Positions 1 through 64,000 of a stretch of DNA of 64,000 nucleotides are shown piece after piece. The stretch covers positions 1 to 64,000 of the forward strand of contig JBKHGE010000001.1 in assembly GCA_046539845.1 (NCBI GenBank). Reading direction: 5' to 3'. The DNA is from Desulfonatronovibrionaceae bacterium (lineage in GTDB: Bacteria > Desulfobacterota > Desulfovibrionia > Desulfovibrionales > Desulfonatronovibrionaceae). The stretch's first letter is position 1; the number at the start of each line of letters is the position of its first letter. Made by a program: the position numbers and the translations under genes. Below the pieces are notes generated by a model that was not told the DNA's origin, ran no database searches, and was given only the letters and a program-made list of their open reading frames with translations.

Positions 1-1437
1 CTACAAAACAGGGGACAAAAGAGCAGAGGAACGGACAGCCAGACGGAAGGGAAAGGATCTGGACGTATAGTCGCTTACTTCCGCCCGGCGGGATCCGGAA
101 AAATCACGGGCAAGCATCTCCTCCACCTCCGCGATAAAATCCGCGGAATAGTTTAAGAGCATGAGTTCAAAATTGAGGTGAAAAGAACGGTTGTCCAGGT
201 TGGCCGTACCCACGGCCGCACATGCGGAATCCACCAAAAAAACCTTCTGATGCAAAAAGCCCCGGTCATAACGAAAGATTTTGATACCTGCGGCCAGTAT
301 CTCCTGATAATAGGCAAAAGAGGCCAAATACAGGATAAGGTGATCCGCCTGCTGCGGAATAAGGATGCTTACGTCCACCCCGCGCAGGGCGGCCAGCTTG
401 AGGGCGCCGACCACCCGGGGATCAGGCACAAAATACGGACTGGCTATCCAGATCCGCTCCTTGGCGTCGTTTATCACCTGGGTGAACATCAGACCGCAGG
501 TCTCCAGGGGATCGGCCGGGCCGGAAGCAACCAGCAGATGTTTTTCATCGCCCGGGTAAGTAACGCTAAAATTCCAGTTCAAATCAGGGATCTCACCCTT
601 CGTCCAGAACCAGTCCTCCAGAAAGGCAAACTGTATCGCGTTTACCACCGGGCCCTGGACTTTGACATGGGTATCCCGCCAAGCCCCGAACCTGCTGTGC
701 CTGGAAACATACTCGTCCCCCACGTTATGCCCCCCGACAAAGGCCACCTCGCCATCCGCAATAACGATCTTGCGGTGATTGCGGAAATTGAGTTGAAAGC
801 GATTGGCCCGACCCTTGGTGGTATGAAAAGCGCTCACCTCAATCCCGGCATTGCGCAATTGGGCGAGATACCCACGGGAAAGGCTGTGACTGCCGATCTC
901 GTCGTACAGGAAATATATGCGCACCCCCTGTTTGGCCCTGGCAAGCAAAAGGTCTTTGAGTTGCCCGCCCAACTCATCGTCCCGAACGATAAAAAACTGA
1001 ATCAAAAGATATTCTTTTGCGTTGTTGATTGCGGAAAAAATAGCGGCAAAGGTATTTTTGCCGTCTATCAGCAACTCGCTTTTGTTACCCCCCAAAAGCG
1101 GCAGATCGGCCATATTCGACAGGGCTTTCTGGGATTGATGCCCATCGGTACACACCATTCCACTGGCCCTGGCCATCTTGCGCAGAGAATCCACTCTGCG
1201 GCGTACCTCCAGATCCTTGCTGGTCCGCAAAAGCACATACCCGTTGAACCTACTCCGGCCGAAGATTGCATACAAGGGCAAAACCACCCAGGGAAAAGTC
1301 ACCAGGGAGACCGCCCAAGCGATCGCGCCCTGGGAGGTCCTGGCCTTCATAATCGCATGGATAGCGGCCACAATGGCCAAACCCTCCACAAACGGGAAGA
1401 GAAAAGCAAAAAAAGCAAGAACGTCACTGCCAAGCAT
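1..1437 (-). CDS. cls: Cardiolipin synthase
   Basis: Two HKD motifs (RNHRKIVIAD, HQKVFLVD) and N-terminal TM helices. Confidence 0.93.
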   Translation of the reverse strand: MLGSDVLAFFAFLFPFVEGLAIVAAIHAIMKARTSQGAIAWAVSLVTFPWVVLPLYAIFGRSRFNGYVLLRTSKDLEVRRRVDSLRKMARASGMVCTDGHQSQKALSNMADLPLLGGNKSELLIDGKNTFAAIFSAINNAKEYLLIQFFIVRDDELGGQLKDLLLARAKQGVRIYFLYDEIGSHSLSRGYLAQLRNAGIEVSAFHTTKGRANRFQLNFRNHRKIVIADGEVAFVGGHNVGDEYVSRHSRFGAWRDTHVKVQGPVVNAIQFAFLEDWFWTKGEIPDLNWNFSVTYPGDEKHLLVASGPADPLETCGLMFTQVINDAKERIWIASPYFVPDPRVVGALKLAALRGVDVSILIPQQADHLILYLASFAYYQEILAAGIKIFRYDRGFLHQKVFLVDSACAAVGTANLDNRSFHLNFELMLLNYSADFIAEVEEMLARDFSGSRRAEVSDYTSRSFPFRLAVRSSALLSPVL

Positions 1438-1475
1438 CTTGTGTTCATCCTGATTTTAAAACCGCAAAATCACTC

Positions 1476-2249
1476 TCACAAATCCTCGTCCGGTTCGTAG
1501 TAGCCACGCGGAGTAACCAGCCACTTGCGGAAGAGCTTGGTGTCTGAGTTGCCGACTATGACACAGGAACGCATATTGACCTCATGAATGGGGAAGTCGT
1601 GCAGGGTGCTAAGAATCATCCCCTCCGAGGGCAGAGACACGTCAGTCCCCACCGCCACCGGAGAATCCGGGTCCCTATACTCAAGAAATATCTCCCTGGC
1701 CCGGGAGAGCTGCCAGATCCTCTTTTTGCTTTTGGGGTTGTACAAAGCGCAGACCAGATCCGCCGCTGCAACCGCCTTAAGCCGGATCTCTATCCGTTCC
1801 CAGGGAACCAGGATGTCGCTCAGGCTGATGACCGCATGATCGATCATAAGCGGGGCGCCAACCTTGGCAGCCAGGGCCTGACTGGCGCTTACCCCGGGGA
1901 TCACATCCACATCCAGGGCCACCCCCTCTTTTTCCAGCATCTCCAAAGCCAACCCAGCCATGCCGTATATGCCGGCATCCCCGGAAGAGACCAAGGAGAC
2001 CACTTCCCCCTGCGTGGCCAGACGGACCGCCTCGGCGCACCTCTCGCGCTCCCGGGTCATCCCGGAGGAAACAATCTTCTTGTCCGTAACCAGCTCCCGG
2101 ACATGCTCAATATAACGGGGATATCCGACAACAGTTGAGCTGCGCTGAATCGCCCTTTCCGCTCTCTTGGTCCTGTCCAAGGGGTTTCCCGGACCTACTC
2201 CGACCACATAAAGCTTTCCCTTGCAATCGCTATACTTGCCTGCGGCCAT
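1476..2249 (-). CDS. cbiH: Precorrin-3B C17-methyltransferase
   Basis: LYVVGVGPG, VSSGDAGIYGMAG, LYNPKSKKR, TPRGY motifs; in cbi cluster. Confidence 0.92.
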   Translation of the reverse strand: MAAGKYSDCKGKLYVVGVGPGNPLDRTKRAERAIQRSSTVVGYPRYIEHVRELVTDKKIVSSGMTRERERCAEAVRLATQGEVVSLVSSGDAGIYGMAGLALEMLEKEGVALDVDVIPGVSASQALAAKVGAPLMIDHAVISLSDILVPWERIEIRLKAVAAADLVCALYNPKSKKRIWQLSRAREIFLEYRDPDSPVAVGTDVSLPSEGMILSTLHDFPIHEVNMRSCVIVGNSDTKLFRKWLVTPRGYYEPDEDL

Positions 2250-2974
2250 AATTCCCTCGCATATATAAGCTCCGCTTGGTGCCCGGCCAATACAGCGGCT
2301 GGCTCGGACACCCCGGGCAGACCCACCTTATCTTGCACCAATGGTCTGTTTATAAACAAATTTTGTTTTTTTTTGATCTCCGAATCCGGAACAATGTGCA
2401 GGCAGACCCCGAGCATCTCCGCCGCCCCGCGGATCCCGGGTTCATCCTGCTTGCATCCGGCGGTGGCCAGTACCCTCATCCTCCCGGGGTCCACTCCGGC
2501 CTTTTTTAGACTCCGCAGGACACAATCCTTAAGGTGACCGGCAGCTGTTCCTCTGCGGCAACCCACTCCGACCACTATATCCTTGAGCGTTTCAGTCGCG
2601 GTGCTGACCACAGGGACCGCCCCTAGCCTGCCGGCCGCATAAAAAGCCAACTCATTGGCCCCACCCTCATGCCCGGAAAGCAGACTGACCACAAACCGGC
2701 CGGCCGGATCCACCTGGACCACGGCCGGATCAAGGTGCTTGTCCCGCGGCAAACCGGAAAGGGCCCGGACAGCCGCCCCGGCCGGAGTAAAAAAAATCAA
2801 GCGCGGATAACCGGCAAAAAGCCACTCCGTTACTTTTACCAGGGAGGCAAAGGGGGTCTCTCCGGGGAGCAGGGCACAGTTTTCGTGCCCGAACACATCC
2901 GAGGGCAGTGCATTTGCCAGGCACCTGGCCAGAAAAAGGCCCCGCTCGGACAGGGCAATCAATGCGGCCTTCAT
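2195..2974 (-). CDS. cbiG: Cobalt-precorrin-5A hydrolase
   Basis: DPAVVQVD, SLLSGHEGGAN, VGVGCRRG, GVSEPAA motifs. Confidence 0.9.
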   Translation of the reverse strand: MKAALIALSERGLFLARCLANALPSDVFGHENCALLPGETPFASLVKVTEWLFAGYPRLIFFTPAGAAVRALSGLPRDKHLDPAVVQVDPAGRFVVSLLSGHEGGANELAFYAAGRLGAVPVVSTATETLKDIVVGVGCRRGTAAGHLKDCVLRSLKKAGVDPGRMRVLATAGCKQDEPGIRGAAEMLGVCLHIVPDSEIKKKQNLFINRPLVQDKVGLPGVSEPAAVLAGHQAELIYARELWPQASIAIARESFMWSE

Positions 2975-3603
2975 CTCTTCTCCAAAACGAGCAAGGCGTT
3001 CCCGCCAGGGCAGGTCTCCAGAACACCACGGTCTTCAATCCGCAGAATCGATTCTCCCGGAAGACCCAGATCAGAGCAGCAATAAAATATATACTCCCGG
3101 TGGAGTCGATCCCATATCCCGGTCAACCGCTTTACGTCCCTGCCGGCCAGGACCACTGCAGTTTCGTGCCCCAGAATTTCCTCCGGATCCGGAGGGTTGC
3201 GGCCATGGGCGCTCAGCACGCTGACCCCGATCCAGTCCAGACCCAGACGGGCGAGGGCCAGCTGAACCGAGCTTACACCCGGTATTACCCGGCATTGGTC
3301 CCGACCGAATTTTCCCTTCAGACGTCCGGCCAGACTGAAACACCCCGGATCCCCGCTGACCAATACCCCGATCCGGCCCCGTTTCAGGGCCTGGGCCACT
3401 TCCCTGAGCACTTGGTCTATATCCCCGCCGATCTCCCGCTTTTCCCCGCTAAATTCAGGAAACAGATCCAAAAGCCTCGCCGCTCCGAAAAGGATCCGAC
3501 AATCTCTAGCCGCCAGCCGGGCAGCCGGGATTATATAATCCGCATGCCCCGGGCCGCAGCCGATCACTGCTAAATTTTGTCCTGTTTCCCTGTTTTTTCC
3601 CAT
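2971..3603 (-). CDS. cbiE: Cobalt-precorrin-7 C5-methyltransferase (stand-alone CbiE, no CbiT domain)
   Basis: VIGCGPG, VLVSGDPGCFS, IPGVSSVQLA, SAHGR; start moved to ATG at 3603. Confidence 0.85.
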   Translation of the reverse strand: MGKNRETGQNLAVIGCGPGHADYIIPAARLAARDCRILFGAARLLDLFPEFSGEKREIGGDIDQVLREVAQALKRGRIGVLVSGDPGCFSLAGRLKGKFGRDQCRVIPGVSSVQLALARLGLDWIGVSVLSAHGRNPPDPEEILGHETAVVLAGRDVKRLTGIWDRLHREYIFYCCSDLGLPGESILRIEDRGVLETCPGGNALLVLEKR

Positions 3604-3646
3604 AATTTCCGCTCCCGGAGCTGACCAGGAAATGGCCCCAAAACTC

Positions 3647-4675
3647 TCATTCGGCCCGGCCGAGCTCTTTTCCCTGCAAATCAATAAGCCGGACCGAGCA
3701 GATCTGCCCTCCGCCCCTGGCTTGCACCGCCTCCAGGACATCCCGGGCCAGAGCGCAGCAGACAATCCACCTCTCTTCTTCCTGCATCCGGTCCAGGATC
3801 TCCTGTACGGTCCTCGCCTGGGCCCAAAAAGAAAGGCCGAGTTTTGCCATTTTTTTCTGGGCCACAGACAGGGCTGGCTTTGATCTTTGACTGTGGGTGT
3901 CAAACTCCCCGCGGCAAAGCTTCAAAAGCTTGCCCGGATGACCGCACACGTCCGCCTGCAATACGACCTCCCGGGCCAGACAGTCCAGGGCCGCCCCCCA
4001 CTCGTTCCCCACCTCCAGCACCTGCTGCGGGGCATAGCCTTGGGCCCGGGCAAAACGCCGGCCCATGTTTCCGGGGACCAGAACGATCCGCTCCAGACCA
4101 GCTGCGTCCGCCTGGCGCAGACTCAGGCGTACGGTCTCCCGGAGGGCGGACAGGGAAAACGGCCTGACCCGACCGGTAGTGCCCAGAATGGAGATCCCGG
4201 CCACAATTCCTAGCCTGGGATTAAAGGTCTTGGCCGCGATCTCTCTCCCGCGGGGAACAATCACCCGCACGCGCACCGGACGGGCATAACTTCGAGCCAC
4301 TTCTCTTTTTATCATCTCCAGGGGCACTGGATTGATAGCCGGCCCGCCGGGCAAGGCCGCCAGACCCGGACGGGTGACAACCCCCACTCCTGGCCCGGCC
4401 TCGACTCGAAAAACGCCGGACGGACTGACACCGGCCCCAATGCGCAGGCCATGGGTGGCGTCCGGATCGTCTCCCCCGTCCTTGAACACATAAGCCCGGA
4501 ACTCCCCGTTCCTTAATGCCGGGTTATGCACGGTGAACCATACCCTCTCTCCCCCCGGCAAGACTACATCCACCTCAGAGACATCCCTCTCCCCCCGCAT
4601 TAGAAGACAGGCCGCTCTGGCGGCGGCAGCCGCGCATGTCCCGGTGGAGAGTCCGCTCTTCAGTCCTTTTGCCAT
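3647..4675 (-). CDS. cbiD: Cobalt-precorrin-5B C1-methyltransferase
   Basis: GLSTGTCAAAA, KDGGDDPDATHG, TFNPRLGIVAGISILGTTG; ATG at 4675. Confidence 0.93.
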   Translation of the reverse strand: MAKGLKSGLSTGTCAAAAARAACLLMRGERDVSEVDVVLPGGERVWFTVHNPALRNGEFRAYVFKDGGDDPDATHGLRIGAGVSPSGVFRVEAGPGVGVVTRPGLAALPGGPAINPVPLEMIKREVARSYARPVRVRVIVPRGREIAAKTFNPRLGIVAGISILGTTGRVRPFSLSALRETVRLSLRQADAAGLERIVLVPGNMGRRFARAQGYAPQQVLEVGNEWGAALDCLAREVVLQADVCGHPGKLLKLCRGEFDTHSQRSKPALSVAQKKMAKLGLSFWAQARTVQEILDRMQEEERWIVCCALARDVLEAVQARGGGQICSVRLIDLQGKELGRAE

Positions 4676-5412
4676 TCTCTCCGCCGTACATGGATTACCA
4701 CACAGGCCAGATACCCGGGCAAACAACCGCTGTATTCCCGCAGGTCACGGCACACGAACTCCTTTTTTTGTTCCGCATAGCAGACAAGCGCAGAATCGGC
4801 CAAAAGGCCCTCCTCCTCCAAAAGACGCCTTATGTGCTGCATGTTCTGTCCCGCCTTGTACAGGACCAGGGTCTCACATTCCTGGAGGGCCCTTTTTATC
4901 TGCTCGGTCTCGGTTCCGGTCATGAGCAGCAGTCGATCCTCCTGCACGGCCAGGGCCTTTTTCAGGCGGGCGGATACCGCCTGGAAAGCGGCTATGCCCG
5001 GGACTACATGCACTTTTCCCCTGCTCATAAGGGTTTGCACCTCGGCCAGGAAATAGCAGCTGGTGCTGAAAAGCAGGGGATCGCCCAAGGTAATCTGGGC
5101 CACAACGCAGCCTTTTTCCGCCCGAAGCGCAGCCTCCTCGGCCATCTGTCGCCAAAAGGCACTGGTTGCCTTTTGATCCCGGCGCATGGGGTAGACCGCC
5201 TCTATAAGCTCCTGTCCATTGATCCAGGGACGGATGGTTTCCAGGGCCATGCTCTTTTCTGACTTGGAAGAACGCGGACAGATAATAACGTCCGCGCCAC
5301 GGATGACCTGAACCGCCCGTAGGGTAAGCAGATCCGGGGCCCCGGGACCGATACCCACTGCGTACACATGACCCCTGATTGGATCTGCTCCGCTTGCAGC
5401 CGCATCCGGCAT
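4660..5412 (-). CDS. cbiL: Cobalt-precorrin-2 C20-methyltransferase
   Basis: VGIGPGAPDLLTLRAV, ITLGDPLLFST, VVPGIAAF; ATG at 5412 abuts upstream stop. Confidence 0.88.
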   Translation of the reverse strand: MPDAAASGADPIRGHVYAVGIGPGAPDLLTLRAVQVIRGADVIICPRSSKSEKSMALETIRPWINGQELIEAVYPMRRDQKATSAFWRQMAEEAALRAEKGCVVAQITLGDPLLFSTSCYFLAEVQTLMSRGKVHVVPGIAAFQAVSARLKKALAVQEDRLLLMTGTETEQIKRALQECETLVLYKAGQNMQHIRRLLEEEGLLADSALVCYAEQKKEFVCRDLREYSGCLPGYLACVVIHVRRREWQKD

Positions 5413-6374
5413 CACCTCTCCTCCAAACGGCACAAGGCGTTGAAGGCGGCTGCGGCCGCAGGCGACCCCCCCCTGGGGCCGACATTGGCTATACACTCCA
5501 GACCGCTTTTGAGCAGGGACTCCTTGGCCTGGGCCGCACCCACGAATCCCACCGGCAGGCCGATAACCAAGGCCGGAGAGATCTTTTTTTCCGCCCATAA
5601 CTCTAGAAGCGCCCACAAAGAAGTCGGGGAATTGCCCACCACCACAATCGAATCCCGCAGCCTGTCTCCGGCTCTGTCCACAGCGGTCGCTGCTCGGGTA
5701 CTGCTCGGGGGCACGGCCGCATCCCCCAGCAGATCCAGAAGACAAATCGTGTTTTTTGCCCCGGTCATGGCCGCCTCAAGCATGCGCACATCGCAAAAAA
5801 CCGGCGTTTTGGCAGCCAGGGCCTCTTTTCCTTGAGTAAGTGCCCGGGAAGAAAAACGCAGATTCCGGGCAAAAGAAAAATCTGCGGTGGCGTGGACCAC
5901 GCGGGCGGCAATCTCTTTTTCCCCGCTTTTGCGAGCAGGGATATGCTCTCGAATAAACTCCAGGCTGTTTTTCTCGATCCTCCGGCCGGAGCGGATTATC
6001 TCCCCGCCTGCAGCCTCCCACAGGCGCTCAAACACTAACTCGTCCATCAAGGGGTCGTCTTCCAAAGACGGGAGCATCTCCAAACTCACCTGAGGATAGG
6101 TGCGGCGCAGGCCTTGCAACTGCTCCGGTATGTCCTGGACCACGTGGTTGCCGTTGAACAAAAAATAAGGAAAGACCATGATCCGGGTATAGCCTCGAGA
6201 AACGAGTTCTTCTGCCTTTTCCTCCAGGCCGGGCCGGCCCAGGGAAAAAAAGGCCGGTTCCACTGCTGCCGCACAGAGCCTGGTCCTCAGGCGGGCCACC
6301 ATCCTTTCGAACGCTTCGGACACTTCCGATCTCCTGCTGCCGTGTCCCAAAACAACTATTGCTGTATCCATCAT
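5412..6374 (-). CDS. Fused CbiX-type sirohydrochlorin cobaltochelatase / precorrin-8X methylmutase (CbiC)
   Basis: N-terminal GHGSR...PYFLFNGNHVVQDIP (CbiX); C-terminal RVVHATAD, TRA, VGNSPT, GLPVGFVGA, RGGSPAAAAAFNA (CbiC). Confidence 0.88.
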   Translation of the reverse strand: MMDTAIVVLGHGSRRSEVSEAFERMVARLRTRLCAAAVEPAFFSLGRPGLEEKAEELVSRGYTRIMVFPYFLFNGNHVVQDIPEQLQGLRRTYPQVSLEMLPSLEDDPLMDELVFERLWEAAGGEIIRSGRRIEKNSLEFIREHIPARKSGEKEIAARVVHATADFSFARNLRFSSRALTQGKEALAAKTPVFCDVRMLEAAMTGAKNTICLLDLLGDAAVPPSSTRAATAVDRAGDRLRDSIVVVGNSPTSLWALLELWAEKKISPALVIGLPVGFVGAAQAKESLLKSGLECIANVGPRGGSPAAAAAFNALCRLEER

Positions 6375-6378
6375 TTAT

Positions 6379-7719
6379 TTACCCTATATAGGTGAGTATA
6401 TGCCGAACGGTTTCCTCGCTGTGCCCGAAATAGACATGGACATAGCTGGCCAGGACATTGTCCTGGATGAACCCGGCCGCATCCACCTCTTCCCCTCGGC
6501 TGTTTTCGGTTCGGTAGATATTGGCGGCCTCCGGCCGTTTTGTAGCCAGTTCCGAATAATGGAATTCATGCCCCCGCAGCCGTCGGCCGGTTTTTCCCAG
6601 TAGACAATCCCGAAGCAACTCCAGCTGGACATAGCCCAGGGCCCTGCGTTTGGGAAGCATGCGGAAGTCCAGGGAAAGTACGCCGCACATGGCAAACTCT
6701 TCTCCCTGGGCATCCCTCAGGGCCGCACCCAGATAAATCATCCCCCCGCATTCGGCATAGATATGCCCCCCGCGGCCAGCGAATTTTGCTATCGCATTTT
6801 TCATCACCCGGTTGCCGGCCAGGGCCGGGGCAAAGATCTCTGGGTATCCCCCGCCCAGGTAAATGGCCTTTAGACTATCGGGCAGACTGCGGTCCTGCAG
6901 AGGGGAGAAATACACCAGTTCCGCCCCGCACTCCCGAAGCTTATCCAGATTGGCCTGATAATAAAAATTAAACGCCTTGTCCCGGGCCACCCCGATTCGC
7001 GGCCCCCGACGAAGCGTGGTCGGACCGGTCCGGACCGCCTCTGGCATTTGCCCCATATCCAGAGCGAGAATCCGGTCTACATCCAGATACTTTTCTCCGG
7101 TCCGGGCAAAAGCGCTGAATTTCTTGCCGGGCCCTTGTTCCTCTTCCGGGACAAGACCCAGGTGTCGAGACTCGATCCGGGGCACCCCCTGCCTGGGGAC
7201 GGCCCCTACCAAAGGGGGAAGCCCATGGCTTTCCAGACTGGCCTCCAGGATCTTGCGGTGTCTGTCTGAACCGCATCCGTTGGCCACAACCCCCTTAATC
7301 TGTTCCCCGAACCGGGAAAGACCACAAAACCCCCAAACTAATGCGGCAAAACTTTCTGACATGCCGCAACAGGGGGCGACCAAAATAACCGTCGAGCCCA
7401 AAAGCGAGGCCAGCTCTGCCGCCGATCCCCTTGTACCATTCTTTCCTCCGCCGTCATAATAGCCCATGACCCCTTCAATCAGGGACACCCCTCGGCTGGC
7501 GTTTAGCAACTCGCTCACATGAGGGGCTGGACTCATCCAGGTATCCAGATTATAACAAGGTGTAGCGCATATCGAGCCTAGGTGCATGGGATCCAGAAAA
7601 TCCGGCCCTGCCTTGAACGGAGTTACATCCTGGCCGCGTTCCTTAAGGACCGCGGCCAGGGCCAAAAACACCGAGGTCTTTCCCGCCCCGCTGCCGGTTG
7701 CCGATACCAGTATGCTCAT
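6379..7719 (-). CDS. cbiA: Cobyrinate a,c-diamide synthase
   Basis: SGAGKT, FKAGPDFLDP, IEGVMGYYDG, ESRHLGL, YAECGG, GHEFHYS; ATG at 7719. Confidence 0.93.
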   Translation of the reverse strand: MSILVSATGSGAGKTSVFLALAAVLKERGQDVTPFKAGPDFLDPMHLGSICATPCYNLDTWMSPAPHVSELLNASRGVSLIEGVMGYYDGGGKNGTRGSAAELASLLGSTVILVAPCCGMSESFAALVWGFCGLSRFGEQIKGVVANGCGSDRHRKILEASLESHGLPPLVGAVPRQGVPRIESRHLGLVPEEEQGPGKKFSAFARTGEKYLDVDRILALDMGQMPEAVRTGPTTLRRGPRIGVARDKAFNFYYQANLDKLRECGAELVYFSPLQDRSLPDSLKAIYLGGGYPEIFAPALAGNRVMKNAIAKFAGRGGHIYAECGGMIYLGAALRDAQGEEFAMCGVLSLDFRMLPKRRALGYVQLELLRDCLLGKTGRRLRGHEFHYSELATKRPEAANIYRTENSRGEEVDAAGFIQDNVLASYVHVYFGHSEETVRHILTYIG

Positions 7720-8069
7720 TTCCTTAAATTCCACTTTGTAACAAGACTTAAGCCACACTAAGATCCCTTGACATACAGCCTGGAACCGGTTTGGTCAAAA
7801 CCCCCTCTTGCCGTTTTCAGGATGGTAACACAGGATGAATACCGAACCTCAAAAGATATTCACCGGGGCCGGCAAAAAATCCCGGTATTTTTTCAACTCT
7901 AGGTTGCGTATCCGGGACAAACATGGCATTATAAATGAAAATGATTTGCGGGGAATCGTATTGAACTTTTTTATAAATATGACTATTTGGACTCTTGTCT
8001 GAGTCGCAAATATATCCCGATCCGCATCTTACCGGCATATAACCAACAACTTCCTTAAGGAGGAGTTTT

Positions 8070-9380
8070 ATGGCTGAAGCAGCTGTCAAACTTGGAGCAG
8101 AGCCGAAAACCACCTTCATGGACAAGGTAAGAGATCTTTTGCCCGAAGAGGGGCATTTGAATCTCTGCCTTACATGCGGGGCCTGCTCTGCCGGATGTCC
8201 TGCCTCCGGCATTGAGGACATGGATCCCAGAAAATTCCTGCGCATGGCCGCCCTGGGGCTGGACGAAGAAGTCACCTCCACCGGCTGGGTCTGGTGTTGT
8301 ACCCAATGCAGGAGGTGTATCTATGCCTGTCCCATGAGCATTGACATCCCCAAGCTGGTTTACCAGGCCCGCGCTGAATGGCCGCGGGAGGAAAGGCCAA
8401 AGGGTATACTCGGCTCCTGCGACATGGCCCTGAAGACCGAAGGCAACAGCGCCATGGGCGCATCCTCTGAGGACTTCAAGTTCGTTGTCGAAGACGTCCT
8501 GGAAGAGATCAAGGAAGAGCAGCCGAACATGGACAAGCTGGTGGCCCCGATAGACAAGAAAGGGGCCAAGTACTTTTTGAACCAGAACTCCCGCGAACCG
8601 GTCACCGAAGCGGAAGAAATGGTCCCGCTGTGGAAGATTTTGAACACGGTCGGAGCGGACTGGACTTACGGCACTCTTGGTTGGGGAGGGGAGAACTACT
8701 GCATGTTCCTTTCCGACACCGAAGGCTGGGAGAAAATAGTCCGCAACAAGGTCAAGGCCGCAGAAGACCTGGGGGTGGAAGTCTTTCTCAATACCGAGTG
8801 AGGGCACGAATTTTATGCGCTCCTGGAAGGATTGCGCAAGTTCAAGATCGAGCCCAAGTTCAGACTGGAAAGCATCATCACCCATTACGCCCGCTGGATC
8901 CGGGAAGGCCGCCTGCCGGTGGACCCGTCCTGGAACAAAGATATAGGGGCCAAATTCACGGTTCAGGATCCCTGCCAACTGGTCCGCAAAGGCCTGGGGG
9001 ATCCCGTGGCCGAGGACCTCAGGTTCGTGGTCAAATCCGTGGTCGGTGAAGAGAACTTCGTGGATATGTACCCGAACAAATCCAACAATTTCTGCTGCGG
9101 CGGGGGCGGAGGGTTCCTCCAGGCCACCGGATATGAAGAACAGCGCAGAAAATTCGGGAAGATAAAGTTCGACCAGATCAAGGAAACCGGGGCCAATTAC
9201 TGCATAACCCCGTGTCATAATTGCCACTCTCAGGTTCTTGATCTAAACGAGTACTACAACGGTGGATACTACACAGTCCATCTGTGGAGCCTTATCTGCC
9301 TCTCCCTGGGCATTCTGGGCGAACACGAACGCGAATACCTGGGCCCGGAGCTGCAGGAAGTGGCTGTTTACGGCGCCTAG
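8070..9380 (+). CDS. Selenocysteine-containing HdrD/GlpC-like (2x[4Fe-4S] plus CCG-domain) Fe-S oxidoreductase, 436 aa, Sec at UGA 8799-8801
   Basis: ORFs 8070-8801 and 8832-9380 are in frame; junction reads NTE-UGA-GHEF at the conserved ECGH Cys; CxxCxxCxxxCP twice, QDPC, CCGGGGG, PCHNC; SD AAGGAGG; hairpin downstream of UGA. Confidence 0.88.
8816..8838 (+). promoter_or_regulatory. Putative bacterial SECIS element
   Basis: UGCGC-UCC[UGGAA]GGA-UU-GCGCA hairpin, loop 22 nt after UGA. Confidence 0.75.
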
Positions 9381-9399
9381 ACACGAACTCAAAATTGGG

Positions 9400-9434
9400 A
9401 AAAAAACCCGGCTGCACTGCAGCCGGGTTTTTTT
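9400..9434. terminator. Intrinsic terminator
   Basis: AAAAAAACCCGGCTGCA-C-TGCAGCCGGGTTTTTTT perfect inverted repeat with T tract. Confidence 0.85.
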
Positions 9435-9509
9435 GATTCTTGCCTCTTGTGTATGGACTTAAAAAACTTATGGGCCTATTATAGTCCCCAAAAATACAAG
9501 GAGGTGGAC

Positions 9510-10004
9510 ATGGAGCTTACTGACGTGGCTTGGACTGAAAAATGGGAGGAGCTGGAAAAGGCGCTACACGAGAACTCCGGGCTCAATGCCTGCGTATACA
9601 ATAATCAAGGGGCGCGTATCACCAAATATACGGCCTGGGGGAACAAAATCTGCCCCATTGTCAAGGGCCACCCGCAGGGAGTGGCCAATATCTGTGCGGT
9701 AGCCAATCAGAATATGACCAGCCGAGCCCGTGAGGCCGGGGAACCAATAGTGGGCGAATGTGATGCCGGGTTTGTCAAATTCGCAGTCCCGATCATAAAA
9801 GACAAACAATTCCTGGGGACGGTTGGCGGCTGCGGCCACCTCTACCCCCAAGGAGAAGTGGAGACCTTTTACATCCACAAATCCATCGGCCATGCCCTTG
9901 AGGAACTGGACCGGTTGGCCGCAGAAATACCCCGGACCAGCCCGGAGGAAGTCCAAAAGCAGATCAGGTTCGTCCAAGGGCAGCTCGCCCGGATATTGGA
10001 ATAG
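9510..10004 (+). CDS. Stand-alone PocR ligand-binding domain protein
   Basis: Three spaced Cys (ICPIVK, ICAVAN, ECDAG) and FAVPI...GTVGGCG; SD AGGAGG before ATG 9510. Confidence 0.8.
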   Translation: MELTDVAWTEKWEELEKALHENSGLNACVYNNQGARITKYTAWGNKICPIVKGHPQGVANICAVANQNMTSRAREAGEPIVGECDAGFVKFAVPIIKDKQFLGTVGGCGHLYPQGEVETFYIHKSIGHALEELDRLAAEIPRTSPEEVQKQIRFVQGQLARILE

Positions 10005-10012
10005 GCTGCCGT

Positions 10013-10840
10013 ATGTGCTGGCTAATCTGGGCGATAGTTGCCGCCCTCTTTCTGCTGACCGCGGCCAGCTATGTCCTTTACTGGTACGAAAACGGCAACC
10101 AAGCGGACTCGACCCGGACCTCCCTTTTCCAAGTCCTTTCCGCCGGCCTGGACTCGGTCCTGGGTGTGGCTTTTCTGGCCGCGGTATATCCACTGGGCCG
10201 GCTGAAGAGGATTAAGCGTGCGAGCGTCCCAGACAGAAACGGGCCGGTAATAGTCTGTGTGCACGGACTGTTCCACAACCCGAGCGCTTGGATCATCTTC
10301 CGCATCCGCCTGCGCCGGGCCGGGTTTGGTAACTGCTACTGCCCGGCGTACAAAAGCTTTACCAACGATATCTCCGGGGCCCTGCAGGAGTTGGAGGAAC
10401 AACTCGCTGCGATCCGGGGAAAGCACCCCGAGCAGGAACTCATCCTTGTCGGGCACAGCCTGGGCGGGCTTTTGGCCTTTTTTTCCGTCCCCAACAACCG
10501 GAGCAGACTGATAATTACCATGGGCACGCCGTTTAAGGGAAGCAAACTGGCCGTATTCGGCATATCCCGCCTGGCCAAGTCCCTGCGGCCGCAGAGCCGA
10601 GAGCTTCAAGCCTTTCTTTCAAAAGCAGAAAACACTGCTCATCCACCGGGGCTGGCCCTGTACACGACAACGGATAACATGGTCCTGCCCGGAAAATCGC
10701 TACTGGCCGCGCCCGAGGGATGGAGACTGGTCCAAACCCGTCGGGCCATGTCCCACGTAGGCATGCTCTGGAGCGGGGAAGTAGCCGGGCGGGCCATAGA
10801 GGAGATCCAAAAAACGGTTGAAAAAAACGGGACCGGGTGA
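10013..10840 (+). CDS. Membrane-anchored alpha/beta hydrolase (lipase/esterase-like)
   Basis: VHGLFHN, GHSLGG nucleophile elbow, TMGTPFKGS, DNMV, SHVGML. Confidence 0.85.
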   Translation: MCWLIWAIVAALFLLTAASYVLYWYENGNQADSTRTSLFQVLSAGLDSVLGVAFLAAVYPLGRLKRIKRASVPDRNGPVIVCVHGLFHNPSAWIIFRIRLRRAGFGNCYCPAYKSFTNDISGALQELEEQLAAIRGKHPEQELILVGHSLGGLLAFFSVPNNRSRLIITMGTPFKGSKLAVFGISRLAKSLRPQSRELQAFLSKAENTAHPPGLALYTTTDNMVLPGKSLLAAPEGWRLVQTRRAMSHVGMLWSGEVAGRAIEEIQKTVEKNGTG

Positions 10841-10870
10841 GCATTCCGCCCGCCCGGTCCCGTTTTTTTC
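10820..10870. terminator. Bidirectional intrinsic terminator between convergent genes
   Basis: GAAAAAAACGGGACCGGG ... CCCGGTCCCGTTTTTTTC inverted repeat. Confidence 0.8.
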
Positions 10871-10883
10871 GGCCCGATCCAAA

Positions 10884-11057
10884 CTATTTTTCGTGCTTAT
10901 GCTCGTGAGGAATCACCTCTCCAGTCTCCGGGTCGTGTTCGTGATCGTGCTCATGGGGGTGAGAGTGGACCACATCCCCATGGCTGTGCTCGTGATCGTG
11001 AACATACTGTGCATACTTTGAATCGGGATTGTGTCCGCACCCGCAATCATTACACAT
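10884..11057 (-). CDS. 57-aa MCxxCGC / His-rich small protein (putative Ni/Co-binding), absent from ORF track
   Basis: Translates MCNDCGCGHNPDSKYAQYVHDHEHSHGDVVHSHPHEHDHEHDPETGEVIPHEHKHEK; SD GGAGGTG 7 nt upstream; promoter and terminator flank it. Confidence 0.85.
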   Translation of the reverse strand: MCNDCGCGHNPDSKYAQYVHDHEHSHGDVVHSHPHEHDHEHDPETGEVIPHEHKHEK

Positions 11058-11094
11058 AACCTAACACCTCCGTTTAAGATTTACCGTGCATAAT

Positions 11095-11123
11095 ATTATG
11101 AACTTTTTATACCCCGGCGTCAA
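11095..11123 (-). promoter_or_regulatory. Sigma70-like promoter for the His-rich gene, with -10 inside palindrome CATAATATTATG (11089-11100)
   Basis: TTGACG-N17-CATAAT on minus strand. Confidence 0.6.
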
Positions 11124-11155
11124 GCGGCTTGTGAAATACAGACTGCCCCTGCAGG

Positions 11156-11653
11156 CTATTTTATGGCATCACTTACGGCAGCACTCATGGAGGCCGGGAA
11201 AGAGACTATGAGCACCCGCTTGGCTGCCAGGACAAAATCGGTTGTCCAGGGGCATTGCTGGATCAAGGTCATAAGCCCGCCGACAACAAGCAAAGAGAAG
11301 CCATAGGTACCCACTACCCTGAGAATATAGCTATGGACATGGCCTTTAAAGGCCGAGCGATAAAAATTGAAATAGGTAAAAAAAGCGATAAAAAGGATGG
11401 ACAGAGAGCTTAAGGCCAAAACATTGGCCAAAGGCAGGTTTTCTCCAAGATTCCAGGTCTCCTCGGTAAAGGCCACGGGCACAGCCAGAATGGAGGCCCC
11501 GACAATGACCTGCATCATGTCCCGGGGCCGGAACTCGACCATAAGCGGTTTGACCGCATAATCCAGTACCCGGCCTGCGCTGTCCACAATAGGGATCACC
11601 CGGTGCAGATACCCGCCGATCCTTCTTATGCTTGTCTTTGACTTGTTTTCCAC
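11156..11653 (-). CDS. DUF2391-like integral membrane protein
   Basis: QVIVGASILAVPVAFTEETW and SFPASMSAAV motifs; several TM segments. Confidence 0.7.
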   Translation of the reverse strand: MENKSKTSIRRIGGYLHRVIPIVDSAGRVLDYAVKPLMVEFRPRDMMQVIVGASILAVPVAFTEETWNLGENLPLANVLALSSLSILFIAFFTYFNFYRSAFKGHVHSYILRVVGTYGFSLLVVGGLMTLIQQCPWTTDFVLAAKRVLIVSFPASMSAAVSDAIK

Positions 11654-11680
11654 TTTTCCCTCTTGCTTTGTTGCGCCTGG

Positions 11681-12823
11681 TCAGTCTGAATCCAAAACCA
11701 CCCTGTTTTTGCCGGCTTTCTTGGCCTTGAGCAGGGCCTGGTCCGCCCGATCGATCAAGGTATCCACCGTGCATTGCTCCGGACCTTTCTCCGCCACCCC
11801 AATACTGACCGTGACCCACTCCCCGGGAGAAAGCCCGCCCAGGCAAGTCCCGGCAATGGTCTGTCTTAGACGCTCGGCCACGCCTGCGGCCTGTTTGCAG
11901 TCTGCACCCGGGAGCAGGGCCACAAACTCCTCCCCGCCATATCGGGCCAGGGTATCGAATTCACGCAGGGTGGAGCGGCAGGCATCAGCCAAGTCCTTAA
12001 GTACCACATCCCCGACACTGTGTCCGTAACGATCATTTACAGACTTGAAGTCGTCTATATCCAGGACCAATGCGGAGATGGGCAGGTTGAACCTTTCGGA
12101 ACGCCGCAGTTCCTTTTCGGCCACATCATAAAAACTGCGGCGATTGTAAACCTGGGTCAGATAGTCGGTCTTGGCCAAGTACGTGGCCCGGCCCAATGCC
12201 TCCTCCAGCTGCTGCGATTTCCTTTCCAGCTCCGCTCTGGCGCTCTTGAGCTTCCGGATATTCTCTATAGAGATAAGGGCCTGGGTCAAAAGCGGGCCTA
12301 GTCGGAAAAGCAGGCTGGCGTGCATGTAGTCAATAAGCCCATGCTCCCGGCTGACGCAGACCAGTGCGGCTCTGAAGCGGCCATAGCGGAAAGGAGCGTG
12401 TGCCGCGGTGGCGTACTTATCCCTAAGTTCGAACTTGTCCTCCCATTCCGCGGGCTGATTCAGGTCATGGACAATTATCGGCCGCCCCCGGGTAAACAAA
12501 CGCTCGAACATGGCCGAAGGCCGCCAAATGGTCCCCTGAAACTCCGGAAGTGTGGAGGAAAAAACCTCAAAACAGCCGCTGTCTGAAAAAAGCAGGACAA
12601 AGGAACCGTCCAGGGACTCGGATTCGTTCAGGGCAAGGAGTATGTTCAAAAGCCCGGATTCTGCAGTCTCCGCGGTGGTCAGGCCCCGCAGGCCCTGCAG
12701 GAGGAGCTCGGTATGTCTGCGGGATTGTCTTTCCCGGCTGCGCATCCTTTCCCGGTCCAGAGCGATTTCATACAATTCCTCGTTTGCCAGGCTGGCCACC
12801 TGCTCTTCGATATAAGAAGTCAT
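11681..12823 (-). CDS. Diguanylate cyclase (GAF-like plus GGDEF domain)
   Basis: TDYLTQVYNRR, DIDDFKSVNDRYGH, RYGGEEF; I-site REFD; ATG 12823 with SD GGAGG. Confidence 0.88.
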   Translation of the reverse strand: MTSYIEEQVASLANEELYEIALDRERMRSRERQSRRHTELLLQGLRGLTTAETAESGLLNILLALNESESLDGSFVLLFSDSGCFEVFSSTLPEFQGTIWRPSAMFERLFTRGRPIIVHDLNQPAEWEDKFELRDKYATAAHAPFRYGRFRAALVCVSREHGLIDYMHASLLFRLGPLLTQALISIENIRKLKSARAELERKSQQLEEALGRATYLAKTDYLTQVYNRRSFYDVAEKELRRSERFNLPISALVLDIDDFKSVNDRYGHSVGDVVLKDLADACRSTLREFDTLARYGGEEFVALLPGADCKQAAGVAERLRQTIAGTCLGGLSPGEWVTVSIGVAEKGPEQCTVDTLIDRADQALLKAKKAGKNRVVLDSD

Positions 12824-12840
12824 TGCATGCCTCCTGCGGC

Positions 12841-14049
12841 CTAAATGGCCGACGGCCGGTTGCTGAAAAGGATCACCGAGACCATAAGGTTGCCGTGATA
12901 ATTGGCCCCCTTGGTCAAAGAGCCCTGCTCCCCAAAGGTAAATATGGTCAGATAGGGCACATCCCCGAGCAGAGCATTCAGCTGGCGCTTGACTTCGTTT
13001 AGGTCCTTGCGCACCGCCAGCATGGACCCGGCGCAAAAGTCAATCAGCGCCCCCTGAATCTGCTCCGGCTGGTAGTCGTTGTTGGCCAGGACGCTCTCCA
13101 CCACCCGGGTGGGGCGGCTGACAAGGCTCTTGCGGCTCCCGCTCATGAGGGTGATCCGGTCGTTGTCCTTTATATCTGTAAACAAGGATATGCTGTGGTC
13201 CGGGAATACCTTTTCCGGATGGGACAAAAGTTAGAGGGGCACCTTGCCTAGTTGGTGTTTAAACCGGGCCAAAGGGTACCAGCTCGTCAACCCAAGTACG
13301 TCTCCGCCCCGGGGAAGCACCGAAGAAATAGCCCCCTCGGTCCAGTCATTATACACCAATGCCGCCGGGCGGCCGTCAATCTCCTTGAGAATGCGGCCCT
13401 CGGTTTCCGTGGCCACTCCGAAATGGGAAGTGGGGGAATAACCGCTGTGAAAGGAAAAACCCGGCTCCTGGGAAGGGAAAAAGGAGGTGACGGCCACCCC
13501 TTCTGTGGAGGCGGATCCGTTTCCTATTACCGACCAGTTACCGGCAACCGCATCATCAGCAGCACTACCGCCCAGAACAGGGATATTCGGACCCAGGACC
13601 GATTCAATGCCGGCCAGGATCTTTTCTTCCCGGCCGGGAGTGGAAGATATCCAGACAAAAAGCGGGGACTCCCCGGGTCGACCGGCGTTGCTCAGGCTTT
13701 CCCGCACGGCTTTGGCTGCGGCCTGCTCCGGATCATTTCCAAACTCGCATATACTTGTCCCAAAATCCCCGTCCGGGTCATGGAGGGCTAACACCCCTAG
13801 AATTCCCGGAGTGCCGCTCACAAAACCGGAATTAACCAGCACTCCCTGACAAGTGCTCCCGCCGTGCACGGCCGCGTTCGGAGCGAACTCGGCCATGGAC
13901 CGGGCCAGATGGGTCGGGTCAAGGGCTTCTGTGTAATAGGCAAACACCATGTCCGGAGTCCCGGGCATTTCCGCGCTCAACTGGGAAAAAACTTCTTTTG
14001 CCGCCTCCCGGGCATCGGTTTCCCGGGTCCAAAAAACAGATATACGCAT
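12841..14049 (-). pseudogene. FIST-domain sensor (FIST_N plus FIST_C) interrupted by in-frame TAA at 13231-13233
   Basis: HGGSTC, GGSAAD, EIDGRPA upstream; VPL-TAA-LLSHP continues in frame to FCAG and TFGEQG...HGNL. Confidence 0.8.
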
Positions 14050-14215
14050 AAGCAAACTCCTGCAGACATGTCCCGGGCCCTGCGCCCGCATGTAAAATGT
14101 ATTCAACCCGCAAAAGTATATTAACCCAAATCCCGGCTTGCGGCAAACCCGTTCGGAATCGCACACCTTTGGGCTCCACTTGACAAGCCGGACACAGACA
14201 AATACCTGCCGGGCA

Positions 14216-15319
14216 ATGAACAGCAAACACGCCCCGGCACCGCCCCCGGATTTTGATCTCCAAAGCTACCACTTTGAACTCCCGCAGGAAAATATCGCCC
14301 AGACGCCTGCAGCAGCCAGATCTTCCTCCCGGCTACTGGTCCTGGACAGGGCTTCGGGCGCTATCACCCACTCCTCTTTTTCCCGGCTCGATTCCTTTCT
14401 GCCTAAGGAGTGCTTGATCGTGGCCAATAACACCCGTGTTCTGCCGGCCAGGCTGGAAGGCAAAAAGTCCTCCGGCGGAAAGGTGGAGTTTCTGCTTTTG
14501 ACTCCGCTACCGCTCCTCAAAACAAAAACCCACGGCAACGGCCAAAGGAGCTGCACCGCCCTGGGATTGCTCCGGGCTTCCCGGGCTCCGTCGGTAGGGG
14601 ATAGGATCGACCTGGAAGGCGAAATCTCCCTTGCCGTCTTGGAAAAACACCAGTTCGGACAGTATTTGGTCCGCCTGGAGTGGTCCGGGGAGCTGGAAAA
14701 AATCTTTTTCAGCCGCGGGCATATGCCCCTGCCGCCCTACATCCGCCGCCCCGACGGGCCCGAGGACCGGCAAAGATATCAGACCGCTTTCTGCAGCAGG
14801 CAGAAGACCGGGTCCGTGGCCGCGCCAACCGCAGGCTTGCACTTTACCCCGGAAATCAGACAAAGACTTCTGACCTCGGGGAGGAAATGGGCGGAAATAA
14901 CTTTGTACGTCGGGTACGGTACTTTCAGCCCCATCCGCTGCCGGGATATCCGCAGGCACCAAATGCACAGCGAATACGCGGAAATCCCGGCCCGGACCGC
15001 GAAGATGATCAACCGGGCCAAAGCCCGGGGCGAAAGCGTGCTCTGCGTGGGCACAACCACTGTTCGGGCCCTGGAAGGCGCATTCCAACTAACCGGGGAC
15101 ATCCGACCGTACACCGGATGGACGGATATTTTTATTACCCCGGAATCCCAGTTCTTTGTCACCGACCACATGCTGACCAATTTTCACCTCCCCCAGTCCT
15201 CACTTATTGTCATGGTCTCCGCCCTGGCCGGAAGAGAGCGCATCCTGGCCGCATACAAAGAGGCCGTGCAAAAGAACTACCGCTTCTTCTCCTACGGGGA
15301 CTCCATGCTCATCCTGTAG
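14216..15319 (+). CDS. queA: SAM:tRNA ribosyltransferase-isomerase
   Basis: ELPQENIAQ, PLPPYI, GSVAAPTAGLHF, TNFHLPQS, YRFFSYGDSM. Confidence 0.96.
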   Translation: MNSKHAPAPPPDFDLQSYHFELPQENIAQTPAAARSSSRLLVLDRASGAITHSSFSRLDSFLPKECLIVANNTRVLPARLEGKKSSGGKVEFLLLTPLPLLKTKTHGNGQRSCTALGLLRASRAPSVGDRIDLEGEISLAVLEKHQFGQYLVRLEWSGELEKIFFSRGHMPLPPYIRRPDGPEDRQRYQTAFCSRQKTGSVAAPTAGLHFTPEIRQRLLTSGRKWAEITLYVGYGTFSPIRCRDIRRHQMHSEYAEIPARTAKMINRAKARGESVLCVGTTTVRALEGAFQLTGDIRPYTGWTDIFITPESQFFVTDHMLTNFHLPQSSLIVMVSALAGRERILAAYKEAVQKNYRFFSYGDSMLIL

Positions 15320-15536
15320 ACCGAGCGGCCCTGGCGCCAGACCAAGAAATACCCCCCTGAAAAGTATGAAAATCCTCCCGGATGCACCCCGGGGACAAAA
15401 CCTCTTTTATCCGTCAGGGTTTTATGTTAAGTGAAGTTTCCTTTTTTATCCATTCAGAATGGGTGCTTGCGTCTTCACGGGATGCAAAAAAGGACCATCA
15501 CCAGCAAATACACGCGGCCTGCGGCCAGGAGGTAAC

Positions 15537-15779
15537 ATGTCCAGAGTGGTCTTTAAGGAAGACAGGTGCAAGGGGTGTCTGCTGTGCACCCTGGTCTGCC
15601 CGGTGGGAATAATTGTTCCGGCCGAGCGTTTCAACAAGCAGGGCTACAAGGTAGTGGAAGTCCCGGCGGAGCAGATGGAAGAATGCAAAGGGTGTGCATT
15701 CTGCGCCCAAATATGCCCGGACACGGCCATAGAGGTGTTCAAGTCCGCTCAGGAAAAGGAGACCGCAGATGTCAGCTAA
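15537..15779 (+). CDS. 2-oxoacid:ferredoxin oxidoreductase delta subunit (2x[4Fe-4S])
   Basis: CKGCLLCTLVCP and CKGCAFCAQICP; SD AGGAGG. Confidence 0.9.
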   Translation: MSRVVFKEDRCKGCLLCTLVCPVGIIVPAERFNKQGYKVVEVPAEQMEECKGCAFCAQICPDTAIEVFKSAQEKETADVS

Positions 15780-16830
15780 GTCCAAAATATTCGTCAAGGG
15801 CAACGAGGCTATTTCCAGGGGGGCATTGGATGCCGGATGCCGCTGCTATTTCGGTTATCCGATCACTCCGCAGAATGACATCCCGGAATTCATGTCCAAG
15901 GCCTTGCCCGAAGCCGGCGGACAATTCGTTCAGGCGGAAAGCGAAATAGCAGCGGCAAATATGCTTATGGGCGCGGCTGCCTGCGGCGTCCGGGCCATGA
16001 CTTCCTCTTCTAGCCCGGGCATCTCTTTGAAACAGGAGACCATATCTTATATGGCCGGGAGCGAACTCCCGGCTGTGGTGGTCAATATGAACCGCGGCGG
16101 CCCCGGGCTCGGGGACATCGGACCGGCCCAGGGGGACTACTTCCAGGCCACCCGAGGCGGTGGGCACGGAGACTACCGACTGCTGGTTTTGGCCCCGGGG
16201 ACCGCTCAAGAAGCCTATGATCTGACCCGGCGGGCCTTTGACCTCGCGTTCGCCTACCGCAACCCGGTAATGGTCCTGGGAGACGCTATACTGGGGCAGA
16301 TGAAAGAACCCATCACTCTGGGCCAGAAACAGGACGTCTCCCCCGGGGAAGCTGTGGACTGGCGGCTGAACGGGGCAACGGACAGAAAACCGCGCATACT
16401 CAAATCCCTCTTTTTGGCCGAGGGTTCTTTGGCCGCCCATAACCGGCACCTGGGGGCAAAATACAAAGAGATGGACCGGGAGTGCAGCTGGGAGGAATTC
16501 ATGACCGAGGATGCCCGGCTGATCATAGTCGCCTACGGGTCCATCGGCCGCATCGCCAAATCCAGCATAAGAAAGCTGCGCGCTTTCGGCCATAAAGTGG
16601 GACTAGTCCGGCCCATTACTGTATACCCCTTCCCGGCTCTGGCCCTGCGGGATCTGGCGGAAAAAGGGAAGAATTTTCTGACCATAGAGCACAATATGGG
16701 ACAAATGGTCGAGGATGTCCGTCTGTCTGTATGCGGCTTGGCTGAAAGCGCATTCTACGGGCACCTCCCTGGAAACCTACCCACTCCGAACGATTTCGAA
16801 CAACCCATTCTGGACGCCCTGGAGAAATAA
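15769..16830 (+). CDS. 2-oxoacid:ferredoxin oxidoreductase alpha subunit (VorB-like)
   Basis: GNEAI, YFGYPITPQ, QAESE, TSSSSPGISLKQE. Confidence 0.92.
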   Translation: MSAKSKIFVKGNEAISRGALDAGCRCYFGYPITPQNDIPEFMSKALPEAGGQFVQAESEIAAANMLMGAAACGVRAMTSSSSPGISLKQETISYMAGSELPAVVVNMNRGGPGLGDIGPAQGDYFQATRGGGHGDYRLLVLAPGTAQEAYDLTRRAFDLAFAYRNPVMVLGDAILGQMKEPITLGQKQDVSPGEAVDWRLNGATDRKPRILKSLFLAEGSLAAHNRHLGAKYKEMDRECSWEEFMTEDARLIIVAYGSIGRIAKSSIRKLRAFGHKVGLVRPITVYPFPALALRDLAEKGKNFLTIEHNMGQMVEDVRLSVCGLAESAFYGHLPGNLPTPNDFEQPILDALEK

Positions 16831-16832
16831 TC

Positions 16833-17588
16833 ATGCAGGAAAAACAAGCATACACACGCCCTGAGCTTCTGGCCGATATCCCCACCCATTATTGTCCCGG
16901 CTGCCATCACGGCACGGCCCACAAAATCGTGGCCGAATGCCTGCAGGAACTTGAGGTCGGGGAGGACACCATCTGCGTGGGCTCAATCGGATGCTCGGTA
17001 TTCATCTACAACTATATCCTGGCGGATACAATCGAGGCCCCGCACGGTCGGGCCCCGGCCGTGGCCACCGGGGTGAAAAGGTCCCGCCCGGACAAGTTCG
17101 TGTTCACCTACCAGGGTGACGGAGATCTGGCCTCAATCGGTTTGGCGGAAATAATGCACTGCGCCAACCGGGGGGAAAAGGTCTCGGTCATATTCGTCAA
17201 CAATACCGTATACGGGATGACCGGAGGACAAATGGCTCCAACCACCATGCTCGGCCAGAAGACCACCACCTGTCCGGCTGGTAGGTGTGGGGAAAGCGAA
17301 GGTGAACCGTTCAAAATGGCCGAAATTATAGCCGGACTCGGGGGTACCGCCTATTCCGCCCGGGTGGCCCTGGATAACATAAAAAACTATAACCGGGCCA
17401 AAAAGGCCGTGCGCAAGGCCTTTTCCGTGCAAAAAGAAGGGCGGGGATTCGGTTTTGTAGAATTTTTGGCCGCCTGTCCCACCAATTGGAAGATGTCCCC
17501 GGTCCAGGCGGTGGAAAGGGTGAGCAAGGAACTGATCCCCTGCTTCCCGCTCGGGGAATTCAAGGACTGCACCGCGGAGGACAGATAG
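16833..17588 (+). CDS. 2-oxoacid:ferredoxin oxidoreductase beta (TPP-binding) subunit
   Basis: HYCPGC, QGDGDLASIG, NNTVYGMTGGQMAPTT. Confidence 0.92.
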   Translation: MQEKQAYTRPELLADIPTHYCPGCHHGTAHKIVAECLQELEVGEDTICVGSIGCSVFIYNYILADTIEAPHGRAPAVATGVKRSRPDKFVFTYQGDGDLASIGLAEIMHCANRGEKVSVIFVNNTVYGMTGGQMAPTTMLGQKTTTCPAGRCGESEGEPFKMAEIIAGLGGTAYSARVALDNIKNYNRAKKAVRKAFSVQKEGRGFGFVEFLAACPTNWKMSPVQAVERVSKELIPCFPLGEFKDCTAEDR

Positions 17589-18143
17589 ATGTACAAGGAC
17601 ACCATCATAGCCGGATTCGGTGGACAAGGGGTCATGATGATCGGCAATCTCCTGGCCTATGCAGCCATGGGCCAGGGCCTGCACGTGACCTATATCCCGG
17701 TGTACGGCCCGGAGATGCGCGGCGGGACCGCCAACTGCACAGTGGTTATTTCTGATGAAGAGATCGGTTCGCCCATCATCCATAACCCGGAAAGCCTTAT
17801 CGCCATGAATCGCCCCTCACTGGATAAATTTCAGTCCCGGGTCAAGGAGGGGGGGCAAGTGGTCATAAACTCCTCGCTTGTAGACGCCGCCCTAGCCGAG
17901 ACGAACAGGCTCATGTGCTTTGCCGTGCCGGCCAACGACATCGCCAACAGAATCGGCAACACCAGGATGGCCAATATGGTCGCTTTGGGTGGCTTTCTGG
18001 AGGCCACCGGTTGCGTTGATTTGAGCACTGCGCAAAACAGTCTGGAAAACGTCATCCCCGCACATTACAGCCATTTGATACCCAAAAACTCGGAGGCGTT
18101 GGCCGCCGGGTCCGAACATGTCCGGCAAAACGGCCGGATCTGA
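17589..18143 (+). CDS. 2-oxoacid:ferredoxin oxidoreductase gamma subunit
   Basis: [26 protein letters not shown]. Confidence 0.92.
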
Positions 18144-18155
18144 TCCCTCTAAGCC

Positions 18156-18977
18156 ATGGACTGCTGCATTTACGGAATAACCGGATATCCTCTGGGCCAC
18201 AGCCTGAGCCCGGCCCTGCACAACCATTGGTTCGCGGAATGTGGGTCCCAGAATAAGGTGTACTGCACCTGGCCAGTGAAAAACGAAGACCTGGACTATT
18301 TCATACGTTCGGTCCGCCTGCTCTCAATCTCCGGGGCCAGTGTAACCATCCCGCACAAAGAGGCGGTCATACCCTTCCTGGATGAGATCTCCCCGACAGC
18401 CAGACAGATCGGGGCGGTAAACACCCTTTACTGGCGAAAAGGTCGGCTGGCCGGGGATAACACGGATGTGACCGGATTCACCCTTCCCCTCCTCAGCCTG
18501 AAAAAAGACCTCCACAGCGCCCTGGTCCTTGGTGCCGGAGGCGCCTCCAGGGCAGTGGTTCACGGCCTAAAGAAACTGGGCATAAAGACAGTGCTGAGCA
18601 ACAAGACCGCAAGCAAGGCCGAGGCCTTAGCCCGGGAGATGAAAGCGGAAACAGTGGCCTGGGGAAAAAGGCACTCGGTGCGGACGGATCTTCTGGTCAA
18701 TACCACTCCCCTGGGCATGTACGGAGAAAACAGGGACAGATCACCCTGGGAGGCGGACATGACCGGGGTGCAGGCGGTATACGACATCATCTACAATCCA
18801 GTAGATACCCCGCTGACAAAACAGGCAACGCAAGAAGGCAAGACAATCATCCCCGGACTGGAGATGTTTGTTGCCCAGGCAGCGGAACAATTTCGCATCT
18901 GGACCGGTCTGGAGATGGACCGCGAACCGGCGCTGGCCTTTCTGGGACGTATCCTGGGGAAAAGCCGGGCCGGTTAG
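18156..18977 (+). CDS. aroE: Shikimate dehydrogenase
   Basis: HSLSP, SVTIPHKE, GAVNT, NTD, LGAGGA, YDIIYNP. Confidence 0.93.
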   Translation: MDCCIYGITGYPLGHSLSPALHNHWFAECGSQNKVYCTWPVKNEDLDYFIRSVRLLSISGASVTIPHKEAVIPFLDEISPTARQIGAVNTLYWRKGRLAGDNTDVTGFTLPLLSLKKDLHSALVLGAGGASRAVVHGLKKLGIKTVLSNKTASKAEALAREMKAETVAWGKRHSVRTDLLVNTTPLGMYGENRDRSPWEADMTGVQAVYDIIYNPVDTPLTKQATQEGKTIIPGLEMFVAQAAEQFRIWTGLEMDREPALAFLGRILGKSRAG

Positions 18978-18983
18978 AGACAA

Positions 18984-20648
18984 TCAATCCACATAAATCT
19001 TCAGACTGTCCCCGGGATAAATGGACCTGTTCCCGGACAATCCATTCCACTCCTGCAGATCCTTGGTGCGAACCCCAAAGCGTTTGGCAATATCCCACAG
19101 GGTATCCCCGTTGCGCACCTTATACTGGACCACCTGGCGATAGACTTCCTGCGCCTGTGTAGAGGAAGCCTGGGCTCTATCCCGGCCCAGGTCCGGGATA
19201 TAAATCCGGTCCCCGGGCCGAATGGACCGCGGATTGCTGATACCGTTCGCCCGGTACAGGGTCTGCAGCCCGACATCAAATTCCCTGGCCAGGCCCGACA
19301 GGGTGTCCCCTTTTTGTATCGTATAATTGGCCCGCTTGCGGGCACTTTTTTTGGCTACCGCCCCGGAGCGGGCCGAGGACGCGCTATGCGGGACCATAAG
19401 TGAGTCTCCGGGCCGGAGCATATTACTGTTTTTGCTGTTAATCTGCTTTAAAACGGAAATGGGTACATTGAAGAGCCTGGAAATCTTCCACCATGAATCT
19501 CCGTTGCGCACCCGGTAGCGGGAATAACCGGAATAAGGAGTGGAGTCCGGGTCGTCCAAAAAGGCCTTGGCGGTCCCCAGTTTTTCCTGCGGCACATACA
19601 CGGTGCATTTCTGGCGCGGGGGACTCACTTGGCGCCTGAAGGCCGGGTTCAGCTCCCTGAACCGCTGCCAGGACATATCCATACTCGTACTCAAACCCAA
19701 AAGATCGGTCCCCCCCTCCACCTGTAGCTCCGCCAGATCCGCTTCCCTGTTCCAGTCCAGGGGCTCGAAATCCAGATCCTCAAGGTTCTTGACGATCTTA
19801 AGGATGGCCATGAGCTTGGGCACATACAGACGGGTCTCGCGACGCAAATAGTGCCGGCTTCTTGTAAGATCAAAATAGTTGTCATACCCGCTTTTGCGCA
19901 GGGCGCTGGCCACCCGTCCCTCTCCAGCATTATACGCGGCCAGGGCCAAATACCAATCCCCGAAGTCGTCATAGAGCTTGTTCAAATAACTGGCAGCGGC
20001 CCGCGAGGCCTTGTACGGATCGCGTCTCTCGTCAATCCACCAATTGACATCCAGGCCGTAGCGCCTGCCGGTGCCGGGTATGAACTGCCACATCCCGGCC
20101 GCGCCGGCGTGGGAATAAGCCAAGGAATTGAATCCGCTCTCAGCAAACGGGAGAAAGATGAGTTCGTGAGGCAGCCCCTCCTCAGAGAAGACCTGCTTTA
20201 TGAACGGGAGATAGGGCTCGGACCTTTTCAGCCACCGGGCGAAGGCTTTTCTATGCCTGTTCGTATAGTACTTGAAATACTGCTGCATCTCCTTGGTTTC
20301 CCGGACGTCGAGCTGAAAATGTAGCCCCACGTCGGATTCCAGGGCCTTTTCCTCGGCCTCGGACAAAGGGATGTCCTCCGAGTCCTCAGGGGGTTCCTCT
20401 ATGGTTACCTCTTTTTTCTGCCCGCCCACGTCGCTGCTGTAGTCGTCCAGAAGGACTGAGTCGATTGCGGACGCTTTCTCGCCGGGCAGGGAAAAGCCCT
20501 TCCCGGACGAATCCCCCCCTGCAGCCGAGGCATTGGCTTCGACACGATACTCAGTCGTATCATCCGGATTTTTTGGTCCTTTTTGCCCCCCGGAAGTACA
20601 GGAAAAAAGAAAAAAGGGCAAAAGCAGTACAATCAAAATACGCATCAT
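18984..20648 (-). CDS. mltD: Lytic murein transglycosylase D-like lipoprotein with three LysM domains
   Basis: Lipobox LFSC, AESGF, AGMWQF, AAYNAGEG, 3 LysM repeats; start reassigned to 20648. Confidence 0.88.
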   Translation of the reverse strand: MMRILIVLLLPFFLFSCTSGGQKGPKNPDDTTEYRVEANASAAGGDSSGKGFSLPGEKASAIDSVLLDDYSSDVGGQKKEVTIEEPPEDSEDIPLSEAEEKALESDVGLHFQLDVRETKEMQQYFKYYTNRHRKAFARWLKRSEPYLPFIKQVFSEEGLPHELIFLPFAESGFNSLAYSHAGAAGMWQFIPGTGRRYGLDVNWWIDERRDPYKASRAAASYLNKLYDDFGDWYLALAAYNAGEGRVASALRKSGYDNYFDLTRSRHYLRRETRLYVPKLMAILKIVKNLEDLDFEPLDWNREADLAELQVEGGTDLLGLSTSMDMSWQRFRELNPAFRRQVSPPRQKCTVYVPQEKLGTAKAFLDDPDSTPYSGYSRYRVRNGDSWWKISRLFNVPISVLKQINSKNSNMLRPGDSLMVPHSASSARSGAVAKKSARKRANYTIQKGDTLSGLAREFDVGLQTLYRANGISNPRSIRPGDRIYIPDLGRDRAQASSTQAQEVYRQVVQYKVRNGDTLWDIAKRFGVRTKDLQEWNGLSGNRSIYPGDSLKIYVD

Positions 20649-20969
20649 AGATGACTCCCCAAAAACTCTTCGCGTTCGTAGATGGCTAGCTGAAACCTTC
20701 CGGTTTGGCAATCTCAATTTACCCTTCCGGGAAAAAGAAAAGCCGATCAGAGTGGAGTCGGTTTCAAAGCGCAGCCATTTACTCCGGACTGGGGTTCGGA
20801 TAATATTATTAAAAGCAGCGGTAAAGACAAAAAAATGCCGGGTGCGGTGCGGATCAGGAAGGGTCGCTTGGGGGAAAAGGCAGATAAAAGCCTTGAATGG
20901 ACCGCCCCCCTTGGCTGGTGACAGCATAATTGTTTAAAGCAGCAACCGAAAATCTCTAACAAAACACCT

Positions 20970-21701
20970 ATGTCCAAATTCATTTCCGGCCGCAAGCCGG
21001 TATCCGAAGCCATTGCCGCCCGAAACTCCATTGACCTTTTACTGCTCCGCAAAGGCGCATCCCGCCCGCTCCAGGAGATAGCGGACCAGGCCCGGGAGGC
21101 TGGAATAGCCTGTAAATACGTCTCCAGGGAGGAATTGGATAGACAGTGTCCGGGTAACAACCAGGGGATCGCCGCCCGAATGACCTCTGCCCGGATTACG
21201 GATCTGGAGGGACTCATCTCCGGGACGCAGCACACGGCCATGCCCTTGCTTCTGGCCCTGGATCAGCTCCAAGACCCGGGGAATGTGGGCACTCTATCCC
21301 GGACCCTTCTGGCTCTGGGCGGTGCCGGGATCATTTTGACCAAAAACAACTCCGCGGCCCTGGGTGCCGGGGCGCTCAAGGCCTCGGCTGGCGCGCTCGG
21401 CAGGCTGCCGCTGGCACGGGTAACCAATTTGGCCCGCACCCTGGACGGGCTGAAAGAAAAAGGCTTTTGGATATACGGGGCTGGGGCGGGAGAAAAAGGC
21501 ACAAATGCTTTTCATTTTGCTCCCGCGTTCCCGGCCGTGCTGGTCTTGGGGAACGAGGAAAAAGGGATCCGGCCCAATGTAAACAAAAGATGCGACACAA
21601 ACCTGCACGTCCCTATGCCCGGGGGCTTCGAGTCCATAAACGTGGCCCAGGCCGGGGCCATAATTATAGCCGAATTTCTGCGCCAAGCCGGGGCCAAATG
21701 A
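20970..21701 (+). CDS. rlmB: 23S rRNA Gm2251 methyltransferase (SpoU family)
   Basis: QDPGNVG, KASAGA, LGNEEKGIR, SINVAQA. Confidence 0.88.
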   Translation: MSKFISGRKPVSEAIAARNSIDLLLLRKGASRPLQEIADQAREAGIACKYVSREELDRQCPGNNQGIAARMTSARITDLEGLISGTQHTAMPLLLALDQLQDPGNVGTLSRTLLALGGAGIILTKNNSAALGAGALKASAGALGRLPLARVTNLARTLDGLKEKGFWIYGAGAGEKGTNAFHFAPAFPAVLVLGNEEKGIRPNVNKRCDTNLHVPMPGGFESINVAQAGAIIIAEFLRQAGAK

Positions 21702-21717
21702 GCAGCCACTGTTCTCT

Positions 21718-21987
21718 CTACCCAATATAATTGGGGATGTTTTTAAACACCTTTTCTGTAAACGTGACCATCTTGTTCATGATCCAGGGGAAGGCAAAGA
21801 GCAGGACCAAAAAGATGGAAATAATCTTAGGGACCATAGTCAGGGTCATTTCCTGGATCTGGGTGGCTGTCTGCAGGATGCTCACGGTAACTCCGACAAT
21901 GAGTCCCACACCCAGCATAGGCAGGGCGACCATTAAGGTGGTCTCGATGGCCTCTCTGGCGAATCCAACTACAAATTCCGGGGTCAT
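21718..21987 (-). CDS. fliQ: Flagellar export protein FliQ
   Basis: QTATQIQEMTLTMVPK. Confidence 0.95.
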   Translation of the reverse strand: MTPEFVVGFAREAIETTLMVALPMLGVGLIVGVTVSILQTATQIQEMTLTMVPKIISIFLVLLFAFPWIMNKMVTFTEKVFKNIPNYIG

Positions 21988-22040
21988 ATCATTTCCTTTT
22001 GTTTACTTTTGATCCGCTTTTGGCCGAAGCCGCCAGTTTA

Positions 22041-22826
22041 TCAGGCGAAGCTGTCCACCAGGGAGCGAACCAGGAGGTTCCAGCCGTCAACCAGGACAAA
22101 GAGCAATATCTTGAACGGCAAAGAGATCATGACCGGGGGGAGCATCATCATGCCCATGGACAAAAGGATACTGGCCACGACCATGTCCAGGATCAGAAAC
22201 GGCACATAAATCAAAAACCCAATCTGAAAACCGGTCTTGAGCTCGCTTATGGTGTATGCGGGCAAAAGGAGCATAGTCGGGACATCGGATCTGTTTTTGG
22301 GCTTCTCCATCCCGGATATGGCAAAAAAGGCGCTCAGGTCCTTCTCTCTGGTGTGCTTGAACAAAAAGTTGCGAATAGGGGCCTCGGCATTGGTCAAGGC
22401 CTCCTTATACCCGATCTCTTCCCGTAGATACGGCTGCAGCGCGGTGTCATTTATCTGTTTGCCCACGGGCATCATTATGGCCACGGTCATAAAAATGGCC
22501 AGGGCGGCCAGTATCTGGTTCGGAGGCATCTGCCGGGTGCCCACGGCCTGACGTAGAAAAGAAAAAACCACGATAATTCTGGTAAACGAGGTCGCGGTCA
22601 GGACAATGGCCGGGGCCACGGAGAGCACGGTGAGCAAAAACAGGATCTCCAGAAGAACGGAGACGTTCTCCGGGTCCGGTTGCTCTGCTGCCAGGGACAG
22701 GGAAAGAGAGGGCAGGGCAGGGTCGGCTGCAAAGGCGGCCGGCGGGGCAGCCAATAGCAGAAGACTAAGAATCGTCAGCAGGCTCGGAAGCCTTGTCCTC
22801 CAGAATCCGGGCGAATTCTTGCTCAT
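22041..22826 (-). CDS. fliP: Flagellar export protein FliP (start approximate)
   Basis: TSFTRI, PPNQI, LGMMMLPP..ISLPFKILLFVLVDGW. Confidence 0.95.
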   Translation of the reverse strand: MSKNSPGFWRTRLPSLLTILSLLLLAAPPAAFAADPALPSLSLSLAAEQPDPENVSVLLEILFLLTVLSVAPAIVLTATSFTRIIVVFSFLRQAVGTRQMPPNQILAALAIFMTVAIMMPVGKQINDTALQPYLREEIGYKEALTNAEAPIRNFLFKHTREKDLSAFFAISGMEKPKNRSDVPTMLLLPAYTISELKTGFQIGFLIYVPFLILDMVVASILLSMGMMMLPPVMISLPFKILLFVLVDGWNLLVRSLVDSFA

Positions 22827-23127
22827 CTTCATGGTCCGCATGTATCTTGGTCAAAAGGTTTATCCGGGATTCACTGATCCCCAGTACCAGATACTCATTC
22901 AAAAAGCGGACCACCACGATACTCTTCCTGGTCCCCAGACTCAGGTTGGCCACATGGGTCAGTACTCCGGACTGGCCAAAAGACAGTCCGGCCTTGTGTC
23001 CATAGCGGCGAAGAAGGAAAAAAATCAGAAAGATGCCGGCAAGGATCAGAAAAAGAGCACTTGCGGTCTTCATTCCAGCAAGGCCGATGCTCATGGACGA
23101 GGAAGCCATATCCGTCGCGTTAGCCAA
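22765..23127 (-). CDS. fliO: Flagellar protein FliO
   Basis: TM helix plus LGTRKSIVVV..YLVLGIS; between fliN and fliP. Confidence 0.85.
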   Translation of the reverse strand: MANATDMASSSMSIGLAGMKTASALFLILAGIFLIFFLLRRYGHKAGLSFGQSGVLTHVANLSLGTRKSIVVVRFLNEYLVLGISESRINLLTKIHADHEDEQEFARILEDKASEPADDS

Positions 23128-23725
23128 GTTTTTTAATCCTCTCTATGGGGCTTATTATATCGGTCAGCCGAACACCGAATTTTTCATTTATAACCACGGC
23201 CTCGCCCCGGGCCACCAGCTTGCCGTTGACCAGGATCTCCAGGGGCTCACCAGCCAGTTTGTTCAGCTCGATCACCGAACCCTGACCCAGCTGCAAAAGC
23301 TCGTTGATAAGCAGCTGGGTGCCTCCAAGCTGGGCCGTGACATTGAGCGGTATGTCCAGGATAAAGTCCAGATCCCTTTTGGTGCCCCCGCCTTTCTGGG
23401 CCTTGGCATCCTCTGTCAAATCATTGAACTGGACGTCTCTACTCTGGGCGGATAATTTCTCCTGTTTCTTCTCGTCCTTGGCCGACTTTTCCTCCTCGTC
23501 GGCCAGGGCCCGGGCCCATTCTTCAGCCAGGCCTTCGTCGTCCAAACCCTTATCCGCGCCCTGGTTCCCGGAATCGTCTCCATTTTGCTGTTCTTCTTCC
23601 TGATCGAGATCCCCGGTTTCGCCCAGGGCTGCTGCCCATTCCTCGGCCAGCTTATCCTGATCCGTCTTTTCCCCGTTCTGTCCGGCTGCCTGTTCTTCTT
23701 CCTGCGGCTTGTTCTCTTCAGCCAT
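23120..23725 (-). CDS. fliN: Flagellar motor switch protein FliN
   Basis: DIPLNVTAQLG, ELNKLAGEP, GEAVVINEKFGVR; acidic N-terminus with repeated LAEEWA. Confidence 0.93.
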   Translation of the reverse strand: MAEENKPQEEEQAAGQNGEKTDQDKLAEEWAAALGETGDLDQEEEQQNGDDSGNQGADKGLDDEGLAEEWARALADEEEKSAKDEKKQEKLSAQSRDVQFNDLTEDAKAQKGGGTKRDLDFILDIPLNVTAQLGGTQLLINELLQLGQGSVIELNKLAGEPLEILVNGKLVARGEAVVINEKFGVRLTDIISPIERIKKLG

Positions 23726-23733
23726 ATTCAACC

Positions 23734-24711
23734 TCAGTAATTGGTTTCCCTATCCTTTAATACCTGAAAGGCCTTGTTGCCTTTGGCCTGCCCCGGGTAG
23801 CCATAAAACTTTGGAACCCCCTCCACATAGGCCTCTATGGGATCTTCCTCATCAGTATCCAACATAAGTATGTCCCCTTTTTCCAGGTTCAGAAGCTGCC
23901 GTCCGGTGATCTGGGCTTGACCAAAGGTCACATTCACTTCCACCGGGACCTCCATAAGCCTCTCCTTGAACCTGGAGATCCAGGCATGATCCACCTCCAG
24001 GCGCTCGGACTGGAAGGCGGCATAGAGCTTGGAACGTATCGGTTCGATTGTGGCATAGGGCAGGCACAGCACCAGTGACCCGATGGCATTTTCCAACTCG
24101 ACCTCAAAAGTGACCACAACAACAACATCGCTGGGGGGGACAATTGAGGCGAACTGGGGATTTATCTCCGTGCGGACCATCTCGATCCCTACCTCGTGCA
24201 CCGGCCTCCAGGCCTCTTCCATATTGGTCAAAAGGATCTTGACCACTCGGGTGATTATGGTCTGTTCGATGGGGGTAAAGTCCCGGCCCTCAATCTTCGG
24301 CTGCGAACCCGGACCGCCGAAAAAATTCTCCACCAGGGAGAATACCAGCCTGGTGTCCACAATCATAAGGGCATTCCCGCGCAGGGGATCAATCTTGAAG
24401 ATATTTATGCTGGTCGGGACCGGTAAAGAACGCATAAAATCCCCAAACTTGGACATGTCTATGGAGACCGTGCTCACGTCCACTCGCTTGCGCAGAGTAT
24501 TGGCCAGGGCGTTGGTGGCCAAACGGGAAAAACGGTCGTTTATTATCTCCAGAACCGGCATCCGGCCACGGATGATCCGATCCTGATTGGACAGGTCAAA
24601 GGAAACGATTCCGGAATCGTCCTCAGGGACATCGGTCTCGGTCTCCACCTCCCCGCCGGTCAGCCCCCTGAGCAGAGCATCTACTTCGTCTTGATTCAGT
24701 ATCTTGTTCAT
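23734..24711 (-). CDS. fliM: Flagellar motor switch protein FliM
   Basis: ILNQDEVDALL, RIIRGRMP, FFGGPG, RDFTPIE. Confidence 0.95.
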   Translation of the reverse strand: MNKILNQDEVDALLRGLTGGEVETETDVPEDDSGIVSFDLSNQDRIIRGRMPVLEIINDRFSRLATNALANTLRKRVDVSTVSIDMSKFGDFMRSLPVPTSINIFKIDPLRGNALMIVDTRLVFSLVENFFGGPGSQPKIEGRDFTPIEQTIITRVVKILLTNMEEAWRPVHEVGIEMVRTEINPQFASIVPPSDVVVVVTFEVELENAIGSLVLCLPYATIEPIRSKLYAAFQSERLEVDHAWISRFKERLMEVPVEVNVTFGQAQITGRQLLNLEKGDILMLDTDEEDPIEAYVEGVPKFYGYPGQAKGNKAFQVLKDRETNY

Positions 24712-24716
24712 GGCTC

Positions 24717-25223
24717 TTACTGGACAACAAATTCAGTAAAATAAACCTTGACCACCGGTGAATTGTCAACAATCTGGTTCAAGCGGCTGACAATCTGTTT
24801 TTTCAGCTGCAATTTCTCTTCCATGGAGTCCACCTCAGAATAGCTCTTGCTGGACAAAAGCAAAAGCAGGGAATCCTTTACCCGAGGCATGGCGTCCTCG
24901 AGCTCCTTGGCCGCCTCCTTGTTCACCACTTCCACGTCCATAGAGACCTTAAGATACCTGCGTCCCAGGGGATCTGCCAGGTTGACCACGAATGAGGGCA
25001 GGGTCACGGTCTCTGGCTTTTCTTCTTTTTTGCCTTCGGACTCCTCCTGGGTGGCATTGCCATTATTTTGACGACTGTCCATATAATAGGTGTAGCCGAA
25101 ATATCCTCCGACTCCCAGGACAATGATAACCACTGCCAGCAATATCCATTTCAATTTGCCTTTTTTCTTTTTCTGTTCCTGTTCTTCCTGGCCTTCTTCC
25201 TGCTTTTTGTCCTTCTTGGCCAT
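24717..25223 (-). CDS. fliL: Flagellar basal body protein FliL
   Basis: N-terminal TM, FVVNLAD, VYFTEFVVQ. Confidence 0.92.
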   Translation of the reverse strand: MAKKDKKQEEGQEEQEQKKKKGKLKWILLAVVIIVLGVGGYFGYTYYMDSRQNNGNATQEESEGKKEEKPETVTLPSFVVNLADPLGRRYLKVSMDVEVVNKEAAKELEDAMPRVKDSLLLLLSSKSYSEVDSMEEKLQLKKQIVSRLNQIVDNSPVVKVYFTEFVVQ

Positions 25224-25259
25224 TTCTAATCTCCGGCTTAATATATTCGCGGGCAGGGT

Positions 25260-25988
25260 CTACATATAGGAATGTGGCGCATTCTTGAAAAGGACTTCCA
25301 CCCGCCTGTTCTTGGCCCGTCCCTCCGGGGTGTCATTGCTCGCTATCGGGAAATTGGGGCCGTACGCGGATACGGAGAATCTCTCCGGATCCAGATTCAT
25401 GTCCTGCAGGAAAAAATCCAGGACAGACATGGCCCTTTCCCCGGATATATACAAATTACCTCTTTCGGTCGAGGGGATATCGTCAGTATACCCGGATACA
25501 TTGACCGGTGCCGGCCAGATGCGGGTCAGCTCTCCCACCTGCTCCAGGATCTGCTTGGCCGCAGGGTTAAGCTCAGTCTCCCCCAAAGGAAAAAGAAGTT
25601 TGTCCGTGAGCACCAGGGCCACGCCCTCAGGCCGGACCAAAATCTCCAGATTCTCCTCCAGGGTGCTTTTGTTTATCTCCCGGGGCAGAGCCGTGTCTGG
25701 GAAAAGCAGGTCCTTTATTAGCTTTTTTTTCTCCAGGATTTCCCAGGGCTTCTCTATATTCTCCTTAACCAGCTGCAACCGCTTGTCCACGCGTCCGGAA
25801 GACTTTGTGGACATAAAGGCTATCCTGTCCCGGAACACAGTGGATATCTGCTCGATGATGCTCTGGTCCATGCTGGACATGCTCAACAGGAGCACGAAAA
25901 AGGTCAGAAGAAGAGTCATCATATCCGAGAAGGTGATCAACCATGCTGCCTCCTTTGGCGCGGACTCTTTCTTCTTTTTTCTGGCCAC
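25260..25988 (-). CDS. motB: Flagellar stator B subunit (OmpA-like domain), paralog 2
   Basis: WLITFSDMMTLLLTFFVLL, GYTD, NRRVE. Confidence 0.88.
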   Translation of the reverse strand: MARKKKKESAPKEAAWLITFSDMMTLLLTFFVLLLSMSSMDQSIIEQISTVFRDRIAFMSTKSSGRVDKRLQLVKENIEKPWEILEKKKLIKDLLFPDTALPREINKSTLEENLEILVRPEGVALVLTDKLLFPLGETELNPAAKQILEQVGELTRIWPAPVNVSGYTDDIPSTERGNLYISGERAMSVLDFFLQDMNLDPERFSVSAYGPNFPIASNDTPEGRAKNRRVEVLFKNAPHSYM

Positions 25989-25994
25989 GTCTGA

Positions 25995-26819
25995 TTACTC
26001 CGGTACAGCGTCTCCGTTCAGATCAAAGGTAAACCCCTTGTATTCGAACCCGTCCTCCTGACTTTCGCCCTTTGTTTCAGCCGCAATGCGGGCCTGCCAG
26101 TCTGAGTGGCGCTTGTTCAAAACAATCTCCACCCGACGGTTTTTTTCCCGACCCCGGGCTGTGGAACCGTCATGGCGGTCCCTGTACGGGCCGAACGCCT
26201 CCAGCCGGACCCGTTCTGCATCCAGGCCGGAGTCGAGCAGATATTTGTAAACATTCAATGAACGCTGCAGGGACAGACCCCACAAGGCCTCCCGGTCCCG
26301 CTTCCGGCCGTCCAGTAAGGTGTCCCCGTATTCGCTGCGCATGCTCGAGGCATGTCCGGTCAAAAGCAGGGGATAGTCTGCTCTCTTTAAAACCGGGACA
26401 ATCCGGTCCAAAAGCCTTTTTCCGGACTCGGTGATCCGGCTCTCCCCGGGATTAAACAATATGTCCCCGCCTATGCTTATTATCTGCATAAACCTGTTGG
26501 AAAGCAGGTCCACGTCTTGGAGCTTGTCCTCCCACATAAGCTTTTGCAGGGGCTGAAGGTCCTCGGCCTCGGACATGGGCCCGGGTTCATGCACTTCCCT
26601 ACTCTCGGTCAAACGCAAGACATCCATGCTTTTCGTCCCTATCCCGAAAGTCCCGGAAAGGGAGGTCCAGGCCAAGCGTACCTTGCGGACATCTTCCAGG
26701 GAGGCCATGCTCAAAAGGAGGACGAAAAAAGTCAAAAGAAGGGTCATCATATCCGAAAAGGTGATCAGCCAGGCTGCACCTCCGCCGGATTTGCCTTTCT
26801 TTTTCTTCCGGCCGGCCAA
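25995..26819 (-). CDS. motB: Flagellar stator B subunit (OmpA-like domain), paralog 1
   Basis: WLITFSDMMTLLLTFFVLL, LSLQRS, NRRVEI. Confidence 0.85.
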   Translation of the reverse strand: MAGRKKKKGKSGGGAAWLITFSDMMTLLLTFFVLLLSMASLEDVRKVRLAWTSLSGTFGIGTKSMDVLRLTESREVHEPGPMSEAEDLQPLQKLMWEDKLQDVDLLSNRFMQIISIGGDILFNPGESRITESGKRLLDRIVPVLKRADYPLLLTGHASSMRSEYGDTLLDGRKRDREALWGLSLQRSLNVYKYLLDSGLDAERVRLEAFGPYRDRHDGSTARGREKNRRVEIVLNKRHSDWQARIAAETKGESQEDGFEYKGFTFDLNGDAVPE

Positions 26820-26822
26820 GGT

Positions 26823-27584
26823 CTAATCCTCTTCCTGCCGGGACTTGGGCGGCAGATAGCTGTTCAGCTTTTCCGCTATTATCCGGGGATTTTCCCCCTT
26901 GGAAATGGATAAAATCCCCTCCAGAATCATTTCCCTACCCAGAACCTCTTCCTTGCTCCTGGTCTTTAGCTTCCCGGACATGGGGTTGAAGACCAGATTG
27001 GCCAAGACCGCGCCGTAGAATGTGGTCAAAAGGGCCACGGCCATGGCCGGACCGATCGTGCTGGGATCATTCATGGTCTGCAGCATCTGTACCAATCCGA
27101 TAACCGTCCCGATCATGCCGACGGCCGGGGCAAAGCCGCCCATAGTGGACAGGATCTCTGCTCCCTTTTCATGCCTTTCTTCCAGATAGGAAATCTCGGT
27201 CTCCAATATTTCCTGGATGGTCTGCGGTTCCAGACCGTCCACAGTCAGCTGCAGGCCTTTACGCAGAAACCGGTCATCGACCTCCTTTAAAAGGGGTTCC
27301 AGGGATAAGATGCCCTCTCGCCTGGCCCGGTTGGCGTAATCCAGAAACTGCTCAATGATGGTCGCTGGATCTTTGGATTGGGTCAAAAAGGTATTCTTAA
27401 TCACCCCGATGACCCCGATCACGTGTCCCAGGGGGTAGTTGACCAGAGTAGCGCCCATTGTCCCCCCGAAGACAATCAGCATTGCCGGGAGGTTGATGAA
27501 TGCCAGTGGGCTCCCGCCCACAACGATCGCAGCGGCCACAAGGCCAAAAGCCAAGACAGTCCCGATAATAGTCGCTAGATCCAT
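26823..27584 (-). CDS. motA: Flagellar stator A subunit (MotA/PomA)
   Basis: MDLATIIG, ARREGILSLE, PAVGMIGTVIGL, GPAMAVALLTTFYG. Confidence 0.94.
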   Translation of the reverse strand: MDLATIIGTVLAFGLVAAAIVVGGSPLAFINLPAMLIVFGGTMGATLVNYPLGHVIGVIGVIKNTFLTQSKDPATIIEQFLDYANRARREGILSLEPLLKEVDDRFLRKGLQLTVDGLEPQTIQEILETEISYLEERHEKGAEILSTMGGFAPAVGMIGTVIGLVQMLQTMNDPSTIGPAMAVALLTTFYGAVLANLVFNPMSGKLKTRSKEEVLGREMILEGILSISKGENPRIIAEKLNSYLPPKSRQEED

Positions 27585-27684
27585 ATGTGCCCGCCCACCC
27601 CGGTCAGTCGATCAGTCCGGGAATTGGTTGGTGAGATGTGTGTCCACACTTCGGATGCAGAAAACTCTTTTTCTCCATATTGCT

Positions 27685-27711
27685 TTTTCGGACGAATGCC
27701 TCGAATACTTA
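27685..27711 (-). promoter_or_regulatory. Possible sigma28 (FliA) promoter upstream of motA
   Basis: TAAG-N15-TCCGAAAA resembles TAAA-N15-GCCGATAA. Confidence 0.45.
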
Positions 27712-27713
27712 AA

Positions 27714-28412
27714 TTACTTATACTCTCTGGGCCCGAAAAGGCGGGTGCCCACCCGGATCAGAGTGGCGCCCTCCTCAATGGCCTGGGGAAAATCCGCGGT
27801 CATGCCCATGGACAGGTGCGGCAGCCTCCGGCCCAATTCCCTTTCCATCTTTTCTTTAAGCTGCCTCAGCCGGGCAAAATAGGGCCGGGATTTCTCCCCG
27901 TCTTCAAAAAACGGCGGCAGGACCATGAGTCCCTTGAGGTCCAAGCCGGACATCTCTTCGATAGCGGTGCAGAGCCTGCCGCTTTCCTCCGGCCGGACCC
28001 CGGATTTTTGTTTTTCCTCTCCCAGATTCACCTGGACCAAAACCGGCTGAACACCGCCAGTTTCCTGGAGGATATCGTTTAGCCTGCGGGCCAGTTTGGC
28101 GGAGTGCACGGTCTGCACCATGGCAAAGCGTCCAGCCACCTGCCTGGCCTTGTTGCTCTGCAGATGGCCTATAAAATGCCAATCTATGCCCAGGCCGGAC
28201 AATTCATCCATCTTGGCTGCCGCCTCCTGGACATAGTTTTCTCCAAAAATCCTTTGCCCGTAGTTATAGAGTTCAGCCACCCTGTCCGGGCCGTGGGTTT
28301 TGGAGACCGCCACCAGGGTAATATCCTGCACTGAACGCCCCGCTCTGCGCGCGGCATCCGCCATCTCCTCCTGAAACTTTTTAAGATTTTCTTTCAAACC
28401 GGACCCGTCCAT
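27714..28412 (-). CDS. yggS: PLP homeostasis protein YggS
   Basis: LVAVSKT, FGENYVQE, WHFIGHLQSNK, LSMGM, RVGTRLFG. Confidence 0.95.
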   Translation of the reverse strand: MDGSGLKENLKKFQEEMADAARRAGRSVQDITLVAVSKTHGPDRVAELYNYGQRIFGENYVQEAAAKMDELSGLGIDWHFIGHLQSNKARQVAGRFAMVQTVHSAKLARRLNDILQETGGVQPVLVQVNLGEEKQKSGVRPEESGRLCTAIEEMSGLDLKGLMVLPPFFEDGEKSRPYFARLRQLKEKMERELGRRLPHLSMGMTADFPQAIEEGATLIRVGTRLFGPREYK

Positions 28413-28528
28413 GACTGCTCCTTGGATTTATATTCCTGGCTTACACGCCCCTGAGCGGATCATATTTCTAACCGATTCTGCCGGCGCCAACAAAGGCCAG
28501 GCTGTACGTGGCTGGGACATCGCAGGAC

Positions 28529-29449
28529 TCAATCCCCGAGACCGAGGGACTGCAGAAGAGAGCGGTTCTCGGTCCATTTCGGTTTCACCTTGACCCACAG
28601 CCCCAGATAGACCTTCTTCCCCAAAAGTTCCTCCGCCTCTTCTCTGGCCAGGGTCCCGATATGTTTAAGGGCCGCACCTTTGTGCCCGATGACAATCGGT
28701 TTGTGCCCGGACTTGGCAACCAGGATAATGGCCTCGACCCGAACCAGGTCATCATCCTCGTCCCAGGACTCGATCTGCACGGCAACATTATACGGCAGCT
28801 CTTTGTCCAAATTCAAGAACAGTTTTTCCCGGATGATTTCAGAAACCATGAACTTGACCGGGAGGGTGGACAACTGGTCATCGGGGTACATGGCTGCTCC
28901 GGAGGGGAGGAGTCCGCGCATGCGCCCCAGTACCTCTTCCGTGCCCTCCCCGCGCATGGCGCTGATCGGAAATATCTCCGCCTCGTTCCACTCTTTTTGC
29001 ACCCGGTGCATTATCGGCAAAAGATCCTTTTTGTCCCCCACGAGATCGCATTTGTTCAGAGCTATAACCCGCGGCGATCCGACGCTCGCCAGGCTTGCGG
29101 ACAAGAGCTTCAGATCCGCCTCCAGCTTGCGGGGTTTATGCACATACATCTGCGCATCCAGAAATAAGAGCACCGCGTCTGCCGCCATGAGCCCGCTTCT
29201 GGCCGAACGCAGCATGAACTCGTTCATCCGGCCCTTGTGGGCATGTATGCCGGGCGTGTCCAAAAATACGGCCTGCATATCCTCCCGGGTTAGAATTCCG
29301 GTGACCCGATTGCGTGTGGTCTGGGGCTTGGGGCTGACAATGGCTATCTTCCCGCCGATCACCTGATTCAAAAAAGTGGATTTTCCGGCGTTGGGCGGCC
29401 CTATAAGGGCAATCACCCCAAAACAAAAATCCGGTTCATTGTGCTTCAT
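28529..29449 (-). CDS. era: GTPase Era
   Basis: GPPNAGKST, PQTTR, DTPG, NKCD, KH domain VIGHKG. Confidence 0.96.
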   Translation of the reverse strand: MKHNEPDFCFGVIALIGPPNAGKSTFLNQVIGGKIAIVSPKPQTTRNRVTGILTREDMQAVFLDTPGIHAHKGRMNEFMLRSARSGLMAADAVLLFLDAQMYVHKPRKLEADLKLLSASLASVGSPRVIALNKCDLVGDKKDLLPIMHRVQKEWNEAEIFPISAMRGEGTEEVLGRMRGLLPSGAAMYPDDQLSTLPVKFMVSEIIREKLFLNLDKELPYNVAVQIESWDEDDDLVRVEAIILVAKSGHKPIVIGHKGAALKHIGTLAREEAEELLGKKVYLGLWVKVKPKWTENRSLLQSLGLGD

Positions 29450-32028
29450 CCTTTTTCCTCTTTACATTCTTGGTTCGCCTGCAGTTTACTATGCAAAGAC
29501 CCTTCGAGGACAAAAAACTGCTCTGTCTTCACCACCCGCGCCTTTTGCAGGCTGAAACCCTTAAAAACGCTCTGCAGGAAGAAAAGCGGGCTTATGTATT
29601 CTTCGCTCCAGTCAAAATCAAGGACAAGTTCGGAGCCGTTCAATTCATATCCCCGAACCAGAGGGCGCAGGTCCACATTCCTTATCTTTTTCTTGCCCTG
29701 TTTTTGGACCCGGAAGCAGGGGCTACTTACAAACACCTGCCAGTCTTCCTCCAAGGCCCGGGTCAGAAAAGGATAGAACTCTATTTTGTATCTCTCCCCC
29801 AGGGGCTGGGATTGGCGTTTGCCAATGGTCAGGGCTTCCATGTGATACATCTTTAATCCGGAGGGCAGATTTTCGTTCACTGCCGGCAGGATCTCTTTCT
29901 CCTCCAGTCCGCGGCGAAAAAACACATTCACCCACTCGGACAGGCTCTCCACACCCACAGGAACGGCCCGGCCAAAGGAAAACAAAGGGAGTGGATGAAA
30001 CCCTTGGGAAAAAGTCACCGGCAGACTGGCCCGCCGCATGGCCCGGTCCAGCACTTTTTGCATCTCTAGTTGACTCAGCCAGCGGCACTCCCTGGTTTTT
30101 GAATACCAGATCCGCACATGCGCCCCCTTGCAGGAGGGATCGGCTTCCTGCTCCGGTCCGGCACCGGACATATCTTCTTCCGGGATCTGCGGGGCAAAAA
30201 CCGGTTCTATACGCATATGTTCGGCCTGGCCGGACAAGAGGGAACTCCGGTCCCGCAGGTTGCACACCCCGCATCCAGAGCACCCGGAGTCTCGGCAATC
30301 CGGAGTCACGACCTCCTGATATGCCCGCCGCCTTTCCGCGAGCAGAAAGGACTTGGATACTCCGGAGAGCAGGTGATCCCAGGGCAACTCCTCTTCCGGC
30401 TCCCGGGGCCGGAGATAGTCCATCACCCGGAGGCCGCATTCGGAAAACAGAGCAAGCCAGTCCTTAAACCGGAGACAATCACTCCAGCTGGAGAAAAAAA
30501 GACCCCGCTGAAACGCCTCTTGCAGCACCAAAGCCAGTTCCCGTCCCCCCCGGGAAAATACCCCCTCCAGAGTGCTCATTTCCGGATCCTGCCATTTCAG
30601 GCTGAGCCATTTAAAGGGTTTGGTTATCTCCTGTAGGTAGGCCAGCCGTTCCTTGGCCTCCTCCGGGCCTAACTGCCCCTCCCACTGAAACGGGGTATGG
30701 GTCTTGGGGACAAAAGGAGAGATGGACGCGGTTATGTGCACCCGCCCGGACCGGCTTCCGGCTGATTCGCGTACCCTGCGGCAGGTCTCCAGGATACCGT
30801 CCAGGTCTTCTTTCTGTTCCGTGGGCAGGCCGAGCATGAAATAGAGCTTAATGGAGTTCCAGCCCAGTGCAAAGAGCTTTGCGGTGTGCGTTAACAACTC
30901 CTCTTCCTCGATTCCCTTGTTAATGACTTTCCGCAGCCTGACAGTGCCTGCTTCAGGGGCTATCGTAGCCCCGGTGTGTCTAATGCTGGCCATAAGCCGC
31001 ATAAGGTCCTCGTTTACCGATCCGGCCCGAAGCGAAGGCAAAGCCAGAGAAACCTGCTCCCGGGTGCAGCGCTCGTACACGGCGTGAAAAAGATGGTTAA
31101 GTCGCGAGTAATCCCCGGTACTCAGGGATAAAAAGGAGAGTTCCTCAAAGCCGGTTCGGTTCAAACCGGCCTCCACCAAGGCAAGGAGCTTATCCTGACT
31201 CCGCTCCCGCACCGGCCTGTAGGTCATGCCCGCGTGACAGAACCGGCACCCGCGGGTACATCCACGGGCTACCTCCACGCTCAAGCGATCGTGGACCGGC
31301 CGGCCGAAAGGCACGACTTGCTCTTCAGGGAAAGGGCAGTCGTTCAGATCAGGGACAACCGCCTTCTCTACCCGGGTGTATCCCGGATACAGCGCTCGCA
31401 ATGATCCCGACGCATCCGGGGCGAAAAAAGACGGGACATAAACGCCCGGTAGGCTGCTGAGCCTGGCCAGGACATCCCACTTCGACGCCCCCTCTTCCTT
31501 GGCCCGGCACAGTACATGTGCCGTCTCGGGCAGGGTCTGTTCGCCGTCACCCAGGACCATAAAATCAAAGAACTCGGCCACTGGCTCGGCATTAAATACC
31601 GCTCCGCCGCCGGCCGCGACCAGGGGAAAAGTATGCTCCCGGTGCGCCGCCTCCAGCGGGATCCCGGCCAAATCCAGCATGTATAAGACATTGGTGTAGC
31701 AGAGCTCATGGGTCAGGCTGAAAGCGACCAGATCCAAAGCGGTCAAAGGGGTGTCCGATTCCAGGGAAGCCAAAGGAGCGCGGCTTAGCCGCATAACCGA
31801 GGCCGCCTCTGTAGACGGGGCAAAAACCCGCTCCGCCCAGAACTCCTTCTCCCTATTCAAAAGATTGTACAGTATCTTCTGGCCGCAATAGGACATCCCG
31901 ATCTCGTAGACGTCCGGAAAGGCCAGGGCAATGCGCAGGCAGACTTCGGCCGGGTCCTTGTGCACCGCATTCACTTCGTTGCCCAGATAATGACTGGGCC
32001 GGGGGAAACTGGGGATAAGCTCTTTCAT
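29446..32028 (-). CDS. Radical SAM protein (TIGR03960-like) fused to C-terminal radical SAM-linked (TIGR03936-like) domain
   Basis: FPDVYEIGMS, RGCTRGCRFC, PFVPKTHTPFQW; C-terminal FSQGFHPLP..SFGRAVPVGVES. Confidence 0.85.
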   Translation of the reverse strand: MKELIPSFPRPSHYLGNEVNAVHKDPAEVCLRIALAFPDVYEIGMSYCGQKILYNLLNREKEFWAERVFAPSTEAASVMRLSRAPLASLESDTPLTALDLVAFSLTHELCYTNVLYMLDLAGIPLEAAHREHTFPLVAAGGGAVFNAEPVAEFFDFMVLGDGEQTLPETAHVLCRAKEEGASKWDVLARLSSLPGVYVPSFFAPDASGSLRALYPGYTRVEKAVVPDLNDCPFPEEQVVPFGRPVHDRLSVEVARGCTRGCRFCHAGMTYRPVRERSQDKLLALVEAGLNRTGFEELSFLSLSTGDYSRLNHLFHAVYERCTREQVSLALPSLRAGSVNEDLMRLMASIRHTGATIAPEAGTVRLRKVINKGIEEEELLTHTAKLFALGWNSIKLYFMLGLPTEQKEDLDGILETCRRVRESAGSRSGRVHITASISPFVPKTHTPFQWEGQLGPEEAKERLAYLQEITKPFKWLSLKWQDPEMSTLEGVFSRGGRELALVLQEAFQRGLFFSSWSDCLRFKDWLALFSECGLRVMDYLRPREPEEELPWDHLLSGVSKSFLLAERRRAYQEVVTPDCRDSGCSGCGVCNLRDRSSLLSGQAEHMRIEPVFAPQIPEEDMSGAGPEQEADPSCKGAHVRIWYSKTRECRWLSQLEMQKVLDRAMRRASLPVTFSQGFHPLPLFSFGRAVPVGVESLSEWVNVFFRRGLEEKEILPAVNENLPSGLKMYHMEALTIGKRQSQPLGERYKIEFYPFLTRALEEDWQVFVSSPCFRVQKQGKKKIRNVDLRPLVRGYELNGSELVLDFDWSEEYISPLFFLQSVFKGFSLQKARVVKTEQFFVLEGSLHSKLQANQECKEEKG

Positions 32029-32089
32029 CTTCTTCTTGTATATAGATTGTTTGCCCCAAGGGTTTTTAGCTGCAGGCCGGGAAAAATAA

Positions 32090-32115
32090 ACGGGCAGGCC
32101 CTCGGACCTGCCCGT
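32090..32115 (-). terminator. Intrinsic terminator
   Basis: ACGGGCAGG/CCTGCCCGT stem followed by T-rich run on minus strand. Confidence 0.7.
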
Positions 32116-32168
32116 CTGCCAGTCTTTCTCAAGACATCGCCTCTTTGTGCAACTATCCGGCTTTGCAC

Positions 32169-32522
32169 CTATTTCAAGAACTTGCTCATATCGGAAATAT
32201 TACCCCCGCCAGCCAGGTTCTCCAAATTTTTCAGGTCCCCGGCCGATGAAATGGTCAGATTGCTCGAGGCCTCGGTATATTTGTCCAGCAATTCCTGGGG
32301 CACACTCTGATATTCGTACAGGATATGCCTGCCCTCGATCTCTCCGCCGATTTCGTTGTCAAACGGATATCCGAAAGGCAAAAGGGCCATCTGGACCCCC
32401 CCCTGCTGAGTGGGGAGCATCTGCAGGTTGGCGGGATCCTTTATCTTGTCGCTCTCCGCGTCCCATTTGCCCAGAGCCATATCCCCGTTTACCAATTTGA
32501 ACAGCTTAATATCCCAACTCAT
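32169..32522 (-). CDS. Hypothetical protein, 117 aa
   Basis: Strong SD AAGGAGG, own terminator, coherent ORF. Confidence 0.8.
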   Translation of the reverse strand: MSWDIKLFKLVNGDMALGKWDAESDKIKDPANLQMLPTQQGGVQMALLPFGYPFDNEIGGEIEGRHILYEYQSVPQELLDKYTEASSNLTISSAGDLKNLENLAGGGNISDMSKFLK

Positions 32523-32643
32523 TGTTATTCCTCCTTGAACAAATTATCCTAAAACTATCCTTGAAACTATTGAACTTAATTCCTGGATTTTATACTGTCA
32601 AGAACAGCCTAGGACGGGCTTAACCCGCAAACCGGAGCTGCCT

Positions 32644-33195
32644 ATGAATCCACTGGATATTTTTTTCATCGCTGTAGTGGCCTTTTTCTTTTTCCGGGGC
32701 CTGTTTAGGGGTTTGGTTCAGGAAATTTCCTCTATCGTTGGACTGATCCTGGGTTTTTTCCTGGCCAACACCTATTACGAACGACTTGTCCCCTCGCTGG
32801 AAAAGCTGATCAATAATCCGGATTACGCGGCCATCGCCAGCTACCTATTGATCTTTTTCGGGACCATGTTCGGGGTCCTCTTGGTGAGCGTGGCCCTGCG
32901 CAGCCTTCTCAGGTTGGCCATGCTGGGATGGCTGGACAGAGTTGGCGGGGGGGGACTGGGTTTGCTGAAGGCGACGTTGATCTGCAGTATTACCCTGCTC
33001 ATTTTGACCACCTTTATGCCCTCGGATACCGGCTTTATCCGTCAATCCCGTCTGGCCCCGTATATAAATCAGATGAACAAGAGTATAGTCCGGCTTATGC
33101 CTTCCGATCTCAAAGAGCGTTTCCGGGACAAGCTCTCTGAATTCGACTCTTTTTGGGACAAGGACTGGATTAAAAAGAGAAAACCACAAGGATAA
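32644..33195 (+). CDS. cvpA: CvpA family membrane protein
   Basis: MNPLD..RGLFRGLVQE, LDRVGGGGLGLLKA. Confidence 0.88.
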   Translation: MNPLDIFFIAVVAFFFFRGLFRGLVQEISSIVGLILGFFLANTYYERLVPSLEKLINNPDYAAIASYLLIFFGTMFGVLLVSVALRSLLRLAMLGWLDRVGGGGLGLLKATLICSITLLILTTFMPSDTGFIRQSRLAPYINQMNKSIVRLMPSDLKERFRDKLSEFDSFWDKDWIKKRKPQG

Positions 33196-33201
33196 TTCGA
33201 A

Positions 33202-33954
33202 TTGACCCCATCGCTGAACAATTTACTGGCAGTAATCGACAAACTGACCGGCCCGGAGGGATGCCCCTGGGACCGGGCCCAGACCCCGCAGACCCTTTGC
33301 GACTATCTTGTCGAGGAAGTCTATGAGCTGATCGCGTCCATCCGGGCTGAAGACGCGGCCGGAGTAGAGGAAGAGATGGGGGACGTCTTTTTCCTCCTCT
33401 TTTTTATCTCCCGACTGTACTGGGGAAAAATCAGCCTGGACCGGGTCTGGGACAAGGCCGCGGCCAAGATGGTCGGCAGGCATCCGCACGTGTTCGCGGA
33501 GGCCCGGATCAAAGACCAGGAAGAGTTGATCGCCACCTGGGAGCGGATCAAAAAAAATGAGCAGGGGAAAGACGGGTCCTCGGGCCCTTTCGACTCTCTG
33601 CCAGCAGACCTGCCTCCCCTGCTTAAAGCGTACAGGATTAACTCCAAGGCCGCCAGGACTGGATTCACCTGGACCGACACCCATGGAGTCGAAGACAAGC
33701 TGCGCGAGGAATGGCAGGAGTGGAAAGATGCCCTGGCCCGCGGGGACCAATGCGAGATGGAGGAGGAATTCGGGGACTACCTGTTTGCTCTGACCGAATA
33801 CGCCAGGCGGCAAAAAATTAAGCCCAATACCGCTCTGGACAAGGCCAATCACAAATTTTTAAGGCGCTTCAGAGAAATGGAAGGGCTGGCCGGGGGAGAA
33901 ATGTCTGGACTGAGCATGGAAGAAAAAGAGGAGCTCTGGCGCCGGACCGGATAG
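33202..33954 (+). CDS. mazG: Nucleoside triphosphate pyrophosphohydrolase
   Basis: GCPWDRAQT, EEVYE, EEMGD, RHPHVF, EEFGD. Confidence 0.93.
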   Translation: MTPSLNNLLAVIDKLTGPEGCPWDRAQTPQTLCDYLVEEVYELIASIRAEDAAGVEEEMGDVFFLLFFISRLYWGKISLDRVWDKAAAKMVGRHPHVFAEARIKDQEELIATWERIKKNEQGKDGSSGPFDSLPADLPPLLKAYRINSKAARTGFTWTDTHGVEDKLREEWQEWKDALARGDQCEMEEEFGDYLFALTEYARRQKIKPNTALDKANHKFLRRFREMEGLAGGEMSGLSMEEKEELWRRTG

Positions 33955-33965
33955 AAGCAAACTTT

Positions 33966-34640
33966 TTATCCACCCCCGGGATCGACCTCCAGACAGGTCA
34001 GAATCCGGGCCAACACCTCTTGAACATCCTTGTCTCCAGTATCAATGACGTAGGCGTCAGAAGCGGGCTTCAGCGGGGCTGCCTTTCGATTGCGGTCCTG
34101 CTCGTCCCGTTTTTGTATGGATTCTAGAAGCCCTTCAAAATCAACCGGTCGTCCCATCTCCGCCAACTGGACCTGTCTGCGCTTTGCCCGAACCCGGGGC
34201 GAGGCATGAAGAAAGAATTTGGCAGATGCCTTGGGGAAAACAACCGTACCCATATCCCGGCCTTCGGCAACCAGGGAGGCCCTTTCCCCCAGCCTTTGCT
34301 GCGCGCCTTTCAAAAAATCGCGGACCACAGGCAGCCGGGCCATATCCGAAGCCCGCATCCCGATTTCCTCGGTCCGAATCCGGTCATCCAAAGGCACGCC
34401 GTTTAGGAGCATGAGTGTATCCCTGCCCGAACCGCACAGGCTAAACTCCATTTTGTCCAAAATAGCCGCCAAACGCTCCGGGCGGCGCTCCCAGTCCACT
34501 GCAGCGGCGAACCAAGCCACCCCCCGGTACATGGCCCCGGTGTCCATATAGGCGATCTTCAGGTGTCCGGCTGTCTTGCGGGCCAGAGTGGTCTTGCCCA
34601 CCCCAGCCGGACCGTCAATGGTTATTATTCGCGTTTTCAT
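33966..34640 (-). CDS. cmk: Cytidylate kinase
   Basis: IDGPAGVGKT, DTGAMYR, EGRDMGTVVFP. Confidence 0.95.
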   Translation of the reverse strand: MKTRIITIDGPAGVGKTTLARKTAGHLKIAYMDTGAMYRGVAWFAAAVDWERRPERLAAILDKMEFSLCGSGRDTLMLLNGVPLDDRIRTEEIGMRASDMARLPVVRDFLKGAQQRLGERASLVAEGRDMGTVVFPKASAKFFLHASPRVRAKRRQVQLAEMGRPVDFEGLLESIQKRDEQDRNRKAAPLKPASDAYVIDTGDKDVQEVLARILTCLEVDPGGG

Positions 34641-35733
34641 GCACGATCTCTTTCAGGGCGGAAACAAAGGCCCTGTTCTCCCGTTTGTTGCCCACGCTCA
34701 CCCGAAGCGAATCATCCAAACCGTAACTTCCCAGCGGCCGGACAATAATCCCGCGTTCAAGGAGTCCAGAAAACACCGCTTTCGCACTTGCCGGAGGGGC
34801 AAACATCAAAAAATTGGCCTGGGAGGGCCACACACGGCAGCCCAGGTCCTGGAGCTCGCGGGTCAGATGCTTTCTGCCGGTCAAAACCGCATCCCGGGTG
34901 GCGGCGTAAAAATCCTCGTCTCTTAAGGCGGCAACACCTGCTTTTTCCGCCAGGATATTCACGCTGAAGGGGAGCCTGATTCGGCGCAGATATTTGGCCA
35001 GCTCCGCAGACATCACCCCGTAGCCCAACCTGAGACCGGCCAGACCGAACAGTTTGGAAAAGGTCCGGGTGACCACCACATTCTCTAGCTCCTGGATGCG
35101 CCCGGCCAGACACACCCTGTCCTGATCGCGGACAAAGTCCGCATATGCCTCGTCCAGGATAAGTACTGCCCGCGGGGGCAAGCGTTTGGCGAATTCTATT
35201 ATCTCCCGGGCCCTGGCGCAGTAACCGGAAGGATTGTCCGGGTTGGTGACAAAGACGATCTTTGTATTTTCATCAGTCAAAGCGAGCAGGCCTTGCCAGT
35301 CAAAACTCATGTCCGGATTCAGCCCGGCCTGACGGAATTCCACCCCGGCCAGGCATGATTGCAGGGAATAAATGCTGAAGCAGGGTGAGAATGCACAGAC
35401 ATTGTCTCTGCCCGGCCGGGCCAGCACCCGGACCAAGAGATCGATTATCTCGTCCGACCCATTTCCCGGGACTATGCACTCCTTGTCCACACCCAGCCAG
35501 GAAGCGATCTCTGAACACAGGGCAGGACTACCGGAGCGGGGATAGCGAAAAGCAAATCCGGCGTTTTTCTCAATGGCCCGGACTGCCAGTGGAGAGGTGC
35601 CTAGGGGATTCTCATTGCTGGCCATCTTGATGATATTGGTCAGCCCGTATCTCTCTTTTATTTCTGATATGGACAACCCGGGTGAATAGGGCTCAAATTC
35701 CTTTATCTGGGGGACGACTTCAAAACCGGCCAC
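34615..35733 (-). CDS. hisC: Histidinol-phosphate aminotransferase
   Basis: ASNENP, GNGSDE, NPDNPSG, DEAY, RTFSKLFGLAGLRLGY. Confidence 0.93.
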   Translation of the reverse strand: MAGFEVVPQIKEFEPYSPGLSISEIKERYGLTNIIKMASNENPLGTSPLAVRAIEKNAGFAFRYPRSGSPALCSEIASWLGVDKECIVPGNGSDEIIDLLVRVLARPGRDNVCAFSPCFSIYSLQSCLAGVEFRQAGLNPDMSFDWQGLLALTDENTKIVFVTNPDNPSGYCARAREIIEFAKRLPPRAVLILDEAYADFVRDQDRVCLAGRIQELENVVVTRTFSKLFGLAGLRLGYGVMSAELAKYLRRIRLPFSVNILAEKAGVAALRDEDFYAATRDAVLTGRKHLTRELQDLGCRVWPSQANFLMFAPPASAKAVFSGLLERGIIVRPLGSYGLDDSLRVSVGNKRENRAFVSALKEIVHENANNNH

Positions 35734-35920
35734 TATGCTTGGCTCCTTTAAAAGGCCTTGCGGCCTGTTTGTCCGAGAGGCTCGGACCCTTAAACATTGC
35801 TTCTAGGCCTAAATAGTCAGTTAAGCATGCACACCTTGTCCAACACATCCTGAGCAAAAAACTGTTTTTTCTTGCTTGAAAAACCACCATCCGGCCGCTA
35901 TAGCCCTGATCTCCGAGCCT

Positions 35921-35963
35921 CAAAACCAAAGGCAGCCCCGATTCGGGGCTGCCTTTGGTTTTG
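35921..35963. terminator. Long perfect inverted repeat, likely terminator of the pil operon
   Basis: CAAAACCAAAGGCAGCCCCGA-T-TCGGGGCTGCCTTTGGTTTTG. Confidence 0.8.
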
Positions 35964-36071
35964 CAAATACCGGATACGTCTTTTCTAAGGTATGGAGTAT
36001 ATAATCGAAACCGCTGTTTATCTCTAACTTCGAGTCCCCTTGCTTACGGGTTTTGGCCGTATAGTTCAGGA

Positions 36072-38327
36072 CTACATGATTGTGGGGCGGATAAAGATCA
36101 AAAGCTCGTCTTTTCTGTCCTGTTTATACTCGCTCTTAAACAGCCAACCCAAAAGGGGCACATCCCCGATGCCGGGCACCTTGCTTTCGTCCTCGTTTCT
36201 CTCAATCTTTCTGACCCCGCCGAGGACCAGGGTCTCGCCATCGTCTACGATCAGCTTGGTCTGGGCGGACTTGGTCTCGATGTCTCCGTCTCCGGCCGGG
36301 CTATCGTCGCTCACCTCCAGCTCCAAAATGAGCTTGTCGTCCGGGGTGATCTGAGGGGTCACCTTAAGGGACAAGACCGCCTCCACATACTCCACGGTTG
36401 TTCCCCCGCTCTCGGACTCGGTATCCGCCCTGATCTGCGTGCCCTGCACAATCTCGGCCTCTTCATTATTTAGGGTCATTACCCGGGGGGAGGATACGGT
36501 CCGGGAAACCCCCTGAGATTCTCCAAGCTGCAGTTCGGCATCCAGGGTGAAAAGATCCAGCCCGGCGATCTTGGCTATTGATCCGGCCACGTCCAGCCCG
36601 CCCACAGTAGGGGTATTCACCCCGGAAGTATCCACGGCCATGCCCTTTTGATACTGGCCCTCAGTGTATGCCGAAGGATAGCTGGGGTCTCCGGTACTCG
36701 GATTAATGCTCGGGCCCTGATTGCCGCCCTGATAGGACTGAGTGGGATAAAGGGCGCCCCAGTTGACTCCCAGACTCCTGCTGAATTCGTCAGTGGCGTA
36801 TACGATCCTGGCCTCGATCAGGACCTGCCTCTCAGGCTGGTCCAATTTTTGGACCACGGATTTTATCTTTTCCAGATTGGAGCGGACATCGGAGACGATC
36901 AGCATGTTAGACCGGGGGTCATGGCTTATTTTACCCCGTTCGGACAAAAACTCCTGGACCTGGGGCTGCATCTCCTTGGCCTTGGCGTAGTTGATCTGGA
37001 CATATTCGGTTTTTAGCTCCTCGTGCTCCTCCATACTCTTTTTGGCCTGCATCTCGGCCTCCCGGGAACGTCTCATCTGGGCCAATTCCTGCTCCCTTTT
37101 ATCCACAGAGGTGATGCGTAGAATATTACCCTTTTGAATTTTGACCAGACCGCGCTGCAAGAGGACCAGATCCAGGGCCTGCTCCCAGGGTACTTCCACC
37201 AGGCGCAGGGATATACTGCCCTGCACGCTGTCATCTATTATCAGGTTGTAATCCTTTACCGAGGCGATAAGGCGCAGAACATGCTCCACATCCGCGTCCT
37301 GCAGGTCCAAAGATATCTTCTGCCCGGAATATTCCTCCTTCATACCCGGGAAAAGCGTATCATCCTGTTCAGCTCCCTCCTCAACTCCAGCCAGTTCCGA
37401 AGGAGTGGCGTTGACCGCAGCCGCGGCTGCAGTCGCGTTCTCGGTCTTCTCTGCCGCGGCCTTTTTTTGTCCGTTCTCGCTCATAAACACGAACTCAAGC
37501 TCGTTTTCCCCTTTGGAGGCCACTTGCATGGGCACTTTTTCTTCCACGGAGATTACCATGCGGGCGGAGCGGTCCCTGTTCTGGACATGTGCGGACTTTA
37601 GCTGGGATCCGAATTTCTCCAGCCGGTACATCTTGGCCACAGAGGAAGAGGCCTTTGCTCCGGCAAAATCCAGTACAATGCGGTCTTTTGGGCTTTTGAC
37701 CGGCTCACATTCCAGGCCCCCGCTACCGCTGAGCTTAATATGCATAAATCCGTTTTCATCAGCAAAAAAATCAATCCCGGTTATCTCCGAATCCGCTTTT
37801 TGTCCTGCAAACGAATCCTGGATCTCTGTCTCCGGCCCTGGATCTTTGGCCTCATCCGCAGATTTGCCGCTTTTGGCTAGCATAAGCTGCATGCGACCAC
37901 CTCCCGGCCTGGAAAGCAAAAACTGTGTCTCGGACTCCAGGACCACCTCCATCTGGCTGACCTTGTCTTTTCCCTCGGGCTTGAGCCGTATTTCCCGGAT
38001 CAGTTTTGACGTGTCGACATCAGGGAGCTCAAAACGTTCCACTCCCGGGGAGAAATCCAAAACCAGGACATTGTCGCTCATCTCCGGGGATACAGTGACC
38101 TCACTTTTTGCGGGAAAGACAAGGATGTCTCTTTTTTCTTTGACCAGGAGCTCGGATCCGGGCGTACTTTCAGGCTGCTCACCGGGCAGGGAAGCGTTCT
38201 GTTCAGTTTTGTTTTGCAAACCAGCGTCCGGATCTGTCTCCTGCCCGCCGCGGGCAGCACATCCAGCCGCAAACAATGCACAAACAAGGGCCGGGACCAA
38301 AATCGTCTGTTGCATCCACTTAATCAT
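36072..38327 (-). CDS. pilQ: Type IV pilus secretin
   Basis: ISLDLQDAD, VPWEQALD, QVLIEARIV, KVPGIGDVPLLGWLFK; lipobox AAGC; start approximate. Confidence 0.93.
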   Translation of the reverse strand: MIKWMQQTILVPALVCALFAAGCAARGGQETDPDAGLQNKTEQNASLPGEQPESTPGSELLVKEKRDILVFPAKSEVTVSPEMSDNVLVLDFSPGVERFELPDVDTSKLIREIRLKPEGKDKVSQMEVVLESETQFLLSRPGGGRMQLMLAKSGKSADEAKDPGPETEIQDSFAGQKADSEITGIDFFADENGFMHIKLSGSGGLECEPVKSPKDRIVLDFAGAKASSSVAKMYRLEKFGSQLKSAHVQNRDRSARMVISVEEKVPMQVASKGENELEFVFMSENGQKKAAAEKTENATAAAAAVNATPSELAGVEEGAEQDDTLFPGMKEEYSGQKISLDLQDADVEHVLRLIASVKDYNLIIDDSVQGSISLRLVEVPWEQALDLVLLQRGLVKIQKGNILRITSVDKREQELAQMRRSREAEMQAKKSMEEHEELKTEYVQINYAKAKEMQPQVQEFLSERGKISHDPRSNMLIVSDVRSNLEKIKSVVQKLDQPERQVLIEARIVYATDEFSRSLGVNWGALYPTQSYQGGNQGPSINPSTGDPSYPSAYTEGQYQKGMAVDTSGVNTPTVGGLDVAGSIAKIAGLDLFTLDAELQLGESQGVSRTVSSPRVMTLNNEEAEIVQGTQIRADTESESGGTTVEYVEAVLSLKVTPQITPDDKLILELEVSDDSPAGDGDIETKSAQTKLIVDDGETLVLGGVRKIERNEDESKVPGIGDVPLLGWLFKSEYKQDRKDELLIFIRPTIM

Positions 38328-38844
38328 TTTCTTCCTCATCAGTCCGCACCTTAAGTGTAGTATCCTTGTTCTCGGTTTCACCAAGAAAATTTTCAATCTC
38401 TTCCCTGATCACCACCCTGTCCGAGCCGATACGCATAACTATACCCGAATTCTGACCCACACGGTCTCCCTTGCGGAGCATATACCCCTTGCCGTCCGGA
38501 AGTTCGACCAGGGCCTTGGCCTTCTCCGGATTCTGCGGATACCACAAAACCCCCATCAACTTGAGCTGAGAGACCTCCACCCTTTCCAGGGGGGTCAGCG
38601 ACCTTAGACGGGATTCATCCTCTTCGGGCTCCTCGGAGCTTTTGAACATAAAGGGCCGGAAGGGGTCCTTGTCCCGGCTTACTGTATAATGGGACTGGGG
38701 CGGGGAGAACCAATCCAAATCAATGGCCGGGGGCTCACCGCTGTCACCGCTTGCGTTCTGTGCCCGGGCCTGCAACGGGGAAGACCAGATAAGCAGCCCG
38801 GCAAGCAAACACACACAGAAAAATTGAATTATTGACTTTTTCAT
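38320..38844 (-). CDS. pilP: Type IV pilus assembly protein PilP
   Basis: DPFRPF, PLER..QLKLMGV, GDRVGQNSG. Confidence 0.88.
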   Translation of the reverse strand: MKKSIIQFFCVCLLAGLLIWSSPLQARAQNASGDSGEPPAIDLDWFSPPQSHYTVSRDKDPFRPFMFKSSEEPEEDESRLRSLTPLERVEVSQLKLMGVLWYPQNPEKAKALVELPDGKGYMLRKGDRVGQNSGIVMRIGSDRVVIREEIENFLGETENKDTTLKVRTDEEEND

Positions 38845-38850
38845 CCTGCT

Positions 38851-39459
38851 TTACTTTTTCTTGTCCTCTTCCATTTCCTCCGGAGTGAGTGAACGATAGA
38901 CCAAAAGCCTTGCGTCCGCGGAGAGGATAATTTTTTCAGCATCTTTTTCCCCTTGGGGAGAGAAGCGGACGCTTTCCAAGTCCACCAGTCGGTCCAGCCT
39001 GGACAGGCGGTCAAAATAGCGCATCAGATTATAAAAAGTCCCCTCCAGCTGCAGCTGTACACTGCGCTGGGCATAAAAATCCTTTTTGTTTCCCCCCCCG
39101 GGTTTGAACAGGATAAATTCCACTCCCTGGTCGTTGCCTAGCTTTTCAAAAGAGGCCAAAAGGCGCTCTAGGGCCTGAGCGTCCTGGGGCAAAAGGCGCT
39201 TGGCGTAGGCGAACTCCTGTCGCTTGGCCTTGAGTTCTTTTTCCCTTTCTTCCAGATTATCCGCTATCTTCCTGTTTTCCCGGATATCCTTTTTCAGTTT
39301 GCGGATATCCTTTTCCAGACCAGCGGCCTTGTCCATCTTCGGGCTCAGCAGAAAATACCATCCGCCTCCCAGGACCAGGCCCAAAGAAACGAACAGAATA
39401 AGGAGCCTGTGCAGGGGGGTAAGCTGTTCCAGCTGTTCAAAAAGAGATCTCTTGGCCAT
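38851..39459 (-). CDS. pilO: Type IV pilus assembly protein PilO
   Basis: TM plus coiled coil, LLP, EGTFYNLMRYFD..RLV; operon order. Confidence 0.88.
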   Translation of the reverse strand: MAKRSLFEQLEQLTPLHRLLILFVSLGLVLGGGWYFLLSPKMDKAAGLEKDIRKLKKDIRENRKIADNLEEREKELKAKRQEFAYAKRLLPQDAQALERLLASFEKLGNDQGVEFILFKPGGGNKKDFYAQRSVQLQLEGTFYNLMRYFDRLSRLDRLVDLESVRFSPQGEKDAEKIILSADARLLVYRSLTPEEMEEDKKK

Positions 39460-40031
39460 CAGCTGTCCTCTTTTTCCTCTTCTGTTGGAGCCGCAGCCTC
39501 AATCCTGAACTGAAAACTGATAAAGTCATGCCCCTGGATACTTTCCCGGGAGGTCTCCTGAGTCACTACCTGCCGGATGTGGCTCGCCTGTCGAAGCACT
39601 TTCACATAATCCGCAAAGGATTGGTTATCCAAAGCCACTCCGCTAATTGAAATCCGCCCGTTATTGTCCAGTGCAAAGGATTCAAACCAGATCCTGGAAG
39701 CAGGCAGGGCCTCTACGATCTGGTTGACGTACACCACCGGGAGCCCCTGCCTCTTCCGGATGTCGCGGATAACTGCTATCTTGTCCTGCAGGGCGTCCAC
39801 CTCTTTTTGCAGGTCCTTTACTTTGCTTACCCTTATCTCCAGCCTCTTGTACTCGTTTTTCAAAGAGGTCTTTTTGTTCTCCAGCTCGGAAACATTCCCG
39901 GCCAACCAGAAATTGGCTCCCAGGACCGCAACCAAAGCAAGGATCGCCAAAACGGCAATCGCGGTCATCTGCTTTGCGCTGTTGGAGACCCTGGATCTGC
40001 TTTGCTGAGGTAATAAATTGATCTTGATCAT
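39459..40031 (-). CDS. pilN: Type IV pilus assembly protein PilN
   Basis: MIKINLLP motif. Confidence 0.92.
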   Translation of the reverse strand: MIKINLLPQQSRSRVSNSAKQMTAIAVLAILALVAVLGANFWLAGNVSELENKKTSLKNEYKRLEIRVSKVKDLQKEVDALQDKIAVIRDIRKRQGLPVVYVNQIVEALPASRIWFESFALDNNGRISISGVALDNQSFADYVKVLRQASHIRQVVTQETSRESIQGHDFISFQFRIEAAAPTEEEKEDS

Positions 40032-40079
40032 TTTCTACTCATTAATATGGCCGTCCGCGCAGGAATGCAGGGCAAACAT

Positions 40080-41135
40080 TTATATCACCCCGCGCAGCCC
40101 CAGGCCGGTGGCAACAGCAAACTGGGGAGCCACGGATTTGATATACTTGAAGTCAAACCTGTTGGAGTCCACAGCTATCTGTCGCCAGGGGTCGAACCTC
40201 TCCACTTCCAGTTCCAGACCCGCGGCCATCGCTTTCCTTAGACCCGGAAGCAGGCTGCCGCCTCCGGAAAGCATCAGCTTCTTGGCCGGCTCCGCCTCGG
40301 GCATAGAGTTCAGGTAAAAGCCGACCAGCCTCTTGACCTCGGAACTCCATCCCTCAAACAGAGACTGGAGCTTGTCCTGTACAGCGGATTTCTGGTCCTC
40401 AGTCAAGCCGTCCGGACCCTCCAGCTTTATCTTTTCTGCTTCACTCCTGTTCAGGTTCAGGGCCCCGGCCAGTGCATCGGTCACATGCCGACCGCCCACG
40501 TTCATCTCCCGGAAAAACAGGGGCTGGTTCTGCCAGTAGACGCAAAAAACACTCTGCTGCCCCCCAATATCCCATAGATACACCGGGGCATCAGTGTAAT
40601 CCGGATAGTTGTACTCAAAGCAGTTGCTCAGGGCAAAGGCATCGACATCAACAACATTCAAAGACAAACCAGCCTTTTCCAGGACCCCGATCAAATCCTG
40701 GACTACCTTTTTTTTGCTGGCCACGAGCATGACATCGAGATTCTTGCCTTCCGGCTCCTCCTTCATGACCTGGTAATCCAGATACACGTCGTTGATATCA
40801 AAGGGGATGTACTGCTTGGCCTGTTCCTGAACGTTCGCGGCCATATCCTTTTGCGAGGCCCGGTCAAACAGAACGCGCTTGACAATGACCGCATGCCCGG
40901 CCATGGAGGAGACCACTACCCTGTCCTTTAAATCCAGCGCCTCCCACAGGGAACGTATCCGACCGCCCATGGCCGCGGGTTTCTCCAACTCCTTGGGCTG
41001 CCAGGCCATGCGTCCCACGGATTCCAGCGAAACCCTTCTCCGCTTTACCGCGAGCTTGGCCACCTTGCCCCAGGAGCTGCCTATGTCCACTCCGCACTTG
41101 GGGCTTTGCTGTTTGCGTAAAGTTATCAGTGTCAC
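40080..41135 (-). CDS. pilM: Type IV pilus assembly protein PilM
   Basis: GVDIGSS, QYIPFDI..VYLDY, DVDAFAL, LSGGGS, VATGLGLR. Confidence 0.92.
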   Translation of the reverse strand: MTLITLRKQQSPKCGVDIGSSWGKVAKLAVKRRRVSLESVGRMAWQPKELEKPAAMGGRIRSLWEALDLKDRVVVSSMAGHAVIVKRVLFDRASQKDMAANVQEQAKQYIPFDINDVYLDYQVMKEEPEGKNLDVMLVASKKKVVQDLIGVLEKAGLSLNVVDVDAFALSNCFEYNYPDYTDAPVYLWDIGGQQSVFCVYWQNQPLFFREMNVGGRHVTDALAGALNLNRSEAEKIKLEGPDGLTEDQKSAVQDKLQSLFEGWSSEVKRLVGFYLNSMPEAEPAKKLMLSGGGSLLPGLRKAMAAGLELEVERFDPWRQIAVDSNRFDFKYIKSVAPQFAVATGLGLRGVI

Positions 41136-41141
41136 TGCTTT

Positions 41142-41579
41142 TTATGGCCTAATGGTTAAAACAGGCATCCTGGCGCTTTTGACCACTTTCTCCGCCACCG
41201 AACCGAAAAGGACCCGGTCGATGCCTTTCCTCCCGTGTGTACCCATTATTATCATATCCATTTCCTTGTTTTCCGCATAATCCAGGATCTCTTCCGCAGC
41301 ATAACCGCTCACCACGTCCCCATCAACCTGAACCCCTTCGAAATTCTCCTGGACAAAGGACTCCATGCTTTTTTCCGCTCCGGTGACAATTTCTCCGACA
41401 AAATTCTCTATGGATGCGGGCGGGACGTGAAAGCCCACATACTGGGACAGGCTTGGGGCCACATAAAGGACCTTGACACTCGCCTGCAGCGACTTAGCTA
41501 AGTATTGAGTGTAAGCAGCCACTTTGGTGCTCATCTCTGAAAAATCCACAGCGCACAGGATGTGTTTTATGTCCTTCAT
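41142..41579 (-). CDS. Universal stress protein
   Basis: ILCAVDFS, MGTHGRKG..FGSVAEKVV. Confidence 0.92.
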   Translation of the reverse strand: MKDIKHILCAVDFSEMSTKVAAYTQYLAKSLQASVKVLYVAPSLSQYVGFHVPPASIENFVGEIVTGAEKSMESFVQENFEGVQVDGDVVSGYAAEEILDYAENKEMDMIIMGTHGRKGIDRVLFGSVAEKVVKSARMPVLTIRP

Positions 41580-41699
41580 GACATCCTCCTTTTAAGATAA
41601 TTAGTATATTAAGCCTCATGCCAAACTAATGTCAAATAAACAAGGGATTTTATAAAAAAATTATTTTTTCTTTAATCTGGACAATAAAAGGAGGTCAAA

Positions 41700-41900
41700 A
41701 TGCCTATTTACGAATACCAGTGTACGCAGTGCGGACACGAATTCGAAGAACTGATCCAACCCGGGGACAACCAACCGCAATGCCCGTGTTGCGGGGCTGA
41801 AAAAACTGTCAAAAAAATGTCGACCTGCGCTCTGAAAAACAAAGGAAGCAGAGAATCCCCTGCCTGCGCCCCGAGTTCCGGCTTTTCCTGAGCAGGATGA
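41700..41900 (+). CDS. FmdB-family zinc-ribbon protein, probably with C-terminal Sec (…[11 protein letters not shown]); ends at 41891 if not recoded
   Basis: [24 protein letters not shown] 41889-41891, then GCA GGA TGA and a SECIS-like hairpin. Confidence 0.75.
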
Positions 41901-41929
41901 TTTGCGGCCCTGGAGGGGCCGCAAATCAT
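41897..41929 (+). promoter_or_regulatory. Hairpin: putative SECIS (may also act as terminator for convergent fusA)
   Basis: ATGATTTGCGGCCC[TGGAG]GGGCCGCAAATCAT, 14-bp stem, loop 19 nt after UGA. Confidence 0.65.
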
Positions 41930-41939
41930 TCCCTGGCGG

Positions 41940-43994
41940 TCAAAAATCAGCCGCGTCAAAGCGGTCGAATTTCATAATCAGGGTGGCCCTACCCTGAGTG
42001 GCTGAGCGCAGCTCAGTGGTAAACCCGAACATATTCTTGAGCGGGGTAAAGGCCTGGATGACCTTTTCTCCGCTCACGCGCTCGAACATATTGTCCACCC
42101 GCGCGCCCTTGCTGCCTAAAAGCCCCATGCATTCGCCTACAAATTCCTCCGGGGAGTGGATCTCCACCCACATAATGGGCTCCAAAAGCACTGGACCGGC
42201 CTCTTTTAGGGCCGCTTTCAACGCAGTGATGGCTGCCATGCGGTAACCCACCTCTGATCCGCCCTCGCTCACCGCAATCAACTCCTGGACAGCGACCGCC
42301 AGATCGTGAACTGGATAGCCCTTGAGCACCCCGGCCTGCAGGCCGTCCTGTATACCGCTGAAAACAGAGTCTTGTATTTTGCGGCTGAATCCCTCGGTAT
42401 CGCAGGCAAAGTAAATATTGACTCCGGAAGATCTGGGCCTTGGTTCCACCTGCAGGCGGACCGCCCCAGCATGGAATTTTTCTCCCAGTTCGCGGGCAAA
42501 GGATCTCTCCGCGGCAGCCGTTTCCCGGATGGTCTCCTGATATACAACCTGGGGATTACCGGACCGGAAATTAACCTCAAAATCGCGGCGGATGCGGTTG
42601 GTCACCACCTCCAGATGCAACTCCCCCATCCCGGAGAGGATAATTTGTTCGGTATCTTTGTTTCTTTCCACGCTCAGGGTAGGGTCTTCCTGGATCAGTC
42701 GATCCAAGGCCTCCAGGAGCTTGTCCTCCTGCTCACTGTTCTGCGGCTCCAAAGCCTGGGATATGACCGGCTTATACCGGCTTATCCGCTCCAGGATAAT
42801 CTGGTCTTGGTATGAACACAGGGTATCCCCGGTACTGGTATCTTTCAGACCGGCAACAGCAACTATCTGACCGGCAACAGCCAGATCGGTCTTTTCCTTG
42901 CGCTCGGCATGCAGAAAAAATAATCTGGATACCCGCTGTTTTAACCCTTGGGTGGCATTGTAAATTTCCTGTCCCGGTTCGATCTCTCCGGCATAGATTC
43001 GAAGCAAAACCATTTTCCGTCCGGTCTCCATGGTTATCTTGAAGGCCAGGCAGACCAGCGGATCCTTTCGGGAATGCCCCACTTCTTTTTTTGTCTTGGT
43101 CTCGGGGTCGATACCGGATATTTGGGGGACATCAGAGGGGGAGGGCAAATAAGCGCAGATTGCGTCCATAACCGGCTGCACTCCGGTATTTTTCAAGGCG
43201 GAGCAGGCCAGAACTGGCACGCACTCCAACCGGAGGCAGGCCTTCCTAAACTCGGATCTGATCATCTCCGGGCCGATCTCCTTGCCTTCGAGATATGACT
43301 CCATCAACTCGTCACTGAAGTCGGCCAAGCCTTCTATGACAATATTTCTCCATTGCAGGACCAACTCCTCTTCCTGACTCTCCAGCCCCTGGACTTCATA
43401 GCGTGCCCCGTATTCCGCCTGATCATAGATGTATTTTTTGCCTTCCAAAACGTCAGCAACCGCGTAAAAATCCTCCCCCTGGCCCAGGGGGACCTGCACC
43501 GGCAGGGGCACTATACTCAACTTTTCCCGCATGGACCTAATAGCCCCCTCAAAATCGGCTCCCACCCGGTCCATTTTATTCACAATTGCGATCTTGGGGA
43601 TATGGTACTTGACCGACTGTTTCCATACCGTCTCGCTCTGAGGCTCAACCCCACCCACGGCACAAAACACACCCACGGCCCCGTCCAGGACACGCAGGGC
43701 CCGGTCCACCTCAATGGTAAAATCCACGTGTCCCGGGGTGTCGATAATATTTACGGTGTGTCCCCTCCAATCACAGGTGGTACAGGCCGAGCCGATGGTA
43801 ATCCCCCTTTCCTGCTCGTCCGGGAGATAGTCCATGGTGGCTGTGCCTTCATGCACCTCACCCAGCCTGTGGATCCGCCGCGAATAGTAGAGCATCCTTT
43901 CGGTAAGCGTGGTCTTTCCGGCATCGATATGAGCTATGACCCCTATATTGCGGATCTTTTGCAGATAATCTGCCTTTAAAGAGGATCGATCCAT
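41940..43994 (-). CDS. fusA: Elongation factor G paralog
   Basis: [36 protein letters not shown]; not next to rpsL/rpsG/tuf. Confidence 0.9.
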   Translation of the reverse strand: MDRSSLKADYLQKIRNIGVIAHIDAGKTTLTERMLYYSRRIHRLGEVHEGTATMDYLPDEQERGITIGSACTTCDWRGHTVNIIDTPGHVDFTIEVDRALRVLDGAVGVFCAVGGVEPQSETVWKQSVKYHIPKIAIVNKMDRVGADFEGAIRSMREKLSIVPLPVQVPLGQGEDFYAVADVLEGKKYIYDQAEYGARYEVQGLESQEEELVLQWRNIVIEGLADFSDELMESYLEGKEIGPEMIRSEFRKACLRLECVPVLACSALKNTGVQPVMDAICAYLPSPSDVPQISGIDPETKTKKEVGHSRKDPLVCLAFKITMETGRKMVLLRIYAGEIEPGQEIYNATQGLKQRVSRLFFLHAERKEKTDLAVAGQIVAVAGLKDTSTGDTLCSYQDQIILERISRYKPVISQALEPQNSEQEDKLLEALDRLIQEDPTLSVERNKDTEQIILSGMGELHLEVVTNRIRRDFEVNFRSGNPQVVYQETIRETAAAERSFARELGEKFHAGAVRLQVEPRPRSSGVNIYFACDTEGFSRKIQDSVFSGIQDGLQAGVLKGYPVHDLAVAVQELIAVSEGGSEVGYRMAAITALKAALKEAGPVLLEPIMWVEIHSPEEFVGECMGLLGSKGARVDNMFERVSGEKVIQAFTPLKNMFGFTTELRSATQGRATLIMKFDRFDAADF

Positions 43995-44821
43995 TGGTTC
44001 TCCTTGTCCGCTGTATTACGGGTCAACCGCGCCGCGGCCGGCTGCAGAAAGTCAAGAATCTCCGGCCAGAGCCAGGTTCTTTCCATCCCCGGCCCCAGTC
44101 CCAGCCAGGCCCGGACGCAATCGCGAAGCACTTTAGCCGGGGCGTAGACCACGTCATGGTCCAGCCGGGTAAACTCGCTTTTGGAGGAAACTTTTGCACC
44201 TTCCATGCCGTTCGGAGAATAGACAAAAAATTCTATATCCGGATGCAGGTCAGTAAGGACCCGGCAGTCAATTGCAGAACCCGGCTCCTGCCATATTCCG
44301 GCCCGCATATTTCTGGGTTCGGTCCAGACTTTACAGTTCGGAATGCCGGCTGCCTGCCGGTCCGCGACCCGGCCCAATTCCACCCGGACTTTTGAAAAAG
44401 ATGCCTCTCCCGGGGCCGGAAGTTCGCTGTCTGCAGGCAAAAAATATACCTCCTCCACTCCGCAGAGTTCCAGTGCAGCCAGAATCCAGGGGCTGGTTTG
44501 CTCACCGTCCTGGACCAGGGCCCGTATCTCCCTGACTCCGCAGCAGACAGCCGGGACCGCGGCCGCCAGTAGCCTAGGATAGGAAACATACCCTTGACCG
44601 ATGAGCAAATCAAGGCTGGGAACAGGGCGTCTCAGGCGGAATAAGCCTTGACCGCTCTCCGGATTCAGGGTGCTTTTGCCCTGGATGCGGCCGCTAGGGG
44701 CATAGAAGTAATACAATCCGGCTAGTGCCTGCTTTATCAGGGCCCGGCCGTATTCGCCCACCGCTTCATAGGCCCGGCCCATGAGTTCATCGCTGGCCGG
44801 TGTCAATTGTGATCTGCCCAT
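43976..44821 (-). CDS. Hypothetical protein (weak resemblance to part of the histidinol dehydrogenase fold)
   Basis: Fills gap between comM and fusA with SD; LLAAAVPAVCCGV..ILAALELCGVEEVY. Confidence 0.6.
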   Translation of the reverse strand: MGRSQLTPASDELMGRAYEAVGEYGRALIKQALAGLYYFYAPSGRIQGKSTLNPESGQGLFRLRRPVPSLDLLIGQGYVSYPRLLAAAVPAVCCGVREIRALVQDGEQTSPWILAALELCGVEEVYFLPADSELPAPGEASFSKVRVELGRVADRQAAGIPNCKVWTEPRNMRAGIWQEPGSAIDCRVLTDLHPDIEFFVYSPNGMEGAKVSSKSEFTRLDHDVVYAPAKVLRDCVRAWLGLGPGMERTWLWPEILDFLQPAAARLTRNTADKENQWIDPL

Positions 44822-44844
44822 AGCCTCTGCCCCCGCCTTTTAGT

Positions 44845-46386
44845 TTAAAAATAGCCCTGTGCTTGCCGGTCCAGACCCCGGTAGTTTATGGCCTCGGAGA
44901 GGTGGGCGGCTTGGATGTCCTTTTCCCCGGCCAGATCAGCAATAGTCCTGGATATGCGCATGATCCGGGTATGGGCCCGGGCGGAAAGCCCCAGGCTTTT
45001 GACCGCCTTTTCCAAAAAAGCGTGTTCCCTGTCCCCTATCCGGCAGAATTCGGAAAGCCACTTCCCGGAGAGTTCACTATTGGTCATAAGCGGGAGGTCC
45101 TTATAGCGTTCGGTCTGGATACTGCGGGCCTGGTTCACACTGTCCCTGATCTCTTTAGAACTTTTGGCCCCCATCTCCTGGCGCAGGTCCTTGTACGGCA
45201 CAGCAGGCACTTCAATATGCAGATCTATCCGGTCCAGAAGGGGGCCGGACAGCCGGGCCCGGTAGCGCTGGATCTGGGTGGGCGTACAGGTGCAGGGATG
45301 GGTCTCGCTCCCCAAATAGCCGCAGGGACAGGGGTTCATGGCCGCCACCAGGACAAAAGAAGCCGGATAGGAAAGAGAAGTTGCGGCCCGGGATATGGTC
45401 ACCGTCCCGTCTTCAAGCGGCTGACGCAGGACTTCCAGGACGTGCTTTTTAAATTCCGGCAGCTCGTCCAGAAAAAGCACACCCCGGTGGGCCAGAGATA
45501 CTTCTCCGGGCCTGGGGTAGTGTCCGCCGCCGATGAGCCCGGCATCTGAGATGGTGTGATGCGGGGAGCGGAACGGCCGGGCCACTAGCATGGGTGTGCT
45601 CGGGGCAAGCATACCAGAGACGCTGTATATCTTGGTCACCTCCAGGGCCTCATCAAAATTGAGCGGTGGCAGAACAGTAGGCATGCGTTTGGCAAGCATG
45701 GTCTTGCCGCTTCCCGGCGGACCAAGAAAAAGCAAATTGTGATTCCCGGCTGAGGCAATTTCAACTGCCCGCTTAGCGTGGTCTTGCCCCTTTACTTCGC
45801 TGAAGTCCTCAAAGAAATCTTCCCGTGAATCCCAGAGGGCGTTTAGATCAAGGTCAACCGGCGGGATACGGACCTCGCCCTTGAAAAACCGGATGGCCTG
45901 GGCCAGATTGGAGAGACTGATGATTGCCGGGCCGCGGACAACCGCTGCCTCGGTGCTATTTTCCTCGGGCAGGGCCAGACTTAAATTCCCATTGTCTCTG
46001 GCGCATACGGCCATGGGCAGGGCGCCGTTGACCGGTTTCAACTTCCCGGTCAAAGACAACTCCCCGGCGACAATAAAACCGGATAGGGCCGCGGGGTCGA
46101 ACTCTTTGCAGGCAGCCAAAAGCCCCAGGGCCAGGGGCAGGTCGTAGGCGCTTCCCTCCTTGCGCACGTCCGCCGGGGCCAAATTAATGGTGATCCGGGC
46201 CGGGGGCAGTTTGAAACCGTTGTTTTTGAGTGCGGAAAACACACGTTCCTTGCTCTCCCGGACCGCTCCCTCAGGCAGACCGACCATGGTAAAGGCCGGC
46301 ATGCCAGAACGGGCAAAATCGACCTCGATGTCCACACGGAATGCGTCTATACCCAGCAATGCGGCGGTGCTTACCCGGGAAACCAT
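44845..46386 (-). CDS. comM: YifB/ComM Mg-chelatase-like AAA+ ATPase
   Basis: INLAPAD..KEG..YDLP, GPPGSGKT, RSPHH, LDELPEF, AMNPCPCG. Confidence 0.93.
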   Translation of the reverse strand: MVSRVSTAALLGIDAFRVDIEVDFARSGMPAFTMVGLPEGAVRESKERVFSALKNNGFKLPPARITINLAPADVRKEGSAYDLPLALGLLAACKEFDPAALSGFIVAGELSLTGKLKPVNGALPMAVCARDNGNLSLALPEENSTEAAVVRGPAIISLSNLAQAIRFFKGEVRIPPVDLDLNALWDSREDFFEDFSEVKGQDHAKRAVEIASAGNHNLLFLGPPGSGKTMLAKRMPTVLPPLNFDEALEVTKIYSVSGMLAPSTPMLVARPFRSPHHTISDAGLIGGGHYPRPGEVSLAHRGVLFLDELPEFKKHVLEVLRQPLEDGTVTISRAATSLSYPASFVLVAAMNPCPCGYLGSETHPCTCTPTQIQRYRARLSGPLLDRIDLHIEVPAVPYKDLRQEMGAKSSKEIRDSVNQARSIQTERYKDLPLMTNSELSGKWLSEFCRIGDREHAFLEKAVKSLGLSARAHTRIMRISRTIADLAGEKDIQAAHLSEAINYRGLDRQAQGYF

Positions 46387-46392
46387 ATCCTC

Positions 46393-46992
46393 TTACTGCA
46401 CTGTGTCTCCGATCCGGGACCATCGTATATCATCAAATCCACGCCAGGACCAGTAGATCACCCACGAACGCCCCAGGATCTTGTTTCTGTCCACACATCC
46501 CCAGAACCGGGAATCATATGATTCGTCCCGATTGTCCCCCATAACGAAATATTTGCCCTCCGGGACCGTGACCGGATCCATATTGTCCCTATGGGGGAGG
46601 ATATGCGGGTCGGTATGCTGCACATACGGCTCATTTAACTTCTTGCCGTTCCTATATACCTGTTTTTCCTTTATTTCAATAGTATCCCCGGGGAGGCCAA
46701 TTATTCGCTTGATAAAGTCCTTAGACGGATCTTCTGGGAACTCAAAGACGACTATGTCCTGAAACTCAGGCTCTCCGAACCTGACTATAAACATGTCCGT
46801 AAACGGGATCCTGAGCCCGTAGCTGAACTTGTTCACCAGCAGGTGATCGCCGATCTTCAGGGTGGAAAGCATGGATCCGGACGGGATCTTGAAGGCCTGA
46901 ACCACAAAGGAACGAATAAAAAAGGCCAGGACCAGGGCGATGATCAGGGCCTCACCGTAATCCTTGAGCACCTTGTGCCAGCGTGGGTTCAT
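46393..46992 (-). CDS. lepB: Signal peptidase I
   Basis: IPSGSM, FIKRIIGLPGD, GDNRDESYDSR. Confidence 0.95.
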   Translation of the reverse strand: MNPRWHKVLKDYGEALIIALVLAFFIRSFVVQAFKIPSGSMLSTLKIGDHLLVNKFSYGLRIPFTDMFIVRFGEPEFQDIVVFEFPEDPSKDFIKRIIGLPGDTIEIKEKQVYRNGKKLNEPYVQHTDPHILPHRDNMDPVTVPEGKYFVMGDNRDESYDSRFWGCVDRNKILGRSWVIYWSWRGFDDIRWSRIGDTVQ

Positions 46993-47165
46993 CTATGTTT
47001 ATCCTTGGCTAGAGGTTTGGCTCGTTTATTGGCAGATAAAGACCCCGGCTCCGGAGGCAAAAAGCTGTGGCTCCCTATCCCGGCCGGTAGCCCGGGGTAC
47101 GTTTTATCCTGACTGTCCGCCTTTGCTTCGTGATCTGTTAGACACGCCCGAAAAAAATCCCTAAT

Positions 47166-48971
47166 TCACTTGTCGTCGGTCTGCAAGGCAGCAAAAAACG
47201 CTTCCTGGGGGATATCAACACTGCCCATCTTTTTCATCCTCTTTTTCCCTTTTTTCTGCCTTTCCAAAAGCTTTCTCTTTCTGGTTATGTCCCCGCCGTA
47301 ACATTTGGCGGTGACATTCTTGCGCAAAGGAGGGACCCGCTCCCGAGCGACAATCTTCTGTCCGATCGAGGCCTGGATTACCACCTCGAACAACTGCCTG
47401 GGAATCAGATTTCTCAGCTTCTGGGCCAAACTCCGGCCCTTAAAATAAGCCTTATCCCTGTGCACAATCGCGGACATGGCATCGACCTGCTCGCCGTTTA
47501 TCAGGATGTCCAGTTTCACCAGATCCGACTCTCTGAACTCCAAAATCTCGTAGTCCAGAGAGGCAAAGCCCTTGGTCACGGATTTCAGCCGATCGAAAAA
47601 GTCGAACACTATCTCGGCGAACGGCAGCTCATAGGTTATGATCACCCGGGTGGAGGTCAGATACTGCATATCCTTTTGGATGCCACGCTTTTCTTCACAC
47701 AGACTGAGCACGTTGCCCACAAACTCGTTCGGCACGTGGATCTCCAGACGTACATAAGGTTCATACACTGCCTGGATCTCCCCGGGCTCGGGCAGCATGG
47801 ACGGATTATCTATCTCCAGGGTGTTGTTTTCCGTGGTGAGCACCTGATAAACCACGGTCGGGGCGGTGGCGACCAGATCCACCTGGAACTCCCGCTCCAG
47901 CCGTTCCTGGATGATCTCCATATGCAAGAGCCCCAGAAACCCGCACCTAAAACCAAAGCCCAAGGCCTGAGAGCTCTCAGCCTCAAAATACAAAGCCGAA
48001 TCATTGAGCTGGAGTTTCTCCAATGCCCCGCGCAAGGAGTCGAATTCAGCAGACTCAATGGGATACAGGCCACAGAAAACCATGGGCTTGGCCTTCTTGA
48101 AGTCCGGATAGGGATTGGGGGTAGGTTGGGCCGGATGGGTGATGGTGTCCCCGACCCGGGCGTCCTTTATTTCCTTCAGACCGGCGCAAAGGAAGCCCAC
48201 CTCGCCCGCCTGCAGGACCCGGACGTCTTTGGGCTCCGGCGCGAAAACCCCGAGCTTGGTGACTTCATATTTTTTTTTGTTCGAACACATCATGATCGGC
48301 TGACCCATCTCCAGGCTGCCATCCAGGATACGGAAAAGGACTACCACGCCCATATAAGGATCATACCAGGAGTCGAAAATAAGGGCCTTGAGCGGATCTT
48401 CGTCCCTGCCGCGGGGCGGAGGGATAAAACGGATCAGCTTCTCCATGAGTTCGGCAACGCCTTTCCCGGTCTTGGCGCTGACCAAAGTGATGTCCGAGCA
48501 ATCCAGACCTACCACCTCCTCTATCTCCTGGGCAATCTTCTCCGGTTCCGCGCTGGGCAGATCGATTTTGTTCAGTACCGGAAGGACCTCCAGATCATTG
48601 TCCAGAGCCAGGAACACGTTGGCCAGGGTCTGGGCCTCCACTCCCTGAGTGGCATCAATCACCAAAAGCGCCCCGTCACAGGCGGCCAGACTCCGGGACA
48701 CCTCATAAGAAAAATCCACATGCCCCGGCGTGTCTATCAGATTCAACAGGTATTCAGTCCCGTCCGCAGTCACATATGGCATGCGCACGGTCTGGGCCTT
48801 TATGGTAATACCCCTTTCCCTTTCCAGATCCATGCGGTCCAGATACTGGTCCTTTTTATCCCTGTCCTCGATAATCCCGGCCAGCTCCATTATCCGATCC
48901 GCAAGGGTTGACTTGCCGTGATCAATATGGGCTATTATACTGAAATTGCGAATTTTATACTTTCCGGGCAT
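47166..48971 (-). CDS. lepA: Elongation factor 4
   Basis: [28 protein letters not shown]. Confidence 0.97.
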
Positions 48972-48975
48972 ATAT

Positions 48976-49464
48976 TTATCTGGCCAATTCCTTGATTTTA
49001 TCCACGACTACAGGGATAGCGGCCTCAGCCTCCGGGCTGAGACTTTCATCCATCTGTTCCGGGATATACGCGGCCTGTATCGCGATAATCCTGACTTCGG
49101 AGCGGCTGGTCTCCTTGAGTTCTTTTAAGAGATTACTCGTCGGGAATTGGTGCATGGAAAAATCCCCGATGCGTTTGGTGTCCACTTGATCAACATCGAT
49201 TTCAAAGACCTCGCCCGGCTTGCGGTCGATTTTGCTGGTGGCATCCACGATTATGAGCAGTTCCGGCTGCTTCTCGCTTAGCAAGAGATCGAACAAAAGT
49301 GCCCGGATAGATGTGCCCGCGTCCAGTGCGGCAACATCGGACGGCAGATCCGGATCCTTGTTCAGGGTCTCCACGACGCGAGGGCCGAGGGCATCGTCCC
49401 CGAACAGGATATTGCCGCATCCGAACACCACCACCCTGGAAGCAAACATTCTGGACCAGTCCAT
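48976..49464 (-). CDS. Hydrogenase maturation endopeptidase
   Basis: [23 protein letters not shown]; downstream of large subunit gene. Confidence 0.9.
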
Positions 49465-49502
49465 AGTCTATAACCCGCGTTTGTCTCTGATTAAAATTAA
49501 TA

Positions 49503-49528
49503 GGGCCGCCACCTACAGGTGACGGCCC
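49503..49528 (-). terminator. Terminator-like hairpin after hydrogenase large subunit
   Basis: GGGCCGTCACCT-GT-AGGTGGCGGCCC followed by TATTAATTTT on minus strand. Confidence 0.55.
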
Positions 49529-49559
49529 CTTGTAAACCATTTGCAACCAGCTGTCTAAT

Positions 49560-51008
49560 CTAACTTCTCAGGGTATCCACTTTCGATCCCTTGGAATCAA
49601 AGACGTTTACTTCAACATTTACACCGCCGTCCAGGCGGTGTGTAGCACAGCTCATTCACGGGTCATAGGCGCGAATAGCCATCTCAATGCGGTTGAGCAT
49701 GCCCTGATCGTAACTGCCGTCCTTGATCAGTGCCTTGGCCGCCTGTTTGACCGACAGGTTCATGGGCGCGTTGTTGTGCGTGGTACCCACAATCAAATTA
49801 GCCATGGTCACCTGCCCCTTGTCGTCGGTCTTGTAGTGGTGCAGCAGGGTCCCGCGCGGGGCCTCGACACACCCGACACCCTCGCCCGCCTTGGGTTCGA
49901 TATTGGGATCCCGGATTTCCCGGTTGGTGATTTCCGGATCGTTCAGGAGCTCTTCCGCCCTTTCACAACACTGGACCAGCTCTATCAGGCGCGCCCAATG
50001 GTAAAGAAGGGTCAAATGCGAAGGCCGGCCGAATTCCTTGCGGAAGATATCCAGTTCTTCCTGGGCCAAGGGTGTGGCCATCTTGTCGCAGACATTGATC
50101 CGGGCCAGGCAATTGGAGCGATACACCCCGACCGGATCGTTCTCGTCCAGCTTCAGATCTCCCCATTTCTTGGCATAGGGGAACTTGAGATAACTCCACG
50201 GCTCGACATGCTCGCCTATGTAATTGGTGTATTCAGAGTACTTGAACTGATCAAAGTCCCCCTTCTGGTCCATAAGCCTGAGTTCGCCATCGTAGAGCTC
50301 CAAGGCGCCGTCTTCCGGCCGGACCGTTCCTATGTATCCGGAGGGGAAAACCCCCAGGATCTTGACCGCATCCAGGTACTTGGGGAAAACCTCTTCCCGG
50401 GCGAACTTGATGGTGAACACACAGAAGTCCTTGAGTTCCTGTATCCCCTCCAAAAGCTCCTTGCGCTCATCCTCGTTCATGGGCTTGGAAAACCCGCCCG
50501 GAACAGCGGCAATCGGGTGGATCACCTTTCCGGCGAATTTTTCCAGCATCATCTGCGCCTTATAGCGCATGTGCACAACCTTCTTGGCCAGGTCCGGGTT
50601 GGCCCCGACAATCCCGACCACGTTGCGCACGGAATAGTCCTCGTCCGGCCCGATCACAAAGTCCGGGGCGGCCAGGAAATAGAAATGCAATATCTTATCC
50701 GGGATATAGGACAGCATCTGACAGAGTTCGCGCAACTTCTTGCCGGTCGGGGGGAGATTTACCCCCAGGCATTCGTCCGCGGCCTTGTTCGAGGCCAAAT
50801 GATGCTGCCAGGGGCAGATACCGCAGATGCGGTTCACAATCCGCGGGACTTCCTCCACCGGCCGACCGACAACGAATTTCTCAAAACCCCGCAGGGAGAG
50901 CACATGCAGTTTGGCATCCTCCACATTCCCGGAATCGTTCAGGTGGATGGATACACTGGCATGCCCCTCGATGCGGGATACCGGTGCAATATTTAGCGTC
51001 TTACCCAT
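49560..51008 (-). CDS. mvhA: [NiFeSe] MvhA/VhuA-type (group 3c) hydrogenase large subunit, 482 aa, Sec at UGA 49656-49658
   Basis: RIEGH, L1 RICGIC; L2 reads AYDP-UGA-MSCATH, then 25-aa extension to TAG 49560-49562. Confidence 0.92.
49621..49641 (-). promoter_or_regulatory. Putative SECIS of mvhA
   Basis: ACACCGCC[UGGAC]GGCGGUGU, loop 22 nt after UGA. Confidence 0.8.
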
Positions 51009-51018
51009 TATTTTCCTC

Positions 51019-51948
51019 CTAACCTAGCTTTTTCAGCATGCCGTGTGCTCCGCAGAAACGAGCGAGATACCCGCGGCGATCGGGCATTCCCATCGGATCA
51101 AATCCAACCGAGGCCAAGGCGCCCATGTAGTCAACCAGGGGTTTGGCATCCTTGCGGATCGGACCGTAGCAGCCCCGGCACGGCATACGGGCCTGCAGGC
51201 AACGGGGGGGCTTGCCCTTTCCGCCGCACCCGGCCCTGGTTACCGGTCCAAGGCAGAGGAATCCCTGCTCCAGCAGGCAGCGCATCTCGTTTAACGGCTT
51301 ATCCGGATCATACTCCGGGGCCTCCAGCAGACGCTTTATATCCCCGGCGCCCTTTTTGCTTTCCCTGGCAGTTGGACACTCATCGCATACCGAACGCTCG
51401 GGCATGGCGAACTCGGTCTTGCCCTCCAAAAGGGCCAGGACCGCGGCCGCTATCCAGTCCGGATGCGGCGGGCATCCCGGGACATAGATATCCACATCCA
51501 CTATTTCGTCCAGTGCATAGCACTTATCCAGGAGGGGAGGGACCTCGTTCGGGGTGTCTCCGGCATCTGTAGTGGGAGAGTCCTTGTACACAAACTGAGT
51601 AAGCTCCTCGTTTCCGTACATATTGATAAGCGCCGGAATACCTCCGTTTGTGGCGCAGGTCCCCAGGGCGATAAGGAGCTGGCACTTCTTGCGCATTTCC
51701 TTGAGGACTTCCACGTGCTCTTCGTTGCGCACGCTGCCGGAAACAATCCCTACGACTGCTTCCGGAATACTCAGCTCTTTATCCTCGCCGGTCTGACCGA
51801 AGTACTTGTGGTCCATTATTACCGGTATATGTACGAAATCCAGGTTGTTAACCAATAAATCTACTAGTATGTCGCCAATATTGAGAATGGCTATCTCACA
51901 CCCGGAACAGGCGTTCAGCCACTCCTCGGCAACAGTCACTTTGCTCAT
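51019..51948 (-). CDS. mvhG: MvhG/VhuG-type hydrogenase small subunit
   Basis: LNACSGC, GTCATNGG, PGCPP, SVCDECP, CLLEQGFLCLGP, PCRGCYG. Confidence 0.92.
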   Translation of the reverse strand: MSKVTVAEEWLNACSGCEIAILNIGDILVDLLVNNLDFVHIPVIMDHKYFGQTGEDKELSIPEAVVGIVSGSVRNEEHVEVLKEMRKKCQLLIALGTCATNGGIPALINMYGNEELTQFVYKDSPTTDAGDTPNEVPPLLDKCYALDEIVDVDIYVPGCPPHPDWIAAAVLALLEGKTEFAMPERSVCDECPTARESKKGAGDIKRLLEAPEYDPDKPLNEMRCLLEQGFLCLGPVTRAGCGGKGKPPRCLQARMPCRGCYGPIRKDAKPLVDYMGALASVGFDPMGMPDRRGYLARFCGAHGMLKKLG

Positions 51949-51981
51949 ATTCACCTCCGTATACTAACAGCCGTAAGGTTG

Positions 51982-52419
51982 CTAGGCGTTCACTGCTTGG
52001 TCGCACTTGGGACGCATCGGATTTGGTCCCAGGGACTTGATCTTCTCCGTAAACTCAGTGACCACCTCCTGAAAGCGCGGAGCTTCCGCCGAGGAGACCC
52101 ACTCGATCCGGAATCTTTCCGGGTCAATGCCCATGTCTTCCAGAACGAGCTGTATGGCCTGGGCCCTAGCCTGTGCTTTGTAATTACCATCCAGGTAATG
52201 ACATTCGCCCAGGTGTCAGCCCATGACCATTACGCCATCCGCCCCTTTTTCCAGGGCCTCAACCACCAGATTGGGATGGACCATACCTGAGCACATGACC
52301 CTTATAGCACGCATATTCGGAGGATATTGCAGTCGGGAGACCCCGGCTAGGTCGGCTCCTGCATATGCGCACCAGTTGCACAGGAATCCGACAATTACAG
52401 GTTCATAATTTTCAGCCAT
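51982..52419 (-). CDS. mvhD: MvhD/VhuD [2Fe-2S] subunit, 145 aa, Sec at UGA 52216-52218
   Basis: FLCNWCAYAGAD, RVMCSG, ADGVMVMG-UGA-HLGECHYLDGN..ERFRIEWVSSAE..LGPNP to TAG 51982-51984. Confidence 0.92.
52183..52199 (-). promoter_or_regulatory. Putative SECIS of mvhD
   Basis: AUUACC[UGGAU]GGUAAU, loop 22 nt after UGA. Confidence 0.75.
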
Positions 52420-52446
52420 GGGAACAACTCCTTATGGTTTTTTGTT

Positions 52447-55400
52447 CTATGCGCACTCCAGGGCCGCATGCAACTGAGCCCTGAGTTGTTCGTTGGTAAA
52501 ACCATGCACATAAACGCCCTTCTTGGGACAGGTGGCCTCGCAGATCCCGCAGCCCTTGCACAGGGTCTTGCTGGTCTCGATCTTCTTGTACTTCTGGCCT
52601 TCCTTTTCATACTCCACCAGTTCTATCGCCCCATAGGGACAAGTGTCCACGCAGATGGCGCAACCGTCGCAGTTCTCGGTAACGTAGGACTTGATGGAAT
52701 CCAGGGGCATCTCGGCCTGGGAAAGGATGGTCGAGGCCCTGGAAACAGCCGCCTGGGCCTGGGACACAGCCTCGTCAATAGGCTTTGGATAGTGGCAGAG
52801 TCCGGCCAGGAACATGCCGTCCACGCTCAGATCAACCGGCCGCAGCTTGGCATGGGCCTCCTGCAGGAAGCCTTCGTTATTCAGGCCGCACTTATACAAA
52901 CTGACCAGTTCTTTGTTTTCGTGGGGTACGATGGCCGAGGCCAGCACCAGATAGTCGGGACGGACCTCCACATCCCGTCCCAGGATGTGATCATAGGCCT
53001 TGACCACCAAGTCATTTCCGTCCTTGCTCACCTGGGGCTTGTTTTCCAGATCGTAACGGATAAAAACCACTCCCAGCTCGCGGGCTTTCTGGTAGAGTTC
53101 CTCGCGGGCGCCGTAGGTCCGGATATCCCTGTAGAAGACATACACCGGCATTTCCGGATTGATCTCCTTGAGTTCGATCGCCGACTCCATGGTATGCGTG
53201 CAACATACGCGGCTACAATAGGGACGGTCCGGCTCCCGGGAGCCCACGCACTGAATGAACGCGGCCGCCTTGGCCTTTTCCACGGCTGTCTTGTGCTCGC
53301 GCAGTTCAGCGTCAAAGTCGAGATGAGTAAACACACGGTCGTCCTCGGCATAGAGATACTCATTCGGCTTGTATTCCTTGGCCCCGGTGCAGATCACCCC
53401 TATTCCGTACTTGACCGCCCGGGTCTCCCCGTTGACCTCGATCTCACTGGTGAAATCACCCAGGGCGCCGGTGGCGTTCTTTATTGTCGCGTTTTTGTAG
53501 ACCTTTATATTCGGATGCTCTTCAGTCTTGGAGACCAGCTCCTGGACAAAGGGTTTTATCTCCTCGCCCTTCCAGGTCTTGTTCAGATTCCAGGCGTTGC
53601 CGCCCAGCTTGTCCGACTTCTCCAAAAGCACGGTCTCATAGCCCTGATCCGCAAGGCCGAGCGCAGACTTCATCCCGGACACTCCGCCACCTACAACCAA
53701 AGCGGTCTGGTTGACCTTGACCGACAGATGCTCCAGGGGCTGGAGCATGGAAGCCTTGGCCACAGCCATGCGGATCTGGTCCTTGGCTTTCTTTGTGGCC
53801 CTCTCCGGCTCCTTGGAATGCACCCAGCTGTTTTGATTACGGATATTGGCCATTTCAAAGAGGTACTCGTTCAGACCGGCATTTTTCAGAGTCTCCCGGA
53901 AAAGGGGCTCGTGGGTCCTGGGAGTGCAGGCGGCCACAACCACCCGGTTCAGGTTATGTTCTTTGATCTTTTCCGCAATAAGCACCTGGGTATCCTGGGA
54001 ACAGGTAAACAGGTTGTTCTCGGTAAAGACCACGTTGGGCAGGGAATTGGCATATTCAGTGACCTGCTGGACATCCACCGTGCCGGCAATGTTTATACCG
54101 CAGGAGCACACGAACACGCCCACCCGGGGCTCGTCCTGGGTGACGTCTTTTTCCTCGGGAAAGGTCTTTTCCTGGGTCAGGGTGCCGCGCTCCCGGTTCA
54201 GTGCTATTGAGGCCGCCGCTGCCGCGGAAGACGCCTCGGTTACAGACTGGGGGATATCCTTGGGGGCCTGAAAGCAGCCGCTGGCATAGATGCCCGGGAC
54301 GTTAGTGGAGACCGGATCAAAGCTGGAAGCTTGGGCAAAATTGTATTTATCCAGTTTAATGCCCATGTCCTTGGCCAGCTCCACCGCATCGGTATCAGTC
54401 TGCAGGCCGACCGAGAGCACGAACATATCGAACTCTTCCTTGATCCGCTCCTGCTTCTGGTCATCAAAATATTCCAGGATCACTCCACCGTCCGGGTTGG
54501 GATACACGGTGTGAATCCGGCTCTGAATAAAACGGGTGCCGTCTTTTTGGGCCTTTTCGTAGTAAGCCTCGAACTCTTTGCCGTGGGTGCGCATGTCCAT
54601 ATAAAATATGGCGGTCTCTACTCCGCCGGAGACATGCTCATTGGTGACCATGGCCTGCTTTATGGCGTACATGCAGCACACCGAGGAACAGTACCCGTTG
54701 TCGCAACGGTTGATATTCCTGGAACCCACGCACTGCAGCCAGGCGATCTTTTTGGGCTCCTTGCCGTCCGAGGGGCGTTGCAGGTGGCCCATGCACGGGC
54801 CGCCGGCCGAAAGGAGTCTTTCATACTCCAGACTGGTGACCACGTCTTTGAATTTGGAGTAGGCGTAGTGATCAAAAATAGAAGGATCAAAGGCCTTGAA
54901 GCCCGGGGACATGACCACGGAACCGACCTGTACTTCGTGAATCTTATCCTTGTGTTCAGCGTCAAAATCAATGGCGCTCGCCGGGCAGTATTTCTCGCAG
55001 GCCCGGCATTTCCCCTTCTGGACAAAGATGCAAGTGTCCGGGTCAATGGCGTATTTAAGGGGCACGGTCTGGCCGTACTTGATGTAGGCCGCCTTGCGTT
55101 TGTTTAGTCCCTCGTTGAACTCATCCGGGACCTTCTTCGGGCAACGCTCCGCGCATTCCCCGCAGGCGATACACTTGTCCATGTCCACATAGCGGGGCTT
55201 TTCCCGAACAGTTACGGTAAAATTCCCCTCTTCACCCTCAATCTTCTCCACCTCGCTCAAGGTCAGAAGCTGAATGTTCAAGTGCCGACCGCACTCGACC
55301 AACTTGGGCGAGATAATTCACATAGCACAGTCATTGGTGGGGAAGGTCTTGTCCAGCTGGGCCATGGCACCGCCAATCCCAGCCGTCTTCTCCACCAGAT

Positions 55401-55497
55401 AAACGAAATAGCCTGCGTCAGCCATGTCCAGAGCGGACTGGATGCCGGCTATACCTCCACCGACAACCATGACTGCGCCAACTTTTTCTTTAGACAT
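52447..55497 (-). CDS. hdrA: Large (1016 aa) HdrA-like flavoprotein with two FAD modules, Sec60 at UGA 55318-55320
   Basis: [41 protein letters not shown] in frame with 52447-55302; GGGxxG, QCVGSR and YCSxVCC each twice; ferredoxin motifs. Confidence 0.9.
55278..55298 (-). promoter_or_regulatory. Putative SECIS of hdrA
   Basis: UCGAGUGC[GGUCG]GCACUUGA 8-bp stem (one G-U), loop 27 nt after UGA. Confidence 0.55.
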
Positions 55498-55914
55498 GCT
55501 AAACCCCCTTTGCCAGTTGTTGTTTGTTAGCTTGCTCGGGCCGGAACCTACCCCGGATCCGGCGCTCGGTGTAAGCGTGCTATCCCATCCGCATCTTAAG
55601 GATTGGATTCCTTAATATTTTACCGGCGAAAATATTTAGGTAGTAAATAGCGCATGATTTTAAAAAATGCTAGTCTTTCTTGGAACAAAACAAAAAAAAA
55701 CAATCACAAGTTACAAAAAAACGTAACACCGAAGCTGGATTCGGTCTAGCTTGCAGCCTTGTTTCCGCTGGAAATTTAAATGCCAACTAGCATAGATCAA
55801 GGCCGTTTAAGACCATCTCCCGGCAAAGTTCTGGGCGGCAGTCGGTTGCCTCCGGTGCCGATTTGGGCTAAGTCAAGGCCATACATTAATTTCCCGCAAA
55901 CGGATCAGGACCCC

Positions 55915-56670
55915 ATGCCAGAAAAGATCTCTTTTCCCCCTCCAAAGGCAATACCGGCGCTAAAGGCGGCTATTATATTTTTGGCCCTGCTTTTGACTAT
56001 AGTTTTAACCGGCTGCGGCAAAAGCAGACTGCCTGGTCCGTCTCAAAAGCCATCTGAAGCAAAAGACGGCACCTACCGGGAATACACAATCGGATCCAAG
56101 CGATACCGGCCCATGAGTTCTTCCACTGGATACACGGAAAAAGGCATAGCCTCCTGGTACGGGAAAAAGTTTCACGGCAAAACCACTGCCAACGGGGAAT
56201 CCTACGACATGTACGCCATGACCGCGGCGCACAAGGTCCTGCCCATGAACACCAGGGTGCGGGTGACCAATGTGGAAAACAGCAAAAGTATTGTAGTCCG
56301 CATCAATGACCGCGGCCCGTTTGTCAAGGATCGGGTGATAGACCTCTCCTATGCCGCAGCCCAAAAGTTAGAAGTGGTCGGACCGGGTACGGCCCGGGTC
56401 AGACTGGAGGCCCTGGGGAAATGTCCCCGGGACATAGCCGGTGAATTCTATGTGCAGGTGGGATCGTTTACCGTGAAACCCAATGCCCAGTACCTGGAGG
56501 AAAAACTCAAGGAACGCGGATACAGCGCTAGCCGCATCGTGCGCGCGGAGTTGAACAACCGCACCTTCTGGAGGGTGCAGGCCGGGAAGTTCAGCTCCCT
56601 GTCCCGAGCTCGGCAAGCGGCCGGACGCCTAGAGACGAACTACCCCGAGGCCTTTGTTATTGCGGATTGA
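55915..56670 (+). CDS. rlpA: Septal ring lytic transglycosylase RlpA family lipoprotein with SPOR domain
   Basis: Lipobox LTGC, GIASWYG, TAAHKVLP, INDRGPF, VQVGSF. Confidence 0.92.
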   Translation: MPEKISFPPPKAIPALKAAIIFLALLLTIVLTGCGKSRLPGPSQKPSEAKDGTYREYTIGSKRYRPMSSSTGYTEKGIASWYGKKFHGKTTANGESYDMYAMTAAHKVLPMNTRVRVTNVENSKSIVVRINDRGPFVKDRVIDLSYAAAQKLEVVGPGTARVRLEALGKCPRDIAGEFYVQVGSFTVKPNAQYLEEKLKERGYSASRIVRAELNNRTFWRVQAGKFSSLSRARQAAGRLETNYPEAFVIAD

Positions 56671-56944
56671 TCTCGTTCCTGAATTTGCGGGAGAGCCTGA
56701 AAACCACAACCGTGCGCCCCGGCAGGGTTATACTCTCCTCTGTCTGCGGATTCCTGCCTTTTCTGGGCTTTTTGTCGTAGGCCTCGAACTTGCCGAAACC
56801 ACTGACCAAAAGGGAATAATCATTCTTTATTCCCCTTTTCATGATGGAGATCAAATCCTCAACGATATCCTTGACTTCCGCTCTATTCATGTCAAAGGAT
56901 TCGTAGATCTCGTCCACTATTTTCGCCTTGGTCAGAGTACCCAT
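56657..56944 (-). CDS. ihfA: Integration host factor alpha-like (HU/IHF family)
   Basis: TLTKAKIV, SGFGKF, RKGRNPQT, VVVFR. Confidence 0.85.
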   Translation of the reverse strand: MGTLTKAKIVDEIYESFDMNRAEVKDIVEDLISIMKRGIKNDYSLLVSGFGKFEAYDKKPRKGRNPQTEESITLPGRTVVVFRLSRKFRNEINPQ

Positions 56945-56969
56945 GTTCCAGCTCCAGCAATGTTTGATT

Positions 56970-57386
56970 TTAGACACTAATCTGTCCGCGGATCCCGGCC
57001 GCGGCCTCCTCCATGGCCTGATCACTCTCGTATACGCCCTGTTTCCACAAGCTCAAGTTATCACCCCTGTATCTGGGGATCAAATGAAAATGGGCGTGAA
57101 AAACAAGCTGTCCGGCAGCCTCGTGGACATTCATACCCAGATTAACCCCGTCCGCAAAAAGACCGCTCATCATGGCTGCGGCTATCTCCTTTTGCGCCGC
57201 AAGGAGGCTTTTACCGAGATCAGCGGGCACATCCAACAAAGTAGGATAGTGCTTTTTGGGGATCAGCACGGTGTGCCCCGGCTGAACCGGGGAAATATCC
57301 AGAAAACCCAAAACAGTCTCGGTTTCTAGGACCGTTTTGCTTGGAATCTCTCCTTGAACCACACGGCAGAAAATGCAATCATGCAT
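56970..57386 (-). CDS. HIT family nucleotide hydrolase
   Basis: DCIFC, FLDISP, GHTVLIPK, HAHFHLIPR. Confidence 0.92.
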   Translation of the reverse strand: MHDCIFCRVVQGEIPSKTVLETETVLGFLDISPVQPGHTVLIPKKHYPTLLDVPADLGKSLLAAQKEIAAAMMSGLFADGVNLGMNVHEAAGQLVFHAHFHLIPRYRGDNLSLWKQGVYESDQAMEEAAAGIRGQISV

Positions 57387-57541
57387 GGCTTAGCCTCCGG
57401 GGATCGCAGCCCGCAGCAGATCTGCGGCATATTTGGCCCGACTTTAGGCACAGGCAACGTAGTAACTAACGCTACCCGAGCATTTCTTTTTTTGCAAGCA
57501 CTGAGTTTTTTTGTCTGTTTATCTATTACGAGGATGCAGCC

Positions 57542-58588
57542 ATGCATATAGTTTGCTTCCAGCACCCGGAACCGCTTCGGCCCAGACAGCGGCTGATACC
57601 GGCCTTCATCCCCTTTGCAGGTTGCCCGGGACGCTGCATATACTGCGCCCAGCACGAACAGACCGGTGAGTTCGGAGGTTCTGTGCAAAAAAGCCTGGCC
57701 CGGCTGGAGGCCGACCTTGCCGCCCGACAGAGGAAAGGCCAGACAGGCGCCCAGCTCGCATTCTACGGAGGGACGTTCACGGCCCTGCCGGACCGCTGGC
57801 AAAGGCGTTTTTTACTCCTGGCTGAAAAATACCGTGATAAAGGTCTTATCCACCATGTGCGCTGCTCCACCCGTCCGGACTGCATCGACCGGACCGGACT
57901 AAAGACCCTGAAGGAGATGGGTCTGGACATGGTCGAGCTGGGAGTCCAGAGCTTTTGTGATCCTGTCCTTCAAAAAAGCGGCCGGGGACACAGCTCTAAG
58001 GATTCCGAACTGGCCTGTGCATTAATCCGCCGGTCCGGCCTGGAATTGGGTCTGCAGATGCTTCCCGGTCTCCCCGGACATACACCCGCGCAATTTATGC
58101 AGGATATGGACCGCGTGGCCCGCCTAGCACCGTCCACTCTGCGCATCTACCCCTGTCTGGTCATCGGAAAGACCGAATTGACCCGCATGTGGGAGAGAGG
58201 GGAATATGCCCCATGGGGACTAAAGAAGACGATCCACGTCGTATCCCTTGCCCTGCCCAGCCTGTGGGAGCGGGGAATAGCGGTCATCCGCATAGGTCTG
58301 GCCCCGGAAAAGACCATGCTCGCCGGATTGCGCGCCGGCCCATGGCACCCAGCTATGGGTAGTATCTGCAGGGGAAGGGCCCTGAAGGATATCTTTTTGA
58401 CCCGGGCGGCGGCAATGCCCGCAGGGGTAAGCAGGGTCCTTCTGCCCAAAAAGTATGTCTCTGATTTCTGGGGATACAGGGGGGAGAACAAAAAAGACCT
58501 GCGCAGGGCGGGTTTAAACCCTGCAGGGGTAAAGACGCACAAAGACAGGTCCTTCGTTTTGATCGGTCCGACACCCAGGGGAGAATAA
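57542..58588 (+). CDS. Radical SAM protein (Elp3/HemN-like core)
   Basis: CPGRCIYC, FYGGTFT, STRPD, ELGVQS, RIYP. Confidence 0.85.
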   Translation: MHIVCFQHPEPLRPRQRLIPAFIPFAGCPGRCIYCAQHEQTGEFGGSVQKSLARLEADLAARQRKGQTGAQLAFYGGTFTALPDRWQRRFLLLAEKYRDKGLIHHVRCSTRPDCIDRTGLKTLKEMGLDMVELGVQSFCDPVLQKSGRGHSSKDSELACALIRRSGLELGLQMLPGLPGHTPAQFMQDMDRVARLAPSTLRIYPCLVIGKTELTRMWERGEYAPWGLKKTIHVVSLALPSLWERGIAVIRIGLAPEKTMLAGLRAGPWHPAMGSICRGRALKDIFLTRAAAMPAGVSRVLLPKKYVSDFWGYRGENKKDLRRAGLNPAGVKTHKDRSFVLIGPTPRGE

Positions 58589-58719
58589 AACCATTACAGC
58601 CACGCCACCAAGGCTGGGAACTCCGGGGCAGGGCGGATTAATCCCACTGCACGAACCTCGGACAGTCAAAAAGATCCGTGAAGGAAACCAGTACCTTACG
58701 GCAAGGAGTCAAAAATTTC

Positions 58720-58872
58720 TTAATGGTGCTCCTCGTCCATTCCCTCTTTAATCCGATACAGGGCAGCGGCCACAATGGCCACAAAAAAGGTGAAGATTCC
58801 AATGACTCCGAAATATCCGGGGGTGGTGCTGTGCAGCATATTTCTGATCAGCTCGAGCAATACATTGTCCAT
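58720..58872 (-). CDS. 50-aa single-TM small protein, absent from ORF track
   Basis: MDNVLLELIRNMLHSTTPGYFGVIGIFTFFVAIVAAALYRIKEGMDEEHH; SD AGGAGG 7 nt upstream. Confidence 0.75.
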   Translation of the reverse strand: MDNVLLELIRNMLHSTTPGYFGVIGIFTFFVAIVAAALYRIKEGMDEEHH

Positions 58873-58941
58873 GACCTGACCTCCTGCTAAAAAGCCTGTT
58901 TTGATTCTGTTAGGACTGACACTTAATCCGATTCCGGGCGG

Positions 58942-60018
58942 CTAGTCAATCGCTTTTCCGTGCACCGGATTGAATAACGCATCTCTTCTTACCGGTTCAA
59001 ATCCCGCACTTCGAATATAGCCCCTAAGCTCGGCCTCGGTCAGACCGGCCGGGGAATCTGCTCCGGCCGCATGACCCACCCGCTCCCGAACCAGGGTGCC
59101 GTCAAAATCGTCCGCCCCGAGATACAGGGCAAGCTGGGCGCACTTTATGCCGGAAAAGGCCCAGTAGGCCTTGATGTGGGGGATATTGTCCAGATATAGT
59201 CTGGATATGGATATCATCCGGGAAAAATCCACCCCGTCCGGCCCGCTGGCCCGGAGTACATTGTTTCCCGGCTGATAGGGCAGAGGGATGAAGCAGACAA
59301 AGCCATTGCTTTTGTCCTGCAGCTCGCGCAGGGCATGTAAATGATCCAATCTGTCCTCCCAGGACTCCACATGTCCGAAGAGCATGGTGCAATTGCTCTT
59401 TATGCCCATGCTGTGGGCCAACTCGTGTATGGACAGCCATCTGTCCCCGGGTATTTTTTCCGGACAGATCCTGGCCCGCAGATGCGGGGCAAACACCTCC
59501 GCCCCGCCCCCGGGTAGCATATCCAGGCCCGCGGCCCGGAAATCCTCCAGCACCCGGCCCTCGGACAAGCCGTAAGTATCGGCCAAAAAGGCGATCTCTA
59601 CTGCGGTGAAGGCCTTAATCCAGGCCCGCGGCCTGAGAGAGCGTGCGGCCTGCAGCATACGGATATAGTAATTATATTCCAGCTCCGGATTGAGCCCTCC
59701 GACTATGTGCAGCTCGCTTATGTCCTGGTCGCTCTGCCCGGCGATCTGTTCGCTCAGCTCCTCTAAATCCATTGTATACGCGCCGCTTTGTCCGCGCCTT
59801 TTACTGAAGGCGCAAAATAGACAGGCGTTTGCGCATACATTAGTATAGTTGAGGTGCTTGTTGTATACGTAAAAGGCCTTTTTCCCGTGCAGCCTGGAGC
59901 GCATCCGCTCCCCGGCCGCCCCGGTTTCATGCACGCTTCCGGAACTGATCTGCTCCAGGATAAAGGAGGTGTCCAGCCTGGTTTGTCCATCAGCCACTTT
60001 ACTCAGGCGGTTATTCAT
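58942..60018 (-). CDS. mqnE: CofH/MqnE-family radical SAM enzyme (probable aminofutalosine synthase)
   Basis: NYTNVCANACLFCAF, LHIVGG, KAFTAVEI, PGGGAE, TMLFGHVE, HIKAYW. Confidence 0.8.
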   Translation of the reverse strand: MNNRLSKVADGQTRLDTSFILEQISSGSVHETGAAGERMRSRLHGKKAFYVYNKHLNYTNVCANACLFCAFSKRRGQSGAYTMDLEELSEQIAGQSDQDISELHIVGGLNPELEYNYYIRMLQAARSLRPRAWIKAFTAVEIAFLADTYGLSEGRVLEDFRAAGLDMLPGGGAEVFAPHLRARICPEKIPGDRWLSIHELAHSMGIKSNCTMLFGHVESWEDRLDHLHALRELQDKSNGFVCFIPLPYQPGNNVLRASGPDGVDFSRMISISRLYLDNIPHIKAYWAFSGIKCAQLALYLGADDFDGTLVRERVGHAAGADSPAGLTEAELRGYIRSAGFEPVRRDALFNPVHGKAID

Positions 60019-60913
60019 ACAAAAATTCCCACCTGGGGCCGATTGCCTGATCGGGGATATTAAAATCCCCAAGCAGGGTCTTGAGCAAGGACCTTTCCTG
60101 AGGCGGCCCCTCCACAAGGGAGCTCCGGCCGGTGATCCCCAATTTGGAGCGTAAAAGGTCCAAAGCGGTGTCAAATCCGCCGAGTTCATCAATCAATCCG
60201 GCCTCGTAGGCCTGCTCCCCGGTCATGGCCCGACCGTCTGCCAGCCTGGAAACTGCTTCCGAACTCATATCCCTCCCTGAGGCGACATCCCCCACAAACT
60301 GGGCATGAAGGTTGTTCACCAGTTCTTGGAAATAGGCCTTTTCCTCGGGAGACAAATCTTCGAACGGCGAACCTGCATTTTTGAGTTTGCCGCTGGTTAT
60401 GGTCTGCTCCTTGATCCCCAGTTTACTCATTAATTCCTTTACGTTTGTCATCTGCGCCTTGACCCCAATGCTTGCGGTCAGCGTCCCCCGGTTGCCCACT
60501 ATGGAATCCGCGCCGCAGGCAATGTAGTAGCCGCCAGAGGTGGCCACCGAGCCCAGGGAGGCCACAACCGGCTTTTTGTCGGCCAGCCTCTGAATCGCCG
60601 CATAAATCTCCTGGGAGGGGGCGACAACACCGCCGGGCGAATTGATGCGCAAGATCACCCCTCGGATATCGTCATCCGCGGCCATCCGGTCGATCCAGTC
60701 ATTCACTCGTCTGGAACCGGTGATCAATCCGTTTACATGGACCACCCCGATCTTGTTCTTGGCAAAGAATCCGGGGTCCTGTCTGTCGGCCGCAAAAAAA
60801 GTAAAAGCGGCCATGGTCCCGGTGATCAGGACCAAAGCCGCCGCTATAAGCATGAAGCCAAAAAGCAGGGGATGTTTCTGGCTGAACTTCAAATCAGGAT
60901 TCTTCTTCACCAT
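60011..60913 (-). CDS. sppA: Signal peptide peptidase SppA (36K type)
   Basis: RINSPGG, ATSGGYYIA, SIGV, DGR. Confidence 0.92.
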   Translation of the reverse strand: MVKKNPDLKFSQKHPLLFGFMLIAAALVLITGTMAAFTFFAADRQDPGFFAKNKIGVVHVNGLITGSRRVNDWIDRMAADDDIRGVILRINSPGGVVAPSQEIYAAIQRLADKKPVVASLGSVATSGGYYIACGADSIVGNRGTLTASIGVKAQMTNVKELMSKLGIKEQTITSGKLKNAGSPFEDLSPEEKAYFQELVNNLHAQFVGDVASGRDMSSEAVSRLADGRAMTGEQAYEAGLIDELGGFDTALDLLRSKLGITGRSSLVEGPPQERSLLKTLLGDFNIPDQAIGPRWEFLYE

Positions 60914-62642
60914 CTTCTTCCAGCTTCCGGCGGATTAAATCGCCCAGATTGCTGCCCGGGGTCTGCTGTGCTCCCGCCTTTGTCCCCTTCGAGTCCTCGC
61001 TGTGTTCCTTCTCCATCTCATCCAGGTAATCCTTGACCGACAGCCCCAGCCGCCTTTCGTCCGCACTCACGTGGATAACCTTGGCCTGGATTTCTTGACC
61101 TTCCTCGAAGTTCTCTTTGGGGTTTTTCACCTTTTTCCGACTGAGTTCCGAGACGTGGACCAATCCCTCGATGCCTTCCTCCACCTCTACAAACAGACCG
61201 AAATCAGTTATGTTGGTTATCCGGCCATTGACCACTGTACCCGTGGGATAGCGGTTAGGGACCTCCAGCCACGGGTCTTCGGTGAGCTGCTTGATACCCA
61301 GGGTGAACTTTTCATTCTCCTTATCCACGGTAAGGACCTTGGCCTGGATCATATCCCCGACATTGTACATCTCGCTCGGATGGCGGATCTTTTTGGTCCA
61401 GGAGAGATCGGAGACGTGGATAAGCCCATCTATGCCCTCCTCGATGCCGATGAATATCCCGAATTCGGTGATATTTTTGATCTCCGCCTCCAGGATGGTC
61501 CCCTCCGGGTATCTCTCGGCCACCAGATCCCATGGGTTGGGATTGACCTGTTTCATGCCCAGCGAAATCCTTTTGCGCTCCGCATCAATCCCCAAAACGA
61601 CCACCTCGACCTCGTCTCCGGTGTTGACCATCTGCTTGGGGTGACGAAGCTTACGCGTCCAGGACATCTCGGAGATGTGCACCAAGCCTTCCACACCTGG
61701 ATCCAATTCTACAAAGGCCCCATAATCAACCAGATTGGTCACTTTCCCGCTGACCTTCTCCCCTTCCGGAAATCTCGCAGTGATATCTTCCCAGGGGTCC
61801 GGAACCAGCTGCTTCAAGCCCAGGGAGACCTTTTCCTCCTCCCGGTCAAAGCTCAAAACCTTAAGTTCCAAATCATCTCCGAACTGGACCATTTCCTTGG
61901 GATGACGGATTCTCTTCCAGGACATATCTGTGATATGCAAAAGACCGTCCAGACCGCCCAGGTCTATGAACACCCCGTATTCCGTGATATTTTTGACCTT
62001 TCCGGTAACAATCTGCCCCTCTTCCAGATCCTGCAGGAGCTTTTGTCTCTGCTCGTCCCGTTCCTTTTCCAATAAAACCCGCCTGGAGACAATCACATTG
62101 CTACGGCGGCGGTTGATTTTCAGGATCTTGAAGTCAAAGTCCTGATCCACAAGGGCATCCATGTCCGGGACGGGACGCAGATCCACGTGCGATCCGGGCA
62201 GGAAGGCCTCGATTCCGCCGAGATCCACATGATAGCCGCCCTTGATGCGGCGGCTTATCCGTCCGCTGACGACCTCGTCCTCTTCCATGCTCCTTTCCAG
62301 ACTGTCCAAAAGCTGCATGCGCTGGGCCCGTTCCCGGGAAAGGTTAACGATCCCTTCTTCTTCGTCCTTGTAGGCGACAAAAACGTCCACCTTGTCGCCC
62401 TCGCTGACAGTGATATTGCCCTCACTGTCAACAAATTCCTTGATCGGAATCTGCCCCTCGGACTTGAAATTCACATCCACCAGGACATGATCCTTTCCGA
62501 CCCGGACGACTTCCCCGGAGACTATTCCTCCTTCATGAACGTCTCCAAAGTCGTCGTTGAGATAATTCTCCAGTTCTTCGGCAAAATTTACATCCATGTC
62601 CAAAGAACTGTCTTCCATTGGTTGAGTTGTTGTGTTTTCCAT
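60894..62642 (-). CDS. rpsA: 30S ribosomal protein S1
   Basis: Six S1 repeats (AFLPGS, DGLLHITD, EGLVHISE). Confidence 0.96.
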   Translation of the reverse strand: MENTTTQPMEDSSLDMDVNFAEELENYLNDDFGDVHEGGIVSGEVVRVGKDHVLVDVNFKSEGQIPIKEFVDSEGNITVSEGDKVDVFVAYKDEEEGIVNLSRERAQRMQLLDSLERSMEEDEVVSGRISRRIKGGYHVDLGGIEAFLPGSHVDLRPVPDMDALVDQDFDFKILKINRRRSNVIVSRRVLLEKERDEQRQKLLQDLEEGQIVTGKVKNITEYGVFIDLGGLDGLLHITDMSWKRIRHPKEMVQFGDDLELKVLSFDREEEKVSLGLKQLVPDPWEDITARFPEGEKVSGKVTNLVDYGAFVELDPGVEGLVHISEMSWTRKLRHPKQMVNTGDEVEVVVLGIDAERKRISLGMKQVNPNPWDLVAERYPEGTILEAEIKNITEFGIFIGIEEGIDGLIHVSDLSWTKKIRHPSEMYNVGDMIQAKVLTVDKENEKFTLGIKQLTEDPWLEVPNRYPTGTVVNGRITNITDFGLFVEVEEGIEGLVHVSELSRKKVKNPKENFEEGQEIQAKVIHVSADERRLGLSVKDYLDEMEKEHSEDSKGTKAGAQQTPGSNLGDLIRRKLEEDGEEES

Positions 62643-62817
62643 ATTACCCCCTAACACATAATTTATGCGCTGCTAACTAGCAGATAGCTGACTGCTTGAC
62701 AACCGAAAATCCGCATGTGCCAAGGAAAAATTCACACCCCCCGGGGACCGGCCCCGGACGGGAGGAACCAAGGCCAGCAGGCTAAGAAACCGCGGTTTGC
62801 GGTGTAAAAAACAAAAA

Positions 62818-64000
62818 TCAGGTCATGGCCACCAGGTCATAGTCCTTTGCCTCCTGGACAATGGCCCGGAGTATTTTTCCCGGGATCACGTCCGGTCCGC
62901 TTATATAGGTAATGCCGTCCACTTCCGGGGCCTGAAACCAAGTCCTGCCGGTATGCAAACCCGGCCATTCCGGGTGCGGCTCGTCCACAAGCACTTCCAC
63001 CTCCCGGTCTTCGTAGTCCCTGAGGTGCTCGGTGCTGATGCTCCGCTGCACGGCCATCAGCTCCTCCAGGCGTTTTTGCTTTTCCTTGGATTTTACCTGC
63101 TCCGGGAAACCGGCCGCTCTGGTCCCCTCTTCCGGATAATAGGGGAAAGCGCCCAGACTGTGGAAGCGATTGCGGGCGGCAAAGGCGATCAGGCGATCGA
63201 AGTGCCGTGGTTTCTCCCCGGGGAACCCGACAATCATGGTGGTCCGCAGGGCAGCTCCCGGGACCCGGCCGCGGATAAGGTCCACCACTTCCTGGGGGTC
63301 CAGCGCAAAAGGCCTCCCCATACGCCGCAGGATGTGTGGATCGGCGTGTTGCAGAGGGACGTCAAAATAGGGAAGCATCCGCTCTCCGGCCCAGGCCATA
63401 AAATCCAAGAGCTCCCGGGTAATCCCGGAGGGATACATATACATCAGCCGCAGGCGCTTCAGCCCGGTCAGGCGCAAGAGTCTGTCCAGGACACGGACCA
63501 GCCCGTCTTTCTCGCCCAGATCCCTGCCGTAGGCGGTTGTATCCTGGGCCACGAGGACCAGTTCCTTTGCCCCCTGGTCCAGAAGAGCCTGGGCGTCCTT
63601 TGCTATCTGTTCCCGAGGCCTGGAGCGCAAGCGGCCGCGCAGGGAAGGTATGGTGCAAAACGAGCATTTTTTATTGCATCCATCGCTCAGCATCACATAT
63701 CCGTATCCGGGCCCGGTGGTCAGGACCTGCTCTTTTTCGACCGTTTGGAGTTTAAACCTCTCCCGGACAAGGGAACAGAGTTCGGCCTGACGCGGTATGT
63801 CTACAAACCAATCCACTTCCGGGAGCAGGGAATACAGCTTTTTCCGGCCATACCTGGCCACCAGGCATCCGGTGACCGCCAGAAGCGGCCTGGTTTTTTT
63901 TCCCCTGCCCTTTATCACCTCGCCCAAAGCGATAATCTCCTGCAGGGATTCCTCCACTGCCGGCGCGATAAAGGCACAGGTGTTTACCAGGACCAGATCG
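62818..64000 (-). CDS. rimO: Ribosomal protein S12 methylthiotransferase (5' end outside window)
   Basis: VNTCAFI, TGCL, DGCNKKCSFCTIP, AQDTTAYG, QAPEVDG. Confidence 0.92.
   Translation of the reverse strand, partial: DLVLVNTCAFIAPAVEESLQEIIALGEVIKGRGKKTRPLLAVTGCLVARYGRKKLYSLLPEVDWFVDIPRQAELCSLVRERFKLQTVEKEQVLTTGPGYGYVMLSDGCNKKCSFCTIPSLRGRLRSRPREQIAKDAQALLDQGAKELVLVAQDTTAYGRDLGEKDGLVRVLDRLLRLTGLKRLRLMYMYPSGITRELLDFMAWAGERMLPYFDVPLQHADPHILRRMGRPFALDPQEVVDLIRGRVPGAALRTTMIVGFPGEKPRHFDRLIAFAARNRFHSLGAFPYYPEEGTRAAGFPEQVKSKEKQKRLEELMAVQRSISTEHLRDYEDREVEVLVDEPHPEWPGLHTGRTWFQAPEVDGITYISGPDVIPGKILRAIVQEAKDYDLVAMT

Follow-up and report, generated by a model that had tools for sequence, protein, structure and literature searches.

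Do unrelated selenoproteins of one bacterium share an RNA signal so closely that it dictates part of their amino acid sequence? The question is raised by a stretch of 64,000 nucleotides from a member of the Desulfonatronovibrionaceae (here, the window), in which CCTGGANGG is found at positions 8822-8830, 49627-49635, 52187-52195 and 41909-41917, at four UGA sites. The original prediction placed CC-UGGAN-GG 22 nt past three UGAs in unrelated proteins, here identified as an HdrD-like Fe-S protein, MvhA and MvhD, and at a distance of 19 nt after the UGA of an FmdB gene; on rechecking, these positions proved exact, and the translations U-GHEFYAL-LEG, U-MSCATHR-LDG and U-HLGECHY-LDG were correct.

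Hairpins downstream of the UGA codons

The first UGA (8799-8801, forward strand) lies in a gene for an HdrD/HmcF-like Fe-S oxidoreductase with a CCG domain (8070-9380, forward strand), where it would encode Sec244 in the motif E-U-G-H. This is a member of the "UGH" family of Fe-S oxidoreductase-like selenoproteins, already given in Table 1 of PMC13188914. Eight homologues carry Cys (TGC/TGT) at the aligned site, and TGA is retained in 31 homologous loci. A SECIS-like hairpin (8816-8838, forward strand) displays the loop UGGAA (8824-8828; 22 nt) and encodes L-E-G; its loop G is invariant in 31/31 loci. The gene sits 40 kb away from the mvh/hdrA cluster.

The cluster itself is on the reverse strand. 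The large subunit of an MvhA/VhuA-type [NiFeSe] hydrogenase (49560-51008; D-P-U-x-x-C-x-x-H) has an in-frame UGA at 49656-49658, putatively Sec, followed by an 8-bp SECIS-like hairpin (49621-49641) with the loop UGGAC (49629-49633; 22 nt) encoding L-D-G. In MvhD/VhuD (FlpD, PF02662; 51982-52419; G-U-H) the presumptive Sec codon is found at 52216-52218, and a 6-bp hairpin (52183-52199; loop UGGAU, 52189-52193; 22 nt) again encodes L-D-G. Also present are the MvhG/VhuG small subunit (51019-51954), which contains no UGA, and a hydrogenase maturation protease (48976-49464), which would cut off the MvhA tail bearing the LDG residues. Directly upstream of mvhD is a fifth Sec gene of the window, overlooked in the original prediction: an HdrA-like flavoprotein (52447-55497) with a probable Sec60 in C-A-M-U (UGA at 55318-55320). 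Its SECIS-like hairpin (55281-55295) has a different loop, GGUCG (55286-55290; 27 nt), which is present in 23/23 family loci and is a counter-example to a UGGAN code inside one gene cluster. MvhA/VhuA, MvhD/VhuD and HdrA are known selenoprotein families with matching Sec motifs in Table 1 of PMC13188914, a paper which also notes a frhA-frhD-hdrA cluster in Deltaproteobacteria.

The strict motif, a post hoc choice, follows 4/9 of the Sec genes known at that step and 0/735 confident UGA stops; an equal frequency after true stops, which would have spoken against the original prediction, was not found. At the exact offset it occurs at 54/185,662 in-frame coding positions. Folding z-scores were -0.98 for the hairpin at 8799, which is weak (a 3-bp upper stem, then a bulge), -2.09 for MvhA, -3.63 for MvhD and -4.47 for FmdB. 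The tips had been described as pentaloops; the tip sequence stands, but UGGAA and UGGAG are GGA triloops in the predicted fold, the first U pairing with the last loop base. Rfam gave no match anywhere in the window. A single RNA sequencing run was found, and a fraction of 0.06 of the words was present in it.

The bacterial SECIS consensus is N1-G-[G/U]-N-N2 at 16-37 nt from the UGA (Fig. 2A of PMC13188914, which restates the bSECISearch model published by Zhang and Gladyshev in 2005). It describes a hairpin just 3' of the UGA with a 3-9 nt loop and an N1-N2 pair, features that all five hairpins of the window share. Their distances are 22, 22, 22, 19 and 27 nt; their minimum free energies run from -12.5 to -31.5 kcal/mol against a cut-off of -7.5; and their loops, U-G-G-A-N and G-G-U-C-G, carry a G at position 1 or 2 and then G or U. 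Upper stems are within the 4-16 bp of the model, that at 8799 being borderline with three contiguous pairs, or four counting the U-A loop pair. The element is a known bacterial SECIS and the mechanism is not new, and it is likely from the sequences that the four UGGAN hairpins direct selenocysteine insertion at the UGA upstream of each. In the form restated in PMC13188914, the model gives no preferred UGGAN form and names no amino acid consequence. The SECIS of E. coli fdhF, as described in PMC8659212 (G23, U24, bulged U17), is likewise a hairpin of small size in which a loop G is essential; the loops of hdrA, prx and dsrE in this genome (GGUC...) resemble it, whereas UGGAN has G in place of U24, and the distance from the UGA to its key G is greater by about 4 nt (27 vs 23 with the U of UGA as 1, by our own arithmetic).

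The UGA near the end of fmdB

The fourth site belongs to a zinc-ribbon gene of the FmdB family (TIGR02605, where it scores 55.6 bits and the cut-off is 31.3) at 41700-41900 on the forward strand. The database protein (P0001) ends at 63 aa; reading through the UGA at 41889-41891 as a likely near-C-terminal Sec would give 66 aa ending in S-G-F-S-U-A-G, with a second UGA (41898-41900), merely 10 nt ahead of the loop, taken as the stop. All positions of the two CxxC motifs are Cys; the UGA comes after S-G-F-S, three residues from the C-terminus. The hairpin (41895-41932, forward strand; 16 bp; loop UGGAG, 41911-41915; 19 nt) is mostly past the stop, between fmdB and a convergent EF-G-like gene.

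Could the UGA be a normal stop, and the hairpin a terminator or 3'-end stabiliser between convergent genes? The stem is far longer than those of the coding SECIS, only 8 nt separate it from the EF-G-like gene's stop (41940), and no Cys counterpart of the UGA position was seen among the homologues examined. The hairpin has no U-tract, however, and was not called on either strand in a terminator scan. Further, 9/9 complete orthologues of the short subfamily have TGA, a second stop one or two codons on and, 17-21 nt from the TGA, a loop of the form N-G-[G/U], whereas 19 long paralogues, counted by hand, end in TGA (8), TAA (7) or TAG (4) and have no such hairpin in their predicted folds. The terminator, our first idea, was dropped after the orthologue comparison, and we now regard an ordinary stop as improbable. 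The fourth copy of the original prediction is likely to be genuine, and the UGA of fmdB probably encodes a Sec close to the C-terminus, served by a SECIS that is for the most part non-coding. An FmdB-family selenoprotein (TIGR02605) is known from GOS data, its motif being given as UxxU in Table 1 of PMC13188914 and as CxxU in PMC2398784. The present protein shares its Pfam/TIGR family and a predicted Sec; it differs in that CxxC is intact, the Sec is near the C-terminus and the SECIS lies mostly beyond the stop. No entry for an FmdB protein of this kind was found in the selenoprotein catalogue consulted.

Loops, SelB and the tripeptide

The genome contains selA, selB, selD (with a UGA inside selD itself) and tRNA-Sec, with one selB above the cut-off. 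Twelve candidate Sec genes carry loops at 17-27 nt: UGGAN (5), GGUCG, GGGAC, GGUC, GGUCU(G), AGUCU, GGGA and GGGC; the strict motif is present in 4/12. Besides UGGAN, the one SelB must read at least six other loops. Its C-terminal helix agrees with solved SelB structures, and a sequence comparison over 22 family rows revealed no genus-specific change in the RNA-binding winged helix, the sole difference near the binding helix being a conservative D/E change that this genus shares with genera g5 and g6.

The motif had been proposed as a means of finding further selenoproteins, a use that the genome does not bear out: scanning for TGA-N(17-20)-CCTGGANGG gave 17 matches, of which four were the UGAs already seen in the window; no new gene emerged. 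A relaxed C-TGGAN-G at 25 nt matches hesB, selD and dsrE and forms a loop only in hesB; the selD match is the 3' arm of the stem, and that in dsrE overlaps the end of the GGUCU loop and is not conserved. A general search for N-G-[G/U] hairpins of at least 5 bp recovered 6/9 known Sec genes and 3/734 stops; its G-C filter made it miss the hairpins of dsrE, mvhD and the Fe-S gene. On contig C12, a permease fragment containing TGA has a frameshift and lacks a hairpin, and was left out of the census as a broken gene; no internal stop interrupts the sole molybdopterin oxidoreductase match.

In the SECIS loop of E. coli, G22 pairs with C25 and U26 is flipped out. Among 27 distinct gene-loop combinations examined here, 24 have G2, and in 24/24 of these N1 could form a pair with either N4 or N5 (mean of the shuffles 17.2, p 0.0002), in a test that allows two registers, was framed after part of the data was known and includes kin rows that are not independent. 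The other 3/27, in MvhD, misfit and must use another hairpin. The rule from the orthologue series is that G2 is fixed, position 3 is G or U, and N1 is complementary to N4 or N5; this suggests that N1 may pair with the fourth or fifth loop base, unlike the N1-N2 pair of the published consensus.

Sec- and Cys-type genes were compared among carriers of L[DE]G. Stems of at least 5 bp are found in 50/50 Sec-type against 1/14 Cys-type MvhA genes, and in 36/36 against 0/7 for MvhD. Selection on the hairpins is seen only in Sec-type genes, and on this sequence evidence those of MvhA and MvhD act like real SECIS. The Leu codon is CTG in 50/50 and 36/36 Sec-type loci of MvhA and MvhD, as against 45.5% genome-wide and 9/14 and 3/7 in the Cys forms. 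The original prediction looked for loss of L[DE]G in Cys-type proteins, and in MvhD this was observed, the tripeptide being present in 13/18 Sec-type but 7/103 Cys-type homologues, and in 23/23 Sec-type family loci against 0/7 Cys-type; only the Leu of L-D-G is Sec-specific. In MvhA the picture is mixed. There LDG occurs in 28/30 Sec-type pattern matches across the phylum, but RLDG-type tails are also present in 13/116 Cys-type metagenome matches, and in the tree a Cys-type RLDG protein, the one full-length sequence of its kind used, branches as sister to the whole set of 39 Sec-type rows. HesB keeps L-D-E in 3/3 Cys forms.

In the Fe-S protein, L-E-G is confined to one 100/100 clade of four genomes, those of this genus. 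Hairpin cells are paired in 95.4% of cases against 87.9% in shuffles (0/500 shuffles reach it), and the loop pair among 25 distinct rows is G-C (11), G-U (9), U-A (3), A-U (1) or unpaired (1). Pairing is retained through a non-conservative change from R-[AF]-G to L-E-G, which is likely to be a derived swap of this genus alone, with a compensatory loop change. Since R-A-G, R-F-G, L-Y-G, Q-S-G and Q-D-G can also stand at this site, and RLDG persists in Cys-type MvhA, it was too strong to say that the hairpin forces L-[DE]-G. The imprint is mixed: a swap in the Fe-S protein, the Leu alone in MvhD, and a tripeptide shared with Cys forms in MvhA. SECIS-linked codon constraint with conservative replacements is described for Group 4 [NiFeSe] hydrogenases (PMC13582414), where, as here, Sec-type genes keep the loop G and Cys-type genes have lost it through a synonymous or amino acid change at the overlapping codon. 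That account concerns one enzyme group; in our case unrelated proteins converge on one tripeptide, and the Fe-S swap is non-conservative.

We consider it probable that the hairpins are ordinary bacterial SECIS read by a single canonical SelB, UGGAN being one of several interchangeable loops and L-[DE]-G its solution in the reading frame. Sequence, conservation, Sec/Cys contrasts, covariation and trees are the observations on which this reading is built; from them we infer read-through, SelB binding, loop geometry and the order of events. SelB would bind the hairpin and insert selenocysteine at the upstream UGA, the interchangeable loops having the form N1-G-[G/U]-N4-N5 with a predicted pair between N1 and either N4 or N5. 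A loop beginning 22 nt past the UGA on a CC/GG stem would hold codon +8 to C-N1-G and codon +10 to GGN, so that the protein must read [L/Q/R/P]-x-G, the UGGAN solution of which is L-[DE]-G. MvhD would have acquired Leu ahead of an already common [DE]-G; in MvhA the stem was apparently built on the RLDG that Cys-type relatives share; and in the Fe-S protein R-[AF]-G presumably became L-E-G once, at the base of the genus, via a compensatory G-C to U-A loop change.

Counting against this explanation, UGGAN is the commonest loop of the genome (5/12) and three copies have one spacing. So does loop position 3 in the two genes whose loop varies between genera: it is G in this genus (Fe-S 4/4, FmdB 4/4) and U in 5/5 FmdB genes of other genera, which hints at a lineage bias.

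Alternative readings and significance

Such a bias could mean that the loops are a genome-wide code drifting by lineage, in which the SelB of this genus favours N-GGA-N, a preference that turned the phylum-wide R-[AF]-G of the Fe-S protein into the L-E-G which MvhA and MvhD already had, and moved the non-coding SECIS of FmdB in the same direction; we think this unlikely. A related view, which we hold to be quite unlikely, is that SelB reads many loops and selection in this genus is tilted to N-G-G-A-N, driving the swaps in the Fe-S protein and in FmdB. The 8/8 loci with G at position 3 and the GGUUC/GGUCC loops of the Fe-S and FmdB genes in genera g2-g4 agree with it. Against it, the 44-aa peptide, hdrA, prx and dsrE of this genus retain U at position 3, genus g6 and other families already have G there (GGGCC) in the Fe-S gene, there are only two events, and the D/E change near the SelB helix is conservative and shared with g5 and g6.

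The first proposal, in which a lineage-specific SelB element made up of UGGAN at 22 nt forces L-[DE]-G on unrelated selenoproteins, is highly unlikely. The absence of the strict motif after stops, the frequency of UGGAN among the Sec candidates, the genus-specific UGGAA/LEG swap and the Sec/Cys contrast in MvhD can be cited in its favour, but it is already largely refuted by the other loops of the same genome (7/12 candidates), among them that of hdrA beside mvhD. Furthermore, many families of the phylum have UGGAN as the fixed loop of both MvhA and MvhD, and Sec-type MvhA of the phylum commonly has LDG; UGGAA is also present in Desulfosarcina, Desulfosudis and one Dehalococcoidales record; genome G166 has UGGAN, UGUAY and AGGAU loops among its own MvhD copies; and the SelB of this genus is unchanged. 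Lastly, that L-[DE]-G is a protein-level coincidence with no RNA constraint is scarcely credible despite the RLDG of Cys-type proteins and the L-D-E of HesB, being countered by the decay of stems in Cys forms and the non-conservative yet paired Fe-S change. Counts of synonymous sites and of covariation already refute it for the Fe-S protein and MvhD, though it may hold for the amino acids of MvhA.

Under the preferred reading of ordinary, interchangeable SECIS loops, the orthologue series amounts to a mutational scan by nature, in an anaerobic lineage, of the loop bound by SelB, and the resulting loop rule can sharpen SECIS predictors. It is also useful for expression of these enzymes in E. 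coli, as it shows loops unlike the G23/U24 type. The Fe-S protein provides one dated case of an overlapping RNA signal accompanied by a non-conservative amino acid swap, and fmdB lends support to near-C-terminal selenocysteine in short FmdB-type zinc-ribbon proteins clipped by gene callers. If the lineage bias is true, co-evolution of SelB and SECIS would be testable with a handful of reporters. Should the drifting code hold, RNA-level selection would yield convergent tripeptides in unrelated enzymes, and the codon-free 3' SECIS of hidden C-terminal selenoproteins would report the SelB preference of the lineage.

UGGAN hairpins after in-frame UGA codons

The motif CC-UGGAN-GG does follow the four UGA codons to which the original prediction had assigned it. 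These codons lie in the genes for an HdrD/HmcF-like CCG-domain Fe-S protein (8070-9380; UGA at 8799, plus strand), MvhA (49560-51008; UGA at 49656, minus strand), MvhD (51982-52419; UGA at 52216, minus strand) and an FmdB-type zinc ribbon protein (from 41700; UGA at 41889, plus strand), with distances to the loop of 22, 22, 22 and 19 nt, and fold z-scores of -0.98, -2.09, -3.63 and -4.47, respectively. The first three belong to selenoprotein families already listed in Table 1 of a published catalogue (PMC13188914). The strict motif was found after none of 735 confident UGA stops, and at exactly this offset at 54 of 185,662 coding positions; it therefore survives the comparison with true stop codons that had been set beforehand. 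The common tip of these hairpins is real, and the elements that carry it are genuinely SECIS-like.

G occupies loop position 2 in 24 of the 27 distinct combinations of gene and loop that were compared at fixed orthologous positions. In 24/24 of these the first loop base is able to pair with base 4 or 5 (shuffle mean 17.2, p 0.0002; 14.7 and 0/10,000 for Watson-Crick pairs only), a rule which was formulated after part of the data had been seen and which permits two registers. In the E. coli SECIS loop, G22 pairs with C25 and U26 is flipped out. G23 and U24 are described as required in that element (PMC8659212). Our rule agrees with the bacterial SECIS pattern as outlined in PMC13188914, namely G in loop position 1-2 and then G or U, with N1/N2 paired, at 16-37 nt. 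Spacing of 22 nt, the CC/GG stem and the loop rule together leave room for 36 tripeptides, all [L/Q/R/P]-x-G; UGGAN corresponds to L-[DE]-G.

The L-[DE]-G tripeptide in Sec and Cys forms

The amino acid imprint proposed for three of these proteins is real in the Fe-S protein, partial (Leu) in MvhD and unproven in MvhA. The 31 Sec loci of the Fe-S protein read RFG (13), RAG (10), LEG (four, all in this genus) or, once each, RVG, RSG, RYG and QLG. The LEG loci form a 100/100 clade in an IQ-TREE phylogeny of 32 rows, the backbone of which is poorly resolved. The stem covaries, with 95.4% of cells paired versus 87.9% in shuffles (0/500), and the loop pair changes from G-C or G-U to U-A. LEG in the Fe-S protein is one derived, non-conservative swap that has converged on the MvhA/MvhD tip.

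The expected loss of L[DE]G from Cys orthologues was observed for the Leu of MvhD, where 0/7 family Cys loci carry the tripeptide and six of the seven read K[DE]G; it is present in 6/98 phylum and 7/103 all-genome Cys forms, both among the matches listed. The search pattern itself fixed the Gly, and therefore only the Leu counts as Sec-linked. One Cys-type mvhD (G033:C543:3021-3059) retains the whole ATTACC-UGGAG-GGTAAT hairpin, possibly as a recent reversion; selA and selB were not found in this 91% complete genome.

MvhA Cys forms sometimes have L[DE]G (0/11 family paralogues, 1/25 phylum matches, 13/116 metagenome matches). The single full-length Cys protein reading RLDG, from genome G125, branches as sister to the 39 Sec rows taken together in a midpoint-rooted FastTree phylogeny (tail excluded, 74 of the 84 located rows retained), and the LDG of MvhA may therefore be older than its SECIS. 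On contig C82 of G125 (L554; mvhD match at 13477) the Cys-type mvhA keeps L-D-G and mvhD L-E-G; Leu is encoded by CTC and the loop G is lost in both. Cys forms of HesB retain L-D-E in 3/3 cases.

Among L[DE]G carriers, stems of at least 5 pairs are present in 50/50 Sec versus 1/14 Cys loci of MvhA and in 36/36 versus 0/7 of MvhD, and the Leu codon is CTG in all of the Sec loci versus 45.5% genome-wide, these being loci from related genomes, a few fetched twice, and not independent events. It is clearly the RNA, stem and CTG, that is the Sec-linked part of the MvhA/MvhD signal. A comparable Sec/Cys contrast is described for Group 4 hydrogenases (PMC13582414).

The UGA codon of FmdB

We compared 30 FmdB-family loci from genomes of the taxonomic family (hand count). 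In all nine complete short loci a TGA is followed after 1-2 codons by a second stop and at 17-21 nt by an N-G-[G/U] loop (UGGAG, GGGCU, CGGAG, CGGCG, GGUUC in four, GGUCC); an alternative fold of the GGGCU locus places CGUGU at 23 nt, and a tenth short locus is interrupted by a contig end. Among the 19 long paralogues, the stop codon is TGA in 8, TAA in 7 and TAG in 4 (hand count). Given the uniform layout of the short loci, FmdB probably carries a near-C-terminal Sec, ending S-G-F-S-U-A-G; the database protein terminates at 63 aa. Table 1 of PMC13188914 gives FmdB with UxxU only, and the GOS paper describes an FmdB selenoprotein with CxxU (PMC2398784). Our literature search, outside which lay most subscription papers, supplements and BSepDB entries (perhaps relevant to FmdB), returned nothing on UGGAN as a class of SECIS, on an imprint of the L-[DE]-G kind or on FmdB proteins with a C-terminal Sec.

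A role for the 16-bp hairpin as terminator between convergent genes was rejected, there being no U-tract. The convergent EF-G-like gene (41940-43994, minus strand) has its stop 8 nt from the hairpin, which may therefore additionally shape a 3' end, of fmdB or of the EF-G-like gene. A third-subfamily FmdB gene in another genome (L169; G024:C12:157886-158071, minus strand) ends TGA-GGT-TAG before an AGGUA-loop hairpin, the same layout as in the short ones; its counterpart in the genome under study (contig C28) ends in TAG.

Sec genes of the genome and the range of UGGAN

The genome contains selA, selD (itself with a UGA), tRNA-Sec and one selB over the cut-off. Its gene content, together with named records that share the MvhD hairpin, suggests a Desulfobacterota-type anaerobe as host. 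The original list of Sec genes in the window overlooked hdrA (52447-55497, TGA 55318-55320, minus strand), directly upstream of mvhD, whose loop GGUCG at 27 nt agrees in 23/23 family loci. It heads the hdrA-mvhD-mvhG-mvhA-protease cluster, in which three genes are of the Sec type. Elsewhere we found selD (GGGAC, 19 nt; 24/24 loci counted, of 25 given), prxU (GGUC, 17 nt), hesB (UGGAC, 25 nt), a weak dsrE-like gene (GGUCU(G), 21 nt) and, with the hairpin alone examined, TusA-like (GGGA) and pilus accessory (GGGC) candidates. A gene for a 44-aa membrane peptide (L577:315-446, equal to C18:3514-3645 of this genome, minus strand) encodes P-U-x5-C, has loop AGUCU at 18 nt and lies after an enoyl-ACP reductase-like gene (fabI-like by sequence); its TGA is retained in 6/10 relatives searched, and the peptide had no NCBIfam match. 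On contig C12 an ArsP-type permease gene in pieces (L370:794-1419, plus strand), with frameshifts and an in-frame TGA without hairpin, adjoins an arsenate-reductase-like ORF.

The proposal of a lineage-specific SelB element fails on several counts. UGGAN occurs in 5/12 Sec-gene candidates found and the strict motif in 4/12, in a possibly incomplete census with spacings of 17 to 27 nt. In MvhA and MvhD the tip is found phylum-wide, and in MvhD outside the phylum as well. Sec-type MvhA reads L-D-G in 18/18 family loci and in 28/30 pattern matches from 301 phylum genomes (the remaining two are an L-G-G form and a protein other than MvhA). In MvhD, L[DE]G is carried by 23/23 Sec-type loci of the family; the 52 phylum Sec forms among the matches listed (150 of 524, hand count) read L[DE]G (23), LYG (8), QSG (4), QDG (4), LKG (2) or I[AS]G (11). 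These last, mostly from family f20 (e.g. G085:C2:28692), are without the 22-nt loop and must use another hairpin. A single genome, G166, combines UGGAN, UGUAY and AGGAU loops in MvhD. Across all genomes, CCUGGANGG is present in 13/18 MvhD Sec forms among the matches listed, including Desulfosarcina, Desulfosudis and one Dehalococcoidales record. In its C-terminal helix SelB can be aligned with SelB chains of known structure and has no genus-peculiar change among 22 family rows.

In the two genes whose loops vary between genera, position 3 is G in 8/8 loci of this genus and U in genera g2-g4; U is retained there by this genus in the 44-aa gene as well as in hdrA, prx and dsrE, and other families commonly have GGGCC. 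A genus-level bias towards G is improbable. The UGGAN tip belongs among the variants of the standard bacterial SECIS and is no lineage code. Molybdopterin oxidoreductases gave just one match in this genome, without internal UGA, and the Sec trait seems to persist here without a Sec formate dehydrogenase.

Follow-up and report, generated by a model that had tools for sequence, protein, structure and literature searches.

An operon encoding an Mvh-type [NiFeSe] hydrogenase and a fused double HdrA was found in the 64,000-nucleotide stretch of Desulfonatronovibrionaceae DNA analysed here (the window), and a candidate partner subunit, an HdrD-like selenoprotein, is encoded about 40 kb away in the same window. 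The operon products are predicted with high confidence to form an Mvh-HdrA complex. From the gene sequences, we somewhat favour the reading that the Mvh hydrogenase, MvhD and the fused HdrA make up an electron-bifurcating complex, in which the high-potential branch would run via the HdrD-like selenoprotein to DsrC and the low-potential branch to ferredoxin.

The operon is a run of five genes, all on the minus strand, with the following features:

55497-52447, minus strand: hdrA, 1016 aa, TGA at 55320-55318 (codon 60, context DCAM-U)
55275-55320, minus strand: TGA and SECIS-type hairpin of hdrA
52419-51982, minus strand: mvhD, 145 aa, TGA at 52218-52216 (codon 68, G-U-HLGECHY)
52179-52218, minus strand: TGA and SECIS-type hairpin of mvhD
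51954-51019, minus strand: mvhG, 311-aa small subunit, no TGA and no Tat signal seen
51008-49560, minus strand: mvhA, 482-aa [NiFeSe] large subunit, TGA at 49658-49656 (codon 451, DP-U-MSC)
49621-49658, minus strand: TGA and SECIS-type hairpin of mvhA
49502-49529, minus strand: terminator-like, GC-rich 12-bp hairpin between mvhA and the protease gene, from a consensus scan only
49464-48976, minus strand: hydrogenase maturation endopeptidase, 162 aa, above the TIGR00072 cut-off and matching Pfam HycI

Every frame closes with TAG or TAA. The table-11 open reading frame list truncates three of the genes to a 951-aa hdrA without its N-terminus, a 67-aa mvhD piece and a 450-aa mvhA, in agreement with the initial annotation, which had stated that these frames run on to proper stops and are fragmented in the list. 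This operon type is ordinary for Sec-rich Desulfobacterota and is usually mis-annotated as broken. Profile searches (NCBIfam, Pfam) found neither hdrB nor hdrC in the operon; a BamBC tungsten module and a BamGHI input module were absent from the operon and its flanks, so it does not encode a class II benzoyl-CoA reductase. A promoter scan gave 4 sites compared to 5.3 expected. An expression look-up returned one RNA run with 5% of the words and, in contigs, relatives only.

The three TGA codons are almost certainly read through as selenocysteine (Sec), judging from codon conservation and the adjoining hairpins. Among 79 related loci, counting at each site those that cover it, the HdrA site codon was TGA in 37 and Cys in 7 of 44, the MvhD site codon TGA in 31 and Cys in 25 of 56, and the MvhA site codon TGA in 53 and Cys in 22 of 75, with nothing else at any site. 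The codons are not a product of chance, because only TGA or Cys aligns with them in all covering loci, and the same conservation excludes a sequencing error or pseudogene. The alignment to Cys-type homologues that had been proposed as a check thus places each UGA at a conserved Cys, as claimed. Bacterial SECIS elements carry a G in the apical loop, at a set distance 3' of the UGA. The conserved G is also mentioned in PMC1794560. The hairpin 3' of each operon TGA has a 5-nt loop with a G within the first two loop positions. Its z-score against shuffles was -1.6, -2.5 and -2.0 for hdrA, mvhD and mvhA, respectively, values that are modest singly, compared to a mean of -0.14 for 69 Cys codons in the same genes, one of which reached -3.1. 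A loop-G hairpin followed 40/40, 30/36 and 54/60 distinct TGA-type segments of HdrA, MvhD and MvhA, respectively, compared to 6/10, 3/29 and 9/23 Cys-type segments; the hairpins noted earlier are therefore of SECIS type and commoner after TGA-type segments. The Sec machinery that had been named as decisive is present in the genome, with selA, selB and selD above curated cut-offs and a tRNA-Sec (selC).

MvhA carries the metal-binding motifs C62/C65 and U451/C454 and a 25-aa C-terminal extension. Its best solved matches were Vhu/Mvh chains (425, 416 and 414 bits, compared to 393 and 374 for NAD-linked types), a margin over the NAD-linked large subunits that looks modest on sequence scores. The best NCBIfam match was also Vhu/Mvh, at 475 bits, which is below the archaeal VhuA cut-off of 800. 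MvhG matched VhuG best in NCBIfam (2.8e-62), and MvhD, a 145-aa [2Fe-2S] adaptor, matched Pfam FlpD (7.7e-57), its U68 aligning with a conserved Cys in solved MvhD chains. Since mvhG and mvhD stand beside hdrA, with neither a diaphorase nor an export signal, the group 3c (Mvh) assignment made earlier holds.

The 1016-aa HdrA is a fused pseudo-dimer in which three segments match the HdrA of 5ODC in permuted order, and not the 650-aa homodimeric methanococcal type to which it had been likened. Its two modules are:

54178-55497, minus strand: HdrA module 1 (aa 1-440), thioredoxin-reductase-like FAD domain with an inserted 2x[4Fe-4S] ferredoxin, carrying C57/U60, E226 and K280
52447-54141, minus strand: HdrA module 2 (aa 453-1016), N-terminal shuttle-cluster domain, second FAD domain and C-terminal ferredoxin domain

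The modules have complementary losses, unlike the canonical HdrA of about 650 aa with every domain: module 1 is without the N-terminal cluster domain, and the FAD domain of module 2 is without the lysine and the inserted ferredoxin. The C-terminal ferredoxin domain is the arm that docks MvhD in solved complexes. U60 corresponds to Cys197 of 5ODC and Cys205 of M. marburgensis, and K280 to Lys409; module 1 retains the equivalents of Lys409, Glu356 and Cys197. The bifurcation lysine of module 1 was found in 39/39 aligned loci and 120/120 database homologues, and all four core-cluster cysteines of this module were invariant as well. In module 2 the lysine occurred in none of the 120 homologues (Q in 115) and was missing in 37 of the 39 loci. 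This residue asymmetry makes the module 1 FAD very likely the sole bifurcating FAD of HdrA; the second FAD probably has a structural role. A Cys-type relative was modelled by AlphaFold as one confident fold (pTM 0.88), with TM 0.95 to the armless HdrA chain 8rvu_a.

Neither the fused double HdrA nor the fourth TGA-containing gene had been noticed in the initial annotation. The latter is:

8070-9380, plus strand: stand-alone hdrD-like ('glpC') gene, 436 aa, Sec244 encoded by TGA at 8799-8801, hairpin at about 8816-8838

Its product is an HdrC+HdrB fusion, consisting of an HdrC-like 2x[4Fe-4S] domain, a degenerate CCG domain with TE-U-GH and a complete C-terminal CCG motif. Two cubane motifs, a single complete CCG and the T/GECGH motif are shared with DsrK, TmcB and HmcF (PMC10861901), from which it differs in having Sec for the motif Cys and no membrane subunit gene adjacent; its scores are far under the cut-offs of the DsrK/TmcB/HmcF families (169/750, 155/735 and 124/400 bits). 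The Cys of T/GECGH was proposed as catalytic in DsrC-trisulfide reduction by DsrK (PMC10861901), and because the Sec of the HdrD-like protein replaces it, the likely reaction would be H2 oxidation coupled to DsrC and ferredoxin reduction. Close orthologues have TGA as the site codon, and a handful of distant ones carry Cys, Thr, Ser, Leu or Ala there; in three relatives the Sec has given way to Thr, Ser or Leu. The SECIS is conserved, with only the apical six pairs holding well in a pair count on a hand-written structure with its outer pairs shifted out of register. By sequence and synteny, the 8070-9380 product is a fairly likely subunit of the Mvh-HdrA complex and, given that, DsrC is marginally favoured as the acceptor. 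The claim that HdrBC is lacking stands for the operon itself, and the 'absent' partner is probably this fused selenoprotein; that a disulfide-reducing partner is encoded elsewhere is still the best reading, the candidate lying within the same window.

An HdrD-like gene stands directly upstream in 25 of the 38 related operons with at least 2 kb of flank. Orthologues of the 8070-9380 gene, 65-73% identical, lie in or beside such operons at six loci (L040, L118, L119, L120, L051 and L132) and form one clade with it (SH-aLRT 97) in a quick tree built after dropping 12 near-identical Syntrophobacteraceae rows. Among the closest relatives the genes are separated: of 13 operons whose MvhA is at least 70% identical, only 2 have an HdrD-like gene upstream. 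An HdrD orthologue was found in 26 of 33 MvhA-positive genomes of the order compared to 64 of 218 MvhA-negative ones, counts that overstate the co-occurrence because the genomes are kin. Gene content indicates that the HdrD gene persists in the genome when the operon splits. A close HdrD orthologue is missing in 7 of the 33, including G013 (98% complete) and G009 (97%), where the operon is complete and HdrD is represented only by paralogues of 33-36% identity. The HdrD orthologue may also serve other complexes, because 64 genomes without this MvhA carry it and because it follows qmoB-like, hdrC and hdrB genes at L130, L133 and L135.

The operon is not the rarity that had been implied: it was published in 2006 (PMC1794560), the bifurcation idea dates from 2009 (PMC2702500), and an MvhA orthologue is present in 33 of 251 genomes of the order. 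Zhang et al. (PMC1794560; reviewed in PMC13188914) described glpC-hdrA-frhD-frhG-frhA, with four selenoproteins, in Syntrophobacter fumaroxidans and Desulfotalea psychrophila. The present locus shares the order hdrA-mvhD-mvhG-mvhA (their frhD/G/A), Sec in HdrA, MvhD and the large subunit, the hdrA-hdrA duplication and a UGH-motif Fe-S oxidoreductase selenoprotein in the genome, and differs in the protease gene downstream and in the glpC/hdrD gene standing alone. It is a split form of that five-gene operon, because the Sec-GlpC gene lies about 40 kb off, and its HdrD, which shares about 35% identity with the HTH-fused Syntrophobacteraceae type, falls in a different sub-clade. In Desulfobacterium autotrophicum HRM2, also a sulfate reducer, Strittmatter et al. 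(PMC2702500) proposed H2 bifurcation to a disulfide and ferredoxin for clustered Sec hdrA (HdrA1) and mvhADG (MvhA2DG); a Sec-HdrD (hdrD4) is encoded elsewhere in that genome, and no partner was named there for Sec-MvhADG-HdrA.

Two solved systems bear on how such a complex may work. In the cryo-EM structure of BamE (bioRxiv 10.64898/2026.04.10.717634), a fused HdrA dimer has a bifurcating FAD with Lys280, a non-bifurcating FAD with Gln768 and a Cys59-Cys62 pair, and its core cluster is wired to BamD, an HdrBC/HdrD-like fusion. Set against that published description, the present system shares with BamE-BamD-BamF the fused HdrA, one Lys FAD, a CxxC pair near residue 60, an MvhD-like adaptor and an HdrD-like output; the Sec of BamF lies at the position of Cys17 here. 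The Bam system differs in its NADH/ferredoxin input via BamGHI instead of H2, its tungsten enzyme as low-potential output and ETF as high-potential acceptor. Methanogen HdrABC-MvhAGD (5ODC, 9SW2-6; PMC13580544) has homologues of MvhA, MvhG and MvhD and all HdrA cofactor motifs in common with the present system, where the Cys202/Cys205 pair and the MvhD His/acidic residues are kept. The methanogen complex is built on a 650-aa HdrA homodimer whose two sites are equal, and its HdrB and HdrC are separate subunits that reduce CoM-S-S-CoB, in contrast to one HdrA chain, one predicted site and no HdrB (two CCG motifs) or HdrC in the operon.

The proposed mechanism starts from the gene set, TGA positions, Sec machinery, domain order, residue asymmetry and synteny, all read from sequence, and takes its steps from the solved relatives. 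H2 would be split at the Ni-Fe-Se site (U451 of MvhA), and electrons would pass from MvhG through the C-terminal ferredoxin domain of module 2 to the [2Fe-2S] cluster of MvhD, with U68, and from there through the C57/U60 pair to the module 1 FAD, the sole FAD with an N5 lysine. One electron would then take the module 1 core cluster and the HdrC-like domain to the non-cubane cluster of HdrD, and the other the module 2 shuttle cluster and the inserted ferredoxin domain of module 1 to ferredoxin. The least secure step is that Sec244 of HdrD would act as the DsrK-type catalytic residue on DsrC-trisulfide or a disulfide. Reduced ferredoxin could supply oxoacid:ferredoxin oxidoreductases or the Ech-like hydrogenase. 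The fullest version, a soluble HdrD-HdrAA-MvhD-MvhG-MvhA enzyme of four selenoproteins from two loci, would carry out the final step of sulfate respiration by H2-driven sulfide release from DsrC-trisulfide at Sec, without membrane DsrMKJOP, and would yield reduced ferredoxin usable by the Ech-like hydrogenase for ion-motive force; we put this forward only tentatively.

The genome, 98.9% complete, carries DsrC, DsrK (the true DsrK on contig C3), sat-aprBA-qmoABC and an Ech-like hydrogenase cluster, and the idea that the operon is the only route from H2 to ferredoxin was dropped on account of the latter. RnfC, acetyl-CoA synthase and [FeFe] hydrogenase were not found in it. A canonical HdrABC or FlxABCD-HdrABC as partner was rejected, as this genome encodes neither a canonical 650-aa HdrA nor a FlxD-type MvhD, and no other stand-alone MvhD.

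The same Mvh-HdrA core might instead pass high-potential electrons to a membrane-anchored HdrC-like protein and HdrB encoded on contig C2, or to QmoC/AprAB, so that menaquinone or APS would be reduced. Directly upstream of hdrA, L035 has homologues of the C2 pair (40% and 42% identity) and L042 a QmoC-like gene; two CCG domains are present in the C2 HdrB-like protein, the fused HdrA is similar to QmoA plus QmoB (35% and 29%), and Mvh has been named as a possible Qmo partner (PMC3333476). We nevertheless regard this as unlikely, since each arrangement occurs in 1 of the 38 operons, compared to 25 with HdrD-like genes, and the C2 pair comes with a divergent aprA-like/ferredoxin/qmoB-like operon of its own. 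That HdrD is a subunit but relays electrons, as BamD does, to another soluble carrier instead of DsrC (a flavoprotein or TusA-type sulfur carrier) appears quite unlikely: BamD, whose distal cluster is disrupted, reduces ETF and not a disulfide, whereas the present genome has no ETF match, and TE-U-GH, with its SECIS kept, matches the DsrK/TmcB/HmcF catalytic motif. A complex working chiefly in the reverse direction, with electrons of reduced ferredoxin and reduced DsrC confurcated to H2 in fermentation or sulfur disproportionation, is improbable. The bias to H2 production reported for [NiFeSe] enzymes (HysAB, PMC13713477) and the four oxoacid:ferredoxin oxidoreductase loci, which could provide reduced ferredoxin, would suit it, but solved Mvh-Hdr complexes are described as H2-oxidising and the Ech-like enzyme already provides a way to release H2 from ferredoxin. 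A non-bifurcating H2:ferredoxin or H2:acceptor oxidoreductase without any HdrBC-type subunit is very improbable, for although 11 of the 13 close operons are without an HdrD-like neighbour and the orthologue is missing from some complete genomes, the invariant core-cluster cysteines and lysine of module 1 fit a retained high-potential exit.

According to the 2026 review (PMC13188914), the interactions of HdrA and GlpC in this operon are still unclear, and the bifurcating reading with HdrD as output gives a testable answer, in which GlpC is a protein of HdrD/DsrK type whose Sec occupies the position proposed as catalytic. A link between GlpC and a DsrK-type catalytic Sec was not found in the open-access literature. 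Pereira et al. in 2011 reportedly listed hdrA-mvhDGA clusters with DsrC as the proposed acceptor, which makes it probable that the DsrC idea has been put forward before. If HdrD reduces DsrC, sulfate reducers would possess a route in the cytoplasm, driven by H2, in which sulfide release is coupled to ferredoxin reduction. If the four-selenoprotein enzyme exists, it would be their counterpart of methanogen Mvh-Hdr with a single hard-wired bifurcation site, and would place selenium on either side of the as yet unexplained MvhD-to-FAD step. With Sec in its C57/U60 pair and in MvhD, the single-site fused HdrA could serve as a model for this transfer, in which selenium would be both a spectroscopic and a density label.

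When TGA was read as selenocysteine (Sec), five consecutive genes were found, as follows.

55497 to 48976, minus strand: five consecutive genes, TGA read as Sec
First gene, minus strand: hdrA, 1016 aa, Sec at U60
Second gene, minus strand: mvhD, 145 aa, Sec at U68
Third gene, minus strand: mvhG, 311 aa
Fourth gene, minus strand: mvhA, 482 aa, Sec at U451
Last gene, minus strand: maturation protease

All five ended in TAG or TAA, and purine-rich ribosome-binding sites preceded the first four. As stated in the initial annotation, hdrA, mvhD and mvhA were cut short in the standard ORF list. The in-frame TGA at a conserved Cys in each of the three was borne out by relatives. An MvhA scan of one-genome-per-species contigs gave 122 confirmed stretches, the best 80 of which yielded 79 loci; in these, the codon was TGA or Cys, respectively, in 37 and 7 of the 44 loci covering the HdrA site, 31 and 25 of 56 for MvhD, and 53 and 22 of 75 for MvhA, and no other codon occurred. 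A hairpin counted as SECIS-type when G occurred at the first two positions of its loop. The operon's three hairpins were modest one by one (z -1.6 to -2.5). This hairpin type followed TGA in 40/40 HdrA, 30/36 MvhD and 54/60 MvhA segments, compared to 6/10, 3/29 and 9/23 segments, respectively, after a Cys codon. In the host genome, selA, selB and selD scored above cut-offs and a tRNA-Sec was found. These findings confirm that the three-TGA operon is real and was correctly read. The selD gene (contig C4:33743-34672) has one in-frame TGA itself, as expected of a Sec-type SelD.

Judged from its sequence, HdrA is a fused pseudo-dimer of module 1 (aa 1-440) and module 2 (aa 453-1016). Residues 10-381 aligned with the FAD core of HdrA in 5ODC including the inserted ferredoxin, 455-628 with the N-terminal domain and the beginning of the second core, and 875-1009 with the C-terminal ferredoxin domain. 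Module 1 had no N-terminal domain and retained the DCxxC pair; by alignment, U60 corresponded to Cys197 in 5ODC and Cys205 in M. marburgensis, and K280 to Lys409. PMC13580544 places the Cys pair between MvhD's cluster and the FAD that bifurcates, and PMC13514486 locates Lys409 at flavin N5. Module 2 had the arm domains and none of the DCxxC pair, inserted ferredoxin or lysine. Across 39 aligned HdrA sequences (the window and 38 loci, with two frameshifted loci dropped), module 1 had K and E in 39/39, and module 2 had K in 2/39 and D in place of E in 37/39. Of 7994 database homologues, the best 120 all had the bifurcation lysine in module 1 and none of these 120 had it in module 2. Because the arm of one chain serves the other chain's FAD in solved homodimers, the fused HdrA would retain exactly one working set. 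The module order is identical in the BamE structure (Lys280, Gln768, Cys59-Cys62; bioRxiv 10.64898/2026.04.10.717634), whereas it is opposite in complementary HdrA fusions of ANME (bioRxiv 10.1101/2021.09.25.461819). The predicted HdrA model of the Cys-type relative L082 had a pTM of 0.88 and a TM of 0.95 to an armless HdrA chain. At another relative's locus (L042:2370-6629), a 1420-aa fused HdrA with approximately 400 aa inserted in module 1 adjoined a qmoC-like gene.

The operon had been described as lacking HdrBC. In relatives, an HdrC+HdrB fusion split by TGA lay directly upstream of hdrA in 25/38 operons flanked by 2 kb or more (23/25 distant operons compared to 2/13 close ones). The best match to these fusions in the host genome was a window gene.

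8070 to 9380, plus strand: stand-alone Sec-hdrD ('glpC'-like), TGA at 8799

Its product aligned in register with HdrC over an HdrC-like domain, and of its two CCG motifs one was complete and the other, degenerate, carried TE-U-GH; the top families were HmcF, TmcB and DsrK, every score being below cut-off. The hdrD SECIS was kept in 43/46. Orthologues 65-73% identical were found directly upstream of fused hdrA in L040, L118 and L132, of which L132 had no hydrogenase genes. In L119, L120 and L051 they sat inside the operon, with mvhD on one side and mvhG on the other; the L051 contig begins within mvhD. These operon-linked orthologues formed one clade with the window gene. Sec-hdrD stood alone in 15/15 close-orthologue loci fetched from the host's family. 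Within the order, a Sec-HdrD orthologue was present in 26/33 MvhA-positive genomes compared to 64/218 MvhA-negative genomes. Besides DsrK, the product was the sole strong DsrK-like protein of the host genome, where no canonical HdrA or Flx and no match to ETF were found. The cysteine of T/GECGH is a proposed catalytic residue in DsrC-trisulfide reduction (PMC10861901). The 8070-9380 product is named, from sequence, as a candidate for the operon's missing partner, and DsrC as its candidate substrate. Counted against this reading were seven genomes with MvhA and no close Sec-HdrD orthologue, two of which were nearly complete, with the full operon and distant Sec paralogues only; in three, the fetched stretch showed mvhG-mvhA-protease alone. 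A less likely rival is that the partner is the HdrB/HdrC-like pair of host contig C2 or Qmo; the co-occurrence and operon-linked orthologues argue for Sec-HdrD.

The C2 cluster (L014:7014-15557) contained genes for an aprA-like flavoprotein, a ferredoxin and a qmoB-like (HdrA-MvhD) protein, divergent from a membrane/HdrC-like gene, an hdrB-like gene and a Crp regulator, with tctABC adjoining; it makes up a second Apr/Qmo-like module. Other energy enzymes were encoded on C11, C13, C8 and C6 (Ech-like, group-3b-like hydrogenase, HysAB and complex-I-like clusters). The six-gene C11 cluster (27832-33155) had Ni-binding motifs, its Ech name being inferred, and the complex-I-like cluster had no Ni motifs.

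From the observed gene content, residues and synteny, we infer complex formation, bifurcation, direction and acceptor; the most likely reading is electron transfer from H2 to DsrC and ferredoxin via a single bifurcating FAD. H2 would be oxidized at the NiFeSe site, and electrons would pass from MvhG through the C-terminal ferredoxin domain and MvhD to this FAD, the high-potential electron then going via HdrD to DsrC and the low-potential electron to ferredoxin. A soluble, four-selenoprotein H2:DsrC/ferredoxin bifurcating enzyme is a tentative and rather doubtful proposal. The acceptor could be other than DsrC, as with BamD, an alternative set against the TE-U-GH motif. The complex could also run in reverse, confurcation having been allowed for in the initial annotation. 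In the forward direction, the reduced ferredoxin could be used by the Ech-like cluster and four oxoacid:ferredoxin oxidoreductase loci of the host genome; no Rnf, acetyl-CoA synthase or [FeFe] hydrogenase was found there. That Mvh-HdrA works without any partner is the least likely alternative; the nearly complete genomes lacking the close orthologue speak for it, and the invariant lysine of module 1 against it.

The host genome (98.9% complete) encodes sat-aprBA-qmoABC, DsrC and DsrK, and the host is therefore a sulfate reducer. The operon is common: fused HdrA at least 75% identical was found in most of the family's 27 genomes, though in none of the three genomes of genus g5, and an MvhA orthologue in 33/251 genomes of the order. 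The closest named relatives were Desulfovibrionales, Desulfonatronovibrio and Desulfonatronospira records (MvhA identity 85-95%). Loci and genome sets came from a single collection and overlap, hence all these counts are not independent.

The operon type is already known, and the host's copy differs by its split layout. Zhang et al. (2006; PMC1794560) described an operon of five genes, glpC-hdrA-frhD-frhG-frhA, that encodes four selenoproteins and has an hdrA-hdrA arrangement; Strittmatter et al. (2009; PMC2702500) reported Sec-MvhA2DG adjoining Sec-HdrA1 and proposed bifurcation to disulfide and ferredoxin; Sec hdrA, mvhD and bamE are on record (PMC5109826); and a 2026 review (PMC13188914) counts HdrA, MvhD, MvhA and a UGH-motif Fe-S oxidoreductase among the known selenoprotein families and terms their interactions unclear. 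Mvh1/Mvh2 were undetected in the S. fumaroxidans proteome (PMC5947623), which argues against a central role there. Further related papers are PMC3333476, PMC3949148, PMC13713477 and PMC5296606. Neither a link of the GlpC Sec to the DsrK catalytic cysteine nor the split layout was found in searches of an open-access library, which leaves absence from print unproven, and the BamE/BamD phylogeny of bioRxiv 10.64898/2026.04.10.717634 may already cover these proteins. What this analysis adds is a reading of fused HdrA as having one bifurcation site, together with named candidates for the partner and its substrate.

Several variants of the Sec-HdrD context were observed. In L130, L133 and L135, genome stretches that lay apart from any Mvh operon, Sec-HdrD orthologues came after genes for usp, hdrB, hdrC and a qmoB-like protein. 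In Syntrophobacteraceae loci such as L050:3969-5498, operon-linked Sec-HdrD had an N-terminal excisionase-type DNA-binding domain (TIGR01764), and this redox enzyme may perhaps regulate its own operon; in the Syntrophobacteraceae copies L085, L088 and L089, Thr, Ser or Leu replaced Sec. In some relatives (L119:6276-7388, L120:5347-6459 and L126:5758-6873), an FrhB/FdhB-like gene inside the operon, a possible second input, separated mvhG from mvhD (or hdrD). In the host, the 12-mer ATCCGCATCTTA had exactly two genome copies, at window positions 8020-8031 and 55587-55598 (both plus strand), sense in the Sec-hdrD leader and antisense in the hdrA leader. At least 12 shared letters occurred in 25/3000 random AT-rich window pairs used as control, and the core was retained in genus relatives, a weak hint at a regulator site common to Sec-hdrD and hdrA.
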